Shown here piece by piece: positions 1 through 64,000 of a stretch of DNA of 64,000 nt. Every line of letters begins with the position of its first letter. Position 1 is the stretch's first letter. The DNA is from Verrucomicrobiia bacterium (lineage in GTDB: Bacteria > Omnitrophota > Omnitrophia > Omnitrophales > Aquincolibacteriaceae). The translations under genes and the position numbers were made by a program. The stretch covers positions 41,763 to 105,762 of the forward strand of contig DATJFP010000088.1 of the NCBI GenBank assembly GCA_035495615.1. The letters are read 5' to 3'. The notes under the pieces were generated by a model. It saw only the letters and a program-made list of their open reading frames with translations. It ran no database searches and was not told where the DNA came from.

Positions 1-290
1 AGGCGCGCGCGGCCGCGGAGCGCGCGGTTGATGTCGGTCTGCAGCGCGATCTCCCCTTCCCCGAGGGCTCGCAGGAACTGATACGCGTAGGCCATGACGA
101 TGGGATTGTTCTCGTCGACGGCCGCGGGAATCACCAGCTGCCCGCTGCGCAGGAGCGTCGAGATGTGGCGGGCATAAGCGCGGTAGATCGGGCCCGAGTC
201 GAAAAACTGATAGCCGAATTCCCTGGCCAGAGCCCGGGCGGCTGTCGATTTACCGGCCTGCGCGGGACCCGCGATATTGATGCCTTCGGG
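1..290 (-). other. Cytidylate-kinase-like P-loop NTPase module, in frame within the giant ORF (Walker A GPAQAGKS at 246-269)
   Basis: Codon-by-codon minus translation: ...QILETPEGINIAGPAQAGKSTAARALAREFGYQFFDSGPIYRAYARHISTLL... This matches the Cmk N-terminal signature I(A/D)GPxxxGKST(V)A..LA...G....DxGxxYRA seen in bacterial Cmk proteins. No stop codon separates it from the 1,000 upstream codons I translated. Confidence 0.5.
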
Positions 291-3200
291 CGTTTCCAGA
301 ATCTGGACCCACTGGTCGAGCGCGGCGTCGCGCTTTTCCTTCGGCAGGAGCTGGAGGAACGCGTTCACTTCGGCGGGCAGGTTCTGCGGCTGGACGCGCA
401 TTTCGGCGCGGCCATAGCGTTCGGCCTTGCGGGAAAGGCGCCAGATCTCCGGCGTTACCGCGCCCGGAGCCAGGTCGCCGATCCGCACCTGGATCGCGCG
501 CGACAGGCGCTGAAGAACGCCGGAATCGGTGTGAAAAACGTATTCGGCGCGGGTGAGCAGCTGCCCGAGGCCTTCCAGCGTCACTTCGCGGAGGTTCAGG
601 GCCTCGGCCGGCATCACCGCGAAATCGCCCAGGCCGTTGTCCGCGGCCCAGCGCAGGTAATTCGCATAAACCGAGAGTTCTTCTTCGGAGGTCTTCGGCG
701 GATCGCGTTTGACGATCCTGGCCAGATCGGCGAGCAGTTCCTGGCGCCGGGCTTCGGCGCTTTGCGGGCCGTGCTGCAGGTTGCGCACCAGCGCGTCTTC
801 GCGGCGGAGCCCGAGGCCGGGCACCACGTCGCGGCGCGAACGTTCGTTCAAGCGTCTCATGCTGCGTTCGATCTCGGGATTGGCCGCGGCGCCTTCCAGG
901 ACTTCGGCGGCGGAAACGCGAGCGATCAAGTGGCCGTCGGCGGATTCCTTGGTGGACGGAAGTCCCGGCACGTTCAAAAGCCCATCGTGCAGGTCTTCGA
1001 TGGCGAACGCCGTGCGCGGCGACTGGACCACGAAAGCGCTGAAATTCACCGAAGCCATGCCCGCGGCCGCGATCGCCTCGACATGCGGCCGCAGTCCGGC
1101 GACATATTCAGGATCGCGGTATTCGATATCCCGAATCACGCCCGCGACCGAGGCGATGTTCTCCGCCAGCGGGCCGCGCGTCTTGTAAATCTCATAGATG
1201 TTGGTCAGGCTGGCCATCGAAGGAAGCGTGACCACCCTTGCGTAATCTTCCGGATTGATCTGCTCGATCAGGCGCCGCATCTGGCGGAGCAGAAGGCGCC
1301 GTTCGGTCGAGGCGCGGCGAAGGGCGATCGAGGCCGTGGACTGCGCGGCTTCGCCCTTGGCGCGTCCCTGCGCTTCCTGGGCGTCCCGGAAAGCTTCTCT
1401 CGCGCGTTCGAGGCGCGGCAGGAGCCCGCGGATCGCGATCTGCGTGGTCATCAGTTTGAGGTGCAGCGAAAGCCGGTCAAGATAGTAAGCCAGGTCGTCG
1501 TCGGAAACCGTATTCTCGAGAAGCGCCTCGGTAACGGAACCGCGCAGCCCGAGCGCGGGCCGGTTTTCCAGCTGAAGCACGAGGCCGGACTGCGTCAGCG
1601 CGTAAAGGATCGCGCGCTGGAACGGCAGGAACGCGGCTTCGGCCTGCTCCTGTCCGAGCTTGGTAGTTTTCATGGTCCATTCGCGTCCGCGCGCGTCCGT
1701 GAAATGCGGGAACAGCGCCAGCACGTCCGGCGTATCCGCGGGCGGGATGCGCGTGATGTTTTTCTGCCAGTACCGCACGAACGACGAGGCGTCGAGCATT
1801 TCCGGAACCTGGTTGCTCGAGGTGTAGCTCACCGCGGCCGCGCCCACCGCCTGCTCGAACAGCTTGACCGTGTCGCGGCCGTAAGCGGCCGAGCGCAGGA
1901 ACGCCATGCCGCGGCGCAGCTCGTCGCCGACCGCGCGCACGACGCGCTGGTAAAGTTCGGGGCCGCGGCGCACGGCGCGCATGAGCGCGATCACGTTTTC
2001 GATGTTGTAGTAGCGGCCGCCCGGCGCTTCCGCGTCTTCGGTCGTGCCCAAAAGCTCCGCGCCCGGCTTGCCGTTCAGCCAATCCGAGTACACGCGGCGG
2101 AAGTCGTCGAGATCGATCTGCTTGATTTCGTAGATGAAACGTTCGACCTGGAAGCGGTAGCGGTCGTCCGCAAGTTCGGCTTCCAGCACGCGGTCGATCG
2201 CGGCCTCGCCGGCATTGACGATGAATTCCGCGAGCGTGATCAGGGAACTCGCCAGGCGCACGTCCGAGCCCGTGATAATCACTTCGTTGTGGCGGAAGAG
2301 GAAGGTGTTGAATTGCTGGCGCTGCTTGGCGGTCATGCCTTGGTAAAGGCGGTCGAGGATCGCGGGGTCCGCCTGCGTGATCGTGATCGGCCCGGGCGCT
2401 TCCGCGGTGCGGGACAAGTCTTCCGCGCGGCGCGAGATGCTGTTGGCGATCAGAAGCTCGCGCAGGTAAGAGCCGAGAAGCTTGGGTTCGCTCGCGCGCC
2501 GGATCTGGTTGGTCCTGCCGTCATAGTCCGTCTTATGGCCCAGGTTGACTTCGCTGTACGGGAAGTGCAGGTGGTACACCATACCTTCGATCGCGGTGCG
2601 GAGAAGCGCGTTCGGATCGAACGTGGTTTGTTCGGGCTGCGCGGTTTCCGAGACTTCGTCGAACACGATCCGCTCAGGCGGCGTCAGGCCTTCCTCTTCG
2701 AACCAGCGCCTCACGTCGTCTTCGGTGAGCGGGCCGGCAACAGGAGCGGCCGGAGCGGGAGCGCCTTCGGCCGCCGGCGTCGCCGGAGCCGGAGCCGCGG
2801 GAACGGGCCCGCGCGTTTTCGACCACTGGAACTGGCTTTCGCCTTTGTACGGGGCGGTCTTGGACGCCACGAGAAATTCTTCGACTTTGGCCGCGCCGCG
2901 TGTCTTGCTGAGCATGAGGGCTTTCAGGAAGCCGGTGATGATACCGCCGGAAACGCTGTCCACGAAGCGGATGTCGGTCTTGGGATCGATGCCCGCGGCC
3001 AGGACTTCCGCATAAATGCCCTCGGCGATCCGGTTGAATTCCGGATCCGTGCGCATGCGTTCTTCGAAATACGGCAGCAGCGCGTCGTAGAAGCGGCGTT
3101 CGCGCACCGCGGCGTCCGCCGTGCCCGCCCGATTCTCGCGTTCCTCGTCCTCGCGGAAGAGGCCGCGCACTTCGCCCACCATGCGTTCCATGACCGGGTA

Positions 3201-6200
3201 CGCGTTGCCGAGCTTTTCACGCGACACCTGGATGAGGACGTTTTTCGACTCGTCGAATTCCGCGCCCTGCATCATCTGCTTCGTGATCCAATAGTTTGCG
3301 CCGTCGCGGGCGAGATAAACATTGACCTTCTTGTCGTCGATCTGATCCACGACGTAAGGCAGCAGGCGGTTGATCGCCACCAGGGCGTGGTAGAAGGTGT
3401 ACTTGCCCCTGTTCGCCGGGTCATAGGCCTCGCGGATCGCGTTCTTCAGGTAAGAGATCCTGGAATCCAGCAGGTAGCGGCGGACGTCTTCGGAAGCGCC
3501 GGTCCCCGCGATTTGAGCTTTGAGCTCCGCGGCTTTCTCATCGAGCTTTTTCAGGATTTCGTTTGCATCGTAGGCTTGAACTTCAGCGGTGGGCTTGTAA
3601 AAGGCATTGAGGCGCATTTCGGGACGCAGGACGGGGCCGGACAAATCGATCTCCTGCGCCGGAGGCCCGCGGCGCGTGAATCTCTTGGCCGCGGCCTGGT
3701 TCACGAACGCGGCATTGGCGCGGCGCAGCGTGCGGTAGTTGTCGAACTGTTCTTCCTGGCTGCTCGGCGCGTGCACGCCGTTGGCGGCCGCGAACGTGGC
3801 GCGGTCCGGCGACTGCCAGGAACGGCCGAGGTCGAGCGTCTTTCTCATACTGCCGGAAATCAGCGCGCGATAGATCAGGCTGCGGAGCGAACCGTACTGC
3901 GTGCCGTACGCCTTTTCGGTCGACGCGGGGCCGACGACGATGGTGCTCAGGAATTCCTGCATGCCCACGGCGTTGTAATCGCGGCCGCCGAGCAGCGCTC
4001 TCGCCTGCTCGTCGGACAGGCCGTAATCTCTCACGATCTGAGCGCGCGTGACGCCGGGTTTCAGCTGCAGCGCGACGGGCTGCAGGCCTTCGTTCAGGTA
4101 GTTCCACAGGAATGCGAGCGCGCGCAGGCGCGGGTCGTCGGGATATCTCGGGCCGGCTTCGCCTGCCGGGCGGTTCGTGGCATGGAGCGTTTCGGTCAGC
4201 CACTCGTAGAACGCGGGGCCGTTACGCTCGTCGATCGCTTCGATCGCGGGCTCGACCGGGATGCCGGTGCCGCGCAGCATTTCGGTGCGAAGGCGCAGTC
4301 CCGAATTGCCCCAGATCGCCATGACGTCGTTCTGGAATTCGGGGCTTGGATTTTCCCTGTCCGTGTGGCCGGTCACGCGTCCGGCAATGATGTCGAAATG
4401 CAGTTCCACCTGGTCGAGGACCTGTTTGCGCACGGGCCAGGGCAAATCGCCTTTCAGGACGAGAAGCAGCGGCAGCGTCGACGGGGCTTCGGTCTTGAGG
4501 GGCTTGGGAGCCGGAGCCGGCACGGTTCCCCGCGTCTTGTCGCCCTTGGTGCCATCGGCCCAGCGCACGCCGTTGCGGTTGTCCAGCGTCTTGACCTGTT
4601 TGAGCGAGGTGGACGCCAGGCCCCGCAGCGTCGGGAAATCCTGGTCCGTACGGAAAGCGGCGCCCACGGAAATCGTGAACTCCGGCATGTTCTGCAGCGG
4701 CTCGGCGCGCAGGTATCTTCCCTGCACCTTGAGTTCCCTGTTCCAGTCTTCCAGCTTGCGGGCGAGCGCGGCCGCGAGCGGCACGTTCTTGCCTTTGTCG
4801 AAAACGATGAGCGCGCGGCCGCGGTTGACCGCGATCGGATAACCCACGGTGGTCTTGATCAAGTCACGCGTCTTGTCGTCGAGCGAGCGGAAATCCTGCG
4901 CGCTCTCGGCAAGGCCGAAACGGCCGTGCGTGCCGAACGAAATTTCGGCGCGCAGCCTTTCGAGGAAACGGGCGGCAAGCGCCTTGTCGAGCGGCCGGTC
5001 ATTCGTGCCGGTGATCAGCAGCCAGGATTCGTCGGGGCCGCGGCGGATCTGGCGGGCCGCGAGCTTGGGACCGTCCGCGTCGCGGAAAACATCTTCTTTC
5101 AGGATGTCGTCGATCGCGCGGTTCATGACGATGCGCACCATGCCGGCGAACTTGTACGTGCGGCCTTCGAAGGCCGTGTGGTACTGCGTGAGGAAGTCGA
5201 TGTCGACGGTGGCCAGCGCGAACTGTGTGTTCTGCTCGATCAGCTGCCCGATGAGGCGTTCGCCGTCGCGCTGCCCCATGGCCGCTTCGGAAGTCGTCAT
5301 GATCGGCGTATCGTCGCTGATTTCGGTGGCGGTTCTCCAGGTCTCGCGCTGTTCCAGCTTCGTGGCATCCAGGAAATAAACCGGGGGCAATTCGGAATAA
5401 CGGCGGTTGCCGGCCGCGTCCCACAAGCCCAGCGTATCGTAGTTTTCCTGCCCGCGGACGAGAATCATTTCGGAGTTGAGGAAGGCATCGGCCACGTCGC
5501 CCGCGATACCGCGGTCCCCGTCGTGGCGCTCGGTGCCGGAAATGTTGCGGAGATCGAGGCCGTAAGTGGCCGGGCCGTGATCGGACAGCACGAAGCGGCC
5601 TTCCAGCTTGTGGCGGCGCAGGTGCGCGAGCGCCGGATGTTCGAGAGCGGTCTCGATGTCGCGGACCGTGAGGGCGCGGCCCACGGGCACGGCTTTGGCC
5701 ACGCCGAAAATCGTCAGGCCCTGGTTGTCGTCGAGCCATTTCTGCACCGCGAGGAGGTCCTGCACGCCTTTAGGATCGCGCGGGTTCACGTTTCCGAAAA
5801 CAAAAGTCGCCTTGGCGAAGCTTGAAAGCTGCGGAATCGCCGTGATCGCCGGAGCCGGCGCGTCCAGCACCGCGGTGATCGCCTGCGCCTGCGCGTTCGC
5901 GGCTTCGTCATGTCCGGCTTCTTTGAGCGCCATTTCCACGATGCGGTTGTGCAGCGTCACGTATTCCGGAGCGCTGAGCGTGGTGCGGAATTCACGGCCG
6001 CCCAGGAAAGGCGGCTTCCACTGGCGCACGCGGGCGGCAAAATCTTTCACGTAAGTGCGCGTCGCTTCGTTCTGGATGCCGCGCGCGTCCAGAGCCGCGT
6101 CGAGGAAATCGTCCATTCTCGCGTCGGCGGTGACAAAATCCGTGATCGGCGCGCCGGGACGATAGTCTCCGGGCACCTGCGTCAGAAGCATCTGGGTCCT

Positions 6201-9200
6201 GTTTCCGGGTTCGTAATGCGGGGCGTCCACGCTCTCGACTTTGTCCAGGTTGCCGAGGAAAAGATCCATCATGTCCAGCACGACTTCGGCCAGGGTGCGG
6301 TCGCGCGTGACCACTTGCTGCCCGCCGCCCGTCGCGGCCTGAGGAGCGCCGTAACCTCCGGCGGCCTGAACGCCGTATCCGCCCGCCGCAGCCGGGGCCC
6401 CGCCTTCCGCCTGGGGCGCGCCGTATCCGGGCGCGGCAGCCTGGCCGCCTGCCTGGGGCTGTGCCCCTGCGGCGGCATAACCGCCCACAGGCGCGCCTTC
6501 TATCGGCTCGGACGTGGCCGCTCCGTAACCGGGAGTGGCGGCCGCGGCTCTCGCGGCCCCCGCCCTGACTTCCCTCTCTATAATAGGAAGGAAGCCCAGC
6601 CTGGAAACTTCATCCGCCAGGTCCAGCGTCGCCTGGTAAGCGACCGCGTCGAGGGACCGGATCTCGCCCAAGTTGGCATTCGGTTCTTTTTCGCGCAGCA
6701 GCTGGATCGCGCGCACGCCGCGCTTGATCTGATCCAGGTTGATCTGGCTGTTGGCCAGGAAACGGCGCGCGCCGTACTTGTCCAAAAGCCGGTCCGCGGC
6801 TTCGAACGATTCGGCGTAAAGATAAAGGTCTTCCACCAGGTGCCGGAGGCCGGCCGCGGGCTTGGCGCCTTCGAAGAAGGTCTTGAGTTTGCGCCCGCCC
6901 CTGCCGAGGTCGCCTTCGATCTCGAAATCAAATTGCAGCATGAAGCGCAGGATTCTGAGCGCCAGGCGCGGGTTCAGGTCCGCATGGCCCGCATCCGGAT
7001 AATTGACCCGCAGGACGCCTTCGCGGAGATCTTCGCGGCCCGAGAAGCTGTCGTGGATAATGTAGTCGCTTCCTTCTTTCCACAGCGCAAGACGGTTGAT
7101 GGTCAGTTCCGGCACTTCGGTAAGGGCCCCGACGTTGGGCGGCGTTTCATGGACGCGGCCCGTCGTGGCGTCGATGACGCCCGTCACGTGGATGGGCAGC
7201 CGGCGCCCGTCCGTGTGGACCATGACCGCGCGGCCTTCGAGCACTTCCTGCGCGGTGAGGTCCTGCGAAATCGTGCCGTCGAGCGCGCGGCCCTTGAATT
7301 TCTGGGCCAGGACGCCTGCCGCGGGCATGGCCGCGTCAAACAGCAGCCGCTCGCGGAACTGGTTGATGAGGTAAGCGCGGAAGGCCAGCATCACGATCTT
7401 GTCCGCGTCTTCGCGCGTCAGCGGGCTCTTCGCCTGACGCTGGGATTCGTAGACGTCGCGGATCTGCCGGCGCAGCTTGAGATTGAAGGCCGGGTCCGAG
7501 GCCTTGGCCGCTTCATAGGCTTCTTTGTAACGCTTGTAGTCCGGATACTCTTCCAGGATTTTTTCGTACAGGCGCTGCTGGTCTTCCTTGATCTCGACGT
7601 GATTGGCGTGCTTGATCTCGCCGATGAGCTTGGCATCCTGCGGAAGTTCTTTCAGCCAGGCCAGCTCCGTCTCGCGGGCATTGAGCCGGGCGACGGCTGC
7701 GTCGTCGAGGCGGACCTGGAGCAGCACGTCGACTTCGTCGCTGCGCTTTTCCTGCCCTCCGAGCTCGTTACGCACGATGCCGCCGAACGCCACGACCGCG
7801 GGATTGTTGACCCCGTCGAGGAACGCGCGGAGCGCCCCGTTCTGCGTGAGCTGGTTCGGGGCCAGAGTCTCGCGAAGCTCCGCCCTTTGCTGCACGGCCG
7901 TCACGGCCGCGGCCAGCCGCGGGTTGTTCAATTCGGGCGCGTCACGGAGAAGCGGAACCACGTGATGGCGGACGAAAATGCCGAGTTCCCGGAGCGCGAC
8001 CGGCTTGAACCGGCGCGCGCCGCTGAGGGCATCTTCCACGACCGTAAGCGCCGCGTTTGCGAAATAAGCGTCGCCCACGGCGGCGCGGACGTCGTTGATG
8101 CTTTGCACCGGCGCGTCTGGAATAATTTCCGTGCTGAGGCTCGAGAAAGGCGTGAGGCCGCTTTCGATCCGCGACACCACATCGCGGAACGCTTCCCGAT
8201 CTTGGAGCGGCTTCAGCGCCCGCGTCAGCCTCTCGCTTCCGAGCTCCGGGCGGCTCTGGATCAGTTTTTTCAGATGTTTCACGATGAAGCTCAGCTTCGC
8301 GTCTGGAAGATTGTGGAGCCGCGGCTCTTCGAGCATGAGCTGCACCGTCTGCATAAAGGCCAGGTCGCCCATGTCCTTGCGGAAATCATCCACGAATTTC
8401 CAGGCCGCGTCATACTCAAAGTCAGGATAAAAGGAGCGGTCCCGGATGCCGTCCGCCAGCTTTTTCGCGGCCGCGGCAAGATGCGTGTCCGGCGTTTCGG
8501 CCGTGAGCTCGGCCGGCACGGGCTTGTCCGCGAGATCGGGACGCCGCGCAAGCAAGGGACGCAGGTGTTCTTCTTCGAGCCTCTGGTACAGCACGGGAGC
8601 AAAGCTCTTGACCCGGTCTTCGAGAATGGCGTCCAGCGCGCCGCGGAAATAAGCGTCGCCGGCAAGGATGGCGGCCAGCGCGGCGTGATAGGTTTCGTCG
8701 CCCAGGTCTTTTCCGACGGCCTCGATGCGTTCTCTGCGGACCTCCGGGCCCAAGTCCCCCGGCGCACCAAAGCCGGTGCCGGCCACCGCGTCGAAGATCC
8801 GCGTGATCGCGCGTTCGAGCGGCGTCTTGCCGTAGCGCGAGCCTTCTTCGTAGACGCGGCGGAAATTCGTGACGGCGTTGTCAAGCCTGTCGTTCAGCAG
8901 CATGGGCCGGCGGGTAAGCATGCGGCGAACATGGAGATTAAGCAATTCAGCCACGATGCGCGGCGGCAGATCGTAGTGGCCGGCTTCTTCCACGATCGCG
9001 ATTACGGCTTCGCGGAAGAGCACGTCTTTGGCCTCGCGGCGGACGCTCTCGATCATTTGTTCGCGCATCAAGTCACGGTCCTGGGCTGCCTGCACCGCGA
9101 TCAGGATTTTGCGCACCGTCGCATAAACCGGCGGCAGTTCGGGCGCCGCGGGCGCTTTTTCCGGAACCTTTTCGAGTTTCGACGCGGCCGGGACCTTCTT

Positions 9201-12200
9201 CACGAAACCCTCGTAAAACCGCTGGAACGTCTCGGGGAACTTCTCGCCTTTTCCGAAATTGCGCAGCAGGCCTCCGATGATCGGAACGCCCGCGTATTCT
9301 TCGCTCTTATGGAAGAGCTGGTCGAAGCCGTCGGTCATGTACGTGCCCAGGTCCGTGTCCGGGCCGATGAGGCCGCGGTCGAACTGGAAGATGGCCTTGA
9401 TCTCGGCCGGCTTGTGCTTGGGAGAGGTTTCGAACCGCACACGGACGGTCTTGGCATCCACCTGCGCGACCGTGACCTTGTAGCCGGGATAATTTTTCCA
9501 GGCGTAGACAACTGGCTCTTCGAGCTTCACTTCCACGGGAATGATCTCGTCACGGGACGGCACCACTGACGGCGCCGCGTGCGCTTCCACTTCAGGCACT
9601 TCTTCTTCGGCGGCAACGCCCACGAGATACGTGCGCAGCGTCGTTCCCAGGATTTGGCCGCGCTGGGCTTCATCCGCGACAAAAGGCGCGAGCGACCAGA
9701 CTTTCGTGCTGCTCCTGCGGATGCCGATGAGTGCGGCCGCGCGGCGGGCGGTATCGCCGGCGGCAAGGCCGCGGCGGCTCGCGATTTCCGTGACCAAGGC
9801 TTCGCGTCCGTTGAGCCCGGCCCTTTCGAGGGCTTTCAGCTTTTCGGCAAAATCCGCGGCGGTCGCCGGTTCGGTCTGTTCTTTCAGGAGCGCGGCCAGG
9901 ACCTCGTCCACTTCCTTGAGAAGCGCGTCCGCCGCTTCCGGTGTGGGAGGCACTTCCGCGAGCGCGGCGATGAGAAGATCCACATTGTCCACGTAGCGCC
10001 GGGTGCCCGGATTGAAATAGCTGCCAAAGAAATCGTCGCGGAGCACCGCGGGATCGTGCACGCGCAGTTCCGTGCGCGCGAAACTCCATTCGCGGCGCGT
10101 CTCGTCTTCCTCGTCGCCGAATTCGCGCGCGGTGTCCATGGCGTCGATGACTTCGTGCACGGCGCCGACCGCGTCGGCGTCCAGGCCCGGCGTTTCTTCG
10201 ACTTCCGGCAGCGCTTCCGGCGTGAGGCCGGTGGTCGCGGGCGCGTAACGGCGGGCGGCCCAGCGGATAGCCTTTGCAGACAGGACAAAAAGAAGCACGG
10301 TCAGCGTGCCCGCCACCATCATGGTATGGAACGCCATGAAGTACCACGGGAAGCGGACTTCGTTGGAAAAGGCAAAGCCGGGCGGCGGCAGCGCGGTCAC
10401 CATGCCGTCACCGATGGAAATCGCGGATCCCACCGGGCTCATCGCGAACGGCGGGATGCCATAGATAAGGAAGACGACGGTCAGGCCCATGGTGATAAGG
10501 CCCATGGCGATGCTGACGCCTTTGGTCCAGGATTTATTTTTCCACAGGATGCCCGAGAACCAGGATGCGAGAGGGCCCATCATGAAGGCCACGCCGATCG
10601 GGAAGAACCACAGGAACCAGTGATAGTCGAGAAGCAGCGGCAGGATCGGCCCGAGAGCGCCGACCGCGGCAATGCGGAAGGCGGTCGTGACCGACCACCA
10701 GAGCAGCCTTCCCCGCTCGCGGGAAATGTCGCGGCGGATCAGGTCCGCGCGGCCCGGCGTCAGGCGCAGGGCTTCGTCGTAGGTTTCGCGGATGCCGCGC
10801 GTCACGAAGAAATTGTCCGCCAGTCCTCTCAGGCTAATGGGGATGGTAAAAAAGTACAAGTTGATCCGGAAATCAATGAGCCTGAAAAATCCGCGTAAGA
10901 GGTCCACCGCCCACATGAGGTGCATGGCCCGCAAGACAGGCTCCGGCCCGTACCATTCCATGAGCGCGCGCATCACCACGAAAACAATGCCGACCCCGAG
11001 GCCGATGAACCATCCGAACGGCAGGACCGTGGAGAAAAACGCGGCCATGCCCACTTTGGCGACGATCCATTGCGAGACGCCCGGAATGGCGCCGATCATC
11101 AGGATGCCGAGCATGGCGTGAAGGACGAGGCGGTACCAGCCGGTCCGCGCCGCCTGCCGGACTTTCGTGTCGCGCTCGATCATCGTCTCCGCCTGTTTTT
11201 CGGGCGTGGTTTCTTTCGTGGGATCGATCTCGTGGCGGAAATAGCGCGCGCCCCAGAAGCCGGTCAGGATCGCGGAAAGAATGCCCGTCAGCAGCGCGGC
11301 GCCGAAGACCGCGAGCGCGCCGAAGCCGAGGAGGAAATGCCCGATGAGGAAGACCGAGAAGAGACCCAGGCCGAACGCGAACGAGGTGCCGAACTCTTCG
11401 AAGTAATGCGCGAGCGGCAGTTCCGGCGATTCCGTGCCCGTCGATTTCCAGACCGGCTTGGCCTGCGCGGCCAGCATTTCGAAACGCACGGCGTTGGCGT
11501 GGTCGCCGCGGATGCGGGCCAGGCGCGCCTGCTGCTTGTAATGGGACACGAGCGTATAGTTGGCATAGAACTGGCGGAAGCCTTCGGCATTCGCGTCTTC
11601 GGTGAGGAACAACTTGTTCAGATAAATCAGCGTGGACATCACGGTCTCGGCCACTTCGATGGGCACGTCCGTGAAAAGGTAATTGCGCCATTCGCGGAAC
11701 ATCACGGTCGAGACGACGAGTACTGCGAGCGCCGGCAGGAAGACGGCCGGCGTGATGGGCAGAAGCCCGATCGCGAGCGGGATTGCGACGAACGCGCGCC
11801 ACACGTGTTTCGGGATGCCGAAGGTCCTATCGCGGATGCCCAGGTAAATCAGGATGAGCGTCGCGACAACGCCCAGGATCGGCGCGGTCCACAGGAGCGC
11901 GGTGAGCGACAGCCCCATAAACGGCACGAAGGCAAGGAGAATGGGCACGGCGAGCGCCAGGTATCTCAAGAACCCGGGCAGCCGGAACGTCCTCAGGAAC
12001 GGGAGCCGCACCGTGATCGGCCGCGGGCCGTTGCGCACCGCCCAGAAGAAGATGGCGGCGCCGAAGAACAGGGCGAAAAACAGAAGCGGCAGCGTGACTG
12101 AAGCAAAGATGCCGAGCGTCAGCGTAGCCGCGCTCAGGAATTTAAATCCGACGATGAGCGCGGCGATCATGCCGCCGATCGAGAACATGATGCCGAGCCC

Positions 12201-15200
12201 GTTGTAGAGGCTGCCATAGCGGCGGTCGAAAATCCGGTCCGCTTCCGAACGCATCTCTTCCTGGTCCTGCAGCCGGATATGCGCCGGCGCGTCTTCGGCG
12301 TTCGCATCCACGAACTGGTTCATGAGGCGTTCCCAGAGCGGCGCGACAAATTTCGGCGCAATGAGCGTGATCATGACCTGGAGGAAGATCGTGACGGCGT
12401 AAAGGGCGTAGAAGACTTCGGAAACGCCCGGGATCATGACGCTGATGAAGCCGATGAAGAGCAGCCGCTTCCAGATCGGCTCGCCGATGATGCCGCGCAT
12501 GACGAGGTTGTTCGGGTAGCGCGAGTATTCACTCGTGTTCCAGTGGCCGAGGAAACGCAGCGCCACGTTCGTCACGTCGAAACGTTTCCAGATGCTGACT
12601 TCGCGTTTGTGTTCGTCCGGGAAGTGCGCGGGCGTGCCTTCGGTGATCGGAACGTCGGTGAGCAGCGTGGCCGCGACCGGCAGCATGACGTTGCGCTCGG
12701 TGTCGGGCTCGGCTTCGTAGATGTTCGCGGACGATTCTTTTTCGTCGTGCGATTCCCAGATTTCCGGGTCCGCGGGATAGTCTTTCATCATTTCCGGGAT
12801 GAGGCCGTCCATGACGTCGGAACGCATGCCGAATTTACCGAACGCGCGGCCGCGTCCTTCGGTCGCGAACAGGACCACCTGGAAGAAACGCAGGGTGGCC
12901 TGGGCCACGCCCTTCAGGAAGGTGTACTGCGCGTCGCCCCAGTTCGAGTACTCGATCCACGGCTGGTACATTTTGTACTTCGCGTTGTTTTCCGAGTGCG
13001 ACATCTTCTGCACCGTGCGCAGCGCCGTATCGCGCGGCCACACGTTGTCTTTGTCCGAGATCAGGTGGTTCTTGATGCTGTTGACCGGGTCGCCGATGTT
13101 CAGCGGATTGCCGCGGTATTCGCCGTAATAGAGCTGGCCGTGGGCATTGCGGCGGAAGTAATCGCGGCCGGTCATGTCCGGCCCCGTGTCGCCGTGCGTG
13201 AGGTAGCGGTTCAGGTTGTAATACGACCACGGCTTTCTCACCTGCGACTGGCGCGGGAACACGTAGAACTTGTCTTTGCCGAAATCGCGCCACAACTCGT
13301 AGGCCAGGCGCGCCGTGCGCTGCTCGCGCGGGTCGCTGAGCGCGAGGAGGCGCGACATGTCGCCGTTGGCCGCGGCCCAGCCCGCGTCCAGGATGCGCTG
13401 GATCTGCGGCCACTGGCCGTCGGAAGTACCGCCGTCGAAAATGACGCGCATGTTGTGAAGCGGGTCCGGATCGTCCGGGTCCGCGGTGTCGAGAATGCCC
13501 TGCATGCTCTTGCGCGCGCTGTCCATCACGATATCGAGTTCGGTGATGCGCGCGACGTAGGTGATCGCGCTCTGGTCGATTTCTTTTTTGCCGACTTCAG
13601 GCAGCCCGCGCTCCATGCTGCCGAACGAGAACATCCAGGTCACGAGGCTGAAGCCCAGCGTGATGATGATGCGCAGAAGATAGAAGGTCGCGATCACGGA
13701 AAAGAGGTTGGCGCCCAGGATCAGGTAGCCGGAGAAAATGCCGCCCTTGATCAGCGTCAGCGCCGTGTCGATGACGAGCGGGTTCTGGCTGAACATGTAA
13801 CCGAACACGTACCACAGCGTGCCGAAGAGAATGCCGGAATGGAAGAGCTGCCAGAGCGTGGCCTTGCCGAACTTGCCCACGGAGGCCGGGACGTGCAGCG
13901 TGAACAGGTGCCAGCCGAAAATCGAGATCCTTCTTTCCACGTTCGGGCCCGGAAAGTCGTTGGTCCTGCCCCAGATCGACTGCGGGACCAGCAGGTCGAT
14001 GAGCGCGCCGGTAAGCGTCGGGATAAATCCCGCGGAAACCATTTCGCCCGCGAGCAGGATCGCCAGGCCATACACGATGGCGGCCAGCGGCAGGAAGGCG
14101 GGCAGCAGGAGTTGAATGATCAGGACCGCGGCGCCCGTGATGCCGATGATCGAAAATTTCGCGACCTGCGGCCGGTAATCCGCGTCGATGACCGAAAGCA
14201 GCCGGTAGGCCAGGAAGGCCGCGGACAACAGGCCTCCGAGCAGAAGGACAGCCGGCACCAGGAATTGCGCGGCGAAATAACCGATGAGGCCCAGTGTGAG
14301 CCCGGTGAGCACGCCCATGACCGTAAGGCGCTTGCCGATGTTCGCGTACGGATTATTTTTGGCGGCTTCGCGCCAGGCCACGCCCACGCGGTAGAACGGC
14401 TTGCGCAGCGTGGAAAGGCTGAAGAGCTGCATCACAAAGCGCGCGAGCACAAGCCCCAGGATGACCAGCGCATGCGTGGCCAGTGTCCCCGGCTTGTTCA
14501 GGTCGTACAGGCTGCGGAAAAAGCCCCAGACGCCCGAACGTTCTTCTTCGGGCAGGAAGCGCTGCAGGCGGCGTTCGATCTCCTGCCGGTGCGCTTTGTT
14601 GACGCTGCGCTCGGCATACGTAATGAAAAGTTCTTCGGCGTCCGAACGCATTTCCTCGCCCGGAGGCAGGTCGCCGCGGGTCTCGCGCAGCACCTGCAGG
14701 ATACCCACCCTGCGGCGCACGTCGCCGCGGATGTCCATCAGCAGCAGGAGTTCGGTCTGCGTGAGCGCGGGAATCGAGTCGGGAACCGTCGTCGGATCGG
14801 TCGCCTGCTGGAAGTAACGGCCCGGATAAAGAATGTTGATCTGGGCCTGGGCGCTCACGATGCGCAGACGCTGGTGCGCTTCCATCACGTCATCGACAAG
14901 CAGCCGGATGTCGTTGGGCAGGAGTTCGCCGCGGCGGATTCTGTCGACCAGCGCGGCCACGATGGCCGGGTCGGTCAACGAGCGGCCGCCGAGCCAGTAG
15001 CGGGCGCGGCCGAGATTCTCGGTATCCAGCCGCGAAAGCTGCTGGCTGACGATGCGCGTGAGCTGCTGGGTCACCATTTCGTTCAGTTCGCGGTCGGTCA
15101 CGTAAGGAGTCACGGGCCGCTCGGCCAGACCAATCTTCAGCCACACGTCCGCGAGATAAAGCGCGTGATCGATCGGGAATTCGTACCAGTGCATGGCGAC

Positions 15201-18200
15201 AATGGGATCGCGGTTGAAGTCCGCGAGATCGGCGCGGGCCCGCTGAAGCAGGACGCCGCCGACCGTCGGATCGACGAGCGATACCGCGATGGCCTGGGTA
15301 ACGGCCGCTTCCCGCTTCGCGCGTTCCTGCCGGATGATGAAATCCGCGGGATTGCGCTCGAAATCCGTGACCGCCCTCTGGGCCGCTTCGAGCTGGGGAC
15401 GCAGCGATGCGTCCGCGGCCGCGAGCGGCGTGAGACGCGTGACTTCGGCCTGAAGGCGCGTGCGTTCGGCATTGATGACCTGGATCGGAACGGTTTGATG
15501 GTTGTCCCGCGCGATCTGCCGCAGCCGCTGCGTGCTGAGCTGCTGAATTTCGCGCGCCATCCTTACCCACGCCAGCAAATCCTCGAGCCTGACGCCGGCG
15601 TTGCGGGTATTGTCCGCCATCCGGTAGGCCTGGTCGTCGGTGACCGGATAGCCGGCTTCGTTGAGCGCGGTCTGGAGCTGACGCGCGCTGTCGAGCACGA
15701 TCTGCAGGTCCTGCACGTCGCGCAGGATGACCGCGTCCACGCTGAAACCCAGGCGGTTGACGACCTGCTGGCGCTGATCGGGATCGGTGAATCCCCACGT
15801 GTCGTAAAGGCGCTGCGAAAAAGCAGTGATGCGCGAGCGGTGATAAAGCGGCAGGCGTTCCCGCGGGTCGCGGGGCAGGTTATAGACCTGGCGGTAGATG
15901 CGCTCCACCTCGTTCTGGATGGTGACGTATTGCATCACGACGTCGTCGACGGAGCGGCCCTGTTCGATCATGACGTTCACGTAGTAGCTGACGTCGAATT
16001 GACCGAGCGAAGCCGGGTAGCCGCGGTCGCGGATGTCGGGGCGCTGCAGGTAGCGCTGGTACGATTCCTGGATCTTCTGGGCTAAGGTTTCCGGAGTCTC
16101 TCCCGCCGGAATGCGGCCGCGCAGCGCCGTGCGCTGGTCCGCGCGCAATGTCCAAAGGTCGCGGACGGCCTGCGTTTCGCGGTAGGTTCTGTTGCGCAGA
16201 ACCTCCGCCTCGCGCTGACGCTGCGGCATGCGCGCAATCAAGTCGAGGAGCGGCCCGTTGGTGGAAAGGCGCGGCTCAAGCAGCAGGTTGAAAATTTCCC
16301 CGCGGCCCGGACGGACGTACTGCGAGACTTCCTGGTCCGGGCCGAATTGCAGGTACACCTGGTGGCCGAATCCCGAGGCAAAGGTCTGGTCCGCCATGCT
16401 GAGACGCGCGATGAGTTCGCGCTGCGCGGCCTCGCGGTAGTTCGGCGACAGCGCCTGGAATCCGGGCATCCGCATGATGCGCGTCCAGGCCGCGGACACG
16501 CGGTCGGTCGTGGCCTGGTCCGGCACTTCATGGAAGATGTTGGCCCAGGTCCACAGCAGGCGGCGCTCCATGTTGCCCTGCGGCCCGAGGTCGCGGTAGC
16601 TGGAGTCGCCGCGCGCCACGACTTCGAAGAAGCGCCGCATCTGGAAAATCTGCACGGGGTTCATGGGCTCGCTGGCGGCCCTGCCCTCGCCTTCGCGGCG
16701 GAAACGCTGCACGGCCGAGCTGATGTTGAGCGCGTCGATGAAGACGTGCAGGTATTCGTAAGAAGCCTTCTGGATGTTGAGCACGTCCTGGAAATATTCG
16801 ACGATCCACTGGCGGTCGCGGCCGAGCTCGTGCATGCGCACGACAAAACCGAGGCGCTGCCACGGGTCCATGACCGGGAACTGGTCGGCGGCCGCATCCC
16901 CGTAGGTGCGGCGGATTTCCTCGATGGCCAGCCTTTCCTGCTCCATGACGAAGCCGTCGTCGCGCAGGAGGCCGGCGATGATGTGGACGCTGGCTTCTTC
17001 GCTGTCGGAAACGATCCGGGAACGGACGAGCGTGATCCACGACGAGAGGTCGGCGAGTTCCAGGCGCTGGTGCACGCCGCCCTGGCGGTGATAGCGCATG
17101 TACACGGCCTGCAGCAGCATTTCCGTGCGGCCGCGGTCCATGAAGAACTGCCGCGCCTGGTCGATGTCCGCGAACTGGAATGGCTGGCCGGAAAGGCTGT
17201 AGCTGCGCATCTGGCCGCGCTGGTCGCGCAGGAACTGCGTGGCGAGCTGCACGGCGTCGCCGGGCAGCACCATTTGCTGGCTGAGACCTTCCCGAATGTC
17301 GCGGTCCGGATTGCCGAGGATCAGGTCGACCAGGCTGGGGTTTTCGGCGGAGCCTACCAGGTCGTCGTCGGTCACCCACGCCGGGCGCGGCGCGGTGCCG
17401 GCGCGCCAGGCCTGCAGCTCGGTGACCAGGCCGGGCCGCGTCGTGAAGCCGGAATCGTTCTGGGCCGAGAGGCGCCGGACGTTCTGGGCGAACTGGACGA
17501 GCTTGAAGAAATCCTCGATCGTGAAGCGGGTGCCGAGAAGCTGGGCGTAGGAGCGGTCCGTCCCCTCTTCGGGGATCTGATAAGTGCGGTAATAATAAAG
17601 GTAGAAGTACTTGACCTCACCGTCGGTCAGGCCGCCGTTGCCGCGTCCGGGCCAATGATCGCGCGCGGCGCTCTGGACGCGGAGAAGATCGGTCATGGTC
17701 TGCGTGATGTCCGCGGCCGGGAGGTCGATCCTGCGGTTGACTTCCTCGATCATGCGCACGCGGGAATCGAAAAGGCCCCACATGCGGCCGCGGTCGGCGG
17801 GGCTCATGGCGCGCAGCGCGGCGTCCGAAGCAAAAGGAGCGACCAGCGTGCCGAGGTTGATGCCCTGGTAATACTGCACCAGCTGCGGGCGCAGGTTGAA
17901 GATCATGTGCGCCAGATTGCGAGTATGCGCCGTGAACCGCTGCACGTCGGAAAGCGGCGCTCCCGTCGTCACGAAGTTCTCCTTGCGCGCTTCGATGGAC
18001 AGAAACGCGGTATAACCGATGAGGAAGTTCCAGCCGTCGTCCGAGCGGTAAAAGCTGTTCAGTCCCGTGATGGAAGCGCCGCGCGTGCGGGCCGCGGCCG
18101 CGTCGCCGGTATCGTTGAAGAGCTGCAGCTGCCCGACCGTGCGGTAGAAATCAAGGCGCGCGGACGGATTGGCGTCGATGGCGGGCAGGACGCGCAGGAC

Positions 18201-21200
18201 GTCGTCGACAATGCCGCTCGTCGCGCGCCAGCTCGCCTGGTAATCGACGAGATATTCCGTGCGGAACTGCACCCAGCCGAGCACCGCGCCGAGCGTGCGG
18301 GGATCGCTGGCAAAATTTTCACCGACCGTGAGCCGGTTGTCGCCGCGGCCTTCGAGGCGGAAATTCAGGAGCCGGTCGGCCTCGCGGAGAGCTTCGGCGC
18401 GGCGCGTCGGATCGCGGAACACCCACTGCAGCCGGGGAACGCGCAGGCGCACCTTTTCCATGTAACGCGTGAAGAGTTCGTCCCAATGCCGCTGGATCTG
18501 CGCGTTGTTCCAGCCCGGCTGGACGCGGGCTTCAAGCGCGGCGCCGGCAAGGAAACCGTTCAGGAGGCCGCTCGCCTGCTGGTCCGAGAAAAGACGGCGG
18601 TCGACGCGTCCGTCTTTGCCGATGTAACCGGTCAGGCGCGGCAGTTTGCCTTCGCCGAACGCGTCCGCGCCGAGAATCGCTTCATAGTACTGCTGGGCGT
18701 TGCGGAGCGCGGTGACGAGGCGGTCGTTGTTGGCGAGATAATAGTCGATCTGGCGCGTGCGCGATTCCGAAGCTTCCAGCGTCAGGGACGGCAGGCGCAG
18801 TTCAGGGCCGTCCGCGGTGGTCGGCGGAGGCGCGATCTGAGGCGCCCCTCCGAACGGCGCCCCTGCCCTCGCGGGCGGAGCGGCAACGACGCCGCGGACT
18901 TCGACGTCCGCGCCCGGCGGAATGCGGTTGGCCGTGCGCCAGGCGGAAAGCGCGTCGCGGTGCAGCATGGCGAAAGCGTCCAGCCGCGACCGTTCGCGCA
19001 AAAAGGCCATTTGCGATTCGCCCTGGCGGCCGATCAGGCCGTTCAGGCTCCTCAGGTGATTGGCCATCACGTACGTGCGTACGGCCGTGCCGCCGCCGTC
19101 CTGCGAATCAAAAGGCCCGTTGGGTCCCTGGCCCTGGAAATTGCGGATCCACGTGGCGACGGCTTCGGGATGCTGGCTCGCGAATGCCGCGACCGGCGTG
19201 ACGGTCAGATGGTCCATGCGCGGAGTGCCCGATTGCGAGCGGAACGCGCTGTTGCCCATGTTCGGATCGAAAGCGCCGAACGGACCGGAAACCGCGGACG
19301 GGCTGAAAACGCCAGGGCGCCCGTTCTGCCTTGCGTCGTCCATCATGGCGCGGAAATAATTGGCCTGCATTTCGCGGAATCCCGGAATGTTCATCTGCGC
19401 CCAGATCGGGGCGTTGTAGCTCATGCCGGACGCGCCGCCGGTGGATGTCGTCGCGACGCGCGCGGTCGAGCCTCCGGCGAAACGGTAATCCGAGGCCGTG
19501 AACGTGGGCGTCAGCCCCGTGAAAGCGCGCGAGTCGACGTCGAAGAGCGTCACGATGAGCGCGATGTCGGCGGAATCTTCGGCGAAAAGATCGGTGCGGA
19601 GATTCTCGCTCAGCGTGACGCGCTGAAGGTCCGCGCGCGGCATGAACGTCACGCGCGCCGAAGTGTGGAACAGGTGCCGGTCGCCGTTCAGCATGGCGCG
19701 GTAGCCTTCCCGCTGGGCGTTGATCGCCGCGATCGCCTGGTCGCGCAGGTCGGTCAATTCGCGCGGGATTTCTTCGCCCGCGGCGCGCAGGCGGGCGATT
19801 TCGCGGATCAGACTGCCGGCATAGCGCGCGAGCGACGCGGTGAGGTGGGCATTGTCGACGAACGAGATGTCGCCGCTTTGCGGGCGCGGGTCCGCGCGGT
19901 CGAGGTGAAGCCCGGGGATCAGCCCGTTCCAGCTCGACTGCGGGTTGCCCTGCAGGCGGACAAGCGTTTGCAAAATGAGCCGGGATTGCGCGGCCGCACG
20001 GGCGCGGTCTTCGGGCGCCACGCGGCTGTTCACGTCGCGCGCCTGGACGTGGCCGTAATATTCGAGAAGCGCGCCGATTTCGGTGGGCTGCGTGGTCTGA
20101 CGCGGCGCGGTCTGGTCCGGGCCGTAAACTGAATACGGGAAACCGGTCCTGGGATCGATGACCATGGAGCGGTCGCCGCTGCGGGCATCGAGGACGTCGT
20201 CGAACTGATCCACCAGTCGCTGCACGTCCGCGGCATCGGGAGCCGGTCCAGCCGGGCCTGCGGGTCCCGCGGGCCCCGTGTCCGTATCCATCTGTCCAAA
20301 GATCAACAAGACTAAAGGAAGCGCCATCATGCCGGCCGAGCCTGCATCCTGCACCGGCGGGCGGAGCGGCGCGAGAATCGGCGCGGCCCTGACGCCTGTC
20401 ATGGGATCCACGTCCACCTGGCGGGCGAGTTCGTGAATCGCGGCGGTCGTCAGTTCCGGCGGCATTTCCCGGCCGGAGTTGAGCACGCCGCGGAGCGCGA
20501 CGACTGAGGGTTTGATCGTGGAAACGTCTTCGCCGTTTTCTTCCATGCGGTCCGTGGCATGGGAGACGTTGCCCATCATGACGAGCGATTGGGCCCTGCC
20601 GAAATCGCGCAGGCGGTCTTCCGGCGCGCGCGCGTTGCGGGCCTGCGCCAGAACGCGTTCGGCGGCGTCCCGGTCTGCCCCCGCGTCCAGACGGTCGACG
20701 CTCGCGCTCATGGACTGATAAACCTGGATTTCCTTCGAGCTCCATCCGGACCGCGAGAGGTCGCCGACTTCGGTATGCACGCCGACGACGCCGAGAACAG
20801 TCGCGCTGAAGCGCATCACCGAGTCCGCCACCGTGATTCCGGTTTTGTCCTGAGCCCAGCCCAGGATGTCATGGCCGACGTTGATCGCGTGATGCTCGAC
20901 GAACGTGACGGGCGAAGCAACGGCGTTGGTGACGTCGACGTTATCGCCGCGGATCTGCGTGAAGACCCAGGAAGTGCCCTTGCCGATGTATTGCGCGAGG
21001 CCGTAATCGTGGACATTGCCCTGGGCGTCGGGATGACCGCCGGCCAGCACCGCGATTTCCGCGCCGACCGTCAGCATCATGCCGAAGGTACGGATGAATT
21101 GCAGCCAGAACTTTCCGGATGACAGGGTCCGGAACAAGCCAATGGCAGGCGCGTACGCGAAGCGCTGTGCGAGCGTCGGAATGATTACGGTCGGAGGCGC

Positions 21201-24200
21201 GCGGGGCGCGGCAGGCGGCACCGCCTCGACGGGCCGAGGTTCGTCGGCCATGCCGAGCAGCGCGCGAAGAACGCGCATTTCCGAGTCCACGCTGTAACGG
21301 ATGAACGGTTCGAGCGCTTCGAGCGAACGGTAGATGTCCGCCTTCTGTTCCGTGGAGATGCCGCTGTCGTCCTGCGACGCCTTCAGCATGAAATTCCGCA
21401 CCGCGCCGTAATCGAGCGATTCCAATCCTTTGAGCGCGGGCATCTGCGCGAGCAGGAGGCCGTCCAGGTACTGGTTCGAGAAGGACCGCGCGAAATTCGG
21501 AATCGTGAGGACCATGGACAGGAAAGCCGTATTAAGGAAGCCGGAAACCGTGAAGGCATGGACAAACGCCTGCACCGCGATGCCGATGATCGGAATGCCC
21601 GCCGTGCTGACCGTAAGATACGAGCCGACAAAACCCAGGAGGCTCGCGCCCGCGATGCCCGCGGGAAGGGCAAAGGAAATCAGGGCGAGGCCGAGCGCGC
21701 CGATGAGGGCCATCATGGTCCTCTTCTGGATGAATGTCAGGGCCGGGAAGACGAGCGGCTTCAAAATCAATTTTTGGACGACGCGGTAAACCGTGTTGTA
21801 CCAGCGATTGCCGTACTGGAGTCCGTTCAGGACGGACACCACCGGCTTCCAGCGCAGGAACAGGTGGTAAATCCCCTTCTCGGCCAGGCCGCCTTTGCGC
21901 CAGTCCGTGAACTGGCGGTCGTAACCCGCCTTGTTGGCGGCAAGCATGGCGCCGGCCAGCGCGTGGATCGACGAAGAACGGTCCATGGCTTCGACCGCGC
22001 TGATGATCGTATAGCCGCGGATCGTGAGCCCGCCGCGGAAAAATCCGAAAATGATCGCGCGGCGGAAATAACCGTAGAAGAACTGGTCCAGGAGGTGCGG
22101 GCCGGCCATGACAAACCAGCGCGCGATGCGGTATCCCCGGTACAGGAATCTGCCCCAGAACGTCTTGGGCTGCTCATCCGGGCCTTCGTGCGGCTGCTGG
22201 TCCGCGCGTTTGTAATGCGCTTCGAATTCTTTTTCAAGCTCCGAGTAGATGAACTGCCACTTCTTCACGTCCGGATCGTTGTAATCGAAGCCCGTGGCGC
22301 GCGCCAGGTCTTTCAAGTCTTCTTCCGAGTAGCCGAATTCCGCGCGGATGCGCAAAATGATCCGTTCCCGGTCCGGATTCACGCCGAGCTTGAGCATGCC
22401 CTGGATGTCGGGCGGCTTGCGCTCGTAGCGGCGAAGGACAGCCTGGATCGCGGTTTCGAGCGCGGCCGACTGCGTCCGCAGTTCCGCGCGCGGCATCGTC
22501 TCGTTGACGCGAAGGCCGGAACGCATGCCGGTAAAGATGCCCTGCAAAAATTCGCGGCGGCCGAAATCTCCGGCCTGGGCCATTTCAAGGGCGTTCTTGC
22601 CGAACCACAGCGCCCCCATGCCCATCCCCATGCCCTTCTTTTCCATGTTGCGTTCCTGCTCGAGGGTCTGCTCGTAAATCCTTTCGTATTCGTCGCGCCA
22701 GAAGCTGAAGTAAAGGCCCTGGTAATAGCTGTTGTCCGGAAGTTCGGCCTTGAACTGGTCGTACTCGGTCTGGAATTCGGGACGGACGAAAGAGCCGTCG
22801 GGGTTTTCGACATTCACGCCCTGCAGCGCTTTGAGGCGGCGGAAGGCGCGGCGCATGAAACGTTCGCGCAGGTCGGCGATGTCGGCGCGGCGTCCGATGC
22901 GGTTGATCGCGCGCACCATCTCCAGGCCTTCGCGCAGCACTTCGCCCACGTTACGGTCCCGCTGGTCGGAGCGGTAGCCGAGCGTCAAGATCGAGTTCAC
23001 GTAAGCGCGGACGCGCGGGTTCGAGTAATACATCTCCGGCGTGATGTTTTCCGGGATGTTCGGGTCGGTCGGGAAAAGCGTCCGGTAGAAGCCGCGCGAC
23101 AATTCACGGGCCCAGTCGAACGCGTGCTTGGTCTGCAGGGTGTCGTTCTGCGGGTTACGCAGTTCGAAAAGGAGCTGGCGGGGCTGCGTCGCGTCCGCGC
23201 GGTTGAAGCGCGTCGGATTCGCGGCGCCATCCGCGGGAACACGCGCGCGGCGGCCGTAGTCGATGAAAATGTCTTTCAGCAGCGCGACGCGGCCGAGTTC
23301 GTTGCGGTGGTCGGCTCTTGCCGCGGAGATGCGCTGGTTTCTCGCGGCCCCGTCGGCGCCCGTGATGAGCCGCGCCCTTTCGATGATGGCGTTCAGAAGC
23401 GCGCTCACTTCACCTTTGGTGATCTGCGGCAATTCGTCGAAGGACGGTTCGTCCGGCAGGACCGGCTGACGCAGCCCGAGCGCGCGGTTGCGGATGTTGG
23501 CCAGCGAAGCGACCGCGTTCAGCAGCTGGTTCAAATGGTTTTTCCCGCTCGAGGGATCCGTCTTGATCCTCTCGGGGTCGGCTTCGATGTAATCGACGGC
23601 CGCCTGCAGGCGTTTGCGGAAATTCACGACGGCGTCGCGGTTGTTGGTGTCCGCGGGCGTTTCGCGGATCACGTCCGCGGCCAGGGCGAGCAGCATGCCC
23701 ATGTTGAACGGCGCCGCTTCCATCTGTTCCTTGATGAGTTCGCGCTCCTTTTTCTTGGTGGGGTCGAGGCGCGGATTGCGTTCGACGCGCAGGACGCGTT
23801 CCTCTTCGGGAACATCCGACCAGTTCGTCCATTCTTCGTCGCCGCTTGTCCGCAGGCGGTAGATGTAGCGCTGGGCCAGCTCGTCGTTCTGCAATTCGTG
23901 CGCGATGCGCAGGTCGAGCTTCATCGTGTTGTAGTCGTAGCCGAGCGCCGAGAAATCTTCTTCGATCCTGGAGACGATCGACTGGTCGCGGAAATACGGG
24001 TCGGCGATGTTCAGCCTGCGGCCGTAAAGACGCTCGAGGTCCGGGAGCATCTCGCGGATGTTGCGCAGGCGGCCGTGGAAGAAGTCTTTGAACGCCTGCG
24101 TGACGCGGCGGTCCCCGCCCTCGCCTTCGAAAACCGGGATGTTCCGCTTGTCGGCGATCTCGCGCGTGCTGATCACCCACGCCATGCGCATGTTGACCCA

Positions 24201-27200
24201 GTACTGAAGAACCATCTGGCTCGTCCACTGCACCAGGTCGCCGCGCAGACGGCGCGTGACGCGGCGGACCCTTTCGTTGTTGCCGCTCAGGATGTCGAGC
24301 AGGTCTTTTTCGAGCAGGCCCGCCTCGCCCAGGATCGGAAAATACTGCGCGCCCTGGCTTTCGACGATGGCGAGCGCGGCTTCGAACGCGCGGCGGTCGC
24401 CGGCATTGCCGCGTTCGATCATGTCGAGCAGCTGAAGGGTTCTTCCGATTTCGGCCCCAAACGGATGCGGGAGCCTGCCGACACGGACGCGCTCGCGCAG
24501 CCACGCTTCCAGCGCGTTGTACTGGTTCTGCGCCTGGACGTTGTTGGGAATGAGCTGGCCGCCGCGGTCGATCGTAAAAATGGTCTGGGCATTGCCGGTC
24601 ATGAATTGCGGCACGTACAATTCGAAGAATTCGCGGCCGAAGACGTTTTCGTACATCTGAGCGAACCCGTCGTTGCTGATGTCGTACGGCGCCGGCCGTC
24701 CGTCGCGCGGCTGCTGGTCAGGAAGCTGGGCCCGGTAGAGGTCGAAGAAGTCCGCGTTGGTCTGGCGCAGGGCCGCGTCTCTTTCCGCCAGATTGCGGAT
24801 GTTTTTAGCGCGGCTGTATTCGGGGGTCAGGAACAGCATGTCCCCGAGTTTTTTGCTCATCTGGTTGTAAAGCGGCTCCTTGGTCTGGTCCACGCGCGCG
24901 GCGACAGGCTGCGGCGGCGGATACGGCGTGGCGACCCAGCCTTCGCTGAAATTGTACAGGCGCGGCTGGTCCTGACCGAGCTGTTCGAGCAGCGTCTTGA
25001 ACTGCTGTTCGTGCGGCTGCAGCGCGGTGGCTGTTGTGGGCGGCGGTGTCGCGCGCCCGCGGAACATGTGGAAGACCTGGCGCAGGCGCGTGATCTGCGA
25101 CTGGCCGGGTTCGCGGCCTATGGCTTCCAGGCCCGTGCGGTAATTCTGCTGAAGCTGCTGGTACGTCGTGGTGGTAAGCGTTTCGCGGCCCTGCGGCCCG
25201 AGGATCGTGAGATTCTGGCCCGACGTATTCCACACGATCACGGCGCGGTTTTCCGCGAGGCTGGAGATGAACGTGTCCCGATCGATGTAAGAATAAGCCG
25301 TCCTGGCAAGGTTGCCTGCGACGTTCAAAAGAAGGTTCGGCTTGAGCTGGTCTTTCAGCTGGTCCACGGCGGCCTTGAAGCCGATGGCCGCGTCGCGGGC
25401 GATCGCTTCTTCATCCTGCGGCTGGAAAAGCGTGAGGCCCAGGATGATTTCGGGCGAAGGCCGGATGTAAGGCACGTCGTTTCTCTGGAAGAGTTCGTAC
25501 TGGTTCGAGGCAATGATCTGCAGGGCCTTGTTGCGCGTCGGCGTGTCGTACAGCGAGTCGCGGGCGCCGCCGCGCACCCGCAGGGACGCGAGGCTGGCCA
25601 GCTTATAAGTATTAAGGAAGTCCAGGTCGTGGTTCGCGTACACCATCCGGGTCATGGCCACCCTGTAAGCTTCTTCGCGCAGGAAGTCGACGAGTGATTG
25701 TTCCGACTCGATGCGCGCGGCTTCCTGGGGCGCGCGGTAGTACACCGTCGAGGAACCCAGCTGCGCGGAATTGATGAACGTGGAATAACGCGTGACGCGC
25801 GGGGCGCCGTGCACGGCCAGGCTCCGGACCTGATAAGCCCGGTAGAACGTGTCCGCTCCCGACAGATGCCACCACGGCAGGAGCGCGGCGACCGGCGTTT
25901 CGGTGACTTCGGACATGATCACGTCGCGGATCCTCTGGGCCCTTTGCCCGGCGAGGTCTCTGACGGCTTCGCTCAGGATAAAGCCCATGTAGCTGGAGCG
26001 CGAAACCTTGGAAGCGAGGTTCAGGACTTCCCACTGCTGGTCGAGCTGGCCGCGCTCGTCCTTGTCGCTTTCCAGGTCACTCAGGAAGATCCGGCGGAAA
26101 GACTGGAAATCCGTTTCGTTCAGGCGGCGGAGAACCGTCCGCAGATTGCGGCCATCGCGCCCTTTGGCGGACGCGACCATCGACTGCAGGAGCAGGATGC
26201 GTCCCACGCGCTGGTTGCGCGTGATGTCCGTGGCATTGTCGGCGGAAAGGTTCATGCGGGCGAACAGGCCTTCGAATGTTTTCTTGAGCCAGTCGTATTC
26301 GTCGAAGCTGCGCGGATCGTTCCGGTGCAGCGCGGCCACTTTGTCCTGGTTGTCCGCTTCATGCCGCAGCAGGCGTGTACGCAATTGCCGGCTCTCGAGA
26401 CGGATGCGGTTGGCCGGAGCTCCGGTCACGCCGCTCGGAATCACGCCTAAAGCGCGGAGCAGGTTCTGTTCCGGGTTGCGGCCGTCTTCGTTGCGGAAGA
26501 CCGGGAAATTACGGATGGGGTCGATCGCGGTCGGATAGACCGACTTGTCATCGTCCAGGTAAAACTCCTTCAGGAACTGGCGGACGAGGTTGAGTTCGAT
26601 AAGATCCGCGGTCTGGGTGAAAGTATCGTCGGCCTCCACGGTGAAGCTCCGGCGGTTGTTCCCCTGCGTGATCCAGTGATTGACGCGTCCCGCCTCCGGC
26701 AGCGTGGGCATGTGGCTGACCTGGCGCACGGCCGTGGCTGTCACCGGCGTTTCCGGCGAGCGGTTGGCAAGGAATTGCTCGCGTGCCGTTTCCGGCTCAC
26801 GCCTCGGTTCCGGGCGCAAAAAGCCCAGGCCCGGCGGCGGCGGAAGAAGATCAAAACGCGGCATCAAAAGTTCCGGATCGATCTCCGGCAGCATGATGTC
26901 CGGCAGCGGAGGCGGCTCGATCGGGCGCGGACGAAGGAGTTCGTCGAGCGACGGATCGAATTCCAGCGGCGGCGCATTCGGGTCGATCGGGCCCGGGCGC
27001 AGCATGATGTCCGGATCAAAATCAAGGAGATCGGGTTCCACGTCTCCCGGCTGTCCCGGCGTGGGCGTTGCGGCCTGCTGGGCCGCGCGCTTGGCGCGCT
27101 CCTTATTCCAGATGTAGCCGCCCGCGATCACGGCCGCGACGCCCACGACGGCGCCCGCGATGATGATGTTGCGGCGGTTGACTCCCCGCTGGCGCTTGGC

Positions 27201-30200
27201 CGCGGCTTCGTCCGCCGCCTGCCTTTCCTTGGTCGATCGGGCCATGTACTCGAGCCCGTGCCGGATGGCTTCGATCTTGTCCGCGGCTTTGGGATGGATC
27301 GGAATTCCCTCGTCGCGGGCCGTTTCCTCGAACTCCTTGATGCCGGCCTCGATCGCGGTCTTCGCGTCCTCGATGGCCTGCAGGTGCTCGGGATAATCTT
27401 CCTCGTCGAGTTCCATGTCTTCATCTTCGATCAAGGCCTTGTGCTCGGCCAGAAGCTTGTTGTACGGCTTCACCGCTTTTTCCATCAGGATCTGTGTAAC
27501 CTCGCGCACCCGTCCTTTTTTAACTTCCGCTTCCTTTTGCTTGGCCACGCCGATGTTGCGGTGGATCTGCTCACGCGTCGTCCTGATCTCGTCGATGCGC
27601 GCGGTCAGAGGATGGTCCGGCTGCTCGAGGCGCGGCAGCTTCGCGAAGATCGTCTGCGACTCCTCGGCAAGCTCGAAAAGGGCGATCATGTTGTTGACCG
27701 CATCGGCCGCTTCGTTCACCGCGGCCCGCTCATGATCTTCGATGGGCTCCGCGGTTCCTTCCTTGTCGCCGAGCGCCCGCGCCAGGTTGTAATAAGTCTC
27801 GTAATGTTCGTAGAGGGTCGCGCGCTGGTCGGCCGCTTCCGCCGTATCCGCGAAAAGCTGCGGCATAAAACCCTGCTCGCGCAGCGCCTGCAGGTACATG
27901 GCTTCGAGGCCGGGGACCTGGGCTTCCATGGCGCGCAGATCCCGCACTTTGATGAACCACATGGCATAGAGTTCCGAAAAGAGGAAGTTCCCGCCCAGGC
28001 GGTGCGACGAAGTCTCGGCGCGCAATTCAGGGCGGGCAATGCCGCTGACCGCGCCGGGGTCGATGCTTTTGAGCTTTCCGTCGTCGTCCAGGATGAGATT
28101 GCGCCAGACGTCATCGATATCCACGATGCGTTTGTCGTTTCTCAGTTTGACGGTCGCGGCAAGAGCGCGGTGGCGGCGCACGTCCGCCTGGAAGACGGCC
28201 TGGAAAACCGCGGTCTTCTGAGCGGGTTCGATATCCCCGCTCGCGGCGACAGCCTGGAGGATGCGGGCCATGTCCGGGCCCTTGTAATCCTGTTCCACGG
28301 TAAGCTTGCCCGGTTCCTCGGAAACCTGCCGCGTCGGAACGAAGAATTCGCCCAGCACGGCCTGGTTGGCGAGACTGAGGCGCGCCTTCGTGTCGTCGAG
28401 GCTGACGGCCTCGTATTCTTTGGTCACTTTCGTCGGATGGGCTTCGTCGTCGGCGCTCAGCTTGGCGTGGAACCCGGACTTGATGCTGACCGGCAAGGTC
28501 GCTGCCACCTGACGGAGGATGGCCACGACTTCCGCGGGAAGCGGCGCGTTGTTGCCGCGCTCTTCCTTGATGGCATTGTTCAGCGCGCCTTCGATCTTAT
28601 TGAGGACGTTTTCCGCGTGCTCGAGTTTCGGCCGGTCGCCTTTCACGAGATTGGCGTAGGCAATGACGAGTTCGCGCAGGCGCCGGGCCGAGAGGTCGCG
28701 TCCCGTGCCTTCCCAGTTTGCGCGGTTTCCATCAAACCGTTCCCGCTGAGGCACGGACAAACGCGCGAGCATGCGTGCCTGCTGGCGGAGGATGTCGTCG
28801 ATGTCGAGGAAGGCCTGCAGGAATTCGTCCAGATAGGTGCGCAGCGCGGCTTCGTCTTTGGCCGCAATGACGGCCTGAACGTTGGCCAATTTGTTCCGTT
28901 CGCTCCAGACCGCGCCCGCGGCTTCCAGGCGCGACTGCAGGACATCCGGAAAGTTCTTCTTTTCGACTTCGATCTTTTTCTTTCCCGCGAGTTCCTTGAG
29001 CTCGGCCGCCATGTCGCCCAGGATTTTTTTATTTTCCGTCTTGTCCAGGTCCGCGAGGATGCCGTCGACGTCGGCCGGCGTCGCGGCCGAGGTGATGCGG
29101 TCGGTGAATTGGCGTACCAGCGCGGTGCGGGTGTCGTCCTCCTGCCGTTTCTGGTCTTCGAGAGCGCGCTGGCGGGCCTGGGCCTGCTGCACGAGGCGCT
29201 CCTCGACTTCCGCCGGAAGCTTGGCCGCCCGGATTTCTTTGAGCACGGCGGTGATGTTGTCGAGCGTCGCGCCTTCGATTTTCTTTTCCAGGTTTTTGGT
29301 CTTACGGTGGATGTTGATTTCTTCTTCCAGTTCCTGCTGGGCGCCTGTCGAAAGCGCGCTCTTGCGGACTTCGTCCAGGATGCCGTCCAGCACCGCGAGA
29401 TTGGCCACGGTCACGGCCGCGATGCGGCCGCGGAAGGACGCGATCAGCGCGTCCTCGGCCTGCAGTGTTTCGTCAGCGGCCGCGCTCAGCCCGATGCCGG
29501 TTTCTTCGGCCACTACGCCCGGAGGAGGCGTGCTCGGACGGCTCGGCGTCGGCGGAGTGACGCCTGCCGCGCGCGCGAGGTATTCATCGACGACGCTTTC
29601 CAGCGTGGCCTGCTTTCTCCAAACCCGCACAAGACCGTCCTTAATGAATTCTTTCCAGAGATCATGGCCCAGCTTGCGGCGCATGAAGTCCATGAGGACG
29701 GGCCCGTAATGATATTCCGCGGATTCCGGCGCACCCTCTTCGATTTTTCTCTTCAATTTCGTGGCGTGGAGGCTGCGCTTCTGCTCTGACAGCGCGGGGA
29801 AGGTCACGTCCAGCACGACATTGCCGGTCGCCGTTTCCCGCTGAAGGGTTTTGAGTGCCGCATAGACGAAATCGTTGGCCAGCGCTTCCGTGGCATAAAG
29901 CTGGTCCGGAGTGCGCGGGCCGGTCAGCGTGCGGTGCATTTCGTTGAAGATCGCATGGCCGACTTCCTCGATGTGGCGGACAAAGATGTCGGTCAAGCTC
30001 AGGTTCGCGATGTTGAGCGTGATGATGGTCTTCAGCGTCCCCTCTTCGCGGACCATGCGGGCACGGGCCTTCTTGTCTCCGTCATTGCTGGAACGGATGA
30101 CGATCCGGGTGATGGGAACCCGGGTCTTGGGCCCGTAATATTCGCTGCTGAAGCGCGTCAGAAAATCGTTGAGGGTGTAGAGCTTGCCCTTGTAGGGGTA

Positions 30201-33200
30201 GACTTTCGCGTACTTCACGATGAAGGCAATGAAATGCGCGCGGTATTTCGCGTTCCACGACGCGTCTTCGGGATTGTGCTTCTGGATCATCTCGACGATC
30301 TTCGCGCGCACTTCGTCCTGCTCGGCTTCGTCTTCGATGTTTTCCTGCAAGTACCGGTCGATATCGTCCTTGACCTTGTCGGGCGTCATCTTCAACACCT
30401 GGAAAAGATGGTCGGTGAGCGTCCTCACGTTCACTTTACCCCAATTGAGGCGGACGCGCGCCACATTGGCATCCGCGTCATGAATGGCCGTATCGAGATT
30501 GCCTTCGCGCAGCAGGGTCTCGGCCACGGGCTCGCTGAGAATAAGGCCCTTCTTGACCTGTCCCGATTTTCCGTTCGCCGTCAGCCGCAGCAGCTCCACC
30601 TGCATGGGCATCAAAGCGCCGGGCTTTTCCTCCGGGGCCGCCGGCAGCGTGTCTTCGGCTTCGCCCGGTTCCGGCAGGAGTTCTTCTTCGTTTTCCGTGA
30701 CCACGGCAGGCACGGCCACCGGCATTTCGGGGGTCACCGCCGCAACGGGCGCCACTTCGCCCGCTTCGCCGACGATGTCGGCCTGGGCCCGGGCCATGCG
30801 TTCCAGGCTTTCCTGCGTTTCCGTCGGGAGCCCGCTCGCGGCAACGGCGGCAAGAACGCCCGCGGCCGTGTCCGGAGTCATGTTCGTGATCTGCTGTTTG
30901 AGGTCCGCGATCGTGCTCGACATGGCCAGGGACATGCCGCCCTCGGCCTCGGACTTGGTGATGAATTCCCTTCTGGTTTCGTAAGGCCCTTCGAGTTCGC
31001 CCAGGTGCGACACGTAATCGGCGATCTGCCGGTTCACGGCCTCGCGGTCCGCCGCCTCGTACAAGCGCCCGAACTTTCTCTCGATCGCTTTCCGGCGCGC
31101 GTCGATTTGTTCGAGATGCTGCGTCAGGTCGAAATCATCGAGCGAAGCCATGGTCTGGATCTGGTCCAGCAGCGCCTGGCGGTCGAGCGCCTCGTCCAGC
31201 TCCGCGCGGAAGCCGCGGACCGTGCGCAGCACCAGTTTCTTGAAGCTCGCGTCTTTGGCGCGGCGGGCGGCAAGCGCGGCCGCGATCGGATCCTCTTCCG
31301 GCGGCGTCATGCGCAGTTCGGAGCGGCGCTGCTGGCTCTCACGCATTTCCGCCTTGAGGCCGGTAAGCTCTTCCTGCTTGGCCACATAAAGCGCGTCCAG
31401 ATGTTTGAAGCGGTTGTTGTCGGTGGCAAAGGCATTCAACCGTCCCTGGATCTGCTGGTAATGCTCGACGGTAAAGGCCTCGCCGTAATTTTCGCGCATG
31501 GAAGCGGCCGCGGTCCGGATGGACTCGAGATGCTCGGTGAAATCGAAATCGTCGATGTGCTCCATGGACGCGATCCGCGCTTCGAGGACTTCCGTATTCA
31601 AGAGTTCGTTGTCGATGCGTTCCAGGAAATAACCGACGGCGGCAGGGACCAGCGCCGCAATCTGCCGGTCGAGATCCTTGTCGAAGTCCGGCACCTGCAC
31701 CGACATGAGCGCGTCCGGAATCGACGTGTCCGTGCCTTCTTCATTAATATAGCGTTTGGCCGTGACGAGCGCTTCCAGGCGCAGCGGCACCAGGTGGCGC
31801 TGGGCGTCCGCGCCGATCTGCGGGCCGAATTCGTCGATGACAAGATTTTGAGCGGCGACAAATTGTTTGAGGCGGGCCACGGTCACGTCTTCTCCCGCGG
31901 CAAGGGGCTGTCCATAGAACCGGGCCATGATCGCCTTGGCCGGCGTGGGCTTTTTGCCGTGCGTGGCCTGGAACTGCGTCCGCAGCTGCACCAGCCCGTC
32001 CGACAATCTGCCGCGCGCCACGTCCAGGAGGCCGTTGACGCGGTTGGCTTCGATGAGCCGGTTCATGCCCGGCCCTTCGGCGAGAACTTTCCCCGCGGGA
32101 AGAACGGTTCCCACAAGCGTTTTTTGCGACGCCGCTTCTGCGATGGCGCGTTTCACGCGGCCGGCCGCCTCGCGCAAGACGCCGAGTTCCGAGAGGATTT
32201 CCTGCTGAAGGGCGCGGTAAGCTTCGTCGAGAGGTTTATAATTTTCGCGCACCGTAACGAGGCCGCTTTCGTCCTGGGCCGCGTAGGGGTGGTCCGCTGC
32301 GAGTCCTTCGAAGAACTTTTCGAGGACCCGGTCGACTTCCGTGGGATCGTCGGTTTTCGAGGGAAGGTCGTTGAGATTCCGGATCCGGCTCTGAATGCGG
32401 GTCAGCGCGCTATGCAGGTGGCCTTTTTTATCGGGCTGCGATTTGATCCGGGCCAGATTGCCGGCAAGCAGTTCTTCCATCGCCGCTTCCTGGTCCGGAT
32501 GCGTGCGCAGGAAATCCACGATTCCCTTGTTCCCGATAATGTCGGTGAGCCGCGACAGTTCCGCCTCGACGGTGCCGTGCATGTCGCCCTGGACCTGCGC
32601 CAGCATCCCGCTCACTTCAGGCCTGAGGGTTTTCGCGGTTCCGTCCAGCGAGGCCTGCAGCGCGATCTCGTCGAGCCTGGCCGGGGTCATGTCCTGGAGC
32701 GCCTCGTTGTCCATGTGCAGCGCGGTCAATTCCGCCACCACTTTTTTCGAGATCAGAACATGATAAAGGTCGCGGATGTCGGCCGGCATGTCGTCAAAGC
32801 CCTTGCCGCTGGTCGAGGCCCGCATGGCCGCGGCCTTCAGGGCGTCGCCGGTCGTCTCTTCCAGCTTTTTCCCGGTCGCGTCGCCCTGGATGTCTTTCAG
32901 GTACTGGCGGACATTGTCCGCGATGGCATTGCGTTTTTGGGGTGCGAGGACCGTGACCACCTGGGTTTTCAAGTCCGCGGGCACGTTCTTGAGCAGGAGG
33001 AGCATGCGCTCGACCGTGACCACGGCATTTTTCTTCTCGCTGATGTTTTTCATCCAGCTCTGGACTGCGGCGGTCGTGGCCTTGAAAATCGCCGCGGCTT
33101 CATCGGCTTTGAGGGTGAGCTCCTGGCGCAGCGCGTCCGCGCTCTTGATCTTGCCTTCGGCCGTCGGATAATCGCGTCCCGGCTGGGCCTTGGCTTGATC

Positions 33201-36200
33201 GAGAAGCGAGAGCACTTCCTGGATTTTGGCCAGCCGGATATCCTCTTCCGTCGGGGCCGCGGCCGATGGAGGCGCCACTTTTCCGGGCGTCTGCAGTCCC
33301 ACGAAAGAAACGTCATCGTCGTCGGCAAAAGGATTCGCGCGTTCCAGCCTCTTTTCCAACCCGTCTCCGGGGATCGAGGAGGCGTCCCGCGCGGCCTTGG
33401 CCAGCGCGTGCACGGTCTGATCCAAAGGCAGGGTGCGCGTCATCTCAACCAGTTCTTCCATGCCCGGGATCGGCATCACGCGGCCCACGACCGAGATCGT
33501 GGCCAGCGGCTTGCCGGGTTTGTTGGCGAGTGTCGTCGTCCGTATCGTGCTCAAACCGGCAGGCGTGCTCTTGTCGCCGCCGTCGGAATAAACCAGCGCC
33601 CGCGTTCCGGGAGGCACGTCCACCTGGGTGCGGTTGTTGCTGCCCAGCAGAAGAGCATCTCCGGAAAGGAATTCGTCGTGCTTGTGGCGGACGCCCAGAT
33701 AAAGCTCCAGGTTCTCCTGCGTTGTGAAGCGCGGAAGCGTCTCGCCGAAATCTTTGGCCTCCACCTTGCCGTCCGGGAGAATGAAAATGCCGGTGCTGTC
33801 GCCGTAATCGAGACCCAAGCCCGCGTATTTTTTCTTATCCGGATCGGCAATCTGCCGTGTTTCCGGGTATTCCCAGACAAGACGGATCGTGAGGGTGGTC
33901 ATGGCCCGCGAATGAATCTGCCGGGCCCGTTTGGCCTCGGACAAAGCTTCATTGGCCGCATCGACCGCGTCCTCGAGGACTTTCAAGGCGGCCTCGGGCG
34001 TTTGCGCCGCGAGCAGCTTTTCCCGGGTGGCTTCCTTCTCGATGGCGGCGATCACGATAAGCGCGGCCTGCCGCCCGTCCGGCTGCCCTCCGGCACCGTC
34101 CGCCACCGCGATGAGGCCCCGGTCCGGCAGGTTGAGAATGGCGTCTTCGTTGTTCTGGTCCGCCAGCGGTTTATTGATGCGGTACACTGCGGGAGCCGTG
34201 TAAGCCCAGGTCGTAAAACCCGTAGCCTTGCCTTCGATAGCTCTCTTTTTCGCGTCAAAATCATCTCTTACCCAAGGCCTGATCCGCTCCGGAAGCGCTT
34301 CGATCTGGCCTTCGACCGCCGCCAACTCCCCCGCGCTTGAATTCAGCGTCAGCGCGTCGACTGCCGCCCGCACCGGCATGTAACGGCGCCGGTCTTCCTG
34401 GATGCGCTGGGTAATCTGCAGCTTCTTGGCATCGGCCGCGCGGCCGATCTCGTCTTCGAAGCGCTGATAAACGCGCGGCGTGGTTTCTTCTTTGGCGCTC
34501 TCGACGTTTTCGTCGACGATGGCGATGCTGAGGATGTTGATGTCCGCCTTCTGCAAGTCCTGGATAAATTGCCGGAGCCGCTGCTCATCCCTCTTATCCT
34601 TGGCCGCGATCTTTTCTTTCTTGGCCCGTATGGCTTCCTGGACGTCGGCACGCTGCCGCAGCCGCGCATCCGTCAAAATCTTGGCCGCTTCCCCTTCGAC
34701 ATCGGCTTCCGCGACGGTTCTGGGGTCCAGGGCTGTGATCTTGCTAATGGCTTCGAACGCCGCCTCCTCATCCGCGGCAACCCGCGTCCGGATGGCCTCG
34801 TTCTTTTCGGCGAGCCGGGCCTGTTGCAGCCGGGCCGCGGCGTCCTGCGCGCCGTTCAGCCGGTTTTCCAGCGGTGTGACGTCCGAAAACGCATTGAGTG
34901 GGGTCAGCGCATCGACTTTGGGCGTAATGTCCGCTACGATCAGGCCCACGACTTCCCCGATTTCCCGCTTCAAAGCCGCCTGCAGTTCCGTGTCTTCCTT
35001 AATCTGGTCCGCGCGGCTGAGCAGCGCTTCGGCATCCGAAACCTGCGCCGCGGCAACATTCTTGCGGAGGTCTCCCAGGAGCCTGCGTACGTCCGCCGCG
35101 ATGTCGTTGTTCGAGCGCGAACGATCCCCGATCGACTGCCGAGCGGCTTCGAATTCTTCTTTGAGCGATTCTTTGAGATCTTCCCGGTCCGCGACACGCG
35201 CTTCCTGAGCCTGCACGTCCGATTCGTTTTTGACCCGGCGGAGCTGGATCTTGATATCCGCCATCAGGTCGCGGTCGAGGCTCTCGCGCTGCGTGATGGC
35301 CTCTTCCTTGGCTTCCACCTCGCGCAAAAGACGCGCCGCCCGTTCGCCCCGGGCGCCGGTCACGCGCGCCCGCAAGCCCTGCGCGGCGGTAAGGTCGCTG
35401 CGGTCAGTGAGCTGCGCGATCTGCGGTTCGATCGCATCCATGATCTTTTCCGCGGCCGCGTCGATCTCGCCTTTCACCTTGTCTCTCAGTACGGCGCCCG
35501 CGATCTGATCCGCCTGGTCGGCAAGGTCCTGCATGGTGCGGACATAAACGCCGTCGATCGCGGCCGTTTCCGTAATTCTCAGGCGCACCGCGGCGGCGGC
35601 CGTGTCATCGGCCTGGATGCGGCGCTGGATCGCGCCGCTGATGTCATTGGCTTTTTGCGCGAGGCGGTTGGCGCGCTCGGTCTTCGCATTGACGAAACGG
35701 CGGCGCTGCGCCTCGACTTCCTCTTCGGTGCTGAGTTCGCCGAGCCGGTCGAGAGACTCGTCGATGTGAGCGGCGACAAGCACCATTTTGCGTTCGATGA
35801 GCGCCTCGAGAGGGCCGCGCATTTTCGCGTTCTTCAAGCCGGCCAGTTTTTCCGTGACGGCTTCGACGTCCTGCAGCGCGGCCGTTTCCGTGTCAAGGCC
35901 CTGAAGCGCCCCGCGCACGTCCTGGTCGATCGCGCCGTCCTGCCGGATCCGTTCCTGGATCGCGGTTCTTTTCTGCGTGGCAAGATCAAACAGCTCGGGA
36001 ACCGATTCCGCTTCCTGCATCCGCGCTTCCTGCGCGGCAACGTCCTTTTCTTCGTTCAATTCCGTGAGCGCTTCCAGTTTTCCCCGGATGTCGGCCGCTA
36101 CAAGCCCGCGCGACTGCTCGATCGCGGCAACAGTCCTGTCGCGAATGGCCACGGTCACGATTCCCTGCGCCCGGGCTTTCGCGGTCTCAAACGGCTTCAC

Positions 36201-39200
36201 CGTTGCCGTGGCCGGCGTTTTGGGAAGGCCGCCGAGGATTTCCCGCGCGGTTTCTTCGTCGCGGCGTCCGCGGTCGCGGATGCGCGTCTTGATGTCGGCG
36301 GCGAAACCTCCGATGCGCTGACGCTGCCGTTCTTCGGGCAGCCGCGCCACGGCCGCATCGACGTCCGCTTCCGTGCTCTGTTCGTTGGCGGCGAGCGCGT
36401 TCATGGCCGCCTGCGCGTCCCGGATCAGTCTCGAATCTTCTTCTTCACGTTCCCGCAGGAAATCGCGGCGCGCCAAAGCCGCTTGCCGCAATCCTTCAAC
36501 TTCGGGCGATTTGGCGTTCTTCAGCCGGTCTTCCTGGGCGCGGATGTCGTTGACGTCTTCCGCGGCGGCGATTCGTTCCCGGATGTTCTGCACCACGGCA
36601 ACGCGCTTGGCCTCGATCTGCGGCCTCGCTCCTGTTTTCAAATCCTCATAAGGTACGGCTTCTGCCCGCTCGGCATAAGATTCGATGACTCCGAGCGGCA
36701 CGCCGTCTACGCCAAAGCCCGTCACGTCGCCGACCAGCCGTTCCATTGTTCGCTGGTAGTAATCGTAAATCTGGGCTTCCATCTGAGTCCGCTTGGCCTC
36801 GAGCCGCGGGAACACGAAAAGAAGGAGCGCGTGAAGGCTGGGGGTCGATTCGGTTTGAGCCAGGAGGTTCTTTTTCGCGCGCGCGTAGGCGGTTTGTTCC
36901 GCCGCGGCTCCGGCCTCCTGGTATTCTTTCAGCGCGCGGACGAATTCGTAGGAACTCTTCTGGTCCAGGGGCGGCATTTCCGTGGAAGTCAGCATGGCCG
37001 CGGCTTCGGGCACGATCTGGTCCGGCTTGTCGAGCTGTGCCGCCATGGCCGAGATGAGCCGCGATTCGTACTCGGCGAGGGCGGCTTCAGTCGTGCTGAG
37101 GCGGGCGCCGATGCGCGATTGAAGTTCCGAGACAAGAGGCGCGGGACTGTCGGCCGTTCCGGCAAGCGCCGCGGCTTCCTGGCCCAGGCCCTGGAGGCTC
37201 TGGTAATTTTCGTGCGGATCGCCGCGGGTCTGCTCGAGACGCTGGGCAATGTCGCGGAACTTGATCGTGTTATCGACCTGCGGCGTACGAACTTCGCCGG
37301 GCAGCACTTCGAAAAAGGCAATGACCGCCAGGATGGCGTCGAAATTCGCGGCCACATCCCCCATGTGGGGCTGCAGCGCGCCTTGCAGGAGGGTTTGTCC
37401 GCGCGCGGCAATGATGCCCGGAATCTGGGGCCTGTCCGCTTCGGAGGCCGCGCCGCGCTGCGCGTACGTGTCTACCAGGATCTGCGGGCTCATGGCCTGC
37501 GCCGTCGTGGTCTGGATCAGTTGAAACGCCCGGGCCAGCTTCAGGACGTTCAGGGCGTCGTTATTTTCAGGAGAAAATTTCGTGGTGTCCCACGTGATGG
37601 CGGCCAGACGCTCGAAGGAGTCCGCGCGGTTGATTTGCTTGGCCAGCCGGCCGAAGCGGGATTTTTCCGTGCCGCGCCATTTGATCACTCCCCAAATGGC
37701 TCCGGCTCCGGCCGCGAGACCCGCTGCGATTAAAGCGGGCCCGGTAAGATTGGGCGCGTTGACCGTGACGCCTCCTGCTTGTTCCGCCAAATACTGATAA
37801 AGTTCGTAAACGCCGTAAACCGCCACGCCGGCGCCGGTGAGAACTCCCAGGCCGAGCAGAATGCGGTTTCTCCAGACGCGGGCCGTCTCTTCCCGTCTTT
37901 CCAGTTCGGTCTTTCTCGCGCGCGCGCCGTCCTGCTCCGCCGCGGGCAGATCATTGATCACAGCTTCGGTAATATCGGCCGACCGCCGGGCTGCTGCGAC
38001 GGCTGCGCGCGCATCCTCGATCTTCTTGAGAGCGTCGCGCTTTTCCCGGGCCTGGTCCCGCTCGCCGTCGTTTTCGAGATCCGCGAGCACCGCGTCGGTA
38101 ATCTGCGCCGACTGCGTGGCCGTGGCGACCGTACTTCTCGCGGCTGCAAGGCGCGCCGCCTGGATCGCCGTCCTCTTGCCTTCCGCGACTCCGGCGAGCC
38201 TCGCCGCTTCCGTCGTCTGAGCTCCTTCCAGACGCGCCGTCTGCGCGGCCACCTCTTCGATCGTGCTGGCGTCGGTCAATGCCGTCAACTTGCCTTCGAT
38301 GTCCGCCACGATTTGCGTGACTTTGCCGCGGATTTCATCTTCCACCGCCCCGCGAGCGGCCCCGTCTTTGATGCCGGCCGCCAGAGGCAGAAGAGCTTCG
38401 GCGTCGCTTATTTTCGCGGCAGCGGCATCGATCTGTCCGAGCTGTGTCCGGATATCGCGCGCTTTATCCTCGTCACCCCGCAGCCGGTCGCGAATCTGTT
38501 CCACGGCGGCATCCGCCTGGTCTTTCACCTGGATGCGGAGACGTTCCTCCAGACCGTTCACAATGGCGGCGAGCTGATCTTCCGTGGCCGTTTCCAAATC
38601 CAGGGCTCCGATCGCGCGCTTGGCCTCAGCGACCGCGCGGCCGTCCGCTTCGATTCTCGCCTCGATGGCTGCGCGTTTGGCTTCCGCCAATTCCCGCAGC
38701 CGCGCTGCTTCGGGAGTCTTGGCATCTTCGAGGCGTGCGGTCTGCGTCACCACCGATTCGGGAGTGTTGAGTTCGGTGAGGGCATTCAATTTGCTTTCGA
38801 TGTCGGCGACGATCTGCCCGACTTTGCCGTTGATCTGGCTTTCGACACTGCCGCGAAGCGTCGCGTTCTGGATCTGCGCGGCGCGCGTCAGCAGGGCTTC
38901 CGCGTTTTCGATCGTGGCGCTTTCAGGCTGAACCTGCCCGAGATCCGAAAGGATGGCGCCGGCTTTTTCGTTGTCGCTGCGGCCGCGCTCGCGGATCGCG
39001 GCAATCTTGGCATCCGCTTCGTCGCGCACATGATCACGCAGGCGGGCCGGCAGCCCGCTGCGAATGGCTTCAACGGCGTCTTCCGCCGCCGTGTTCACAT
39101 CAATGTCGTCGATCTGGCGCTTGGCTTCGACTATAGCCCGGGCATCGGCCCCGAGCCTGTCGCTGATCGCCTGTTTTTTCTGTCCCGCCAGATCGCGCAG

Positions 39201-42200
39201 GCGTCCGGCATCGGCAGCGGCGGCGCCTTCGAGCCGCGCAGCCTGGGCATCCGGGTCAGCCAGCGCATTCAGTTCCGTCATGGCGTTCAACTTGCCTTCG
39301 ATGTCCGCGACAATCGCGGTAACGCGGGCGTTGATTTCGCCCTCGATCGCGCTCCTCAAGGTTTCTCCCTTGATCTGTTTCGCCCGCGGCAACAAGGCTT
39401 CGGCGGCGTGCACGTTGGCATCGCCCGGAAGGAGGGCCGCAAGATCGCCGCGGATCGCTACTGCTTTTTCATCGTCGCTTCTCAAACGTTCGCGGATGGC
39501 CGAGAGCGCCGCCGCGACATCTTCCGCAATCTGGTCACGCACGCGTTCGGGCACGCGCGTCTCGATGGCTTGGACCTGGGCAGGCGTCGCGGTTTCGGGA
39601 TCGAGCTGGCCGAGGTCCTGTTTGGCCGCCGTGACGGCTTCGCGGTCCGCGGCGATGCGCCTCGTGATGGCGTCCATCTTGCCGCGCGCCAGATCGCGAA
39701 GGCCTGCGGCTTCCGAGGTAAGCGCGTCTTCGAGGCGCTGGACCTGCGTGTCGACTTCGGCCGCCGCGCTCAACTCGGTCAAGGCTTCCAGTTTTCCGCG
39801 GATGTTTTGGACGATCCCGCCCACTTTCGCGTTGATTTCATCCCGCACGGTTTCTCTCAGAGCGGGGTTCTTGATGTCCGCGGTCTCCGTCAAAAGGGCT
39901 TCGGCTTCTTTGACAGCGGCCGTTTCAACCGGCAGCAGTCCAAGCCGCTCACGAATGCTTTGCGCTTTTTGTCCGTCGGTTTCGATGCGCTGGCGGATCG
40001 CAAGCAGGGCCGCCTGCGCTTCGGTGCTCACCTGGCCGCGCAGACGTTCAGCAAGACCGTTCACGACGGCTTCGACATCGGTGGCCGCGGCTTCATTTAT
40101 ATTAAGGCTCGTGATCGCCTGCTTCGCCTGGCTTACGGCGAGCTCGTCCGCCCGGATCCTTCTCTCGATGGCGGCCGATTTTTCTTCCGCAAGCGTGCGC
40201 AGCCGGCCCGCTTCGGACGTGGCCGCGTCTTCCAGCCTCGGCGTAATCGCCGTCACGCTGGCGGGCTCGTTCTGGTCCGTCACGGCATTCAATTTCCCTT
40301 CGATGTCCGCAACGATCGCTTTGACTTTCTGATTGATCTCGCCTTCGACCGCGGAGCGCAGCGTTCCGTCTTTGATCTGCCCGGCGCGGGTCAGCAGCGC
40401 TTCCGCGTCTTTGATCGCCGCCGTATTGGCAATCGCTCCGAGGTCACCCCGGATGGCCGCCGCCTTTTCGGTATCGCCCTGCGTGCGTTCGCGAATCGTG
40501 GCGGCCGCGGCATCCGCTTCGGCCTTGACCTGATCACGCACCCGTTCGGGCACGCGATTGCGAAGGGCTTCTACGTCGTCCACCGCGGCCGTGTCCAGAT
40601 TGAGCGCCGCGATCGCCTGCTTGGCTTCGCGCACGGCGCGTTCGTCCGCGTCGATCCGGTTTTGAATGGCCCTGGATTTCTGCTCCGCCAACTCCCGCAG
40701 CCGGGCCGCTTCCGGCGTCACCGCGCCTTCAAGCCGCGACGTCTGGGCCGTCACTTCTTGGGCCGTGCTGAGTTCCGTCAAGGGCGTCAGCTTCGTTTCG
40801 ATGTCCGCGGCGATCTGGCCGGTCTTGGCATTGATCTCGCCTTCCACGGCCGGACGCAGCACCGCATCTTTGATCTGCGCCGCGCGGGGAAGCAGCGCTT
40901 CCGAATCCGTGAGCTTGGCCGTCGCGGCGGCGATACCCTGCAGGTCCGAACGAATCGCCGCGGCTTTTTCTCCGTCGCCCCGCGTGCGGTCGCGGATCGT
41001 GGCAATGGCCGCGTCCGCTTCGGTCTTCACCTGCTCGCGCACCCGCTGGGGCACCCCATTGCGGAGGGCTTCCACTTCGTCCACCGTGGCCGTGTCCAGA
41101 TTGAGCGCCGCGATCGCCTGCCTGGCGCCGCTCACTGCGAGCGTGTCGGATTCGCCGCGGCCGGAGATGGCCTGAGACTTTTGGCCTGCCAGCTCCCGCA
41201 GCCGGGCCGCTTCCGGCGTCACCGCGCCTTCGAGCCGCGCCGTCTGGGCCGTCACCTGGTCGGCCGTGCTTTCGTCCGTCAAGGCGTTCAACTTTCCTTC
41301 GATGTCCGCGACGATCCGCGTCACGACCGCGTTGATTTCGCCTTCCACGGTCGTCCGCGCGGTCTGGTCCTGAATCTTTGCGGCGCGCTCGAGCAGCGCT
41401 TCCGCGTCTTTGATGTTCGCGGCCGCCGGCACGATCCGTCCGAGATCCGCGGCAAGGGGCCCGCGAAGCGCCGTGTCTTCTTCGCCCCGCTTTAAGTCAT
41501 CCCGCCGCCGTTGAGCCCCTGCCAAAATCACGTCGTAGGCGCTTCTTTCATCCCCGGCGAACGTCACCCCCGTCACAAGCCGTTCCGCTTCATCAAGTTT
41601 CTGCTGCGCCTCGGCCGCTGTGTCCGCAGCCTGGGCTGCGGCAAGCAATCCGACCAGCGAAACAACATTGCCTCGGCGCGTTACCTGCTCTTGTTCGGCT
41701 CGCTTCAAGTCGCGCTGCTTTACGCGCAGGGCTTCGAGGGCTTCGGTATAACGGGCTTCTTCCTGGCCGGCAAATGTGACCTGGCTGCGCAGTGCCGTGA
41801 CGGTCGCGATCGTGGCTTCCGCCTGCGTCGACGAGGTCGGCTCCACGGCCAAAAGAGCCATCAGGTGCCGGACTTTTCCCGAACGTTCGGCTTCCGCATC
41901 TTCGTCCGTCTTGAGACGCTGCGCGGCTTCGCGTGCAAGCCCGAGCGCATCGGTGTACTGCCGCTGTTCATTCCCCTGAAATTGGACGCGGCCTGCAAGG
42001 TCTTCGGCTTCTCGGATCATTTCCTCGGCTTCGGATGCCGTTGCGGCGCGCTGCGCGCCTGTCAGCAGGCTCTGGATGCGGCGCACCGAGGCTTCGCGGT
42101 CCGCGACAAGTGCCCGATGCTCGGCGATGAGTCCGGCCAGCGCGCGCGTGCGAGTGCTTTCAGCGGCGCCTTCCAGCCTTTTTTCCTGGAGGTCGAGGAC

Positions 42201-45200
42201 GCCTGTGTCATAAGTGCTCGTGACCTGGGTCCGGATATTGGATTCGATGGCAAGCGCGGTTTGTTCGACTTCCCCTTCGAGCGTCGTGCGCAGGCCTTGA
42301 TTGCGGACGCGCGCCACGTCCTTCAGCACGGCTTCCGCTTCCGCCAGCGTGGCCGTCGCCGCTTTCACATTCAAATTCGCGAGCGCGTCACGTACGGTCC
42401 TGGCCAGGGTTTCTTCCTGCGCCACGGCTTCCTGGATGGCTTTCTTTTTCTGTCCCGCCAGCGCCTGGAGCCACGGCTGGGCCGCGGGATTGAAACGCCT
42501 TTCCTGCGCCTCGACCGCGCTGACGGCCGCGGTTTCGTCCATCGCGGTCAGCGTTTCCTGGATGTTGTCAATGAGGCTGCCGATCACGCGGCCGACTTCG
42601 CCCTGCCACGCCTGACGCACGCCTTTGTTCTGGATCTGATTGACCCGCTGATAAAGCATTTCCGCGTCGCTGATCTGGGCAGTCGTAAGGTCGAGGCCCT
42701 CGATCGCTTCCATCACGCCTACGGCAATCTCATCGTCTTTGCGGATCCTGTCGCGGATGGCCTGGCGCACGGTCTCGGCTTCTGCGGCAATGCGCGTCTG
42801 GAGAGGTTCCCGCAAAGTCGCGGCCACGGCGTTCACGTCTTCTTCCTTCGCGGTCTTCGGATCGATCTTGCTCAGTTTCCCCAGAACGTCCTGCACGCTC
42901 GCCGCGTCTTCAGTTTCCTGCAGGGCCATGAGATCCAGCACTTCCACGACCTGTTTGTCCCCGCGCACGGCGTCTTGGAGCCGCAGCGGAAGCGCAGTGA
43001 TCGCGGCTTCCACGTCCTGGGAGGCCGCTTGCCCGATCACCATGCTCGTGATGGCGGCGATCGTCTGCGTTTTCATCGCTTCGTCTTTCTGCTCACGGGC
43101 CGTGATCGCGCGGGTCATCTCCTCCACCTTGCTGCTCAGCCTTTTGAGGACGTCTTCCGGAAGGCGGAGGGCCATATCTTCGGGAAGACGGAACATGACG
43201 GCGTTGACCTGAGGCACGGTAGAGGTCTCGACCGGAAGAGCGCCGATCTCGGCAACCAATCCGTCGATAAAGGCGGAGTCGCTCGCCGCCTGGAAACGAT
43301 CATGGACCGCCTTGACGCCGGCCGTGAGATCCGTGCGCAGATTTCCGCGGTAGCCGCGGGTCCGTTCGCTCTGAGCGGCAAGCTCGTCTTCATTTTTGAC
43401 TCCGGCCAGACGCTCGACGACGTTCTGCGCCACCTTCTCCTGCTGCGCGGCCGCGGCCTGTTCGATCTGGTCCCGGTAAGCGCGGCCAGGCGCAAATCCC
43501 AGCAGCCGCAGCCCCTGTTGGACAAAAGCCGAGACGTCGCGCACCGACACCTCGCGCGCGTCGATTTCCCCGATTTGCCGGACAAGGTCTTCCACGGCAC
43601 TATCCATTCTCTGCCGGCTCCGCTGTTCGCGGCTTTCGGCAAGGTCACGCTGTCTTTTCTGTTCACGGGCCTGACGCGCCTGGTCGACCGGCACGGCTTC
43701 GAGTTGTTCGACCGCGGTTTCGCGGGCCTGTTCTTCCGGCTGTGGCACGGGCTTGGGCTGTTCTTCGGCCACTTCGGCCGCGGGAACTGACTGGACCACG
43801 AGCGAATACAGATGCGCAATGTCTTTGTATTCCTGGAGGACGAGCTTGATGACTTCCGTACGCGTCTGCACGGCCATCTCGAAAAGCGCCTGCTTTCTGC
43901 CTTGCGCGGTTTCATCCGCATCGGTCGTCGACTGCTGTTTCAGCGCCTCGAAAAGCGCGCGGATGAGCGCCGGGAGCTGGGCGAGTTTTTCCTGGACGGC
44001 CAGAAGCTGGCGCGCGGTCTGTTCGCTGGACAATTCTTCTTCGCTGGCAAGGCGTAAGGTTTCCAGGGTGTCGCGAAGGCTGTGGAGTCCCTGCACGAAG
44101 TTCGCGCCGTCCTGATAGCCTTCGCTCAGCTTCGAATAAATATCGCGGTAGGCCACACCGATGGCCTGGACCGCGTTGTCTTGGGCCGCCCGCAATTTCT
44201 CATCCAGGCTTCCGAGCGCTTCATCGAGCTGCTGGATGCGTTCGGTGAAACGCACGCGCAGCGCCTCGGCCCGGGTCTGGATTTCAGTGCCTTCATAATA
44301 AGATTCCCGTGACAAGGCAGCCAGCTGCTCCATGACCACGTCCCGAAGCCGCCACAGGGTGTACTGTTCGTTTTCGATGACCCCGGCCGCTTCACGCACC
44401 AGCGGGAATTGCCCCGCGGGCTGCTGCAGCTGGGCCTCAAGCTCTGATATATAGGAAGCGGTGTGCCCGAGCTCCTGGTCCGTTTCGCGTTCGATTGTGT
44501 TCAAACGGCGCGTCAGCACGCCCATGTTATATTCCGCGATTTGCCGGATCTTCTCGTCCGCGGCGGCGCGGACGCGGTCTTTGAGATTCGCGGGTAGGAG
44601 ATCGACCAGCCGGTTGACTTCCGCGGGCGTGCCGACCGGAACCGAGACTTTCGTCTCGATGGCGGCCGTGACTTTTTGCACCTGCAGGTCGTCGAGCTTG
44701 CCCAGGGAAGCGGCGCCGCGCGCAATAACCGCGGCAAGCGCCTGCCTTCTGGATTTCAAAAATTCAATTTCGCTTCGCACGCCGGGATCCACGGCGTCCG
44801 GATTTTTTCCGAAGGCATCTACCTTCGCGTCGAACTGCGCGAGCGTCCTATCCGCTTCCTCCCGGATTTTCCCGATCTGGAGCCGGATCGTGTCGAAGAT
44901 GCTAGTCGTTTCTTCGGTGAGGTTCGGGACGTTCATGAGGCTTTCGGCGACTTCGAGGCTGCGGATCAGCCTCGTCTCTTCCGTTTCGTAGAAAGCGCGG
45001 GCTGCGGTGACTTCGCCCTTCAAGGCCAAAACGCGTTTTTCCGTGAGTTGGATTTTACGCGTCAGTTCCCGGATCCCGGCCTGGGCGTCTTCGGTCACCC
45101 TCTTCAGGGAATCGTCGAGCTCGCGGAGAAGGTCTTCGGGTTCTTCCGTCGTCCTCAATTCCGCGCGCAGGCCGACAGCAAGCTGGGGCATCTGGCGGGC

Positions 45201-48200
45201 ATTCCCATTCAAGCTTGCGAGAAGCTGGCTGCGTCCTTCGCTTCCGAGACCCGCAAAATAGGCATCGGGCCGGCCGAGCAGTTCGCCGATCAGGGCCAGG
45301 ATTTTTCGGACCGCTCCCGCCGACGGAGTCTGCTTGAGTCCCGCCAGCGTCTGTCCCGCTTCCGCGATCGCTTTCTTGGCATCGACCGCCGCGGGCTGCT
45401 GCACGGGTTGGCGGGCCCGCTCGAGCGCACGCGCGATGCCGGGAAGATCGCGGATTTCAGGAGGCAGGGCTTCGAGAGTCTTGGCAATTTCGGCGACTGG
45501 TTCCGGGACCATCTCCGGATCGAGCTCGGGCGTCAGCGAAACATCGAGGGCATGCTGGATATTATTGTAGAGCAGATTCCCTTCTGTCCCCGTGGCCTTG
45601 TCTTCGTAAGAGAGCTTCTTAATAATGTAGTCGCGCAGGTCCGCCATTGCGAGAGCGATCGTGCCGGCCTGAATCTGGCGCGCGGCAAACAGAATCGCGT
45701 GATGGTCATACGTAATGCCCGTCGTATCCGAAACCTTGGGCATGTTCGCGGCGCGGTCTTCTTTCCAAAGGTCCTCATTGCTCATGGCCGCTTCCGGGAA
45801 GGCCTTGTTATGCTGGCGCAGCGATGCTTCCTCAAGCAAATCCAGGACGGCGTTCCGCTGCTGGCCGCCGAGCGCGTTCCAAGCCGCTTCGTCCGACCGG
45901 CGGATCAATTCGATCTGGTCGCGCAGCGCCTGCTGCAACTGCCCGGCCGCCTCTTCCCGCTGGATTTGGGAAGTCCACGCCTGCGGCAATTTATCGAGGA
46001 TCCAACGCTGTACCTGGACCGAATAATCCGTGACTTTCTTTTCCGTGGCCGTGCGCGGAACGGTGAGGCTCATCGGGTCTCCCGGCTGGACTTGCAGCCG
46101 GTCCAGATGCATCAGGAAATGAATGAGCGCGTTCTTTTCCTGCTTCGTCCACGACGTAAGCTCGGAGTTCCACCGCTGAAGCCCCATGAACCGGTTTCTC
46201 GAGAGATCGTAGCGGCGCTTTTCGATTTCCGGACGCGGGCGCTCCACAGCGCCTTCCTGGAACCGCAATTCGCCTTTCAACGCGGCCTGGCCGAGGTCGG
46301 TAACGACGACGCTGATCTGGCCGGGCTGCACCTTGCCGAGCGCTTCCGTGACGGCCGGATCCCTGACCAAGTGCGCATCCACGGGCCCGGAATAATAGTT
46401 GCTGTCGCCGAGCTCCAGCCGGTTCAAACGGTCGGGCTGTTTGAAAAGCCCGCGGGCTTCCGAATCCTGGCTGCGAAGCACCTTCGCAAAAAGGCGCAGC
46501 GCCTGTGTCTTGTCTTCGCCCGTCTGCCACAAAAACTGGTTCGGACCTTTCCGCTCCAGCACGCCGCCGAAACGGTTGACGATCGCGAGGAGACCCTGCT
46601 GGTATTCCGCAGGAATTTCCGCGGCGATTTTCTTACGCATTTCCTCGAGCGCCTGCTCAGGAGTATTGCTTTCGAAGATGCTTTCGACGATCGTCAGGGT
46701 CATGAGGAAAAAGGCGTGCGCGTATTCAGGATCGCGGGCGATGAAATCGGCGGCTTCCTGGCGGAGACCCAGGCTCGCCGCATTCAGAAATTCGCGCGCC
46801 TTGGGCGATTTTTCGATGACCATGTGCCAGGCCGCGAGCTGGAAGCGCGGGTCGCTCAGGCTTTGCTGCTGGGGCGGGAGGAAAGTCTCCACCAGCCGCG
46901 TTTCGAGCGGCATCGGCTTCTGGCTGAGGGCGTCCACGTAAAGCTGCGTTTCCTTGGTGTCGTCGATCTGGCCGTGGATCCGCGGCGCGATCACAAGGAA
47001 AGAATAATCGTTTTCCTTGAGATAGGCCTCGATGCCGGGCGTATGGAAACCACCGGTAATGATCGCCATGATCTGCTGCTTCCCGGATTCCATTTCCCCG
47101 ACCGCTCTCTCGATCAGGATCTTGTCGCGTTTGAGAGCTGCGGAATAATAACGCTCCACGCGGCCAAGATCCTGATCAAGGATCTCCAAAAGGGACGGCA
47201 ATCCATTGGAGAACTGATGTTGCTTTAAGAGCGGTACGAGGAAATTACGGAATGTCTCTGCCTTGAATTCGTCGCGGTATGTGTAGAAAAAGTCTGCGTC
47301 CTGCTTGGTCAGGGTGAAATTGAACATCTTCTGGTAAATCTCGAAAATGCGGAACAGCCGGTCCAGCTGCACTTCCTCTTCGTTGCGGAACAGCTTGTTC
47401 TTGATGTCCCGCTCGAGCGCCTCGATCTCGCTGAAGATCGCGACGTCGATCGAATCGTAGAGCCTCATATATTTAAGGTAGCGCAGGACCTCGTCGTACT
47501 TCTGGGCCAGCTCTTCCTGCCCGGCCCCCTGCGTCGACTGCATGTTCTGGATTTCGACCTGGAGATAGCCGTAATAGTCCGCGCGCTTCATCTTCTTCAT
47601 GCGGAACTGGACCGTGTTGGTCAGAAACTCGGAGAGTTTTTCACGCGTGAGGACGTTTTTCAGGTCGTTGATCAGGTCTTCGATGCTTTTTTCGGCTTTG
47701 TCGAAATCGATTTCTTTTTCGAGATCGATGAGCGAGAGAAGCGAGTGCATGCCCGGATAATCGTAAAGGGCGATGTTTTCTTTGCGGGCCGTTTCCACGA
47801 GATGGCGGACGTAACTCACGAGTTCGTTGCCGCCGGACTGGAAGGCCTGCCGGTAATGCAGCATGTCCCGCAGATCATCGGAGAAAACGAACCGGGAAAC
47901 ATCGTCCATCAGCTTTCCGAGGTCCGCCAGAACTTTTTCGTCTCGGTCTTTGTATTGCAGGGCGTCGAGATAAGCGCGCCTGTTTTCTTCATAGATCTGG
48001 CGGTCTTCCACGCCGTACAGGTTCAGTTCCGGCCGGTCGACGATCGCGAGGTATTCGGGCCCCGTCAAACGGGCTTCTTTCAAAAAGTAATCCGCGACAT
48101 TTTTGCGGGCTTCTTTGTTCGGAAAAAACGAAAAGAGTTCGGTGAAGAGTTCGCCCTCGGCGCCTTCCAGGTTGATCAGTTTAAGACCGTAATTTTTGGC

Positions 48201-48530: not shown

Positions 48531-48778
48531 GAGGATTTGCCGTCCCTATGTTTTGCTGGCCAAATTGACGTGCTAACTTACCGACTACTTAAAAAATTGA
48601 TTTATATTGTTATATTTAAACTATATATCAAAGTTTTTAAACTCACAATAGTATAGACCGAAATAATTGTAAGTTAAATACTTGATAAAAGTTTTTATGA
48701 AGTAAGTATAGCCGCCACTTTCTAAATTGTCAATCGGAACTTTAGGCAGAAAGGGAGTTTAGCCTGGTTTTAAGGAAA

Positions 48779-48800
48779 GCCCCTACAATAAGGGGTTTAT
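48779..48800 (-). terminator. Weak hairpin immediately after the response-regulator stop codon; possible terminator or attenuator before the giant gene
   Basis: cccct-acaata-agggg (48780-48795) forms a 5-bp GC stem with a 6-nt loop. The minus-strand RNA is then followed by CUUUCCUU. The stem is short and the U-tract imperfect. Confidence 0.2.
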
Positions 48801-49228
48801 TCTTCGGGATCGTCTTCCGGGGTCTTCTTCGGGGCGAGGTTATCTTCGATGCATTTGACCAGGTCCTTGGTACTGACCGGCTTAGAAAGGGCAGGTTTAA
48901 TGGTAAACGGCCGCCCCCCTACCACTCCGCCGAAGGCTTCGCTTTGCCCCTTGCCCACGGTAGCGGTAAGAAAAACGATGGGGGTGTTATTGATCTTTTC
49001 CGTTTCTCGGATTTCGATGGCCACCTCCGTACCACGCTTGTCCGGCATAATCACGTCCAGAAGAATGAGGTCGGGTTTGAAGTCTTTGGCCGCCTGCAGC
49101 CCCTGGGCGCCTTTGGTCTCCACGCGGACCTCGAACTTTCCGAGGGCTTCCAGGTTTTTTTTGATCATGCTTGCGAATTTTTCTTCATCGTCGATAACAA
49201 GGATTTTTTTCTTTGCCGGGTCTGCCAT
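48797..49228 (-). CDS. Single-domain response regulator (CheY-like receiver)
   Basis: 143-aa ORF: [18 protein letters not shown]...PDLILLDVIMPDKRGTEVA...PIVFLTA...K. It has the acidic pair, a phospho-acceptor Asp in LLDVIMP, and the conserved T and K. Confidence 0.85.
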   Translation of the reverse strand: MADPAKKKILVIDDEEKFASMIKKNLEALGKFEVRVETKGAQGLQAAKDFKPDLILLDVIMPDKRGTEVAIEIRETEKINNTPIVFLTATVGKGQSEAFGGVVGGRPFTIKPALSKPVSTKDLVKCIEDNLAPKKTPEDDPEE

Positions 49229-49239
49229 GATTCCTCCTG

Positions 49240-50802
49240 TTAAAATTTCAGCGTGACTTTGGCGCCGTTTTTCTTTCGGTTTTCGATTTTTATTTCCCCT
49301 TTGTGCATTTCGACGATGCTTCGAACGACCGAAAGGCCCAAACCGGTGCCGCCGAGTCCGCGGCGCGTCGTAATGAACGGGTCAAAAATCTTGTCTAGAA
49401 TCTCCGCAGGGATGCCCGTTCCTGTATCTTCTATTTCGACCACGACGCGAAATTCTCCAGCAGGAGGATCCAGGCGACGCGTCGTCAAAATAAGGTCGCC
49501 TCCCTGAGGCATCGCGTGAATGGCATTGGAGAACAGGTTAACAAAAACCTGCATCATCCTGTTTTTGTCGAGCGGCAGCGGAGAAACGCCCGAATCGTAT
49601 TTCTTGGAAGTTTGGACTTTATTATTCATCAGCAGGTGCTTGACCAGATTCAGCGATTCATCCATGACTGAATGCAAATCCACGTTTTCCATCATGGGTT
49701 CCACGGGAGCGGCAAAATCCAGGAGACCTTTGATGACAGCGTCGGCCCGGCGCACCGCGTCGATCATGTCCTGCAGGACGCTTGCCTTTTCCTGATCTGC
49801 ATCACCCATCGTCTGCTGTAAATATTCCGCGCCTTGAAGCAGGATCGCCAGGGGGTTTTTGACCTCATGAGCCACGCCCGCGGCTAAGCGGCCCACCGAT
49901 TGCAATTTCTCCGCCTGGATGAGCTGGTCCTGGGTGGAACGCAGACGTTCATTGACCCGTTTCAATTCCATCAGGGCTTCGATGAGCTTCTGCTCGTTCT
50001 TTAATTGCTCCTGAATGGCGTCTTTGAGCTTTTCCTCGACCTTGACCTGGTCCGAGATCTCCCGAAAAAAAAGCATCAGGCCGGCAAGCGTGTTGTTGTC
50101 AAACACCGGATGGACAACGAAGTTCACCGTCAAGGTCCCGCCCTTTTTGTCATAAAAAGAGACCTGATCGGCGGCGCGCAGTTGTCCGTCGCGGAGGGTT
50201 TCCAACATTTCTTTCCCTGGATTCAAAGCCGGCGGTGAAAGGCCTGTATCCGGCATCAGGATCTCCTCGAGGCTGTGGCCGAGAATCTCCTTCACGCTCC
50301 GTCCGAGCATCCGGCACGCAGAAGCATTCGTTTGAACAGCCCTGCCGTTCAGGTCCGTCTCCACGATTCCTTCGGTCACGGCATTCACGATCAAAGCCTT
50401 CCTCAGCTGGCTGCTCAGGAGCGCGATCTGGAGATCTTTCTTGGAAGCGGCATTCTTAAGCCAATGCGCCAGAAGCTCCGCGTCCAGGCTCGCCTTGGGA
50501 AGATAATCGGCAAATCCCATCTGCAGGGCCTGGGCGGCCGCCCGCTCATCATTGTTGCGGATGAGCGCAAGAACAGGGATTTGTTTGGACTCGGAAGAGA
50601 ATTTTTCAACGCGATCGGGACGTCCGGAAAAAAAATCGAAATTGACCAGAATGATGGAAGGCAAAAAACCGCGGATCTTCGACAAGCCCTCTTCGAGGTC
50701 CGCCGCTCTATAAATCTGCAGGCTCGCTATTTTCTGCGATTCCAGCAGCCCTTCCAAAAAGTCGGCATCCTGGGCATTGTTTTCGATGAGAAGGACCTTC
50801 AT
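49240..50802 (-). CDS. Hybrid sensor histidine kinase: N-terminal atypical receiver domain, PAS, HisKA, HATPase_c
   Basis: 520-aa ORF. N-terminus MKVLLIENNAQDADFLEG...SIILVNFDFF is receiver-like, but the acidic pair is replaced by EN and Asn sits at the expected Asp position. H-box is AAGVAHEVKNPL. ATP-lid motifs are EIEDTGTGIP and GLGGTGLGLSVV. Confidence 0.85.
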   Translation of the reverse strand: MKVLLIENNAQDADFLEGLLESQKIASLQIYRAADLEEGLSKIRGFLPSIILVNFDFFSGRPDRVEKFSSESKQIPVLALIRNNDERAAAQALQMGFADYLPKASLDAELLAHWLKNAASKKDLQIALLSSQLRKALIVNAVTEGIVETDLNGRAVQTNASACRMLGRSVKEILGHSLEEILMPDTGLSPPALNPGKEMLETLRDGQLRAADQVSFYDKKGGTLTVNFVVHPVFDNNTLAGLMLFFREISDQVKVEEKLKDAIQEQLKNEQKLIEALMELKRVNERLRSTQDQLIQAEKLQSVGRLAAGVAHEVKNPLAILLQGAEYLQQTMGDADQEKASVLQDMIDAVRRADAVIKGLLDFAAPVEPMMENVDLHSVMDESLNLVKHLLMNNKVQTSKKYDSGVSPLPLDKNRMMQVFVNLFSNAIHAMPQGGDLILTTRRLDPPAGEFRVVVEIEDTGTGIPAEILDKIFDPFITTRRGLGGTGLGLSVVRSIVEMHKGEIKIENRKKNGAKVTLKF

Positions 50803-50877
50803 GACGACACACCGGTCTTCGGGAATAAACCAGATTCAGGAAGGAAATGTTGGGGCGCGGGACGTAGGAAGCGAGGA

Positions 50878-51243
50878 TTACTCTTCCCCAAGATTGCTTC
50901 GCACTTTTTTTAGCAGGTCTTCCGGGCGGTAGGGCTTCACCATGTAGTCCTTGACGCCTTCGAGCTCGAACAGGTCTTTCATCTTATCCTTGGCAGTCAG
51001 GACAATCACGGGAGTCGCCTTGATGGCCTCATTGCGCTTGAGCGTCCTTACGAAAGTGTAGCCGTCCATCTTGGGCATGAGAACATCGACGATGATGAGA
51101 TCGGGATGTTCTTTTTGGACTTGCAGGAGGCCTTCTTCCCCGTCATGAGCCGTCACTACCTGATAGGAACACGCCACCAAACGGTTCTTCAGCAGTTCCA
51201 CGATGTGGGGGTCGTCGTCAATGACTAGGATTTTTTTTGACAT
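50878..51243 (-). CDS. Single-domain response regulator (CheY-like receiver)
   Basis: 121-aa ORF: [16 protein letters not shown]...[16 protein letters not shown]...PVIVLTAKD...K. Confidence 0.85.
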
Positions 51244-51326
51244 TCATCCTCAATGCCTTCGCCGGGAGAGGGCCCGATGTCGGCCCCTAAAATATCGGCC
51301 TCTCTCCAGGGAAAATTAAGCGAAGA

Positions 51327-51402
51327 TGGTGGACCTGAGGAGGATCGAACTCCTGACCTCATCGTTGCGAACGATGCGCTCTCCCAGCTGAGCTACAGGC
51401 CC
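51327..51402 (-). tRNA. tRNA-Ala (anticodon CGC), CCA encoded
   Basis: Minus-strand sequence GGGCCTGTAGCTCAGCTGGGAGAGCGCATCGTTCGCAACGATGAGGTCAGGAGTTCGATCCTCCTCAGGTCCACCA folds as a 76-nt cloverleaf: 7-bp acceptor stem with G3:U70 (Ala identity), D loop AGCTGGGA, anticodon loop TTCGCAA (U33, CGC, A37), T loop TTCGATC. Confidence 0.9.
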
Positions 51403-51411
51403 ATTGAATTT

Positions 51412-52257
51412 TTAGTCCAGACGCGAAAAGGATTCCGACGCGTTAAGAAACTGGCGGAGCACTTCAAAGACCTTTTCCTGGCCTAATTCATTAAAAATTT
51501 CATGATAAAACCCCTCGAAGATTTGCATCTCTTTGTGGGGTGACTTCACTTTGTCAAAGAAAGCCTTCGTTTTTTCCCGGTCCACGACTTTTTCAAGCCC
51601 AGACATCAGGATGTAAACGGGAAAAGGGAAATCAAATGCCGGTTCGGCATCAATTTTGCGGCCATATGTTATCATTTCCGCCAGCAATCGAACAGAAATT
51701 TTTCGCTTAATGAGCGGGTCCTTTTTGTAGGCCTCGATCTCTTCGGGATTATGCGACAAGTGCGGCGGGTAGACGGGATTGGCATACACGAGCCTCGGGT
51801 GAATCCGGTTGAGCATCGCGTTGAATGCGATCAGAAAGGAAGACAGCTTGAGCCCCAGGCACGGTGACGATAAAATCAAGCACGCAATTTCTTCCGGAAA
51901 CCGCTTCGCCCAATGGACCGCGACAAGCCCGCCGAGGCTGTGCCCGAACAGAATGATCTTACCGTTCACACCGTGGCGTTTTCTCAAAAAATCCCGGAAC
52001 GCGGTGAGGTCGTCCACAAACCGGTCGAGCGAATCAATATAAACCTCGCGTCCCCCTGAACGCCCCATACCCCGCGCGTCGTACATGGCCAGGGATATCT
52101 TCTGCGTTTCGAGATGACGGACAAATTTATGATACCGGCCGCAGTGCTCGCCGTGTCCATGGACGATGATCATGGTCCTCTTGGCGTCGGGATTAGCGTA
52201 ATAGCGGTAAAATAATTTTGTCCCGTCCTGCGCTTGAAAAAAATCCTGCTCTTCCAT
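51412..52257 (-). CDS. Alpha/beta hydrolase (lysophospholipase / monoacylglycerol-lipase-like)
   Basis: 281-aa ORF: [17 protein letters not shown]..., nucleophile elbow GHSLGG. Hydrolase_4-like. Confidence 0.8.
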
Positions 52258-52267
52258 GCCGCTGCTT

Positions 52268-54073
52268 TCAGGAAACGGTCCTGAAAGACTCTCCTTTTTG
52301 ATACATGGCTTCGACCACCGATTGGAACTTTTCCAAAACCGCCTTCCGTTTGATTTTCAGGGTAGGCGTCAGCTCTCCCCCTTCGACGGTCAGGTCCTTT
52401 TCGAGAAGCGTGAAATATTTGATCTGTTCATACCGCGCGAGATTCGCCGTCTTGGCCTTAATATGCTCCTCGGCCCACTGCAGGATCTGGGGATCTTTGA
52501 GGAGTTCCGCCCACGGCCGCTGCAGTCCCAGAGCGGCGGCATGCCCCTCGAATTCGGTGCGGTTAGGGACGATCAGGGCCACAAGATAGTTCCGCTTGTC
52601 GCCGACCACCACGGCCTGGAGGAAGATGCGGTCTGCGGTCAGTGTGTTTTCGATGTTCTGCGGGGAGATATTCTTCCCGCCCGAGGTTACGATGATGTCT
52701 TTTTTCCGATCTGTGATTTTCAAAAAACCTTCCGCATCGATTTCTCCGATATCTCCGGTACGAAACCAGTCTCCGTCAAACACCTGCCGCGTGGCCTCGG
52801 GATTCTTGTAATAACCTTTCATGACGCACGGTCCCTTGGTGAGGATTTCGCCGTCCTCCGCGATTTTGACTTCCACGTTGGGAAGCGGCTTCCCTACGGT
52901 TCCCAATTTGAGCGCATTGGGACAGTTCACCGCAATGACCGGGGAGGTTTCGGTGAGTCCGTATCCTTCCAAAATAACGACGCCGGCTGCGTAAAAAAAT
53001 TCCGCGAGCTCTTTGGAAAGCGGGGCCCCGCCCGAAATAAAAAACCGGATACGCCCTCCGAGCTTGCCGCGCAGTTTATTGAAAACCAGAAGCGCGGCAA
53101 TGCCTCTTTTGAATTTCAAAGCAGGCGAAGGCTGTTTCTTACGCAGGTTGACGGCTGCGTACTCCCGCCCCGTTTTCACGGCCCAGGCAAACAGAGCTTT
53201 GCGGAGCGGCGAGGCATGCTCGATCTTTTCCATGATACGCGCATGCATTTTTTCGTAGAGGCGCGGGACGCTGGCCGCAATCGTCGGTCGCACTTTCATC
53301 ATGTCGTCGGGAACGCTCTGCATACTTTCCGCGTAGGCAATGGCAGCGCCGTGAAAAATCATGAAATAATAGCCGGCAAGGCGCTCGAAGACGTGGCTCA
53401 AGGGCAGAAAAGAAAGCGCGACATCGTCTTCCCGGACTTCGATGACTTCGCTGGCGCCGAGGTAATTCGCCACGAAATTCCGGTGGGTCAGCATGACTCC
53501 TTTCGGAGGGCCCGTGGTGCCGGAAGTATAGATTAGCGTCGCAAGATCTTCGGGCGACGTCTTGTCTATTTCCTGGCGCACCGTGTCGGGCGAGCGTTTT
53601 TTTTCTTCTTCTCCTTTTTTCAGAAAACCGTCGAATCCGGGCCCGTCGAAGAGGACGAGCATCCGGAGCGCCTGGTAGCCCGACAATGCCTCCTGAATGC
53701 GCGCCTGCTGTTCTTGCGTGGAGACAAACAGGACCTCGATACCGGCATTTTCCAGGATGTAACGGATGTCTTTGCAGGAGGAGGTGGGATAAATGGGAAC
53801 CGTGACGGCTCCAAGCGACAAAATACCGAGATCGGCGACAGTCCATTCAGGCCGGTTTTCGGAAAGGATTCCGACGCGGTCCCCTCGGCGCACGCTGGCC
53901 GCATGAAGCGCGAAGGCCGCCGCCTCGACTTTGGCAGCCCATTCCTTCCAGGTCCAGCCCACGTAATCGCCTGAGGGACGGGTCTTATAGAAGAGCGCTT
54001 TTCTGTCCCGGAACCGGTCCACCCGCGCGAGGTAAAGCTGGACCAGGTTGGATGACAACTCCTGATTGTCCAT
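52268..54073 (-). CDS. Long-chain fatty acid-CoA ligase (AMP-dependent synthetase, FadD-like)
   Basis: 601-aa ORF with AMP-binding signature LIYTSGTTGPPKGVMLTHRNF and downstream motifs GYGLTETS and TGDIGEIDAEGFLKITDRKKD. Confidence 0.85.
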   Translation of the reverse strand: MDNQELSSNLVQLYLARVDRFRDRKALFYKTRPSGDYVGWTWKEWAAKVEAAAFALHAASVRRGDRVGILSENRPEWTVADLGILSLGAVTVPIYPTSSCKDIRYILENAGIEVLFVSTQEQQARIQEALSGYQALRMLVLFDGPGFDGFLKKGEEEKKRSPDTVRQEIDKTSPEDLATLIYTSGTTGPPKGVMLTHRNFVANYLGASEVIEVREDDVALSFLPLSHVFERLAGYYFMIFHGAAIAYAESMQSVPDDMMKVRPTIAASVPRLYEKMHARIMEKIEHASPLRKALFAWAVKTGREYAAVNLRKKQPSPALKFKRGIAALLVFNKLRGKLGGRIRFFISGGAPLSKELAEFFYAAGVVILEGYGLTETSPVIAVNCPNALKLGTVGKPLPNVEVKIAEDGEILTKGPCVMKGYYKNPEATRQVFDGDWFRTGDIGEIDAEGFLKITDRKKDIIVTSGGKNISPQNIENTLTADRIFLQAVVVGDKRNYLVALIVPNRTEFEGHAAALGLQRPWAELLKDPQILQWAEEHIKAKTANLARYEQIKYFTLLEKDLTVEGGELTPTLKIKRKAVLEKFQSVVEAMYQKGESFRTVS

Positions 54074-54116
54074 CGGACCTCCGGAAGATACTGTTGCTGG
54101 CCGCGGACTGGCGGGG

Positions 54117-54818
54117 CTAAAGGGGCTGTTCTTGATCCTGAGATTCTTCGGAGGGGCCCTGGTCGAACGAATCGACGGTTGCCTTGTTCTTTTCGGTTTC
54201 TTGTCCGATCAGACGCATTTTTTCCTGCCGCAGAATCTCATCCACATCCTCAGATTTGACCTCACCCGCGTCCTTCTTCTTTTCTTGGATCTCCTCGAGT
54301 AATTTGCGGTGGATCTTAGCCTGGTCTGTTATTTGTTCGATTTGGGCAATTTGCGCTTGGCGGGCTTGCTTGATTTTCTCATTCGCGCGGATGATTTCGC
54401 TGATCTGCTTTTGAATCCGGATCACCTGGAGGTCGCGGAAAACATTGCTTCCCCCTCCCCCTCCTCCCGACGCGGGAGCTGCATTGACGGATGCCGGCGG
54501 AAGAGCGGCCGCTTTCTGCGATTCGGTGACGCCTTTCGGCGCGGCCTTCATTTTATCAGGAGCCGACCGCGGTGCTTCGTCCTCGGCCACGGCATCCGGA
54601 AGTTGGAAATCGTCGGATGTAACCTGCTGTTTCATGTCTTCGGTCGTCATCTCCAAAACATTCGGGCGGGTCAATTCGGCATCATCGGAAGGCATCGAAA
54701 GGCTGCTGGAAGACTGGGACAGGGAATCGGATTTCTGCTTTTCCTGTTTTTTCCCGAAAGTAAAACCCAAACTCAAACACACCGAGAGAGTTACAACAAG
54801 GAACTGCCGGTGAAGCAT
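54117..54818 (-). CDS. Hypothetical secreted coiled-coil protein (signal peptide, Gly stretch, Gln/Glu/Lys-rich C-terminus)
   Basis: 233-aa ORF. N-terminus MLHRQFLVVTLSVCLSLGF. Heptad-like segment IQKQISEIIRANEKIKQARQAQIAQIEQITDQAK. No recognisable catalytic motif. Confidence 0.6.
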   Translation of the reverse strand: MLHRQFLVVTLSVCLSLGFTFGKKQEKQKSDSLSQSSSSLSMPSDDAELTRPNVLEMTTEDMKQQVTSDDFQLPDAVAEDEAPRSAPDKMKAAPKGVTESQKAAALPPASVNAAPASGGGGGGSNVFRDLQVIRIQKQISEIIRANEKIKQARQAQIAQIEQITDQAKIHRKLLEEIQEKKKDAGEVKSEDVDEILRQEKMRLIGQETEKNKATVDSFDQGPSEESQDQEQPL

Positions 54819-54980
54819 ATTTCCCCTTTCGAGCCTATTCCCCGCGTCATGAAACGGGGGCCGCAGATGTTGCTAAAAGTTATCGGCCTTTTATCTTAAG
54901 GATTAAGAGCTGTGCACTCAAATACTAGCATGGAAACTTAAATTTGTCATCCAACCATCAAAAAGGAGCCAAAACTATCA

Positions 54981-57014
54981 TCATTCAGCCAAAAGTTGTT
55001 TAATTTCATTAATTTGCGCACGCGCCACTTCTTCCCCGGCCTTGATGAATTTCTGAGGATAATAGAACTGGGCCCAGTGAGCATCCGGAACCATGGGATG
55101 CAGGAGGATGTCCGCCTTCTTGCCCCAGACTTCAGCCATCTCGAATTCCATGAATTGGATCGTATTCATGATGACGTTGAAAATGTTATCGGAATAGCGT
55201 TTGTGAAAGCGGTCGACCTGGTTAGTAACCGCTTTGTCCCAGAAATTCTTATTGGCCACCATCTCCATGCGCTTGCGGTACTTTTCCTGCTGAATTTTGT
55301 GCTTTTCCGCCCAATCCATCGGGCTGGGCAGCACGTTCACGCCGATGATTTTTTTGACGCCTAATTTGCTCAAAACGCGCACGGGTAACGGGTCGATCAC
55401 CCCACCGTCGATCAAAAGCTGGCCTTCGTGCTGGAACGGCCTGAAGATGCCGGGAATCGAAACGCTGGCGCGGATCGCATCCGTGACTTTGCCCGCCCGG
55501 AAAATGACTTCTTCAGCCGTAAATAAGTTCGTTGCCGTGACCCGCAGCGGAATTTTGAGGTCCTGAAACGTCTTGTCGCCCAGATAGGGCGCCAAAAAAT
55601 GGTGCAGCTTCTGTCCTTTGAAAAAGCCATGATGAGCGATCGACAAATCCGCAAACCCGAAGATTTTGAAAAAGGCCGTTTTCTTGTCGATGCCGAAAGC
55701 AAATTCTTCGAGCTGATCCGCATTGTATCCGGCCGCCCAGATCGCACCGACAAGCGCGCCGATGCTCGATCCCGCCACCACGTCGATTTGAATGTTCTCC
55801 TGTTCGAGCACGCGCAAGACTCCGATATGCGCCAGACCGTAGGCCGCGCCGCTTCCCAGGGCCAGCCCGGTCAGATTGCCAGAAAGCTCCTTGGCGAGAT
55901 AACGCAGATTGGCATCATAACGGTCGGCTTGACGATGGCGGTCCGGCACCAGAGAAAAAATGCGCTGCCCCAGAAGTCTTTCCTTTTCTTCAAAAGTAAT
56001 TTCCCTGTTTCCGTTGTCATCTTCGGGAACCAGAACCTTGATTTCGCTGCGGCTGAATCCGAAGGCCTTTTCGAATTCCCCCACGAGCCGGGAAGTTTCC
56101 ACGAGGTCCTGAACTTCCGGCCTTGAATAAAGGTAGATCTCGTCGGATTGTTTGAGCGCGCGGAAAGAAAGGTGCGTGTTGTCCCAGGGAAGCTGCAGCA
56201 ATAGATGGTCATAGCGCGCAGTGAGCGAGCTGAGAAGCGCGGAAAGCCTTTTCTCCTCCCGGTCTCCCGCATTTTCAAAGCCGACATGCAGGTAGTGAAA
56301 TCCGGACGGATGCGGGATCAGAAAATTCCGGAGGTCCGATTCCCGGGAAGGCTCCATCGTAGAGAGCTGATAGGCCGGAATGTTTCCCTTTTTCAGCTGT
56401 TCCGAAACTAAGGGAGAAACCGGCGAAACAAAATCGATGAGCACCACGTCGCCGCGGCCCACCTCCATGAGATTGCGGGCAAAGTCAAACCACAGATGGC
56501 CGTCCTGGGAATTCCTGCCTTTCGCATAAAGCGCGGAAATTTTGACTTCGCGCCGTCGAGTTCCCCCCGCGCTCATGGTCAGACGATGTCCCAAAGACCG
56601 GTTGAGATGCAGCGAAATCGCGGGCATTTCGTTGACCAGCCTGAGAAAGTCTTTTTTTTCCAGCTTGAGGATCAGACCGTCGCTTTTGGCTTCGACAGTG
56701 GCGCTGTGCGGACGCCCGGTCAGAAGCGAGGTTTCTCCGAAGTGGTCCCCGCGGTAAAAATTGAGGAGCGTCTGTTCGGGACGGTCGCCCCTGGGGCGGT
56801 TGAAAAGACGAAACCGGCCGGCGCTCACAACATAGAAGGCATCCGCTTCGGTTCCCTCTTCATAAACGATATCGCCCCTCTTGTATTCCAGAAGGCGCGC
56901 TTTTTTTTCGATGATTTTTTGTTCTGCTGGTGTGAGGGACGAAAAGATGGGGATATCCTCTAAGGAAATCTCCAGCCCAATGTCCATTTTGCGCCCGAAT
57001 TGAAAAAATCCCAT
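54981..57014 (-). CDS. Cyclic-nucleotide-binding domain fused to a patatin-like phospholipase domain
   Basis: 677-aa ORF. cNMP-binding motif FGETSLLTGRPHSATVEA near the N-terminus. Patatin motifs: GLALGSGAAYGLAHIGVL (oxyanion GGxxG), GSSIGA (GxSxG) and DGG. Confidence 0.8.
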   Translation of the reverse strand: MGFFQFGRKMDIGLEISLEDIPIFSSLTPAEQKIIEKKARLLEYKRGDIVYEEGTEADAFYVVSAGRFRLFNRPRGDRPEQTLLNFYRGDHFGETSLLTGRPHSATVEAKSDGLILKLEKKDFLRLVNEMPAISLHLNRSLGHRLTMSAGGTRRREVKISALYAKGRNSQDGHLWFDFARNLMEVGRGDVVLIDFVSPVSPLVSEQLKKGNIPAYQLSTMEPSRESDLRNFLIPHPSGFHYLHVGFENAGDREEKRLSALLSSLTARYDHLLLQLPWDNTHLSFRALKQSDEIYLYSRPEVQDLVETSRLVGEFEKAFGFSRSEIKVLVPEDDNGNREITFEEKERLLGQRIFSLVPDRHRQADRYDANLRYLAKELSGNLTGLALGSGAAYGLAHIGVLRVLEQENIQIDVVAGSSIGALVGAIWAAGYNADQLEEFAFGIDKKTAFFKIFGFADLSIAHHGFFKGQKLHHFLAPYLGDKTFQDLKIPLRVTATNLFTAEEVIFRAGKVTDAIRASVSIPGIFRPFQHEGQLLIDGGVIDPLPVRVLSKLGVKKIIGVNVLPSPMDWAEKHKIQQEKYRKRMEMVANKNFWDKAVTNQVDRFHKRYSDNIFNVIMNTIQFMEFEMAEVWGKKADILLHPMVPDAHWAQFYYPQKFIKAGEEVARAQINEIKQLLAE

Positions 57015-57134
57015 AGGCCTCTATTATCGGCTGTTAAGAGGATTGGATTGAACGCCAATGAGGAAGATAGCCGCGGGGAAGACGGGACCCAAGGATGAGT
57101 CCGGAATGGTACGGGATCTAAGGCAAGCGGAATC

Positions 57135-57566
57135 TTAGCTTATGCCGGGAACTTCCTCTGGATCATTGAAATCATTGACCTTGGTTTCAAGCCAGTGATT
57201 GTAAGCATAGTCCAGAACGCGGAACTTATCCACGGGATCCATCATCAGGAAGCGGACGCCCTGATCATAGCCCTGATTACGGCCTTCTGCCGGGCAGGAC
57301 CACATCACCGTTCCGGAGGTACGGACCGGCTTGGGATCATCCGGAATGTCGATTTCCAGGTCTACCAGAGTCCCCTGTTTGAGATGGACATTGGAATTCA
57401 TCTTGATTCCCTCGCGGGACAGGTCTTTGCTTAAGCTGATGCCCTGAACTTCTTCGCTGCCGGGAGTTTTGAATTTAACGCTCATGTAAGCATCGAATCT
57501 TTTAAATTTTCTCCGCTCTTTTTCCATGAGCTCCTCCTTGTTGTTTGTCATCCTGAGGTTCTCCAT
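57135..57566 (-). CDS. PilZ-domain protein (likely c-di-GMP receptor)
   Basis: 143-aa ORF with RxxxR (ERRKFKRF) and DxSxxG (DLSREGIKM) PilZ motifs. Confidence 0.7.
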   Translation of the reverse strand: MENLRMTNNKEELMEKERRKFKRFDAYMSVKFKTPGSEEVQGISLSKDLSREGIKMNSNVHLKQGTLVDLEIDIPDDPKPVRTSGTVMWSCPAEGRNQGYDQGVRFLMMDPVDKFRVLDYAYNHWLETKVNDFNDPEEVPGIS

Positions 57567-57744
57567 TTGATCGAGATAGACTTTTATAAGTCGTTAAAAA
57601 AACTGGGCTTACGAATAGCGTTTCCAAAATCAATCCAAATATAACACATGAATTTTTCGTTTACAAGAGCACCAAAAAAAAATCTTGGAGCTTTAACTCG
57701 AAGAATGGAAGGGACTTACAGAGCGGGGAAAGAGTTTCCAGAAA

Positions 57745-58242
57745 TCATCTAAAATTCGTAAATTGCAACGGAATGTCAGCGGTGTCCGTGGATAAGCTAT
57801 GAATAACAGCCTGTAATTCGTCTTTGCTTTTGGAGGTTACCCGGATTTCTTCTCCCTGGATGCTCGCCTGCACCTTGTAGTTGCCGTCTTTGATCTTCTT
57901 GATGATGATTTTTGCTTTGTCCTGCGGGATACCGTTTACGATAGTCGCTTCCTGCCTCAGGGTGCCCTCGAAAGCTTTTTCGGGTTCTTGGAATTGCAGG
58001 GCTTTCACAGAGATCCGGCGTGCCGCCATGCGGGTCTTCAAAATGTCCTGGAGGTTTTTTAATTTCAAATCGTCATCGGCGATCAGGCGGATTTTTTTTT
58101 CAACCTTCAAAAACTCAATGGTACTCTTGCTGCCCCGGAAATCGAACCGGTTACGGAGCTCTTTGACGGCCTGATTGACGGCATTGTCGACCTCTTGGAA
58201 GTCAACCGAGGAAACAATATCGAAGGAAAACTGCGAAGGCAT
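57745..58242 (-). CDS. yajQ: YajQ-family nucleotide-binding protein (UPF0234)
   Basis: 165-aa ORF starting MPSQFSFDIVSSVDFQEVDNAVNQAVKELRNRFDFRG and ending ...GEEIRVTSKSKDELQAVIHSL...PLQFTNFR. Matches the YajQ consensus along its whole length. Confidence 0.85.
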   Translation of the reverse strand: MPSQFSFDIVSSVDFQEVDNAVNQAVKELRNRFDFRGSKSTIEFLKVEKKIRLIADDDLKLKNLQDILKTRMAARRISVKALQFQEPEKAFEGTLRQEATIVNGIPQDKAKIIIKKIKDGNYKVQASIQGEEIRVTSKSKDELQAVIHSLSTDTADIPLQFTNFR

Positions 58243-58251
58243 AGCGGAGCT

Positions 58252-58617
58252 TTACGGAACGTTTTTCTTGGCGAAGGATTCGATCTGTTTTTTCAGGAGA
58301 TTCTGGTTGTCGGTGTCCATGTCTTCGAACTCAATGCCGACATCATAGCGAACCTTGCGGTTACGCGAGTTGCCTACCGGAACGATCCAGACAACCTTCC
58401 CCTTACACTCGATGACTTCTTTTTTGCTCCCGAGATCAAGGCGGACCATGCAGCGGCTGAAACGTTCCAGCGAACGGTTAAGGATCACCGCAACGCCGCC
58501 GACGCCCACGTTCTCCGTCATGGAGCTGAGAGGAACGCCCTCTTCGTCGGAACGAATTTGAATTTCGCAATGCAAATTCATCCGGGGAAATTTTCTTTGA
58601 TCAAAGCCGTCCCACAT
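58252..58617 (-). CDS. PilZ-domain protein
   Basis: 121-aa ORF with QRKFPR (RxxxR) and TENVGVGG (D/NxSxGG-like) motifs. Confidence 0.65.
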   Translation of the reverse strand: MWDGFDQRKFPRMNLHCEIQIRSDEEGVPLSSMTENVGVGGVAVILNRSLERFSRCMVRLDLGSKKEVIECKGKVVWIVPVGNSRNRKVRYDVGIEFEDMDTDNQNLLKKQIESFAKKNVP

Positions 58618-58643
58618 GAGCGCCGGGTCCTCTCAAAAGGCTT

Positions 58644-59663
58644 TTAATCCAGGGTCCTGACAAAAGCATCCTGGAATGATTTCGAGGCATTGCCTTTCCG
58701 GAATTTTTCCAAATAGGTCTGAGCCTCGTCCGCGTCGGAAAACCTTCCCAAAAAAACCGAATGATAGACGCGGCCGCTGCGGCTCGAAAGGGCTTTGACA
58801 AATGCCGGGGCGCCGCTGTCTTTAATATCCTGAACAACGCGTTCCGCATCTTGTGCCGTCGCATATGTGGCGACTTGCACGACGTAGCGCTTGCCTGTTT
58901 CAGCCTCGGCTTTCGGAGCATTCGGCTCAGCCTGCGCGGCATTTTCCACCGCAGGAGCTGCGGCGGGCGCGGGCGTTTCCTGTGCGGAAGAGCGTTCTTC
59001 TTCCCCGCGGGCGCGCTCTGCGCGGGAAGCCTTGGCGGGCTTTGCAGCCTGTTTCGTAACGGTCTTTCCCGGGTTTTTCATGGCTCTTTCACGATTCACA
59101 TTCAGCACATGAATTCCGGCGAAAACAGAAATCAGCAGGGCTGCGCCGACGACGCCAAAAAACGCACGCCGTATGGCGGGACGGCGAAAGTCGACGAGTT
59201 TGACCACCTTCCACAGCGACGTGAAAAGGACGATGGCCGCTTTCAAAAGAAATTTTCCGACGGATAGCGCGAACGCCGAGAGATTAGTCCAAAAGGATTG
59301 AGGGATCGAAGGCATTTTGAAAGGCGGCTTTGAGGACTGCGGCTTATTCGCCGCCTTTTGCTGCTTGGATTTTTCCGCTTCTGCGAGCTCTTCAAGGCGG
59401 GCCATGCGGTTGTGATCGCCCTTCGGCTCTTTATTTTCCGGCCTTTGAGTCTGCGGAGCCGGCCCTGAAAAAAGATCTTTGGAAGGCTGTTCTAACGTCG
59501 CGCTTTTCTGGGAAAACCCAAGCCGTTGCATGGGTTTGTTTTGAGGCGGTGTGGACGGCAGCATCGGCGGGCGAAGTTCCCCGTAGAGCTTTTTCTGAAT
59601 GTCGTTCTCGCTTAAAGTGCGTAAACTGCCGTTGCTTTTCTTGCCCTTATTGAACAACCCCAT
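58644..59663 (-). CDS. SPOR-domain membrane protein (septal peptidoglycan binding)
   Basis: 339-aa ORF with a TM segment (AALLISVFAGIHVL), a Pro/Ala/Glu-rich linker and a C-terminal SPOR fold (RYVVQVATYATAQDAERVVQDIKDSGAPAFV...VYHSVFLGRFSDADEAQ). Confidence 0.75.
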   Translation of the reverse strand: MGLFNKGKKSNGSLRTLSENDIQKKLYGELRPPMLPSTPPQNKPMQRLGFSQKSATLEQPSKDLFSGPAPQTQRPENKEPKGDHNRMARLEELAEAEKSKQQKAANKPQSSKPPFKMPSIPQSFWTNLSAFALSVGKFLLKAAIVLFTSLWKVVKLVDFRRPAIRRAFFGVVGAALLISVFAGIHVLNVNRERAMKNPGKTVTKQAAKPAKASRAERARGEEERSSAQETPAPAAAPAVENAAQAEPNAPKAEAETGKRYVVQVATYATAQDAERVVQDIKDSGAPAFVKALSSRSGRVYHSVFLGRFSDADEAQTYLEKFRKGNASKSFQDAFVRTLD

Positions 59664-59680
59664 AAAGAAAGACCGTCCTT

Positions 59681-60178
59681 TTAGAAAGATTCCCCTGATT
59701 TATGGCCGTCCCTCAAGGAAAGGGTAAACTTGAGAAGCTCGATGTCCCCCAGTTGAATCTTGGCGCGCTGCACGAAACCCTTCTTTTGGCAAAGGAGAAT
59801 AGCGCCCTGCATGCGCGACGTCGTCTTGAAGACGAGTTCCTGATAGCCCACTTCCTGGCAAAATTTCAAAGCGCGCTCGAGGAGCTTCTGCCCGATCTGC
59901 TTCTTGCGGTAATCCAACGAAACGAAAAGGCGCCGGAGAAGCGCGATGCGTTCGTCTTCTTTTTTGATGGCGACCGTGCCGATGACTTTGTTGCCGTCTT
60001 CGGCAATGAAAAAAATATCGCCGATATTGCCGTAGGCCTTTTCGATCTGCTCGATATCCGTGATCGGATACGCGCCCTGATCTTCCTTAAACTCGCGCGC
60101 CATGATGGCGGTGATCAGGCCTTTAATCGCTTCCTTGTCATCTTCGCGAAAACGCCGAATGCTGACCGGTTGGCTCAT
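59681..60178 (-). CDS. GNAT-family N-acetyltransferase. Probable start at the internal Met (MSQPVSIRRF...) rather than the ORF-track start at 60262.
   Basis: Acetyl-CoA binding region VIGTVAIKK...LRRLFVSLDYRKKQIGQKLLERA. Using ATG 60176-60178 removes an 83-nt overlap with the upstream ORF. Confidence 0.75.
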   Translation of the reverse strand: MSQPVSIRRFREDDKEAIKGLITAIMAREFKEDQGAYPITDIEQIEKAYGNIGDIFFIAEDGNKVIGTVAIKKEDERIALLRRLFVSLDYRKKQIGQKLLERALKFCQEVGYQELVFKTTSRMQGAILLCQKKGFVQRAKIQLGDIELLKFTLSLRDGHKSGESF

Positions 60179-60179
60179 A

Positions 60180-60461
60180 TTATTTCTTGGCTTTTTCGGC
60201 CGGCGCGGCGGCTTTGGCTTTTTCAGCAGGGGCTCCGGCAGCAGGCGCAGCACCCTTCTCACCCGCGGCAGCTTCTTTCGGACCGCCGGCAGATTTCTTC
60301 ACTTTAATCTTGATGGATTTGTACTTTGGCAGGCCGTAAACGGAAGCCTCTCCGCTCCATTTTCCGTCCGCTTCCATTTTTTTGATGCGCTCGTATTTCT
60401 TCAGCACGTTGCGGTGCTTGACGCCGACGCTGTCGACTTTAAGACTCGGATGCTGTGACAT
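60180..60461 (-). CDS. Small basic protein with a Lys/Ala-rich histone-H1-like C-terminal tail (hypothetical)
   Basis: 93-aa ORF ending ...KVKKSAGGPKEAAAGEKGAAPAAGAPAEKAKAAAPAEKAKK. Strong RBS (AAGGAGAG) 5 nt before the ATG. A sigma70-like promoter lies upstream. Confidence 0.55.
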   Translation of the reverse strand: MSQHPSLKVDSVGVKHRNVLKKYERIKKMEADGKWSGEASVYGLPKYKSIKIKVKKSAGGPKEAAAGEKGAAPAAGAPAEKAKAAAPAEKAKK

Positions 60462-60581
60462 GAACTCTCCTTAGACTAAAAAATTTGGCTAATAGCAGCC
60501 ATGAGTACGGGTTGGCATTTCCGCGGCTCGGCCGCAAATCGGGAACCGCCCGGGACTTCGCATCCCTCTGAAATATCGAGG

Positions 60582-60610
60582 ATTATACTCAATCCCTGCA
60601 CCTTTGGCTA
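60582..60610 (-). promoter_or_regulatory. Candidate sigma70-type promoter for the small basic protein gene
   Basis: On the minus strand: TAGCCA, then 17 nt, then TATAAT (plus-strand tggcta at 60605-60610 and attata at 60582-60587). About 115 nt upstream of ATG 60461. Confidence 0.4.
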
Positions 60611-60726
60611 GATGAAATTGATACTCCCAAACCGTCTTCCCGGCTCTCGAAAGTTACTCCGGATGGGGTCATTTGACGCTAAAGAGTGAAATTGCTAGTG
60701 ACGAACCGGCTAAGGACGGCCGGAGA

Positions 60727-61383
60727 TCAATGCGGCATGTTCCGGACGTACGCGTCCTGAGGGACCAGGTTTTGCACCTTTAAATTTTTGAGCAGAGAGG
60801 TTGCCGCGGACCGGCTCTCGAAAGCATTCACGCAGACTTGCAGGCTCTTGCCGCTGGGAATGACAAATCCCTGGTAGCCTTTGGTGGCCAGCTTTTCGAT
60901 ATGCTTTTGCGCCTGGGACTGGCTTTTATAGGTGACGACCTGAATCGTGTATTTGCCATCGGGCTTTGCGGCCGGCGCGGAAGCGGCTGCCGCAGGCGCA
61001 GCTTCGGCAACGGCGGCCGTCGGAGCTTCGGGTTCGGCTTTGGCAGTGGGAGCAGACGCTTCGATGGCCGGCGCAGCCGTCACGACGGCGGCCGGAGGAT
61101 TCGGAATTTGCGTGGCGTCGATAATAACGGTCTGCTGCCCTTCCGGAAGCACCGTCTTGGCGGGCTCAGCATACCGAGGGTGGATCTCACGCCCCGCGAA
61201 CTGCTTCCCTTTTTCCACGCCCATGCAGAAAACGACCGAGCTGAACACCAGCATGGCGATCATGACGATGAGTGCCTGGTCCAGGCGGATGGTGAACCGG
61301 TATTTTTCGAGGAATGCCGGACGTGTAACAGGGGTTATCGTGGATACCGATGCCGGAATTTTAAATAAGTCTGCTTGAAACAT
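60727..61383 (-). CDS. SPOR-domain membrane protein (second copy)
   Basis: 218-aa ORF with a TM segment (LIVMIAMLVFSSVVF), an Ala/Pro-rich linker and a C-terminal SPOR (KYTIQVVTYKSQSQAQKHIEKLATKGYQGFV...). Confidence 0.75.
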   Translation of the reverse strand: MFQADLFKIPASVSTITPVTRPAFLEKYRFTIRLDQALIVMIAMLVFSSVVFCMGVEKGKQFAGREIHPRYAEPAKTVLPEGQQTVIIDATQIPNPPAAVVTAAPAIEASAPTAKAEPEAPTAAVAEAAPAAAASAPAAKPDGKYTIQVVTYKSQSQAQKHIEKLATKGYQGFVIPSGKSLQVCVNAFESRSAATSLLKNLKVQNLVPQDAYVRNMPH

Positions 61384-61404
61384 AAGGCCTCCCAGTAGGA
61401 ATGA

Positions 61405-62676
61405 TTAGAACGCCTTTATGTTACGGCACAATTCCGCCAGGACATGAGCGCTTTGCCGCACTTTTCTTGCCTGGGTAGCGTAATCGACTTCGACGAGGCC
61501 AAAACGGGGCTTGAATCCGTCTGCCCATTCGAAATTATCCAGAAGCGACCAGTAGAAAAAGCCCATGACGTCCAATCCGTCCTTGCCCGCCCGTTCCAGC
61601 GCGCCCAAATGGGATTTGATGAACGCCTGGCGCTGTTCGTCCTCGTGCGCGCAGATGCCGTTTTCGCAAACCAGAACCGGAAGCCCGTACTGCTTCAGGC
61701 TCATGAGAATGCGGTAAAATCCCTCGGGATAGACTTCCCAGCCCATGGCATTGATTTCCTTGGATTCGCCCGGATGATGCTTTTCATTGCAATCTGAACC
61801 CAGCGGCGTGGGTGCGTCCCCGCCCGCCCTGACGAAATGGCGCGTGTAATAATTCACGCCGATGTAGTCCAACGTGCTCCGTGACGAAATGAATTCGCAG
61901 AAAAGCCCGGGGAAAAACAGGAAGCCATTTGTCAGCGCCTGCAAAAAAAGATGGTTGAAAAACCAGTCGCGCAAAAACGTAAACCACCGGTCTTTCACGC
62001 TCAAAGGATTGCAGGGAGTGAAATCAGACAAATGCTTGGCGATGGAAATCATGGCCCGGGTCCCCAGCGCTTCTTCGTAGTGCTGCTGCATGGCCTCGTA
62101 AGCGCCGACGTGCCCCTGGAGCAAATGGCGGAAAACTTTGACCGCGTCCGGAAAAGTTTTTTTTCCCGGGGGCCACAGTCCCGTGCAATACCCATGAAAA
62201 AGGTAAACCACCGGCTCGTTGATGGTGTTCCAGTAAGTCACGTGGCGGCCCAGGACTTCGGCCACTTTGCGGGCGTATCTTTTGAAATAACGGGGACTTT
62301 CCGGAGAAAGCCAGCCGCCCTTCTCCGCGAGCCATATCGGGTTGGTGAAGTGGTGGAGCGTCACGACCGGTTCGATCCCGAAACGACGCATCTCGAGGAT
62401 CATGTCTTCATAGTGGTGGAAGGCGCTTTCATCCCAGCGGCCTTCTTCCGGTTCGATGCGGCTCCATTCGATGGAAAAGCGGTGAGCATTATGCCCGAGC
62501 TTGGCGATCATCTCGATGTCTTTGCGGTACAGCTCGTATTGGTTGCACGCGAGTTCCGAGCAGGTCCGCACGCGGCCCGCTTTTTCAAAGGCCCACCAGT
62601 CGTTGTTCCGGTTGTTGCCTTCCACCTGGTGGGAGGAAGTCGCGGCGCCCCAGAGAAATAATTTCGATTCGGTCAT
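61405..62676 (-). CDS. Glycoside hydrolase family 1 beta-glucosidase
   Basis: 423-aa ORF starting LFLWGAATSSHQVEGN. Acid/base motif TINEP. Nucleophile motif VLVCENG. C-terminus ends with a FEW motif. Confidence 0.85.
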   Translation of the reverse strand: MTESKLFLWGAATSSHQVEGNNRNNDWWAFEKAGRVRTCSELACNQYELYRKDIEMIAKLGHNAHRFSIEWSRIEPEEGRWDESAFHHYEDMILEMRRFGIEPVVTLHHFTNPIWLAEKGGWLSPESPRYFKRYARKVAEVLGRHVTYWNTINEPVVYLFHGYCTGLWPPGKKTFPDAVKVFRHLLQGHVGAYEAMQQHYEEALGTRAMISIAKHLSDFTPCNPLSVKDRWFTFLRDWFFNHLFLQALTNGFLFFPGLFCEFISSRSTLDYIGVNYYTRHFVRAGGDAPTPLGSDCNEKHHPGESKEINAMGWEVYPEGFYRILMSLKQYGLPVLVCENGICAHEDEQRQAFIKSHLGALERAGKDGLDVMGFFYWSLLDNFEWADGFKPRFGLVEVDYATQARKVRQSAHVLAELCRNIKAF

Positions 62677-62776
62677 GGATCGTTTTCTTTTTGGAGGATT
62701 CAGGAAAGACGTTTCGTACCGATTTCTTCCAGTAAAGATTCGGCCGGTCGCCTTAAAAAATGAAGGATCGAGAAGG

Positions 62777-63412
62777 CTATTCCGCTTTTTTGATCCGCTG
62801 GGGGGGCCACCAGATCAGAAAAGCTTTTCCGACGAGATTGTTGCGGGGGACAAATCCCCAGCTCCGGCTGTCCGCGGAATGCGCGGAGTTGTCGCCCAGG
62901 ACGAAATAACTGTCTTCGGGAACGCGGATGACTTCGTTTTCGAGCCCGAGCCGGCCTTCCTTGACATTGTAATAATAATTCTTGGTGAAGACCTTGTCGT
63001 CGAGGACCTTGCCGTTGATGACGATCTTGCCGTCCTTGATCTCCACCGCTTCGCCAGGCAGTCCGACGAGCCGTTTGACAAAGTCTTTCTTTTTGTCGAG
63101 CGGGTACTTGAAGACAATGATGTCGCCGCGTTCCGGAGGACGGAACCGGTAGCTGATCTTGTCGACGAAAATGCGGTCACCCACAAGGAATGTGGGAATC
63201 ATGGATCCCGTGGGGATCTTGTAGGGACCGAGCAGGAACGTGCGGATCAGGACGGCGAGCACCGCGGCAACCAGGAACGGCTCGCCCCAATTCTTCCATT
63301 TGTCGAAAAGCCATTCTCGCCGGCGCGTCTGGAAACCGCGCCATTCTTCGGCGAGTTTGTGGCGGTAAAGGATGAGAAGACCCAGGGCCGCCAGAGCAAT
63401 CCAAATGATCAT
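62777..63412 (-). CDS. lepB: Signal peptidase I
   Basis: 211-aa ORF with an N-terminal TM, catalytic Ser motif IPTGSMIPT, Lys motif VKRLVGLPGE, and VLGDNSAHSADSRSWGFV. Confidence 0.9.
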   Translation of the reverse strand: MIIWIALAALGLLILYRHKLAEEWRGFQTRRREWLFDKWKNWGEPFLVAAVLAVLIRTFLLGPYKIPTGSMIPTFLVGDRIFVDKISYRFRPPERGDIIVFKYPLDKKKDFVKRLVGLPGEAVEIKDGKIVINGKVLDDKVFTKNYYYNVKEGRLGLENEVIRVPEDSYFVLGDNSAHSADSRSWGFVPRNNLVGKAFLIWWPPQRIKKAE

Positions 63413-64000
63413 GTGTCCACCTTGAGGACGGTGATAAAGGCTTCCTGAGGCAGATCAATCCGCCCCACCTTCTTCATCCGCTTCTTGCCTTCCTTTTGTT
63501 TTTCCCAGAGCTTGCGCTTGCGTGTGATGTCGCCGCCATAGCACTTGCTGGTCACATTCTTTTTCAGCGGCCCAATCGATTCGCGCGCGATGATCTTGCT
63601 GCCGACTGCGGCCTGGATCACGACCTCGAAGAGCTGCCTTGGGATCACTTCCTTCAATTTCTCGGCCAGTATCTTCCCGCGCTGGTAGGCCCTTTCCCGG
63701 ACCACGATGCTCGAAAGCGCGTCCACGGGCTCGTCATTGATCAAGATGTCGAGCTTCACCAGCTTGGATTCCTGCGGCTTGATGAAATCATAATTCAGCG
63801 AGCCGTAGCCCGACGTCGCAGATTTGATTTTATCATAAAAATCCATGACGACTTCGGCAAAAGGAATTTCGTAGATGAGCATGACACGCGTCTGGTCCAG
63901 ATATTCCGTGCTCTTATAAATTCCGCGCCGGTCCTGGCATAATTGCATGATGATGCCGATGTTGGCAACAGGAATAATAATGTTGGCGCGGATGAAGGGC
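63409..64000 (-). CDS. lepA: Elongation factor 4 (LepA), C-terminal part. N-terminus beyond the window end.
   Basis: C-terminal LepA region ...LVKLDILINDEPVDALSSIVVRERAYQRGKILAEKLKEVIPRQLFEVVIQAAVGSKIIARESI...KKVGRIDLPQEAFITVLKV. Overlaps lepB by 4 nt (classic lepA-lepB arrangement). Confidence 0.85.
   Translation of the reverse strand, partial: PFIRANIIIPVANIGIIMQLCQDRRGIYKSTEYLDQTRVMLIYEIPFAEVVMDFYDKIKSATSGYGSLNYDFIKPQESKLVKLDILINDEPVDALSSIVVRERAYQRGKILAEKLKEVIPRQLFEVVIQAAVGSKIIARESIGPLKKNVTSKCYGGDITRKRKLWEKQKEGKKRMKKVGRIDLPQEAFITVLKVDT

Follow-up and report, generated by a model that had tools for sequence, protein, structure and literature searches.

Omnitrophota genomes have been described as encoding giant or 'very long' proteins (West-Roberts et al. 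2023; Nielsen & Lui 2026; bioRxiv 10.1101/2023.11.21.568195 and bioRxiv 10.64898/2026.06.07.730766). The window analysed here, a stretch of 64,000 nucleotides, carries a gene of this kind. It is an uninterrupted ORF of at least 10,000 aa in an Omnitrophota genome, a single frame that also runs to more than 16,000 aa. Its product shares with the described proteins an N-terminal anchor, many transmembrane segments and almost no Pfam coverage. The replichore genes are likewise co-oriented, and assemblies likewise fragment at the gene. A term search of the two studies returned nothing on codon usage, giant-gene GC, mosaicism or recombination, and a search of Nielsen & Lui 2026 returned no discussion of cysteine. 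New here are the compositional offset of the gene, a gradient in its third-position GC (GC3), a conserved N-terminal module with a syntenic tRNA-Ala locus, and the decoupling of this module from the body of the protein.

We read the GC-rich 47 kb as the body of a native gene, with no island joined to a native stub. The explanation that we tentatively prefer, at a little short of an even chance, is a native, vertically inherited Omnitrophota giant membrane-protein gene whose composition differs through its protein make-up and a positional codon gradient.

A giant gene behind a syntenic locus

The minus strand holds a single stop-free frame from 48,545 to 1 (16,181 codons). The first ATG lies at 48,530 and the gene exits the window at the low-coordinate end with no stop reached. 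The annotated feature (1..48530, minus strand) is therefore the 5' part only, 16,176 codons of an ORF that is open past window position 1. The 16,176 aa include no cysteine. The gene has a GC of 0.633 (GC1 0.677, GC2 0.429, GC3 0.793).

The N-terminal module (aa 1-570; 46821..48530, minus strand; GC 0.545, GC2 0.304, GC3 0.721) is the sole part of the gene conserved in all ~160 related loci. It carries a hydrophobic anchor at aa 12-30 (48,441-48,497), and the residues DAH94, E122 and GGFH496 are invariant or almost so. Its AF2 model has a pLDDT of 86. A Foldseek search of the module against the PDB returned nothing with E < 0.07; EreC, ChaN, HopBA1 and BcR135 recur among the weak matches. Pfam matches are sub-threshold (Cofac_haem_bdg in 4 of 38 members, TraB_PrgY_gumN in 2 of 38), and the likeness to ChaN/Ere/TIKI is weak only.

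The module is followed by a lineage-specific proximal body (aa ~571-6,590; 28761..46820, minus strand) that is rich in Ala, Arg, Glu and Leu, with a GC of ~0.63 and a GC3 of ~0.74 that climbs to 0.80. No homologue of it (residues 700-6,500) was found in the sampled relatives. Part of it (aa ~1,700-4,800; 34131..43433, minus strand) consists of internal protein repeats with a period of ~167/334 aa. The copies are 50-60% identical to each other and contain 17-22% alanine, and no DNA-level tandem repeat occurs in this region.

Further downstream are body modules shared with the family (aa ~6,597-11,364; 14439..28742, minus strand), where GC3 is highest (0.80-0.86). These modules are collinear with ones in the first 1,000-5,500 aa of the relatives, with 26-39% identity, and 59% to one fragment (L082). 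Identities over aa 6,600-11,400 broadly track the N-terminal phylogeny. A second conserved module lies within this region (aa 8,680-9,420; 20271..22493, minus strand; GC3 0.81), and its identity matrix correlates with that of the N-terminal module (r = 0.57). A polytopic membrane region follows (aa ~11,354-12,750; 10281..14471, minus strand). A hydropathy scan, used here in place of a dedicated topology predictor, places the anchor and 28 more segments in the protein, ~20 of them in this region. The distal body within the window (aa ~12,751-16,176; 3..10280, minus strand) has a GC3 of 0.78-0.83 and a P-loop (cytidylate-kinase-like) match at ~170-280 that is cut off by the window edge.

The housekeeping genes that the earlier note had placed downstream (49240..63948, minus strand) share the giant gene's strand and are in fact upstream of it. 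They encode a histidine kinase, an alpha/beta hydrolase, a FadD-like ligase, a hypothetical protein, a cNMP-patatin protein, YajQ, a SPOR protein, a GNAT protein, a second SPOR protein, GH1, LepB and the LepA C-terminus. Their coding GC is 0.541 and their GC3 0.658 (0.60-0.74 per gene). A tRNA-Ala(CGC) gene (51327..51402, minus strand), the one tRNA gene in the window, lies shortly ahead of the giant gene and keeps this place in more than 20 relatives, where the N-terminal module likewise sits behind a Hyd-FadD-patatin-YajQ-SPOR block. Pfam and NCBIfam scans found no integrase or transposase in the flank or the giant ORF. All 43 named N-terminal homologues and the named loci (most of 80 GTDB records) belong to Omnitrophota; the remainder of the 80 are titled 'uncultured bacterium'. 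From sequence and gene order, a native 5' region is well supported, because the module is syntenic in these more than 20 relatives and the syntenic relative L081 is the best match in each sub-block of residues 1-700.

Protein make-up and synonymous codon choice

GC is 0.636 over positions 1-46,800 and 0.529 over 48,600-64,000, and 1-kb windows do not overlap between the two (0.604-0.678 vs 0.464-0.572; Mann-Whitney p = 8e-9). The discontinuity described in the earlier note is thus real, at ~10 points between the gene and its neighbours, but its magnitude was overstated. The stretch near 0-3 kb, put at 75-80% GC, has 0.654, and just 8% of its 60-nt lines reach 0.75. The values given for 47.3-48.5 kb (43-50%) and 44-46.5 kb (53-60%) are in fact 0.543 and 0.611. 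Other estimates hold: the 5' end of the gene is flank-like (0.532 over 47,000-48,530), and the measured minus-strand GC3 matches the 'about 80%' that had been given. The proposed drift along the ORF is borne out at third codon positions, with a GC3 of 0.72-0.74 over codons 0-5,000, 0.82-0.87 over 7,500-12,500 and 0.78-0.83 beyond.

Recoding the giant protein with the codon usage of the flank gives a GC of 0.588, compared with 0.541 in the flank and 0.633 observed. Here the background is the 15 kb of flank in the window, not the genome. The +9.2-point excess is the sum of +4.7 points that are compositional and 4.5 that are synonymous. Amino-acid bias, one of the two readings offered earlier, therefore accounts for half of the excess and leaves the synonymous half. 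The test that had been proposed for refuting the discontinuity goes the other way, as amino-acid correction leaves GC3 above the flank (0.793 observed vs 0.674 expected from flank usage). Amino-acid composition as the whole explanation is refuted because GC3 stays off flank values after this correction. Its share varies along the gene, and in codons 570-5,125 it makes up most of the excess (+6.5 points vs +2.7 synonymous).

From flank to giant protein, Gly+Ala+Arg+Pro rises from 26% to 32% and Phe+Tyr+Met+Ile+Asn+Lys falls from 27% to 20%. Lys, Ile, Phe, Asp and Glu are abundant in the N-terminal module (GC2 0.30). In the body, Ala and Arg are abundant, Lys and Phe are scarce and Cys is absent. 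The low GC at 47-48.5 kb is an effect of GC2 (0.22-0.32). The module is low in GC at codon position 2 alone, its GC3 of 0.72 already matches that of the next 4,500 codons, and in the window GC3 takes no step where the module ends. The visible jump at ~46.8-47 kb arises because a switch in protein composition lifts GC1 and GC2, a rise that starts inside the conserved module. This switch is the first step of the preferred explanation and supplies the compositional +4.7 points.

The synonymous share has a consistent character. The giant gene prefers NNC over NNT and favours GGC, CGC and NCG, keeps GAA over GAG, and has reduced GGG, CGG, CCC and TCC. This dialect is common to the gene and its flank, is more extreme in the gene, and is already there in the N-terminal module. 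Wright's Nc falls from 49 in the flank to 38 in the gene, with an equal offset from the GC3-expected value in both (hand calculation). The codon shift of the gene correlates with that of the relatives' N-terminal modules (r = 0.62), a weak proxy for favoured codons in a window that contains no ribosomal-protein genes. A synonymous shuffle of the gene contains 69 G/C runs of at least 5 and the gene itself 13, a ratio of 0.19 (0.48 in the flank). A/T runs of at least 6 occur at 0.33 per kb in the gene vs 2.64 per kb in the flank. Homopolymer depletion has the same direction in 44 relatives, and relatives of 5,000-7,000 aa contain 0-2 Cys.

GC3 rises along the gene by +0.0128 per 1,000 codons up to ~codon 11,000, and the positions determined by amino acids do not rise with it (GC1 -0.0065 per 1,000 codons, GC2 ~0). 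A linear fit describes GC3 better than the best single step (dLL 64.6 vs 56.3), the position of which is unstable. The slope is positive in 43 of 51 non-redundant related giant genes (mean +0.0124 per 1,000 codons, p = 1e-7), in which GC1 is flat and GC2 declines. Two complete genes, L083 and L085, have slopes of +0.012 and +0.010. The gradient consists mainly of a loss of A-ending codons, its strand asymmetry is at odds with the classical non-template-strand C-to-T bias, and in the window the rise ends after ~codon 12,500.

As a second step, a synonymous bias that exaggerates the host dialect adds ~+1.3 GC3 points per 1,000 codons to ~codon 11,000. GC3 reaches 0.82-0.87 because the ORF is exceptionally long and because the modules shared with the family occur 6,000-8,000 codons later in it than in relatives. 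The third step may be selection against processivity errors (ribosome drop-off, frameshift), the cost of which would grow with the residues already made. Homopolymer depletion and the missing TGY (Cys) codons fit this reading. Position-dependent selection against nonsense errors has been described, as has, in yeast, a high rate of drop-off at TGY and CGA codons (PMC13271495). We speculate, as a possibility that we consider rather doubtful, that Omnitrophota giant genes share an 'error-proofing' signature that grows with distance: a GC3 gradient, fewer slippery homopolymers and near-total avoidance of Cys (TGY). Its GC3 part would amount to ~+1.2 points per 1,000 codons, and the longest genes may come to resemble a foreign GC island. 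If this is true, giant genes would offer natural tests, of very high leverage, of selection against frameshifting and ribosome drop-off.

The same gene could be native with a neutral synonymous enrichment and gradient, which we consider somewhat unlikely. It could come from GC-biased gene conversion, in a gene that is hypervariable and prone to recombination, or from a gradient of mutation across the very long transcription unit, for example if polymerases thin out along it and transcription-associated GC-to-AT damage declines with them. Such GC-directional pressure would also enrich a weakly constrained protein in Ala and Arg and deplete it of Lys and Phe, and synonymous and non-synonymous positions have indeed both moved GC-ward. 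The bodies of the family recombine or turn over fast, the GC3 shift wholly explains the extra codon bias (equal offset from Wright's curve), the gradient is mostly the loss of A-ending codons, and the relatives' likely highly expressed genes lack high GC3. However, the shift is uneven, with the GC-ending GGG, CGG, CCC and TCC down and the AT-ending GAA up, and G/C homopolymers fall far below the synonymous shuffle. The strand asymmetry also mismatches the classical bias. Lassalle et al. in 2015 reportedly found GC3 effects of bacterial biased gene conversion of a few points, not 13-20.

Some observations sit against the preferred explanation. The window is an outlier within its family in GC, synonymous offset and dinucleotides, its GC3 reaches a plateau, and the loss of A-ending codons could equally come from a neutral process. 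The bodies of relatives have a codon bias no stronger than that of their flanks (Nc 52.3 vs 52.1), and their likely highly expressed genes tig, clpP and efp show no GC3 enrichment.

The gene family and the origin of the body

Body minus upstream GC is +0.104 in the window, compared with 0.007 +/- 0.021 in 28 relatives (maximum 0.048), and the synonymous offset at the body start is +0.076 vs -0.024 +/- 0.049. The body-flank dinucleotide distance of 92.8 is above that of every relative (median 48). The module at aa 8,680-9,420 has a GC3 of 0.81 in the window and 0.37-0.59 in relatives, where it approximates the upstream GC3 in the four loci in which both were measured (L018, L030, L027, L064). 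The closest homologue of aa 10,845-11,294 (54% and 59% identity in two comparisons) has a GC3 of 0.65.

Sequence comparison demonstrates that the gene family is mosaic. The N-terminal identity of L006 and L012 is 94%, with a body coverage of just 6%. For L011 and L029 it is 69%, and 53% of the body length aligns at 69% identity as well. One locus (L052/L098, JAKLIQ010000002.1) resembles the window in its N-terminal module (61% identity), synteny and open ORF of at least 3,900 codons. Its GC3 drops sharply right where the module ends, from 0.65 to 0.45, unlike in the window, which has no such drop. This is the look of a true mosaic junction, of the kind envisaged in the earlier note.

All or part of the window's body could likewise have been recombined from a higher-GC Omnitrophota lineage onto the native N-terminal module, which we consider unlikely. 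Besides these mosaic relatives, the body-flank contrast of the window, the largest in the family for GC and dinucleotide signature, speaks for such an origin, as do the orphan residues 700-6,500 and the upstream tRNA gene. That tRNA, however, is equally conserved beside giant genes of compositionally native relatives, and mobility genes are absent from the scanned flank and ORF. The GC rise begins within the vertically inherited module, its boundary lacks a GC3 step and GC3 changes gradually thereafter. Within the body, GC3 is lowest in the orphan proximal stretch and highest in the family-shared, apparently co-inherited modules. The gene keeps the host-specific GAA preference and flank dialect, of 30 dinucleotide signatures that of its own flank comes closest to it, and none of ~100 related bodies exceeds a GC of 0.60, with no high-GC donor among them. 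Of the earlier proposal of a mosaic or horizontal distal part on a native 5' region, the native 5' region stands. The mosaic distal part is not supported, given the missing step, the better linear fit, the high GC3 of the shared modules and the lack of a comparably GC-rich body among the sampled relatives, although the mosaic nature of the family leaves it some probability.

A very improbable alternative is an assembly chimera that joins a contig of ~52% GC, inside the N-terminal module, to the giant gene of an organism of ~64% GC. An independent JGI contig whose protein start is identical (P0001) breaks off 480 residues in, near the rise in total GC, and metagenome assemblies often break in such genes, with most matches annotated as 'partial'. 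Yet the frame stays open for 16,181 codons through the supposed join, where GC3 has no step. L081 is the best match on both sides of residue 480 (65-73%, then 69% and 43%), and module identity between species is just 60-80% at the protein level, too low for an assembler crossover.

The family picture is of a conserved, syntenic N-terminal module and a hypervariable, reshuffled body, with at least one relative whose body is clearly foreign. It may aid the annotation and assembly of Omnitrophota giant genes.

Comparison with genomic islands and processivity-selected genes

Like a horizontal genomic island, the giant gene is a long stretch that departs from its neighbours in GC, GC3, codons and dinucleotides, with a tRNA nearby, and the deviation persists after amino-acid correction. 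Unlike such islands, it is GC-richer than its host, not AT-richer, and consists of a single ORF. Its 5' end is syntenic and vertically inherited, no sharp GC3 boundary or mobility genes mark it, and the host codon dialect is kept. Compositional scans would call the 47-kb stretch a horizontal island. We conclude that this call is probably wrong, which advises caution for other very long genes.

Length- and position-dependent codon bias is said to have been ascribed to selection against nonsense and processivity errors by Eyre-Walker in 1996 and Qin et al. in 2004. The window resembles such systems in that a very long gene has the stronger bias, which grows in the 5'-to-3' direction at synonymous positions and not at those determined by amino acids, and in the depletion of slippery runs and of TGY and CGA codons. 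It differs in scale, since here the GC3 gradient extends over more than 10,000 codons and is big enough to mimic a GC island, and in that the rise flattens after ~codon 12,500. If the gradient holds up, these genes would offer a large-effect natural system for position-dependent codon selection, something that genes of ordinary length can hardly resolve.

Excess GC in the giant gene

A stop-free minus-strand frame runs from position 48,545 to 1 (16,181 codons). From its first ATG at 48,530 it encodes the 5' part of a giant gene (3-48,530, minus strand; 16,176 residues) that runs past the window edge. GC is 0.636 over positions 1-46,800 and 0.529 over 48,600-64,000, and the 1-kb windows of the two regions do not overlap (0.604-0.678 vs 0.464-0.572, p = 8e-9). 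The discontinuity described in the earlier note is thus real, but its hand counts exaggerated both extremes, as measured GC is 0.654 rather than 0.75-0.80 at 0-3 kb and 0.543 rather than 0.43-0.50 at 47.3-48.5 kb. Its giant-gene GC3 of about 80% agrees with the measured 0.793. The same note saw a 5' end with the composition of the flank; GC is indeed low at 47.0-48.5 kb, but because GC2 there is 0.22-0.32. GC3 in this stretch averages 0.72, the same as in the following 4,500 codons (0.74), and there is no GC3 step where the N-terminal module (aa 1-570) ends.

The giant gene exceeds the flank genes (49.2-64 kb, minus strand) in GC (0.633 vs 0.541), GC1 (0.677 vs 0.588), GC2 (0.429 vs 0.376) and GC3 (0.793 vs 0.658). 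Re-encoded with flank codon frequencies, the giant protein yields a GC of 0.588 and a GC3 of 0.674, so that 4.7 points of the excess stem from amino-acid composition and 4.5 points from synonymous sites, about half each. The protein is richer than the flank proteins in Ala (12.8 vs 8.8%) and Arg (8.8 vs 6.3%) and poorer in Lys (3.7 vs 7.7%) and Phe (3.5 vs 5.3%). Amino-acid bias, which the earlier note had offered as one cause, therefore accounts for only half of the discontinuity. As a sole explanation it is ruled out, since GC3 does not return to the flank value once amino acids are corrected for, and the anomaly is partly genuine at synonymous sites. The two shares vary along the gene. The GC difference from the flank is +0.4 points over codons 0-570 (amino-acid -2.6, synonymous +3.1), +9.1 over codons 570-5,125 (+6.5, +2.7), +9.4 over codons 5,125-12,500 (+3.9, +5.5) and +10.3 over codons 12,500-16,176 (+5.3, +5.0).

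Low complexity or tandem repetition is likewise ruled out as the source. Ala-rich internal protein repeats occur only at aa ~1,700-4,800 (34,131-43,433, minus strand; period ~167/334 residues, 50-60% identical), and TRF detects no DNA-level tandem repeats over the giant gene, this stretch included. On the plus strand, positions 3-47,225 carry antisense ORFs of 760-1,940 codons (e.g., 3-5,822, 21,123-25,694 and 29,790-34,337). Each of their stops falls exactly on one of the only 21 TTA/CTA/TCA codons in the giant gene; these ORFs are thus by-products of its codon usage rather than genes.

The encoded protein and its locus

The N-terminal module (46,821-48,530, minus strand) has a confident AlphaFold model (pLDDT 86), which predicts an alpha/beta core interrupted by a helical insertion of ~300 residues. 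Residues DAH94, E122 and GGFH496 vary little or not at all. The module shows recurring, weak similarity to ChaN, erythromycin esterase, HopBA1 and TraB (TIKI superfamily), and a name for it is absent from all databases searched. The first 700 residues of the giant protein have 43 homologues, and all named ones are Omnitrophota.

The 16,176 residues have next to no Pfam matches. A P-loop match to the start of a cytidylate-kinase model (~170-280, minus strand; 35.9 bits) is above the Pfam cut-off and clipped at the window edge, and a sub-threshold match resembles an ARMT1-like phosphatase (~5,430-5,760, minus strand; aa ~14,257-14,367). Together, these sequence matches hint at enzymatic domains in the distal part. 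The giant protein contains no Cys, compared with 0.6% in flank proteins. Relatives of 5,000-7,200 aa (L083, L085 and L086 among the loci examined) have zero or one, and sampled bodies, the portions beyond the N-terminal module, have at most 0.2%. Cys may be missing because the protein is extracytoplasmic, or because TGY codons, neighbours of TGA, are avoided.

The flank genes lie on the same strand and are therefore upstream of the giant gene, not downstream as first described. They are ordinary genes, in the order histidine kinase, alpha/beta hydrolase, FadD-like ligase, hypothetical protein, cNMP-patatin, YajQ and SPOR, followed by a GNAT acetyltransferase, a second SPOR, GH1 glucosidase, LepB and the LepA C-terminus. 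In gene calls from near-identical public contigs, YajQ is flanked by two small PilZ-domain genes (121 and 143 aa; 57,000-57,745 and 58,243-58,644, minus strand). Together with the genes for cNMP-patatin and the histidine kinase, these may constitute a c-di-GMP/cNMP signalling cluster directly upstream of the giant gene.

The histidine-kinase gene (49,240-50,802, minus strand) lies between the giant gene and a tRNA-Ala(CGC) (51,327-51,402, minus strand). Both the window and more than 20 relatives (loci L001, L002, L005, L010-L012, L015, L016, L022-L024, L027, L028, L035, L038, L043, L052, L055, L062, L070 and L072) carry this tRNA 0.4-3 kb upstream of the giant-gene start. The commonest Ala codon in the Ala-rich giant gene is GCG (47% of 2,064).

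GTDB and metagenome scans identified 160 loci with the N-terminal module. The ORF stays open to the locus end (at least 3,900 codons) in nearly all that reach far enough, and the hydrolase-FadD-patatin-YajQ-SPOR block and tRNA-Ala(CGC) are kept upstream in more than 20. The 5' module thus sits at its ancestral locus, and the giant-gene locus is native. An exact 46-mer search of metagenome contigs for an extension of the window gave no match. Exact-sequence queries had no entry for LepB or for P0001, a homologue with the identical protein start, and led to contigs for YajQ.

One syntenic relative, L081, comes from a 37% GC genome (JGI 3300056623, Ga0558116_01763). Across all sub-blocks of residues 1-570 (65-73%), and again over residues 571-700 (43%), it is the top match, so the rise in total GC falls within vertically inherited sequence; there is no sign of a chimera at residue 480. 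In L081 the N-terminal module gene is 691 aa long, with separate ORFs of 1,160, 571, 235, 99 and 124 aa behind it. All are Cys-free save for one Cys in the N-terminal module gene, and their GC is 4-5 points above the flank. L081 may be a fragmented or non-giant form of the locus.

A gradual rise in GC3 and the question of import

The synonymous rise is gradual and common to the family. Over codons 570-12,500 of the window, a line fits GC3 better than the best single step (dLL 64.6 vs 56.3), and the position of that step shifts with the range analysed. A junction at codon 5,125, the single change point, is thereby ruled out. GC3 rises by +0.0128 per 1,000 codons. The mean body slope is +0.0124 in a non-redundant set of 51 relatives (3,000 codons or more each), 43 of them positive (p = 1e-7), with GC1 flat and GC2 slightly negative along the body. 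The GC3 trend is still present from codon 1,400 on, and full-length slopes in the two complete genes tested are +0.012 and +0.010. Modules shared with the family lie 6,000-8,000 codons further from the start in the window than in relatives. The family slope alone predicts ~+0.09 of their +0.15 GC3 excess. The rest is a higher starting level (+0.076, vs a family range of -0.19 to +0.068) that lies within the flank genes' own GC3 spread (0.60-0.74).

The earlier note also raised a mosaic or horizontal origin of the distal part, and the family does swap bodies. N-terminal module and body are decoupled and evolve independently. Pairs that are 89-94% identical over the N-terminal module have 0-6% of the following 3,250 residues in common, including L006/L016 and L006/L012 (94%, body coverage only 6%). 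In pairs with 69% N-terminal identity the bodies are 66-69% identical, e.g., L011/L029 (69% over 53% of length). Locus L052 (JAKLIQ010000002.1, 10,001-21,718; identical to L097/L098) shares the synteny and has an N-terminal identity of 61%. GC3 at this locus is 0.64 upstream and drops abruptly from ~0.65 to ~0.45 exactly past the N-terminal module. L052 makes a convincing example of a native 5' module joined to a foreign body of lower GC and serves as a positive control for this idea.

An imported body in the window itself is nevertheless improbable, given the gradual rise without a GC3 step. It retains some weight because the family demonstrably swaps bodies and the giant gene is its compositional extreme: body minus upstream GC is +0.104, compared with 0.007 +/- 0.021 in 28 relatives, and the body-flank dinucleotide distance is the largest seen (92.8 vs a median of 48). 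Despite that distance, the gene's own flank is the nearest of 30 dinucleotide signatures, and none of ~100 family bodies has a GC above 0.60. The distribution of GC3 also argues against import, as orphan residues 700-6,500 carry the lowest GC3 of the body, whereas residues 6,600-11,400, collinear with family modules at 26-39% identity, carry the highest (0.80-0.86). The identity matrix of the module at aa 8,680-9,420 tracks the N-terminal matrix (r = 0.57). Its GC3 is 0.81 in the window and 0.37-0.59 in relatives, where it is near upstream GC3 in the loci with both measured (L018, L030, L027 and L064). A word-indexed homologue search with aa 8,651-10,750 gave no matches, while exhaustive phmmer with aa 9,901-11,100 gave 20. 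In three complete relatives sharing aa 10,000-11,000 (5,233, 7,079 and 7,212 aa), gene GC3 equals flank GC3.

Codon preferences and possible causes

The synonymous shift is non-uniform. C-ending two-fold codons, GGC, CGC, CCG, ACG, TCG, CTG and CAG are increased in the giant gene, whereas GC-ending GGG, CGG, CCC and TCC are reduced, and AT-ending GAA remains preferred (0.70 flank, 0.73 giant gene). These are the flank's own preferences pushed further. Nc is 49.4 for the flank and drops to 38.1 for the body, and the offset below Wright's GC3 curve, calculated by hand from Nc, is about -7 in both. In a C/(C+G) ranking of codon dialect against 46 relatives, the gene's own flank ranks 1, 5, 7, 4 and 11 of 47, a suggestive result but not a decisive one. 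Robustness to nonsense mutation through synonymous choice was rejected as an explanation, being inseparable from the GC shift; TCG is increased, and Glu, Gln and Tyr are not reduced.

From flank to body, rho CC/GG falls from 1.03 to 0.79 and rho CG rises from 1.19 to 1.35. Homopolymers are depleted. G/C runs of at least 5 number 13 in the giant gene vs 69 expected from synonymous shuffling (ratio 0.19; flank 0.48), and A/T runs of at least 6 occur at 0.33 per kb vs 2.64 in the flank. The depletion is family-wide to a modest degree. In 44 relatives, A/T runs of at least 6 occur at 1.53 per kb in bodies vs 2.39 upstream (p = 2e-6; rarer in 35 of the 44 loci), and homopolymer observed/expected ratios against synonymous shuffling are 1.11 in bodies and 1.30 in upstream genes.

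In the reading favoured here, the discontinuity is intrinsic to a native gene of exceptional length and does not mark a graft of foreign DNA. We propose that selection against processivity errors, which would become costlier with codon position, underlies the gradient. The expectation of such position-dependent selection is set out in PMC13271495; in yeast, according to the same paper, drop-off is high at TGY, TGG and CGA codons. Optimality of GC-ending codons in the window's organism is only putative, genes that are probably highly expressed in relatives lack a high GC3, and the GC3 rise flattens past codon 12,500. There is therefore room for neutral alternatives: the trend may instead stem from biased gene conversion, the gene being prone to recombination, or from a gradient of mutation along the transcript.

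Giant Omnitrophota genes were already known (West-Roberts 2023; Nielsen & Lui 2026), although term searches of the two papers turned up nothing on their codon usage or base composition. The giant gene is one more of this known group, and the GC3 gradient that it shares with its family is the single lead worth pursuing.

Follow-up and report, generated by a model that had tools for sequence, protein, structure and literature searches.

The giant gene and its host

The window, i.e., the whole stretch of 64,000 nucleotides analysed here, contains a minus-strand frame that is free of stop codons between positions 3 and 48545 (16,181 codons in a six-frame scan). The giant open reading frame lying in it and its recognisable features are given in Table 1. 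There is not a single Cys codon in the 16,181 aa of the giant protein within the window. Long open reading frames on the plus strand of the same DNA (e.g., 29934..34340), whose translations are junk, were discarded as antisense shadows. The bacterium encoding the giant protein probably belongs to the Omnitrophota: a flanking AMP-ligase has its top matches, with 48–61% identity, in MAGs of Candidatus Omnitrophota, and the homologues of the N-terminal domain are syntenic and come from bacteria named Omnitrophica or Omnitrophota. The assignment is thus based on the homologues of the flanking gene and of the N-terminal domain, not on a phylogeny of marker genes. With more than 10,000 aa, a signal peptide, and about 20 candidate transmembrane (TM) helices, the protein fits the giants of this phylum.

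The N-terminus carries a predicted signal peptide or signal anchor, and the members of its family show n, h, and c regions followed by AxA-like cleavage sites. The N-terminal domain is 48–64% identical to its counterparts in six syntenic Omnitrophota loci (L001, L003, L005, L013, L019, and L081); it has 44 database matches, and no other part of the giant protein has homologues. For the body of the protein, not even the closest syntenic relatives yielded a homologue, a sign of very rapid divergence. The protein had been described as mostly repetitive, which is not the case: the 167-aa repeat family (20 copies with jackhmmer; outliers at residues 1283–1339 and 5820–5923) amounts to 2,609 aa, or about 16% of the protein, and the remainder is essentially without internal repeats. 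Beyond the two clusters of TM helices, Kyte-Doolittle and Hessa-scale scans predict single strong helices at residue 7127 and around residue 8946; hydrophobicity scans give no strongly predicted membrane helix upstream of residue 7127. The cytidylate-kinase-like piece at the end of the window scores 36.3 bits with Pfam PF02224 (cut-off 26) and matches the cytidylate kinase 1q3t in the PDB (E 3.4e-4). Its presence agrees, in spirit, with the earlier proposal that the protein is more than structural.

Table 1. Features of the giant gene and of its PP2C-like module, in coordinates of the window. Residue numbers refer to the giant protein.
Feature	Position	Strand	Evidence or remark
Giant open reading frame, at least 16,176 aa from the ATG at 48530	3..48530	-	No in-frame stop; continues past the left end of the window
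Predicted N-terminal Sec-type signal peptide or signal anchor, MIDWQTRRAKPWLRTVALLVALIFIVHDVVWA followed by DGGG	48435..48530	-	Kyte-Doolittle peak, residues 17–35
Conserved N-terminal domain, about 650–730 aa	46356..48530	-	Comparison of homologues
167-aa repeat in two arrays, residues 1700–3550 and 3976–4774	34224..43448	-	Self-BLAST
Gly/Ala-rich hydrophobic hairpin between the repeat arrays, residues 3562–3621	37683..37862	-	Hydrophobicity scans
PP2C/PPM-like module, residues ~4785–5090	33276..34193	-	PF13672, Stp1_PP2C, hhalign, AF2 and Foldseek
Motif 1, LADQNNEDA, with N4799-E4800-D4801	34143..34151	-	Alignment A1
Motif 2, AVADGAGG, residues 4813–4820	34086..34109	-	D47 and G48 invariant in A1
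TTLT strand, residues 4883–4886, counterpart of MGTT	33888..33899	-	T115 nearly invariant in A1
YGDSTG, residues 4914–4919, counterpart of VGDSR	33789..33806	-	G146 and D147 invariant in A1
VYSDGGD, residues 4985–4991, counterpart of LCSDGL	33573..33593	-	D219 and G220 at least 90% conserved in A1
DDVS (residues 5077–5080), then FVGL (to residue 5084)	33306..33317	-	Global MAFFT alignment A1
About 15 predicted TM helices in two clusters, residues 11359–11635 and 12044–12760	10266..14471	-	Kyte-Doolittle and Hessa-scale scans
Start of a cytidylate-kinase-like P-loop, residues 16089–16125, cut by the window end	171..281	-	PF02224

The motifs of the PP2C-like module

The last copy of the 167-aa repeat precedes the module, and a discrete Pro/Ala-rich linker (QTPGKVAPPSAAAPTE) comes after it. 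The earlier note had recognised a PP2C-type phosphatase about 4,800 aa into the protein, at 33500–34200, from three ordered PPM motifs. The motifs AVADGAGG, YGDSTG, and VYSDGGD are indeed found in this order on the minus strand, the first of them at residue 4813 of the stop-free frame. The interval holds all three, but the module is larger and its DDVS motif falls outside. The presence of the metal-coordinating Asp residues is also borne out: once aligned to 33 genuine PP2Cs, the acidic metal-ligand positions are all occupied by Asp (D4801, D4816, D4916, D4988, and, as a putative ligand, D5077).

The motifs were read from A1, a MAFFT alignment that includes the query and is dominated by the PP2C matches of phmmer. 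In the first motif, NNED (residues 4798–4801) is aligned with the NED of PppA and PstP, D4801 takes an acidic metal/water ligand position, and columns N30 and D32 do not vary. Where RxxNED has its phosphate-binding Arg, three residues ahead of the Asn, the query has an Asp (D4796), whereas the PP2C-only alignment A2 shows the Arg with a conservation of at least 90%. AVADGAGG is aligned with the DGMGG of PppA and PstP, with D4816 at the position of the bridging metal ligand and G4817 at that of the backbone ligand. The TTLT strand is the last stretch reached by the local alignments of HMM and Pfam, and the hhalign alignment runs through YGDSTG, where D4916 lies at the position of the third-metal ligand and the Arg of GDSR is a Thr. 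VYSDGGD provides D4988, at a metal-ligand position, and precedes an insertion of about 34 aa. DDVS and FVGL resemble DN[IV][TS] and the final beta-strand of PP2Cs, which makes D5077 a putative metal ligand (column D308, at least 90% conserved in A1). The alignment of DDVS with DNIT-vvvv comes solely from global MAFFT, across an insertion of 17 aa; none of the local alignments of the module (HMM, hhalign) reaches DDVS-FVGL, and model 1 (see below) has a pLDDT of about 86 there.

Sequence and structural evidence for a proposed PP2C fold

Three profile families had been proposed as a check of the module. Pfam PF13672 (PP2C_2) matches with 27.4 bits (gathering score 24, E 2.9e-6), over profile positions 9–100 of 209 only, and still does so when the module is searched inside a piece of 4,000 aa, but PF00481 and SpoIIE (PF07228) give no match to the module even at E≤10. 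With the PF13672 match and the Asp residues found in place after alignment, the core of the earlier reading passes the check that was proposed with it. The NCBIfam model Stp1_PP2C (NF033484) is matched at E 1.4e-8. The score of 34.5 bits, against an equivalog cut-off of 230, and the Asp replacing the conserved phosphate-binding Arg rule out an orthologue of the Stp1/IreP type. An exhaustive phmmer search against 1.84e9 proteins produced 53 matches at E≤1e-3, 52 of which we counted as true PP2Cs; nine out of ten sampled matches were PF13672, PF00481, or PF07228 proteins, and one was a SPRY false positive. The profile of A1 matches tPphA, PppA, PstP, and Stp1 in the PDB at 1e-61 to 1e-78. When the query is aligned by hhalign to a PP2C-only profile, the alignment spans NED, DGxGG, TT, GDS, and SDG with a probability of 99% (E 2.3e-18). 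We found no orthologue or close homologue of the module in any collection searched.

The significant profile, phmmer, and PDB sequence matches are confined to the N-terminal half. This half (the first beta-sheet and helices, with NED, DGxGG, and TT) is, on the sequence comparisons, clearly homologous to bacterial PP2C Ser/Thr phosphatases. The C-terminal half was analysed alone in tests that are independent of how the phmmer matches were selected. It obtains 4.1 bits with the HMM, a score reached by 4 out of 5,000 shuffles, and hhalign places VYSDGGD at the correct position of the template (P 0.005) with a probability of 7%. The strong divergence of this half and its two insertions make the case for its membership in the PP2C fold weak. 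Hence, the description of the phosphatase as apparently intact fits the ligand positions, which are kept in the alignment, but not the rest: the matches are to the N-terminal half only, Arg is replaced by Asp, GDSR reads GDST, and there are insertions of about 34 and about 17 residues.

The predicted structures show a similar division. With the PP2C alignment as input, AF2 model 1 has a pTM of 0.76 and a pLDDT of 85–97 in the core, and Foldseek matches it to PstP, tPphA, and PppA at 4e-11 (PstP) to 6e-10, with TM-scores on target of 0.69–0.78 (0.72–0.78 for tPphA and PppA). In a control where homologues were masked over the C-terminal half, this half was left unfolded (pLDDT 25–50, pTM 0.44), so model 1 owes its full-domain fold to the PP2C alignment. 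For the control, the Foldseek match shrinks to 98 N-terminal columns (rmsd 2.7 Å with tPphA).

Proposed activity and alternative explanations

We think it reasonably likely that residues ~4785–5090 are a diverged PPM/PP2C metal-dependent phosphatase module, a reading that takes the fold, the metals, and hydrolysis together. Such a module would fold into an alpha-beta-beta-alpha sandwich and hold two or three Mn2+/Mg2+ ions, with a water bridging the metals as the nucleophile against the phospho-Ser/Thr (or a comparable phosphoester) of a protein substrate. Its binding of phosphate and substrate would be unlike that of Stp1, PstP, and tPphA because of the Arg to Asp and GDSR to GDST changes, the non-conserved flap, and the two insertions. 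No kinase or other partner of the phosphatase domain is detectable in the protein or in the flank.

The PP2C-like domain may lie outside the cytoplasm. A signal peptide with no strong TM helix between it and residue 7127 hints at an extracytoplasmic domain, and a count of predicted helices favours its location on the same side as the exported N-terminus. One could then imagine an exported effector, i.e., a cell-surface domain with which ultra-small predatory or episymbiotic Omnitrophota would dephosphorylate or de-modify proteins of their prey or host, rather than serve their own signalling. A cleavable Sec signal peptide and the total lack of cysteine would suit work outside the cytoplasm, and the lost phosphate-binding Arg and the two insertions might reflect a new substrate, but we regard this scenario as unlikely.

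The same residues bear on the reaction itself. A PP2C fold with an intact metal site, possibly in an exported effector, might act on a non-canonical substrate—by deAMPylation, on another phosphodiester-linked modification, or on a non-protein phosphoester. This is a minority possibility in our assessment. It would account for the Arg to Asp and GDSR to GDST changes, the non-conserved flap, and the large insertions; the deAMPylase SidD is among the Foldseek matches (1e-8); and with a signal peptide, no Cys, and no strong TM helix ahead of residue 7127, the domain may well sit outside the cytoplasm, where classical pSer/pThr signalling substrates are unexpected. However, the top matches in sequence and fold are classical bacterial Ser/Thr phosphatases, those with SidD are weaker (TM-score on target 0.35–0.43), and nothing in the sequence is specific to SidD. 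Alternatively, the module could be a degenerate, inactive PP2C remnant (a pseudophosphatase) whose C-terminal half has drifted and that would retain only a structural or binding role in a rapidly evolving giant. The almost undetectable similarity of this half (4.1 bits, and the 7% of hhalign when taken alone), its failure to fold without the PP2C alignment as input, the loss of the phosphate-binding Arg, and a body lacking homologues in the closest syntenic relatives are all in line with this explanation. Yet, metal ligands are missing from known PP2C pseudophosphatases, TAB1 among them, whereas here the alignment shows the five acidic ligand positions and the adjoining Gly retained in the right order despite the divergence, which is unexpected for a drifting pseudoenzyme. 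The reading frame is also intact across 48.5 kb, and we hold a remnant to be rather improbable. Finally, a protein of 16,181 aa offers many opportunities for motifs as short as these to arise by coincidence, without any homology to PP2Cs. This is extremely improbable: not one of 2,000 residue shuffles of the 16,181-aa sequence reproduced the ordered pattern NED..DG[AMVIL]GG..GDS..SDG, which the real protein contains once, a result that, together with the PF13672 score above the gathering threshold, the 52 genuine PP2C matches of the exhaustive search, and the 99% of hhalign, refutes coincidence.

A diverged phosphatase module would be of interest on several grounds. Annotation is almost wholly lacking for bacterial proteins above 10,000 aa, and the function of the giant proteins of Omnitrophota is debated, with predation, attachment, and extracellular metabolism as candidates. 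The protein described here is otherwise 'dark', and the PP2C-like domain is one of its very few recognisable enzyme modules. It provides a rare handle for experiments, as a piece of 300 aa can be expressed and assayed alone. Were it to work outside the cytoplasm, the effector scenario would gain support, and the few secreted enzymes with a PP2C fold would be joined by an exported PP2C; a cytoplasmic domain would instead suggest that a huge membrane machine regulates itself via Ser/Thr phosphorylation.

Comparison with known systems

The closest matches in sequence and fold are tPphA (2J82/2J86), PstP (1TXO/2CM1), PppA (6JKV), and Stp1 (2PK0, 5F1M). The module shares with them the order of NED, DGxGG, TT, GDS, SDG, and a putative D-x-[IV]-[ST], retains, in the alignment, all the acidic metal-ligand positions, and has the bacterial-type DG[M/A]GG instead of the eukaryotic DGHGG. 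It differs from them by an identity of only about 20–29%, by the Asp in place of the phosphate-binding Arg, by GDST in place of GDSR, by the non-conserved DH motif of the flap region, and by its two insertions, one of about 34 aa downstream of SDG and the other of about 17 aa ahead of the last motif. It is also part of a polypeptide exceeding 16,000 aa, whereas the free enzymes have 240 aa. SidD (6RRE, 4IIP), the deAMPylase effector of Legionella pneumophila, has a PP2C fold with large insertions and is delivered outside the producing cell. Its structural match with the module (Foldseek 1e-8) is weaker than those of the classical phosphatases, and there is no specific sequence similarity.

In PstP of Mycobacterium and SpoIIE of Bacillus, a catalytic PP2C domain is covalently joined to membrane-spanning and large non-catalytic regions, as it is here. 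These two proteins have a small, conserved architecture and a PP2C domain on the cytoplasmic side, whereas the module lies behind a signal peptide without a strong preceding TM helix and has no Pfam match to SpoIIE.

Serine/threonine phosphatases have been listed among the domains of giant proteins (>10,000 aa) of Omnitrophota and Actinobacteria (West-Roberts et al. 2023, bioRxiv 10.1101/2023.11.21.568195; for giant Omnitrophota proteins, see also Nielsen & Lui 2026), so calling such a domain unusual, as the earlier note did, was an overstatement. The Archaeovorin and dockerin types of giants are defined by SecA_DEAD, dockerin, C39, and S8 peptidase domains (West-Roberts et al. 2023). We found no SecA_DEAD/SecA preprotein-binding, dockerin/TSP3, or C39/S8 peptidase domain with Pfam in residues 1–16,181 (E≤0.01), and within these residues, the C-terminal part being beyond the window, the protein was not assigned to either type. 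Like the giants of that study, in which the phosphatase domains are only listed, without detail, it has many predicted TM helices, an inferred origin in Omnitrophota, an enzyme domain that is far diverged from its free-standing relatives, and a sequence that is otherwise poorly annotated. The find is solid but modest: since PP2C domains are very common and phosphatases of giant proteins are on record, it extends current knowledge rather than changing it.

Reading frame and motifs

A six-frame scan revealed a single stop-free frame on the minus strand, running from window position 48545 down to 3 (16,181 codons) and open at the left end. On the plus strand, long ORFs (the largest of 1,886 aa) follow one another in a single frame between 165 and 48653, and their translations are Arg/Gly/His-rich junk. 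Because the minus strand holds the single stop-free giant frame, these ORFs are antisense shadows of the giant gene with its high GC3, and gene-calling software could annotate them in error.

The three PPM motifs previously noticed in this protein are all present in the giant frame and in the expected order, with further PPM motifs on either side (see table). The real protein contains the ordered pattern NED..DGxGG..GDS..SDG once, and none of 2,000 whole-sequence shuffles contains it. The earlier note gave accurate coordinates and rightly placed the module some 4,800 aa from the start of a giant protein; the coding strand is minus, and the DDVS-FVGL motif falls beyond the interval 33500-34200 that it named.

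Features of the giant protein and its upstream flank (alignment columns are those of A1, the MAFFT alignment of the module with 33 PP2C matches)
Feature	Giant residues	Window	Strand	Basis or remark
AVADGAGG	4813-4820	34109-34086	-	translation of giant frame
YGDSTG	4914-4919	33806-33789	-	translation of giant frame
VYSDGGD	4985-4991	33593-33573	-	translation of giant frame
NNED, further PPM motif	4798-4801		-	translation, A1; upstream of AVADGAGG
DDVS then hydrophobic FVGL, further PPM motif	5077-5084		-	translation, A1; downstream of VYSDGGD
Columns D32, D47, G48, G146	D4801, D4816, G4817, G4915			MAFFT
Columns D147, D219, G220, D308	D4916, D4988, G4989, D5077			MAFFT
167-aa repeat, two arrays	1700-3550 and 3976-4774	34224-43448	-
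167-aa repeat, outlying copies	1283-1339 and 5820-5923		-
Cytidylate-kinase-like P-loop start	16089-16125	171-281	-	PF02224, 36.3 bits (cut-off 26)
ARMT1-like damage-control phosphatase domain	14262-14372	5430-5762	-	PF01937, E 0.003, 17.1 bits, weak
Signal-peptide-like segment	N-terminus		-	hydrophobicity scans
Marginal Gly/Ala-rich hydrophobic hairpin	3562-3621		-	hydrophobicity scans; between the two repeat arrays
Single strong helices	7127; ~8946-9015		-	hydrophobicity scans
~15 strongly hydrophobic helices, two clusters	11359-11635 and 12044-12760	10266-14471	-	hydrophobicity scans
Hybrid response-regulator/PAS/HisKA/HATPase histidine kinase		49240-50802	-	directly upstream of giant gene
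tRNA-Ala(CGC)		51327-51402	-	upstream of giant gene

Homology of the module to PP2C phosphatases

The Pfam scan of a 401-aa stretch gave a single match, to PF13672 (PP2C_2; 27.4 bits against a curated cut-off of 24, E 2.9e-6), with the alignment limited to positions 9-100 of the 209-position profile. Among the families that had been proposed for comparison, PF13672 was thus recovered above its cut-off, and PF00481 and SpoIIE gave no match in this stretch even at E<=10. The NCBIfam Stp1/IreP model matched the same residues as PF13672 (E 1.4e-8), with 34.5 bits that lie far below its equivalog cut-off of 230. In phmmer searches of PDB sequences we found weak matches to PppA and PstP, both over one and the same 45-residue segment. 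When phmmer was run exhaustively against 1.84 billion representative proteins, it returned 53 matches at E<=1e-3 (best 45 bits), all covering query residues ~28-120 and nearly all in proteins of 240-330 aa. Nine of the ten that we scanned are PF13672/PF00481/PF07228 proteins; the tenth, P0004, is a SPRY-repeat false positive. The profile of A1, built from the query and 33 of these matches, retrieved tPphA, PppA, PstP and Stp1 from the PDB at 1e-61 to 1e-78. Together, the Pfam, NCBIfam, exhaustive phmmer and A1-profile matches argue beyond reasonable doubt that the N-terminal half is homologous to bacterial PP2C phosphatases.

Local HMM alignments end past the TTLT strand. In the global MAFFT alignment, the query keeps the family residue at every acidic or glycine column that is invariant or at least 90% conserved, the last-motif D5077 being placed across a 17-aa insertion. 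Aligned with hhalign to the PP2C-only alignment, query residues 23-221 matched through GDS and SDG with a probability of 99%. The homologues had been chosen on N-terminal similarity only, and tests of the C-terminal half are therefore statistically clean: against an HMM of the PP2C C-terminal half the query half scores 4.1 bits, equalled by 4 of 5,000 shuffles, and hhalign of this half alone places the 'PPGTRALVYSDGG' strand on the correct template columns (P 0.005). AlphaFold2 with the 34-sequence alignment (model 1) gave a pTM of 0.76, with pLDDT of 85-97 in the core and 81-86 in the C-terminal strands; its Foldseek returns include PstP (4e-11), tPphA and PppA, with TM-scores on the target of 0.69-0.78. 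The full-domain fold of model 1 depends on the PP2C alignment, because in a control run with truncated homologues, leaving query residues 125-325 without alignment cover, the C-terminal half stayed unfolded (pLDDT 25-50, pTM 0.44) and the Foldseek match to tPphA and PppA was limited to 98 N-terminal columns. We read this half as a probably genuine, strongly diverged PP2C second half, with a replaced flap region and with insertions of ~34 aa after SDG and ~17 aa ahead of the final motif.

Active site and alternative readings

The acidic ligands of the binuclear/trinuclear metal centre are all present by alignment, in line with the metal-coordinating Asp residues of the earlier note; their roles follow those in the tPphA, PstP and PP2C-alpha structures. 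With these ligands kept, metal binding and hydrolytic chemistry are plausible predictions. In the PP2C set, conservation of the Arg of G-x-x-R-x-x-N-E-D, which contacts substrate phosphate, reaches at least 90%; the module has Asp (D4796) in its place, and the GDSR Arg is replaced by Thr. Given the loss of these two basic residues in the alignment, recognition of phosphate and substrate must differ from the Stp1/PstP type. The PP2C homology and the metal ligands of the earlier note hold, and its description of the phosphatase as apparently intact needs qualification. An Stp1/PstP-type orthologue is ruled out because both the equivalog score and the phosphate-binding Arg fail.

By most tests, the module belongs to the PPM/PP2C superfamily, and it would work like its members. 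We consider it probable that the domain is a PP2C-type phosphoesterase that depends on metal and binds its substrate in an altered way. The same lost Arg and replaced flap could be those of a non-canonical PP2C-fold enzyme or effector, a reading that we find unlikely. An inactive PP2C remnant, to which the divergence of the second half might point and which the retained acidic residues do not favour, seems slightly less probable still. That the motifs occur by chance has a negligible probability, given the shuffles and the profile matches.

The giant protein and its neighbourhood

The giant protein is Ala/Leu/Arg/Glu-rich and has no cysteine in 16,181 residues, against 0.57% (23/4,040) in twelve flanking proteins; ~90 would be expected. 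Partial orthologues in other Omnitrophota loci are also Cys-poor (0-0.3%). This looks like strong avoidance, as in proteins exported unfolded. An Ala/Glu/Arg/Thr-rich 167-aa repeat is present in 20 copies (30-65% identity, residues 1283-5923), and its second array stops immediately before the PP2C module. The protein had been called mostly repetitive, which is incorrect, because the repeat totals 2,609 aa (16% of the sequence) and essentially no internal repeats were found past residue ~5950. Scanned in full against Pfam, NCBIfam and the PDB, the protein gave three detections only: PP2C_2, the ARMT1-like match, which is sub-threshold (PF01937 cut-off 25 bits), and the cytidylate-kinase-like start (PDB 1q3t, E 3.4e-4), cut by the window end. 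The latter is a second enzyme-like module of the protein. The two helix clusters suggest an integral-membrane core; the TM-rich region has no homologues and no Pfam family in the collections searched.

Flanking the giant gene are ordinary bacterial genes that share its strand (hybrid histidine kinase, S33 hydrolase, AMP-ligase, patatin/cNMP protein, YajQ, SPOR proteins, GNAT, GH1). The AMP-ligase has its best matches in Candidatus Omnitrophota MAGs (48-61% identity); five of these loci and one JGI contig show the same neighbourhood followed by a homologue of giant residues 1-650/730. These syntenic homologues are 48-64% identical over the first 650-730 residues (window 46356-48530, minus strand), a stretch that includes the Sec-type signal peptide. 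A database search with this part returned 44 proteins, of which many carry the name Omnitrophica or Omnitrophota; they begin with what resemble cleavable Sec signal peptides. No similarity between the giant protein and its relatives was detected past residue ~730. In the close relative L081, which also keeps the kinase and hydrolase neighbourhood, the N-terminal domain has an ORF of its own (691 aa), and the family member in the complete genome CP070780.1 has ~1,000 aa. The PP2C module has no close homologue in any collection searched, including the 1.84 billion proteins. The giant body looks lineage-specific or hypervariable. The giant gene (window 1-48545) has a GC of 0.62-0.67 and a GC3 of 0.73-0.86, whereas the flanking genes (48546-64000) have 0.50-0.55 and 0.60-0.74; this contrast could stem from a bias in amino-acid or codon use, or from a foreign source of the gene.

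Compartment of the module and comparison with known systems

The predicted Sec signal peptide would put the N-terminus outside the cytoplasm. Ahead of the module lie either no TM helices or one two-helix hairpin with copies of the 167-aa repeat on either side of it, and a count of helices would therefore leave the module exported. The lack of Cys is also consistent with export. However, the hairpin is flanked on both sides by Lys/Arg-rich sequence (5 and 6 such residues), and the positive-inside rule would make these flanks cytoplasmic; classical PP2Cs are cytoplasmic too. We thus regard the two locations as about equally probable. Published work on Omnitrophota giants meets the same puzzle, with enzyme domains predicted to be extracellular (West-Roberts et al. 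2023, bioRxiv 10.1101/2023.11.21.568195; Nielsen & Lui 2026).

The module had been described as unusual, which needs qualification: serine/threonine phosphatases are explicitly named among the domains of Omnitrophota and Actinobacteria giant proteins (West-Roberts et al. 2023), and a signal-transduction module of domains was described in 916 long proteins (Nielsen & Lui 2026). Within the window, this protein has none of the SecA, dockerin or peptidase domains that mark the published giant-protein types. Fusions of PP2C domains to membrane or sensor regions, as in PstP and SpoIIE, are commonplace. Since such fusions and phosphatases in giants are already on record, the module, lying in a giant without described-type domains in the window, is a very diverged addition to a known kind.

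Follow-up and report, generated by a model that had tools for sequence, protein, structure and literature searches.

An array of diverged 167-residue helical repeats within a giant gene of a putative Omnitrophota genome

A run of tandem repeats in the 64,000-nucleotide stretch of DNA analysed here (the window) raises the question of what protein carries it, how it arose and what role it may play. A preliminary description likened the repeats to modules of giant adhesins or coiled-coil proteins, and that they belong to a giant protein is borne out by the minus-strand reading frame around them, which continues without a stop for 16,181 codons, from window position 48545 down to 3, and runs past the window edge. 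A frame of at least this length is the main fact about the locus and is absent from that description. Its GC1/GC2/GC3 values show a coding pattern, and we assume that it is translated as one polypeptide, of which the array makes up ∼7%. The frame contains no cysteine, an absence common among secreted proteins. Pfam searches with all 16,181 residues returned three weak matches only (PP2C_2, ARMT1-like and the P-loop-bearing cytidylate kinase N-terminus), all later in the protein. A plus-strand ORF at 37779-41495 was rejected as the array's gene, being an Arg-rich antisense shadow of the minus-strand coding.

3-48530, minus strand: giant ORF, visible part; ATG at 48530, at least 16,176 aa from the Met, ending at the window edge

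Translated in rows of 167 residues, the minus strand shows seven consecutive in-frame copies between 38148 and 41705, followed by a stub beyond which similarity ends.

41205-41705, minus strand: unit 1 (aa 2281-2447), well conserved in its C-terminal half only; HMM and alignment
40704-41204, minus strand: unit 2 (aa 2448-2614, 167 aa), the AlphaFold2 input; HMM and alignment
40206-40703, minus strand: unit 3 (aa 2615-2780, 166 aa); alignment and divergence
39705-40205, minus strand: unit 4 (aa 2781-2947); HMM and alignment
39204-39704, minus strand: unit 5 (aa 2948-3114); HMM and alignment
38703-39203, minus strand: unit 6 (aa 3115-3281); HMM and alignment
38202-38702, minus strand: unit 7 (aa 3282-3448); HMM and alignment
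38148-38201, minus strand: eighth-unit stub of 18 aa (RLAGVAEGKRTAIQAARL); translation and HMM

Six units are 167 residues long and unit 3 is 166 (501 and 498 nt), repeat families of 5–6 copies at 38197-41444 have start-to-start spacings of 501, 501, 1002, 498 and 501 nt, and nucleotide self-identity is 55% at lag 501 versus 24–31% at neighbouring lags. An HMM built on the units scores each of them at E 1e-61 to 1e-77. The in-frame arrangement, the near-exact 501-bp periodicity, the richness in Ala, Glu and Arg (20.5%, 9.9% and 9.2%) and the consensus motifs reported earlier all agree with our alignment, whose consensus includes VEGEINAKVxxIVADIEGKLNALTEL, RLRELA and DAEALLxRAxQIKD. The earlier count of about seven repeats needs qualification: seven units are recovered by translation and HMM, but the partial conservation of unit 1 reduces the well-kept array to ∼6.6 units (38148-41450), and the family extends beyond seven. 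Tandem Repeats Finder reported no array, solely because the longest period it handles is 500. Tryptophan is absent from the array (0%) and other aromatic residues almost so. Across the seven units 22 columns are invariant, eight of them polar or charged (R16, R71, E102, R117, K138, T143, R157 and E159) and found mainly in the last two thirds of the unit.

An iterated HMM extends the family to ∼20 full or partial copies between residues 1283 and 6521 of the same ORF, with degenerate members on both sides of the main array.

44421-44699, minus strand: isolated partial copy (aa 1283-1375), E 4e-17
42156-43340, minus strand: upstream degenerate array (aa 1736-2130), E 1e-13 to 4e-53
34227-36755, minus strand: downstream degenerate array (aa 3931-4773), E 2e-18 to 1e-46
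28983-29228, minus strand: isolated partial copy (aa 6440-6521), E 4e-16

The upstream array (25% identity to unit 2) comprises two copies of the N part, a full unit and a copy of the C part, and the downstream array holds ∼7 full or partial units (32–35% identity to unit 2). The 167-residue unit is itself built from ∼56-residue sub-repeats, in each of which a turn joins a long helix to a short one (hhalign score 34.7, whereas 30 column shuffles gave 12.4 or less).

For a single unit, AlphaFold2 returned a confident all-helical model (pLDDT 91.8, pTM 0.72). The two-unit model (pLDDT 93.3) has a short break between the units, whose relative geometry is uncertain because its pTM is 0.64. With 76% helix and zero strand, the models support the earlier reading of the repeat as strongly helical. 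They speak against a continuous coiled-coil stalk, a heptad helix of at least 100 residues, since DSSP assigns 6–7 helices per unit with loops between, the breaks falling every ∼20–55 residues; three helices are long (31, 37 and 24 residues, 37 being the longest), with extra short helices between them. No homologue of the unit was detectable in searches of 5.8 G and 1.84 G proteins, in genome and metagenome scans, in Pfam or in the PDB, which gives no support to the suggested tie to a known adhesin repeat family, and no related array was found in any collection searched. The sole database or PDB sequence matches were marginal profile matches of positions 82–116 to TPR_12-type helices (∼33 profile positions, E 1e-5 to 0.1, best 1.6e-5). 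Foldseek found no significant match to the modelled unit in the PDB; its non-significant top rows include the rod-like helical-bundle proteins Exo70, alpha-actinin spectrin repeats, PRC1 and SbsC.

Three known architectures can be compared with the array. Spectrin-type rods (spectrin, alpha-actinin, PRC1) are likewise tandem all-alpha units with three long helices each and may serve as a working analogy only, as the unit here has 167 rather than ∼106 residues and extra short helices between the long ones. Spectrin repeats carry a conserved Trp, which the array lacks; ten units gave no Pfam match at E ≤ 1, either to PF00435 or to TPR families, and Foldseek placed 1quu at E 3.2 and TM 0.17. The DAEALLxRAxQIKD segment resembles the EAEPLYQRALxI helix of TPR_12/kinesin-light-chain TPRs, but the period is 56/167 residues rather than 34/42 and the modelled long helices (24–37 residues) are two to three times longer. 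Giant repeat adhesins (RTX/Bap/BIg-type, including the ice-binding adhesin, SiiE and LapA) resemble the present protein in being very long, Cys-free and exported (predicted here) and in having successive repeats of almost equal length, which could determine reach. Their repeats, however, are Ig-like beta-sandwiches, often Ca-binding and nearly identical in DNA, accompanied by T1SS signals, whereas here the repeats are all-alpha and diverged, the signal peptide is of predicted Sec type and a Kyte–Doolittle (KD) scan suggests internal TM segments. The models contain no strand and Pfam no match to BIg, cadherin-like or RTX repeats; the C-terminus lies beyond the window.

What the array is attached to can be judged from the segments that the protein shares with its relatives.

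48435-48530, minus strand: predicted Sec signal peptide (MIDWQTRRAKPWLR) with a 12–14 residue hydrophobic core and VWA followed by DGG; KD scan, heuristic
46596-48434, minus strand: conserved N-terminal head (aa ∼38-650); homology to relatives
20511-22481, minus strand: second conserved module (aa 8689-9345) with a TM cluster at aa 8950-9020; tblastn

An n-h-c pattern with an xWA site followed by D or G recurs in most of 11 relatives, on the same heuristic reading. The head, 51–64% identical to 16 Omnitrophota loci, carries the motifs IHIQDAHA, LEGAEG and GGFHTPGI and conserved H94 and H496 motifs; paired conserved His motifs are a mark of the ChaN/Tiki/TraB superfamily, and ChaN/Tiki proteins are extracytoplasmic. 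It matched PF04187 (ChaN/Tiki) weakly in 4 of 19 homologues (best E 0.0062, below the curated cut-off) and had no sequence match in the PDB. Nearly all of the 49 head homologues are named Omnitrophica/Omnitrophota MAG proteins, and of 14 GTDB Omnitrophota loci, 13 have a head ORF with no stop before the locus end (up to 3,985 aa), while in one it stops at 3,196 aa. The gene order SPOR-PilZ-YajQ-PilZ-patatin-AMP-binding-hydrolase-giant gene is shared with loci L002 and L017. Head homologues and upstream gene order thus indicate that the gene lies in an Omnitrophota genome, and identify it, on sequence grounds, as a member of a syntenic giant-gene family. That family shares only the signal peptide and the ∼650-residue head and, in some members, the second TM-containing module, which is 31–40% identical to L007, L011 and L017, where it follows ∼350 residues after the head. 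Homology to relatives is confined to aa 1-∼650 and aa 8689-9345, and the repeat family lies wholly within the ∼8,000-residue stretch between them, where the three relatives have ∼350 residues. The repeat module is absent from all relatives examined and therefore has no function common to the family.

We put at about even the chances that the array, grown by tandem duplication, forms a spacer or scaffold with a structural role in the exported part of a giant protein anchored in the membrane. The gene would have grown by successive tandem duplications, from a 56-residue motif to a 167-residue triple, then to the array and to dispersed, degenerate arrays. In that exported part, the helical modules that were retained would serve as the structural spacer or scaffold, adding length to the polypeptide between the secreted head at the N-terminus and the segments embedded in the membrane. 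That the repeat segment is exported is deduced from the conserved signal peptide and from the KD scan, in which aa 38–3566 show no hydrophobic segment. We infer the spacer or scaffold function in the knowledge that "spacer" is the default reading for any repeated helical module; the spacer or stalk role proposed originally still appears the most plausible.

Alternatively, the array may be a multivalent binding platform, each unit binding a host or prey surface or partner proteins, so that the array would provide avidity rather than length. We regard this as possible but clearly less probable than a spacer. It is consistent with purifying selection on every copy, with the eight invariant polar or charged positions, which could favour binding over pure structure, with the TPR_12-type similarity and with the published prey-attachment hypothesis for Omnitrophota giant proteins (10.1101/2023.11.21.568195). 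However, the conserved charges could equally form intra-bundle salt bridges, the TPR-like matches are short and fit poorly with 31–37-residue helices, the unit has no homology to any binding domain, and no relative has the module.

The placement of the array relative to the membrane depends on hydrophobic segments, of which the KD scan suggests ∼30 in the giant ORF (heuristic). Three TM-like segments fall in the insert between head and second module.

37662-37847, minus strand: two Gly/Ala-rich hydrophobic segments, a possible TM hairpin (aa 3567-3587 and 3608-3628; KD 1.83 and 1.78)
27105-27167, minus strand: hydrophobic segment, a possible TM anchor (aa 7127-7147); KD scan

Their odd number would leave the second conserved module flipped relative to that of the relatives. 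The hairpin starts 120 residues after the array, and its topology is uncertain because each outer flank holds 5–6 K/R and the 20-residue loop none; by the positive-inside rule, a K/R-free loop would place the array in the cytoplasm. A cytoplasmic scaffold tethered by this hairpin (aa 3567-3628), with the signal peptide uncleaved or TM segments missed, is somewhat less probable again than a binding platform. The weak matches to cytoplasmic-type enzymes later in the protein point the same way, and in a published catalogue 46% of long Omnitrophota proteins are TM-only, their bulk predicted cytoplasmic (10.64898/2026.06.07.730766). Against this stand the canonical layout of the signal peptide, retained with its site in most of the 11 relatives, and the lack of any hydrophobic segment from aa 38 to 3566 in the KD scan. 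The weak ChaN/Tiki-type signal in the head and the Cys-free ORF likewise argue for export.

The divergence among copies bears on whether the repeats are of any use and on their age. Nucleotide identity between copies is 54–71% and amino-acid identity 44–66%; for pairs among units 2–7, third-codon-position identity is 36–60% versus a chance expectation of 31%, dS is 0.66–1.8 (NG86) and dN/dS is 0.22–0.46, reaching 0.63 where unit 1 is one of the pair. The copies are held under purifying selection. The array might nevertheless be selectively neutral filler, a product of runaway internal duplication tolerated by a giant ORF, with no role beyond translatability; the module is lineage-specific, the flanking arrays decay to partial copies and the whole ∼8,000-residue stretch is missing in relatives. 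We judge this unlikely, as dN/dS stays low despite saturated synonymous sites, unit length is held at 167 or 166 residues and the 22 invariant columns have survived across seven old copies. With synonymous sites near saturation, the copies are old duplications and not, as first described, the product of recent amplification or concerted evolution with high conservation at the DNA level. Despite the exact 501-nt register in five of six intervals and the closeness of units 2 and 3 (71% nucleotide and 66% amino-acid identity, dS 0.66), a recent amplification of unstable copy number, or an assembly duplication, is scarcely credible, because an assembler cannot make diverged copies and the longest exact repeat, 39 nt, poses a weak assembly hazard at most.

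The closest published sets are the giant proteins of Omnitrophota (West-Roberts et al. 2023, bioRxiv 10.1101/2023.11.21.568195; Nielsen & Lui 2026, bioRxiv 10.64898/2026.06.07.730766), above all their 'tandem-repeat scaffold' and 'Pfam-dark' subsets. The array lies in one gene of over 16,000 codons, a type that had been described there before, and this gene is a new example of that known oddity. According to these reports, such proteins mostly have signal peptides and/or TM helices (94% of the catalogued proteins of at least 10 kAA), repeats are the rule with nucleotide tandems usually decayed, and Type II/IV secretion or pilus genes flank the giant gene in 13 of 14 cases. The present gene shares the single ORF exceeding 10,000 aa, the signal peptide and scattered TM segments (here predicted by heuristics), the internal protein repeats with decayed nucleotide tandems, a sequence that has almost no counterparts beyond a small conserved portion, and the PilZ genes nearby. 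Unlike the giants described there, it has no SecA_DEAD, C39/S8 peptidase, dockerin, TSP3, glycosyltransferase or methyltransferase in the 16,181 residues visible, and in place of a Pfam repeat it carries an all-alpha module that has no annotation. Neither an Archaeovorin-type giant (glycosyltransferase, methyltransferase, glycosyl hydrolase, peptidase, NUDIX) nor a dockerin-type giant (many dockerin and TSP3 repeats) is recognizable in that visible part, although the C-terminal remainder could differ from it. A ChaN/Tiki-like head goes unmentioned in the sections of both reports consulted. The 15 kb visible upstream contains no T2SS/T4P genes, the downstream side lying beyond the window; this upstream part encodes a histidine kinase (HK), a response regulator (RR), a hydrolase, AMP-binding and patatin proteins, two PilZ, YajQ, two SPOR, a GH1 and a signal peptidase. 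A candidate promoter, recognized by consensus match only, lies in the AT-rich gap that precedes the giant ORF.

48705-48733, minus strand: sigma-70-like promoter match, TTGACA-17-TATACT, 11/12

The repeats lie within a single giant frame that stays open on the minus strand from position 48545 of the window down to position 3 and there runs off the window start, so that its 16,181 codons are a lower bound. At ~63% GC an open frame of such length cannot arise by chance, and its GC1, GC2 and GC3 are of coding type. Translation likely starts at the ATG at 48530, which follows a 266-nt AT-rich gap carrying a strong sigma-70-like promoter match. For this giant protein, by which residues are numbered here, Pfam yields no more than three weak matches across 16,181 residues:

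aa ~4796–4886, minus strand, PP2C_2 (weak)
aa ~14262–14372, minus strand, ARMT1-like (weak)
aa 16089–16125, minus strand, P-loop start of cytidylate kinase (weak)

Cysteine is absent from all 16,181 residues, compared with about 88 expected from the 0.55% found in ten flanking proteins, and related giant ORFs hold 0–3 cysteines in up to ~4,000 aa. Neither West-Roberts et al. 2023 (10.1101/2023.11.21.568195) nor Nielsen & Lui 2026 (10.64898/2026.06.07.730766) was found to mention cysteine. The giant-gene tail (window 1–46000) has 62–66% GC and GC3 of 73–86%, the flanking genes (48500–64000) have 50–55% GC and GC3 of 60–74%, and the related loci show no comparable GC jump between flank and tail. 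Plus-strand 'ORFs' of 750–1,900 aa chained across 165–47228 (e.g. 165–5825, 21558–25697 and 37779–41495) are antisense shadows; the last was rejected as a coding sequence, its translation being Arg-rich nonsense. Such shadows may be mis-called as genes, and gene callers often fragment giant genes of this kind.

The anatomy of the array is secure. The long-period tandem repeat of the preliminary description is confirmed by direct-repeat families of 5–6 copies between 38197 and 41444, with start-to-start spacings of 501, 501, 1002, 498 and 501 nt, and by nucleotide self-identity over 38148–41450, which is 55% at lag 501 versus 24–31% at nearby lags. Tandem Repeats Finder, whose longest period is 500, returned nothing in this region only because the repeat exceeds that limit, and direct-repeat families and protein-level analysis were used instead. 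Wrapping the minus-strand protein (window 38148–41705) at 167 residues per row shows seven units, in line with the reported number of about seven; one is 166 aa long, and their alignment reproduces the reported consensus (VEGEINAKVxxIVADIEGKLNALTEL, RLRELA and DAEALLxRAAQIKD), these motifs being found on the minus strand. Conservation in unit 1 is confined to the C-terminal half, so that the well-kept array amounts to about 6.6 units. The composition is Ala/Glu/Arg-rich as described (A 20.5%, E 9.9%, R 9.2%), with aromatics, His and Met almost nil and Cys zero. The array region makes up about 7% of the giant open frame.

An iterated HMM extends the family to ~20 full or partial copies in the giant protein, all of which fall between its conserved N-terminal head (aa ~38–650) and a second module containing a transmembrane (TM) cluster (aa 8689–9345):

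aa 1283–1375, minus strand, unit copies
aa 1736–2130, minus strand, unit copies
aa 2278–3447, minus strand, unit copies
aa 3931–4773, minus strand, unit copies
aa 6440–6521, minus strand, unit copies

Partial copies match profile positions 1–62 or 57–166, and profile–profile comparison relates unit positions 1–57 to 58–112 (hhalign score 34.7, versus ≤12.4 across 30 column shuffles and 11.3 with reversed sequence). Together these observations imply a hierarchy in which a ~56-aa motif forms a 167-aa triple, the triple a tandem array, and older decaying arrays lie on both sides. Self-BLASTP also finds internal duplications unrelated to the unit at aa 13163–13550 (window 8898–9056 / 8295–8954 region) and aa 5626–5829.

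Outside the giant protein the unit has no significant homologue among 5.8 billion proteins in a word-indexed search, in pattern scans of GTDB genomes and JGI metagenomes, in Pfam or among PDB sequences, and neither unit nor sub-repeat HMMs match any of 16 related Omnitrophota loci. When 1.84 billion representatives were searched exhaustively by profile, three marginal matches emerged (E 1.6e-5 to 3.7e-4), two of them TPR_12-type proteins aligned over only ~33 profile positions. With a ten-unit alignment as input, AlphaFold2 models one unit confidently (mean pLDDT 91.8, pTM 0.72), with helices at 2–32, 41–49, 53–89, 98–102, 105–108, 116–139 and 148–158. A two-unit model built from an alignment of non-overlapping unit pairs (pLDDT 93.3, pTM 0.64) shows this pattern once in each unit, interrupted by five residues where the units join. 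The predicted unit would thus contain a long helix followed by a short one three times over, in keeping with the 56-aa sub-repeat, and its broken helices speak against the coiled-coil protein suggested earlier, no continuous coiled coil being predicted. No Foldseek match in the PDB reached significance (lowest E 2.3 with one unit, 0.12 with two; TM ≤0.39); the top rows, themselves non-significant, are generic helical proteins, some rod-like (Exo70, alpha-actinin spectrin repeats, PRC1 and SbsC). Confidently modelled, and with neither a relative nor a significant PDB fold match detected, this helical module could serve structural work on 'Pfam-dark' giant protein sequence.

The best-supported reading, to which we give an even chance, takes the array for a structural spacer or scaffold of helical modules, located in the exported, lineage-specific portion of a giant protein anchored in the membrane. 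Hierarchical tandem duplication would have generated the array of helical modules, and selection would afterwards have maintained it. The same series of modules could instead act as a multivalent binding platform, which is possible but, in our view, doubtful.

Export is suggested by the N-terminus, which is arranged like a Sec signal peptide: MIDWQTRRAKPWLR, then a hydrophobic core of 12–14 residues, then VWA|DGG. Most of 11 relatives keep both this arrangement and the xWA|D/G site. Hydropathy scanning finds no further hydrophobic segment before aa 3567, from which export of both the head and the main array is predicted. The segments beyond are:

aa 3567–3587 and 3608–3628 (window 37662–37847), minus strand, Gly/Ala-rich hydrophobic pair after the array, predicted TM hairpin
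aa 7127 (window 27105–27167), minus strand, hydrophobic segment
aa 8950–9020, 11359–11640 and 12028–12760, dense hydrophobic clusters

However, the outer flanks of the predicted hairpin are K/R-rich and its loop lacks K/R, so that by the positive-inside rule the arrays would be inside, and the odd number of TM-like segments (three) between head and second module would leave that module inverted relative to its relatives. Both points conflict with a simple signal-peptide-out topology, and at least one of the calls is probably wrong. If the topology is reversed, the array would be a cytoplasmic scaffold, which we regard as unlikely. Directly after the aa 7127 segment is a Pro/Asp/Glu/Leu-rich low-complexity stretch (PDLLDFDPDIMLRPGPIDPNAPPLEFDPSLDELLRPRPIEPPPLPDIML..., aa ~7162–7242, window 26820–27062, minus strand). 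The region at aa 11300–12800 (window 10146–14648, minus strand) has about 20 hydrophobic segments packed closely together and no homologue among the 5.8 billion proteins.

Units 2–7 share 54–71% identity in DNA, which is not the high conservation first reported, and 44–66% in protein; identity at third codon positions is 36–60% among the units, compared with 31% expected from base composition. Nei–Gojobori dS among units is 0.66–1.8, and dN/dS is 0.22–0.46 among units 2–7, rising to 0.63 in pairs with unit 1. Judged from these values, the copies are old duplications under purifying selection. That the array is old and has been kept by selection favours a function for such repeats over noise from assembly or amplification; neutral filler seems improbable. 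Recent amplification or concerted evolution, the reading of the preliminary description, and likewise an assembly artefact are contradicted by the same divergence and are very hard to credit, and the assembly hazard which that description feared is not serious, the longest exact repeat within the array being 39 nt.

The head places the window among relatives. With the first 1,000 aa as query, 49 homologues were found. Almost every one carries the name Candidatus Omnitrophica/Omnitrophota, most are labelled 'partial', and they align solely to the first ~600–700 aa. A scan of GTDB genomes yielded 14 Omnitrophota loci with 53–64% identity over aa 1–~640; the head ORF is open to the end of the fetched DNA in 13 of them (up to 3,985 aa) and stops at 3,196 aa in the other. 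Recurrent head motifs are IHIQDAHA..EAQ, LINLEGAEG, ITGGFHTPGI and SYLVIAP (aa ~38–650, window 46596–48434, minus strand). Weak matches to Pfam PF04187 (ChaN/Tiki superfamily) occur in four of 19 head homologues (best E 0.0062), and the head has no match among PDB sequences. The upstream genes and their counterparts in two metagenomic Omnitrophota loci, L002 and L017, are:

window 48797–63412, minus strand, signal peptidase, GH1, SPOR, SPOR, PilZ, YajQ/DUF520, PilZ, patatin-cNMP, 233-aa unknown, AMP-binding enzyme, S33 hydrolase, PAS histidine kinase and response regulator, then the giant gene
L002 1–9685, conserved upstream order
L017 1–9681, conserved upstream order

The order common to all three is SPOR, PilZ, YajQ, PilZ, patatin-cNMP, AMP-binding enzyme and S33 hydrolase, and the histidine kinase and response regulator recur in L002 as well. 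The upstream region (48797–63412) shows neither T2SS nor pilus genes. From the shared head and gene order, the giant gene of the window belongs to a syntenic family of such genes in Omnitrophota.

Alignment of the giant protein to 16 related loci is confined to aa 1–~650, joined in L017 and two further relatives (L007 and L011) by the second module at 31–40% identity:

window 20511–22481 (aa 8689–9345), second module with TM cluster
L007 13043–14998, second module
L011 6798–8477, second module
L017 12743–14388, second module

In these three relatives the module lies ~350 aa after the head, with no hydrophobic segment between, versus ~8,040 aa in the window. This difference points to a ~8,000-aa lineage-specific stretch in the window lineage, or to loss in the relatives. 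More tentatively, the 56/167-aa module may be a new all-alpha fold family building a long exported rod, at a locus that also captures giant-gene growth: syntenic orthologs would have retained a ChaN/Tiki-like secreted head along with a membrane module, between which the window lineage would have interposed ~8,000 aa, largely by hierarchical tandem duplication. If so, the ortholog series (head-to-module distance ~350 to ~8,040 aa) would amount to a natural experiment in tuning the reach or length of Omnitrophota surface giants. The placement of the repeats, which this syntenic series puts in a ~8,000-aa lineage-specific stretch flanked by the two conserved modules, is relevant to the growth of giant genes.

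Omnitrophota giant genes have already been described, and those accounts present their proteins as repeat-rich, membrane-anchored and mostly unique in sequence (10.1101/2023.11.21.568195; 10.64898/2026.06.07.730766). Of the published types, neither Archaeovorin nor Dockerin fits the visible part of the window's giant protein, which resembles the 'Pfam-dark' proteins forming 15% of the published Omnitrophota catalogue. The array alone is an ordinary feature of an extraordinary, already described protein class; specific to this case are the homologue-free, predicted all-alpha module with its 56/167-aa hierarchy, the clear evidence of its age and constraint, and the placement of the repeats in the putative ~8,000-aa lineage-specific stretch.

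In L002 (10001–18886) and L017 (10001–23894) the ORF that carries the head breaks off and another long ORF, in a different frame, begins with a short overlap (691 aa then 1,160 aa, and 1,297 aa then 7,903 aa, respectively); the split may be genuine, or it may reflect a frameshift or sequencing error. The neighbouring histidine kinase was seen in three metagenome samples (JGI 3300033412 and 3300045391, and the Logan run SRR9009773), solely on contigs of 2–3 kb.
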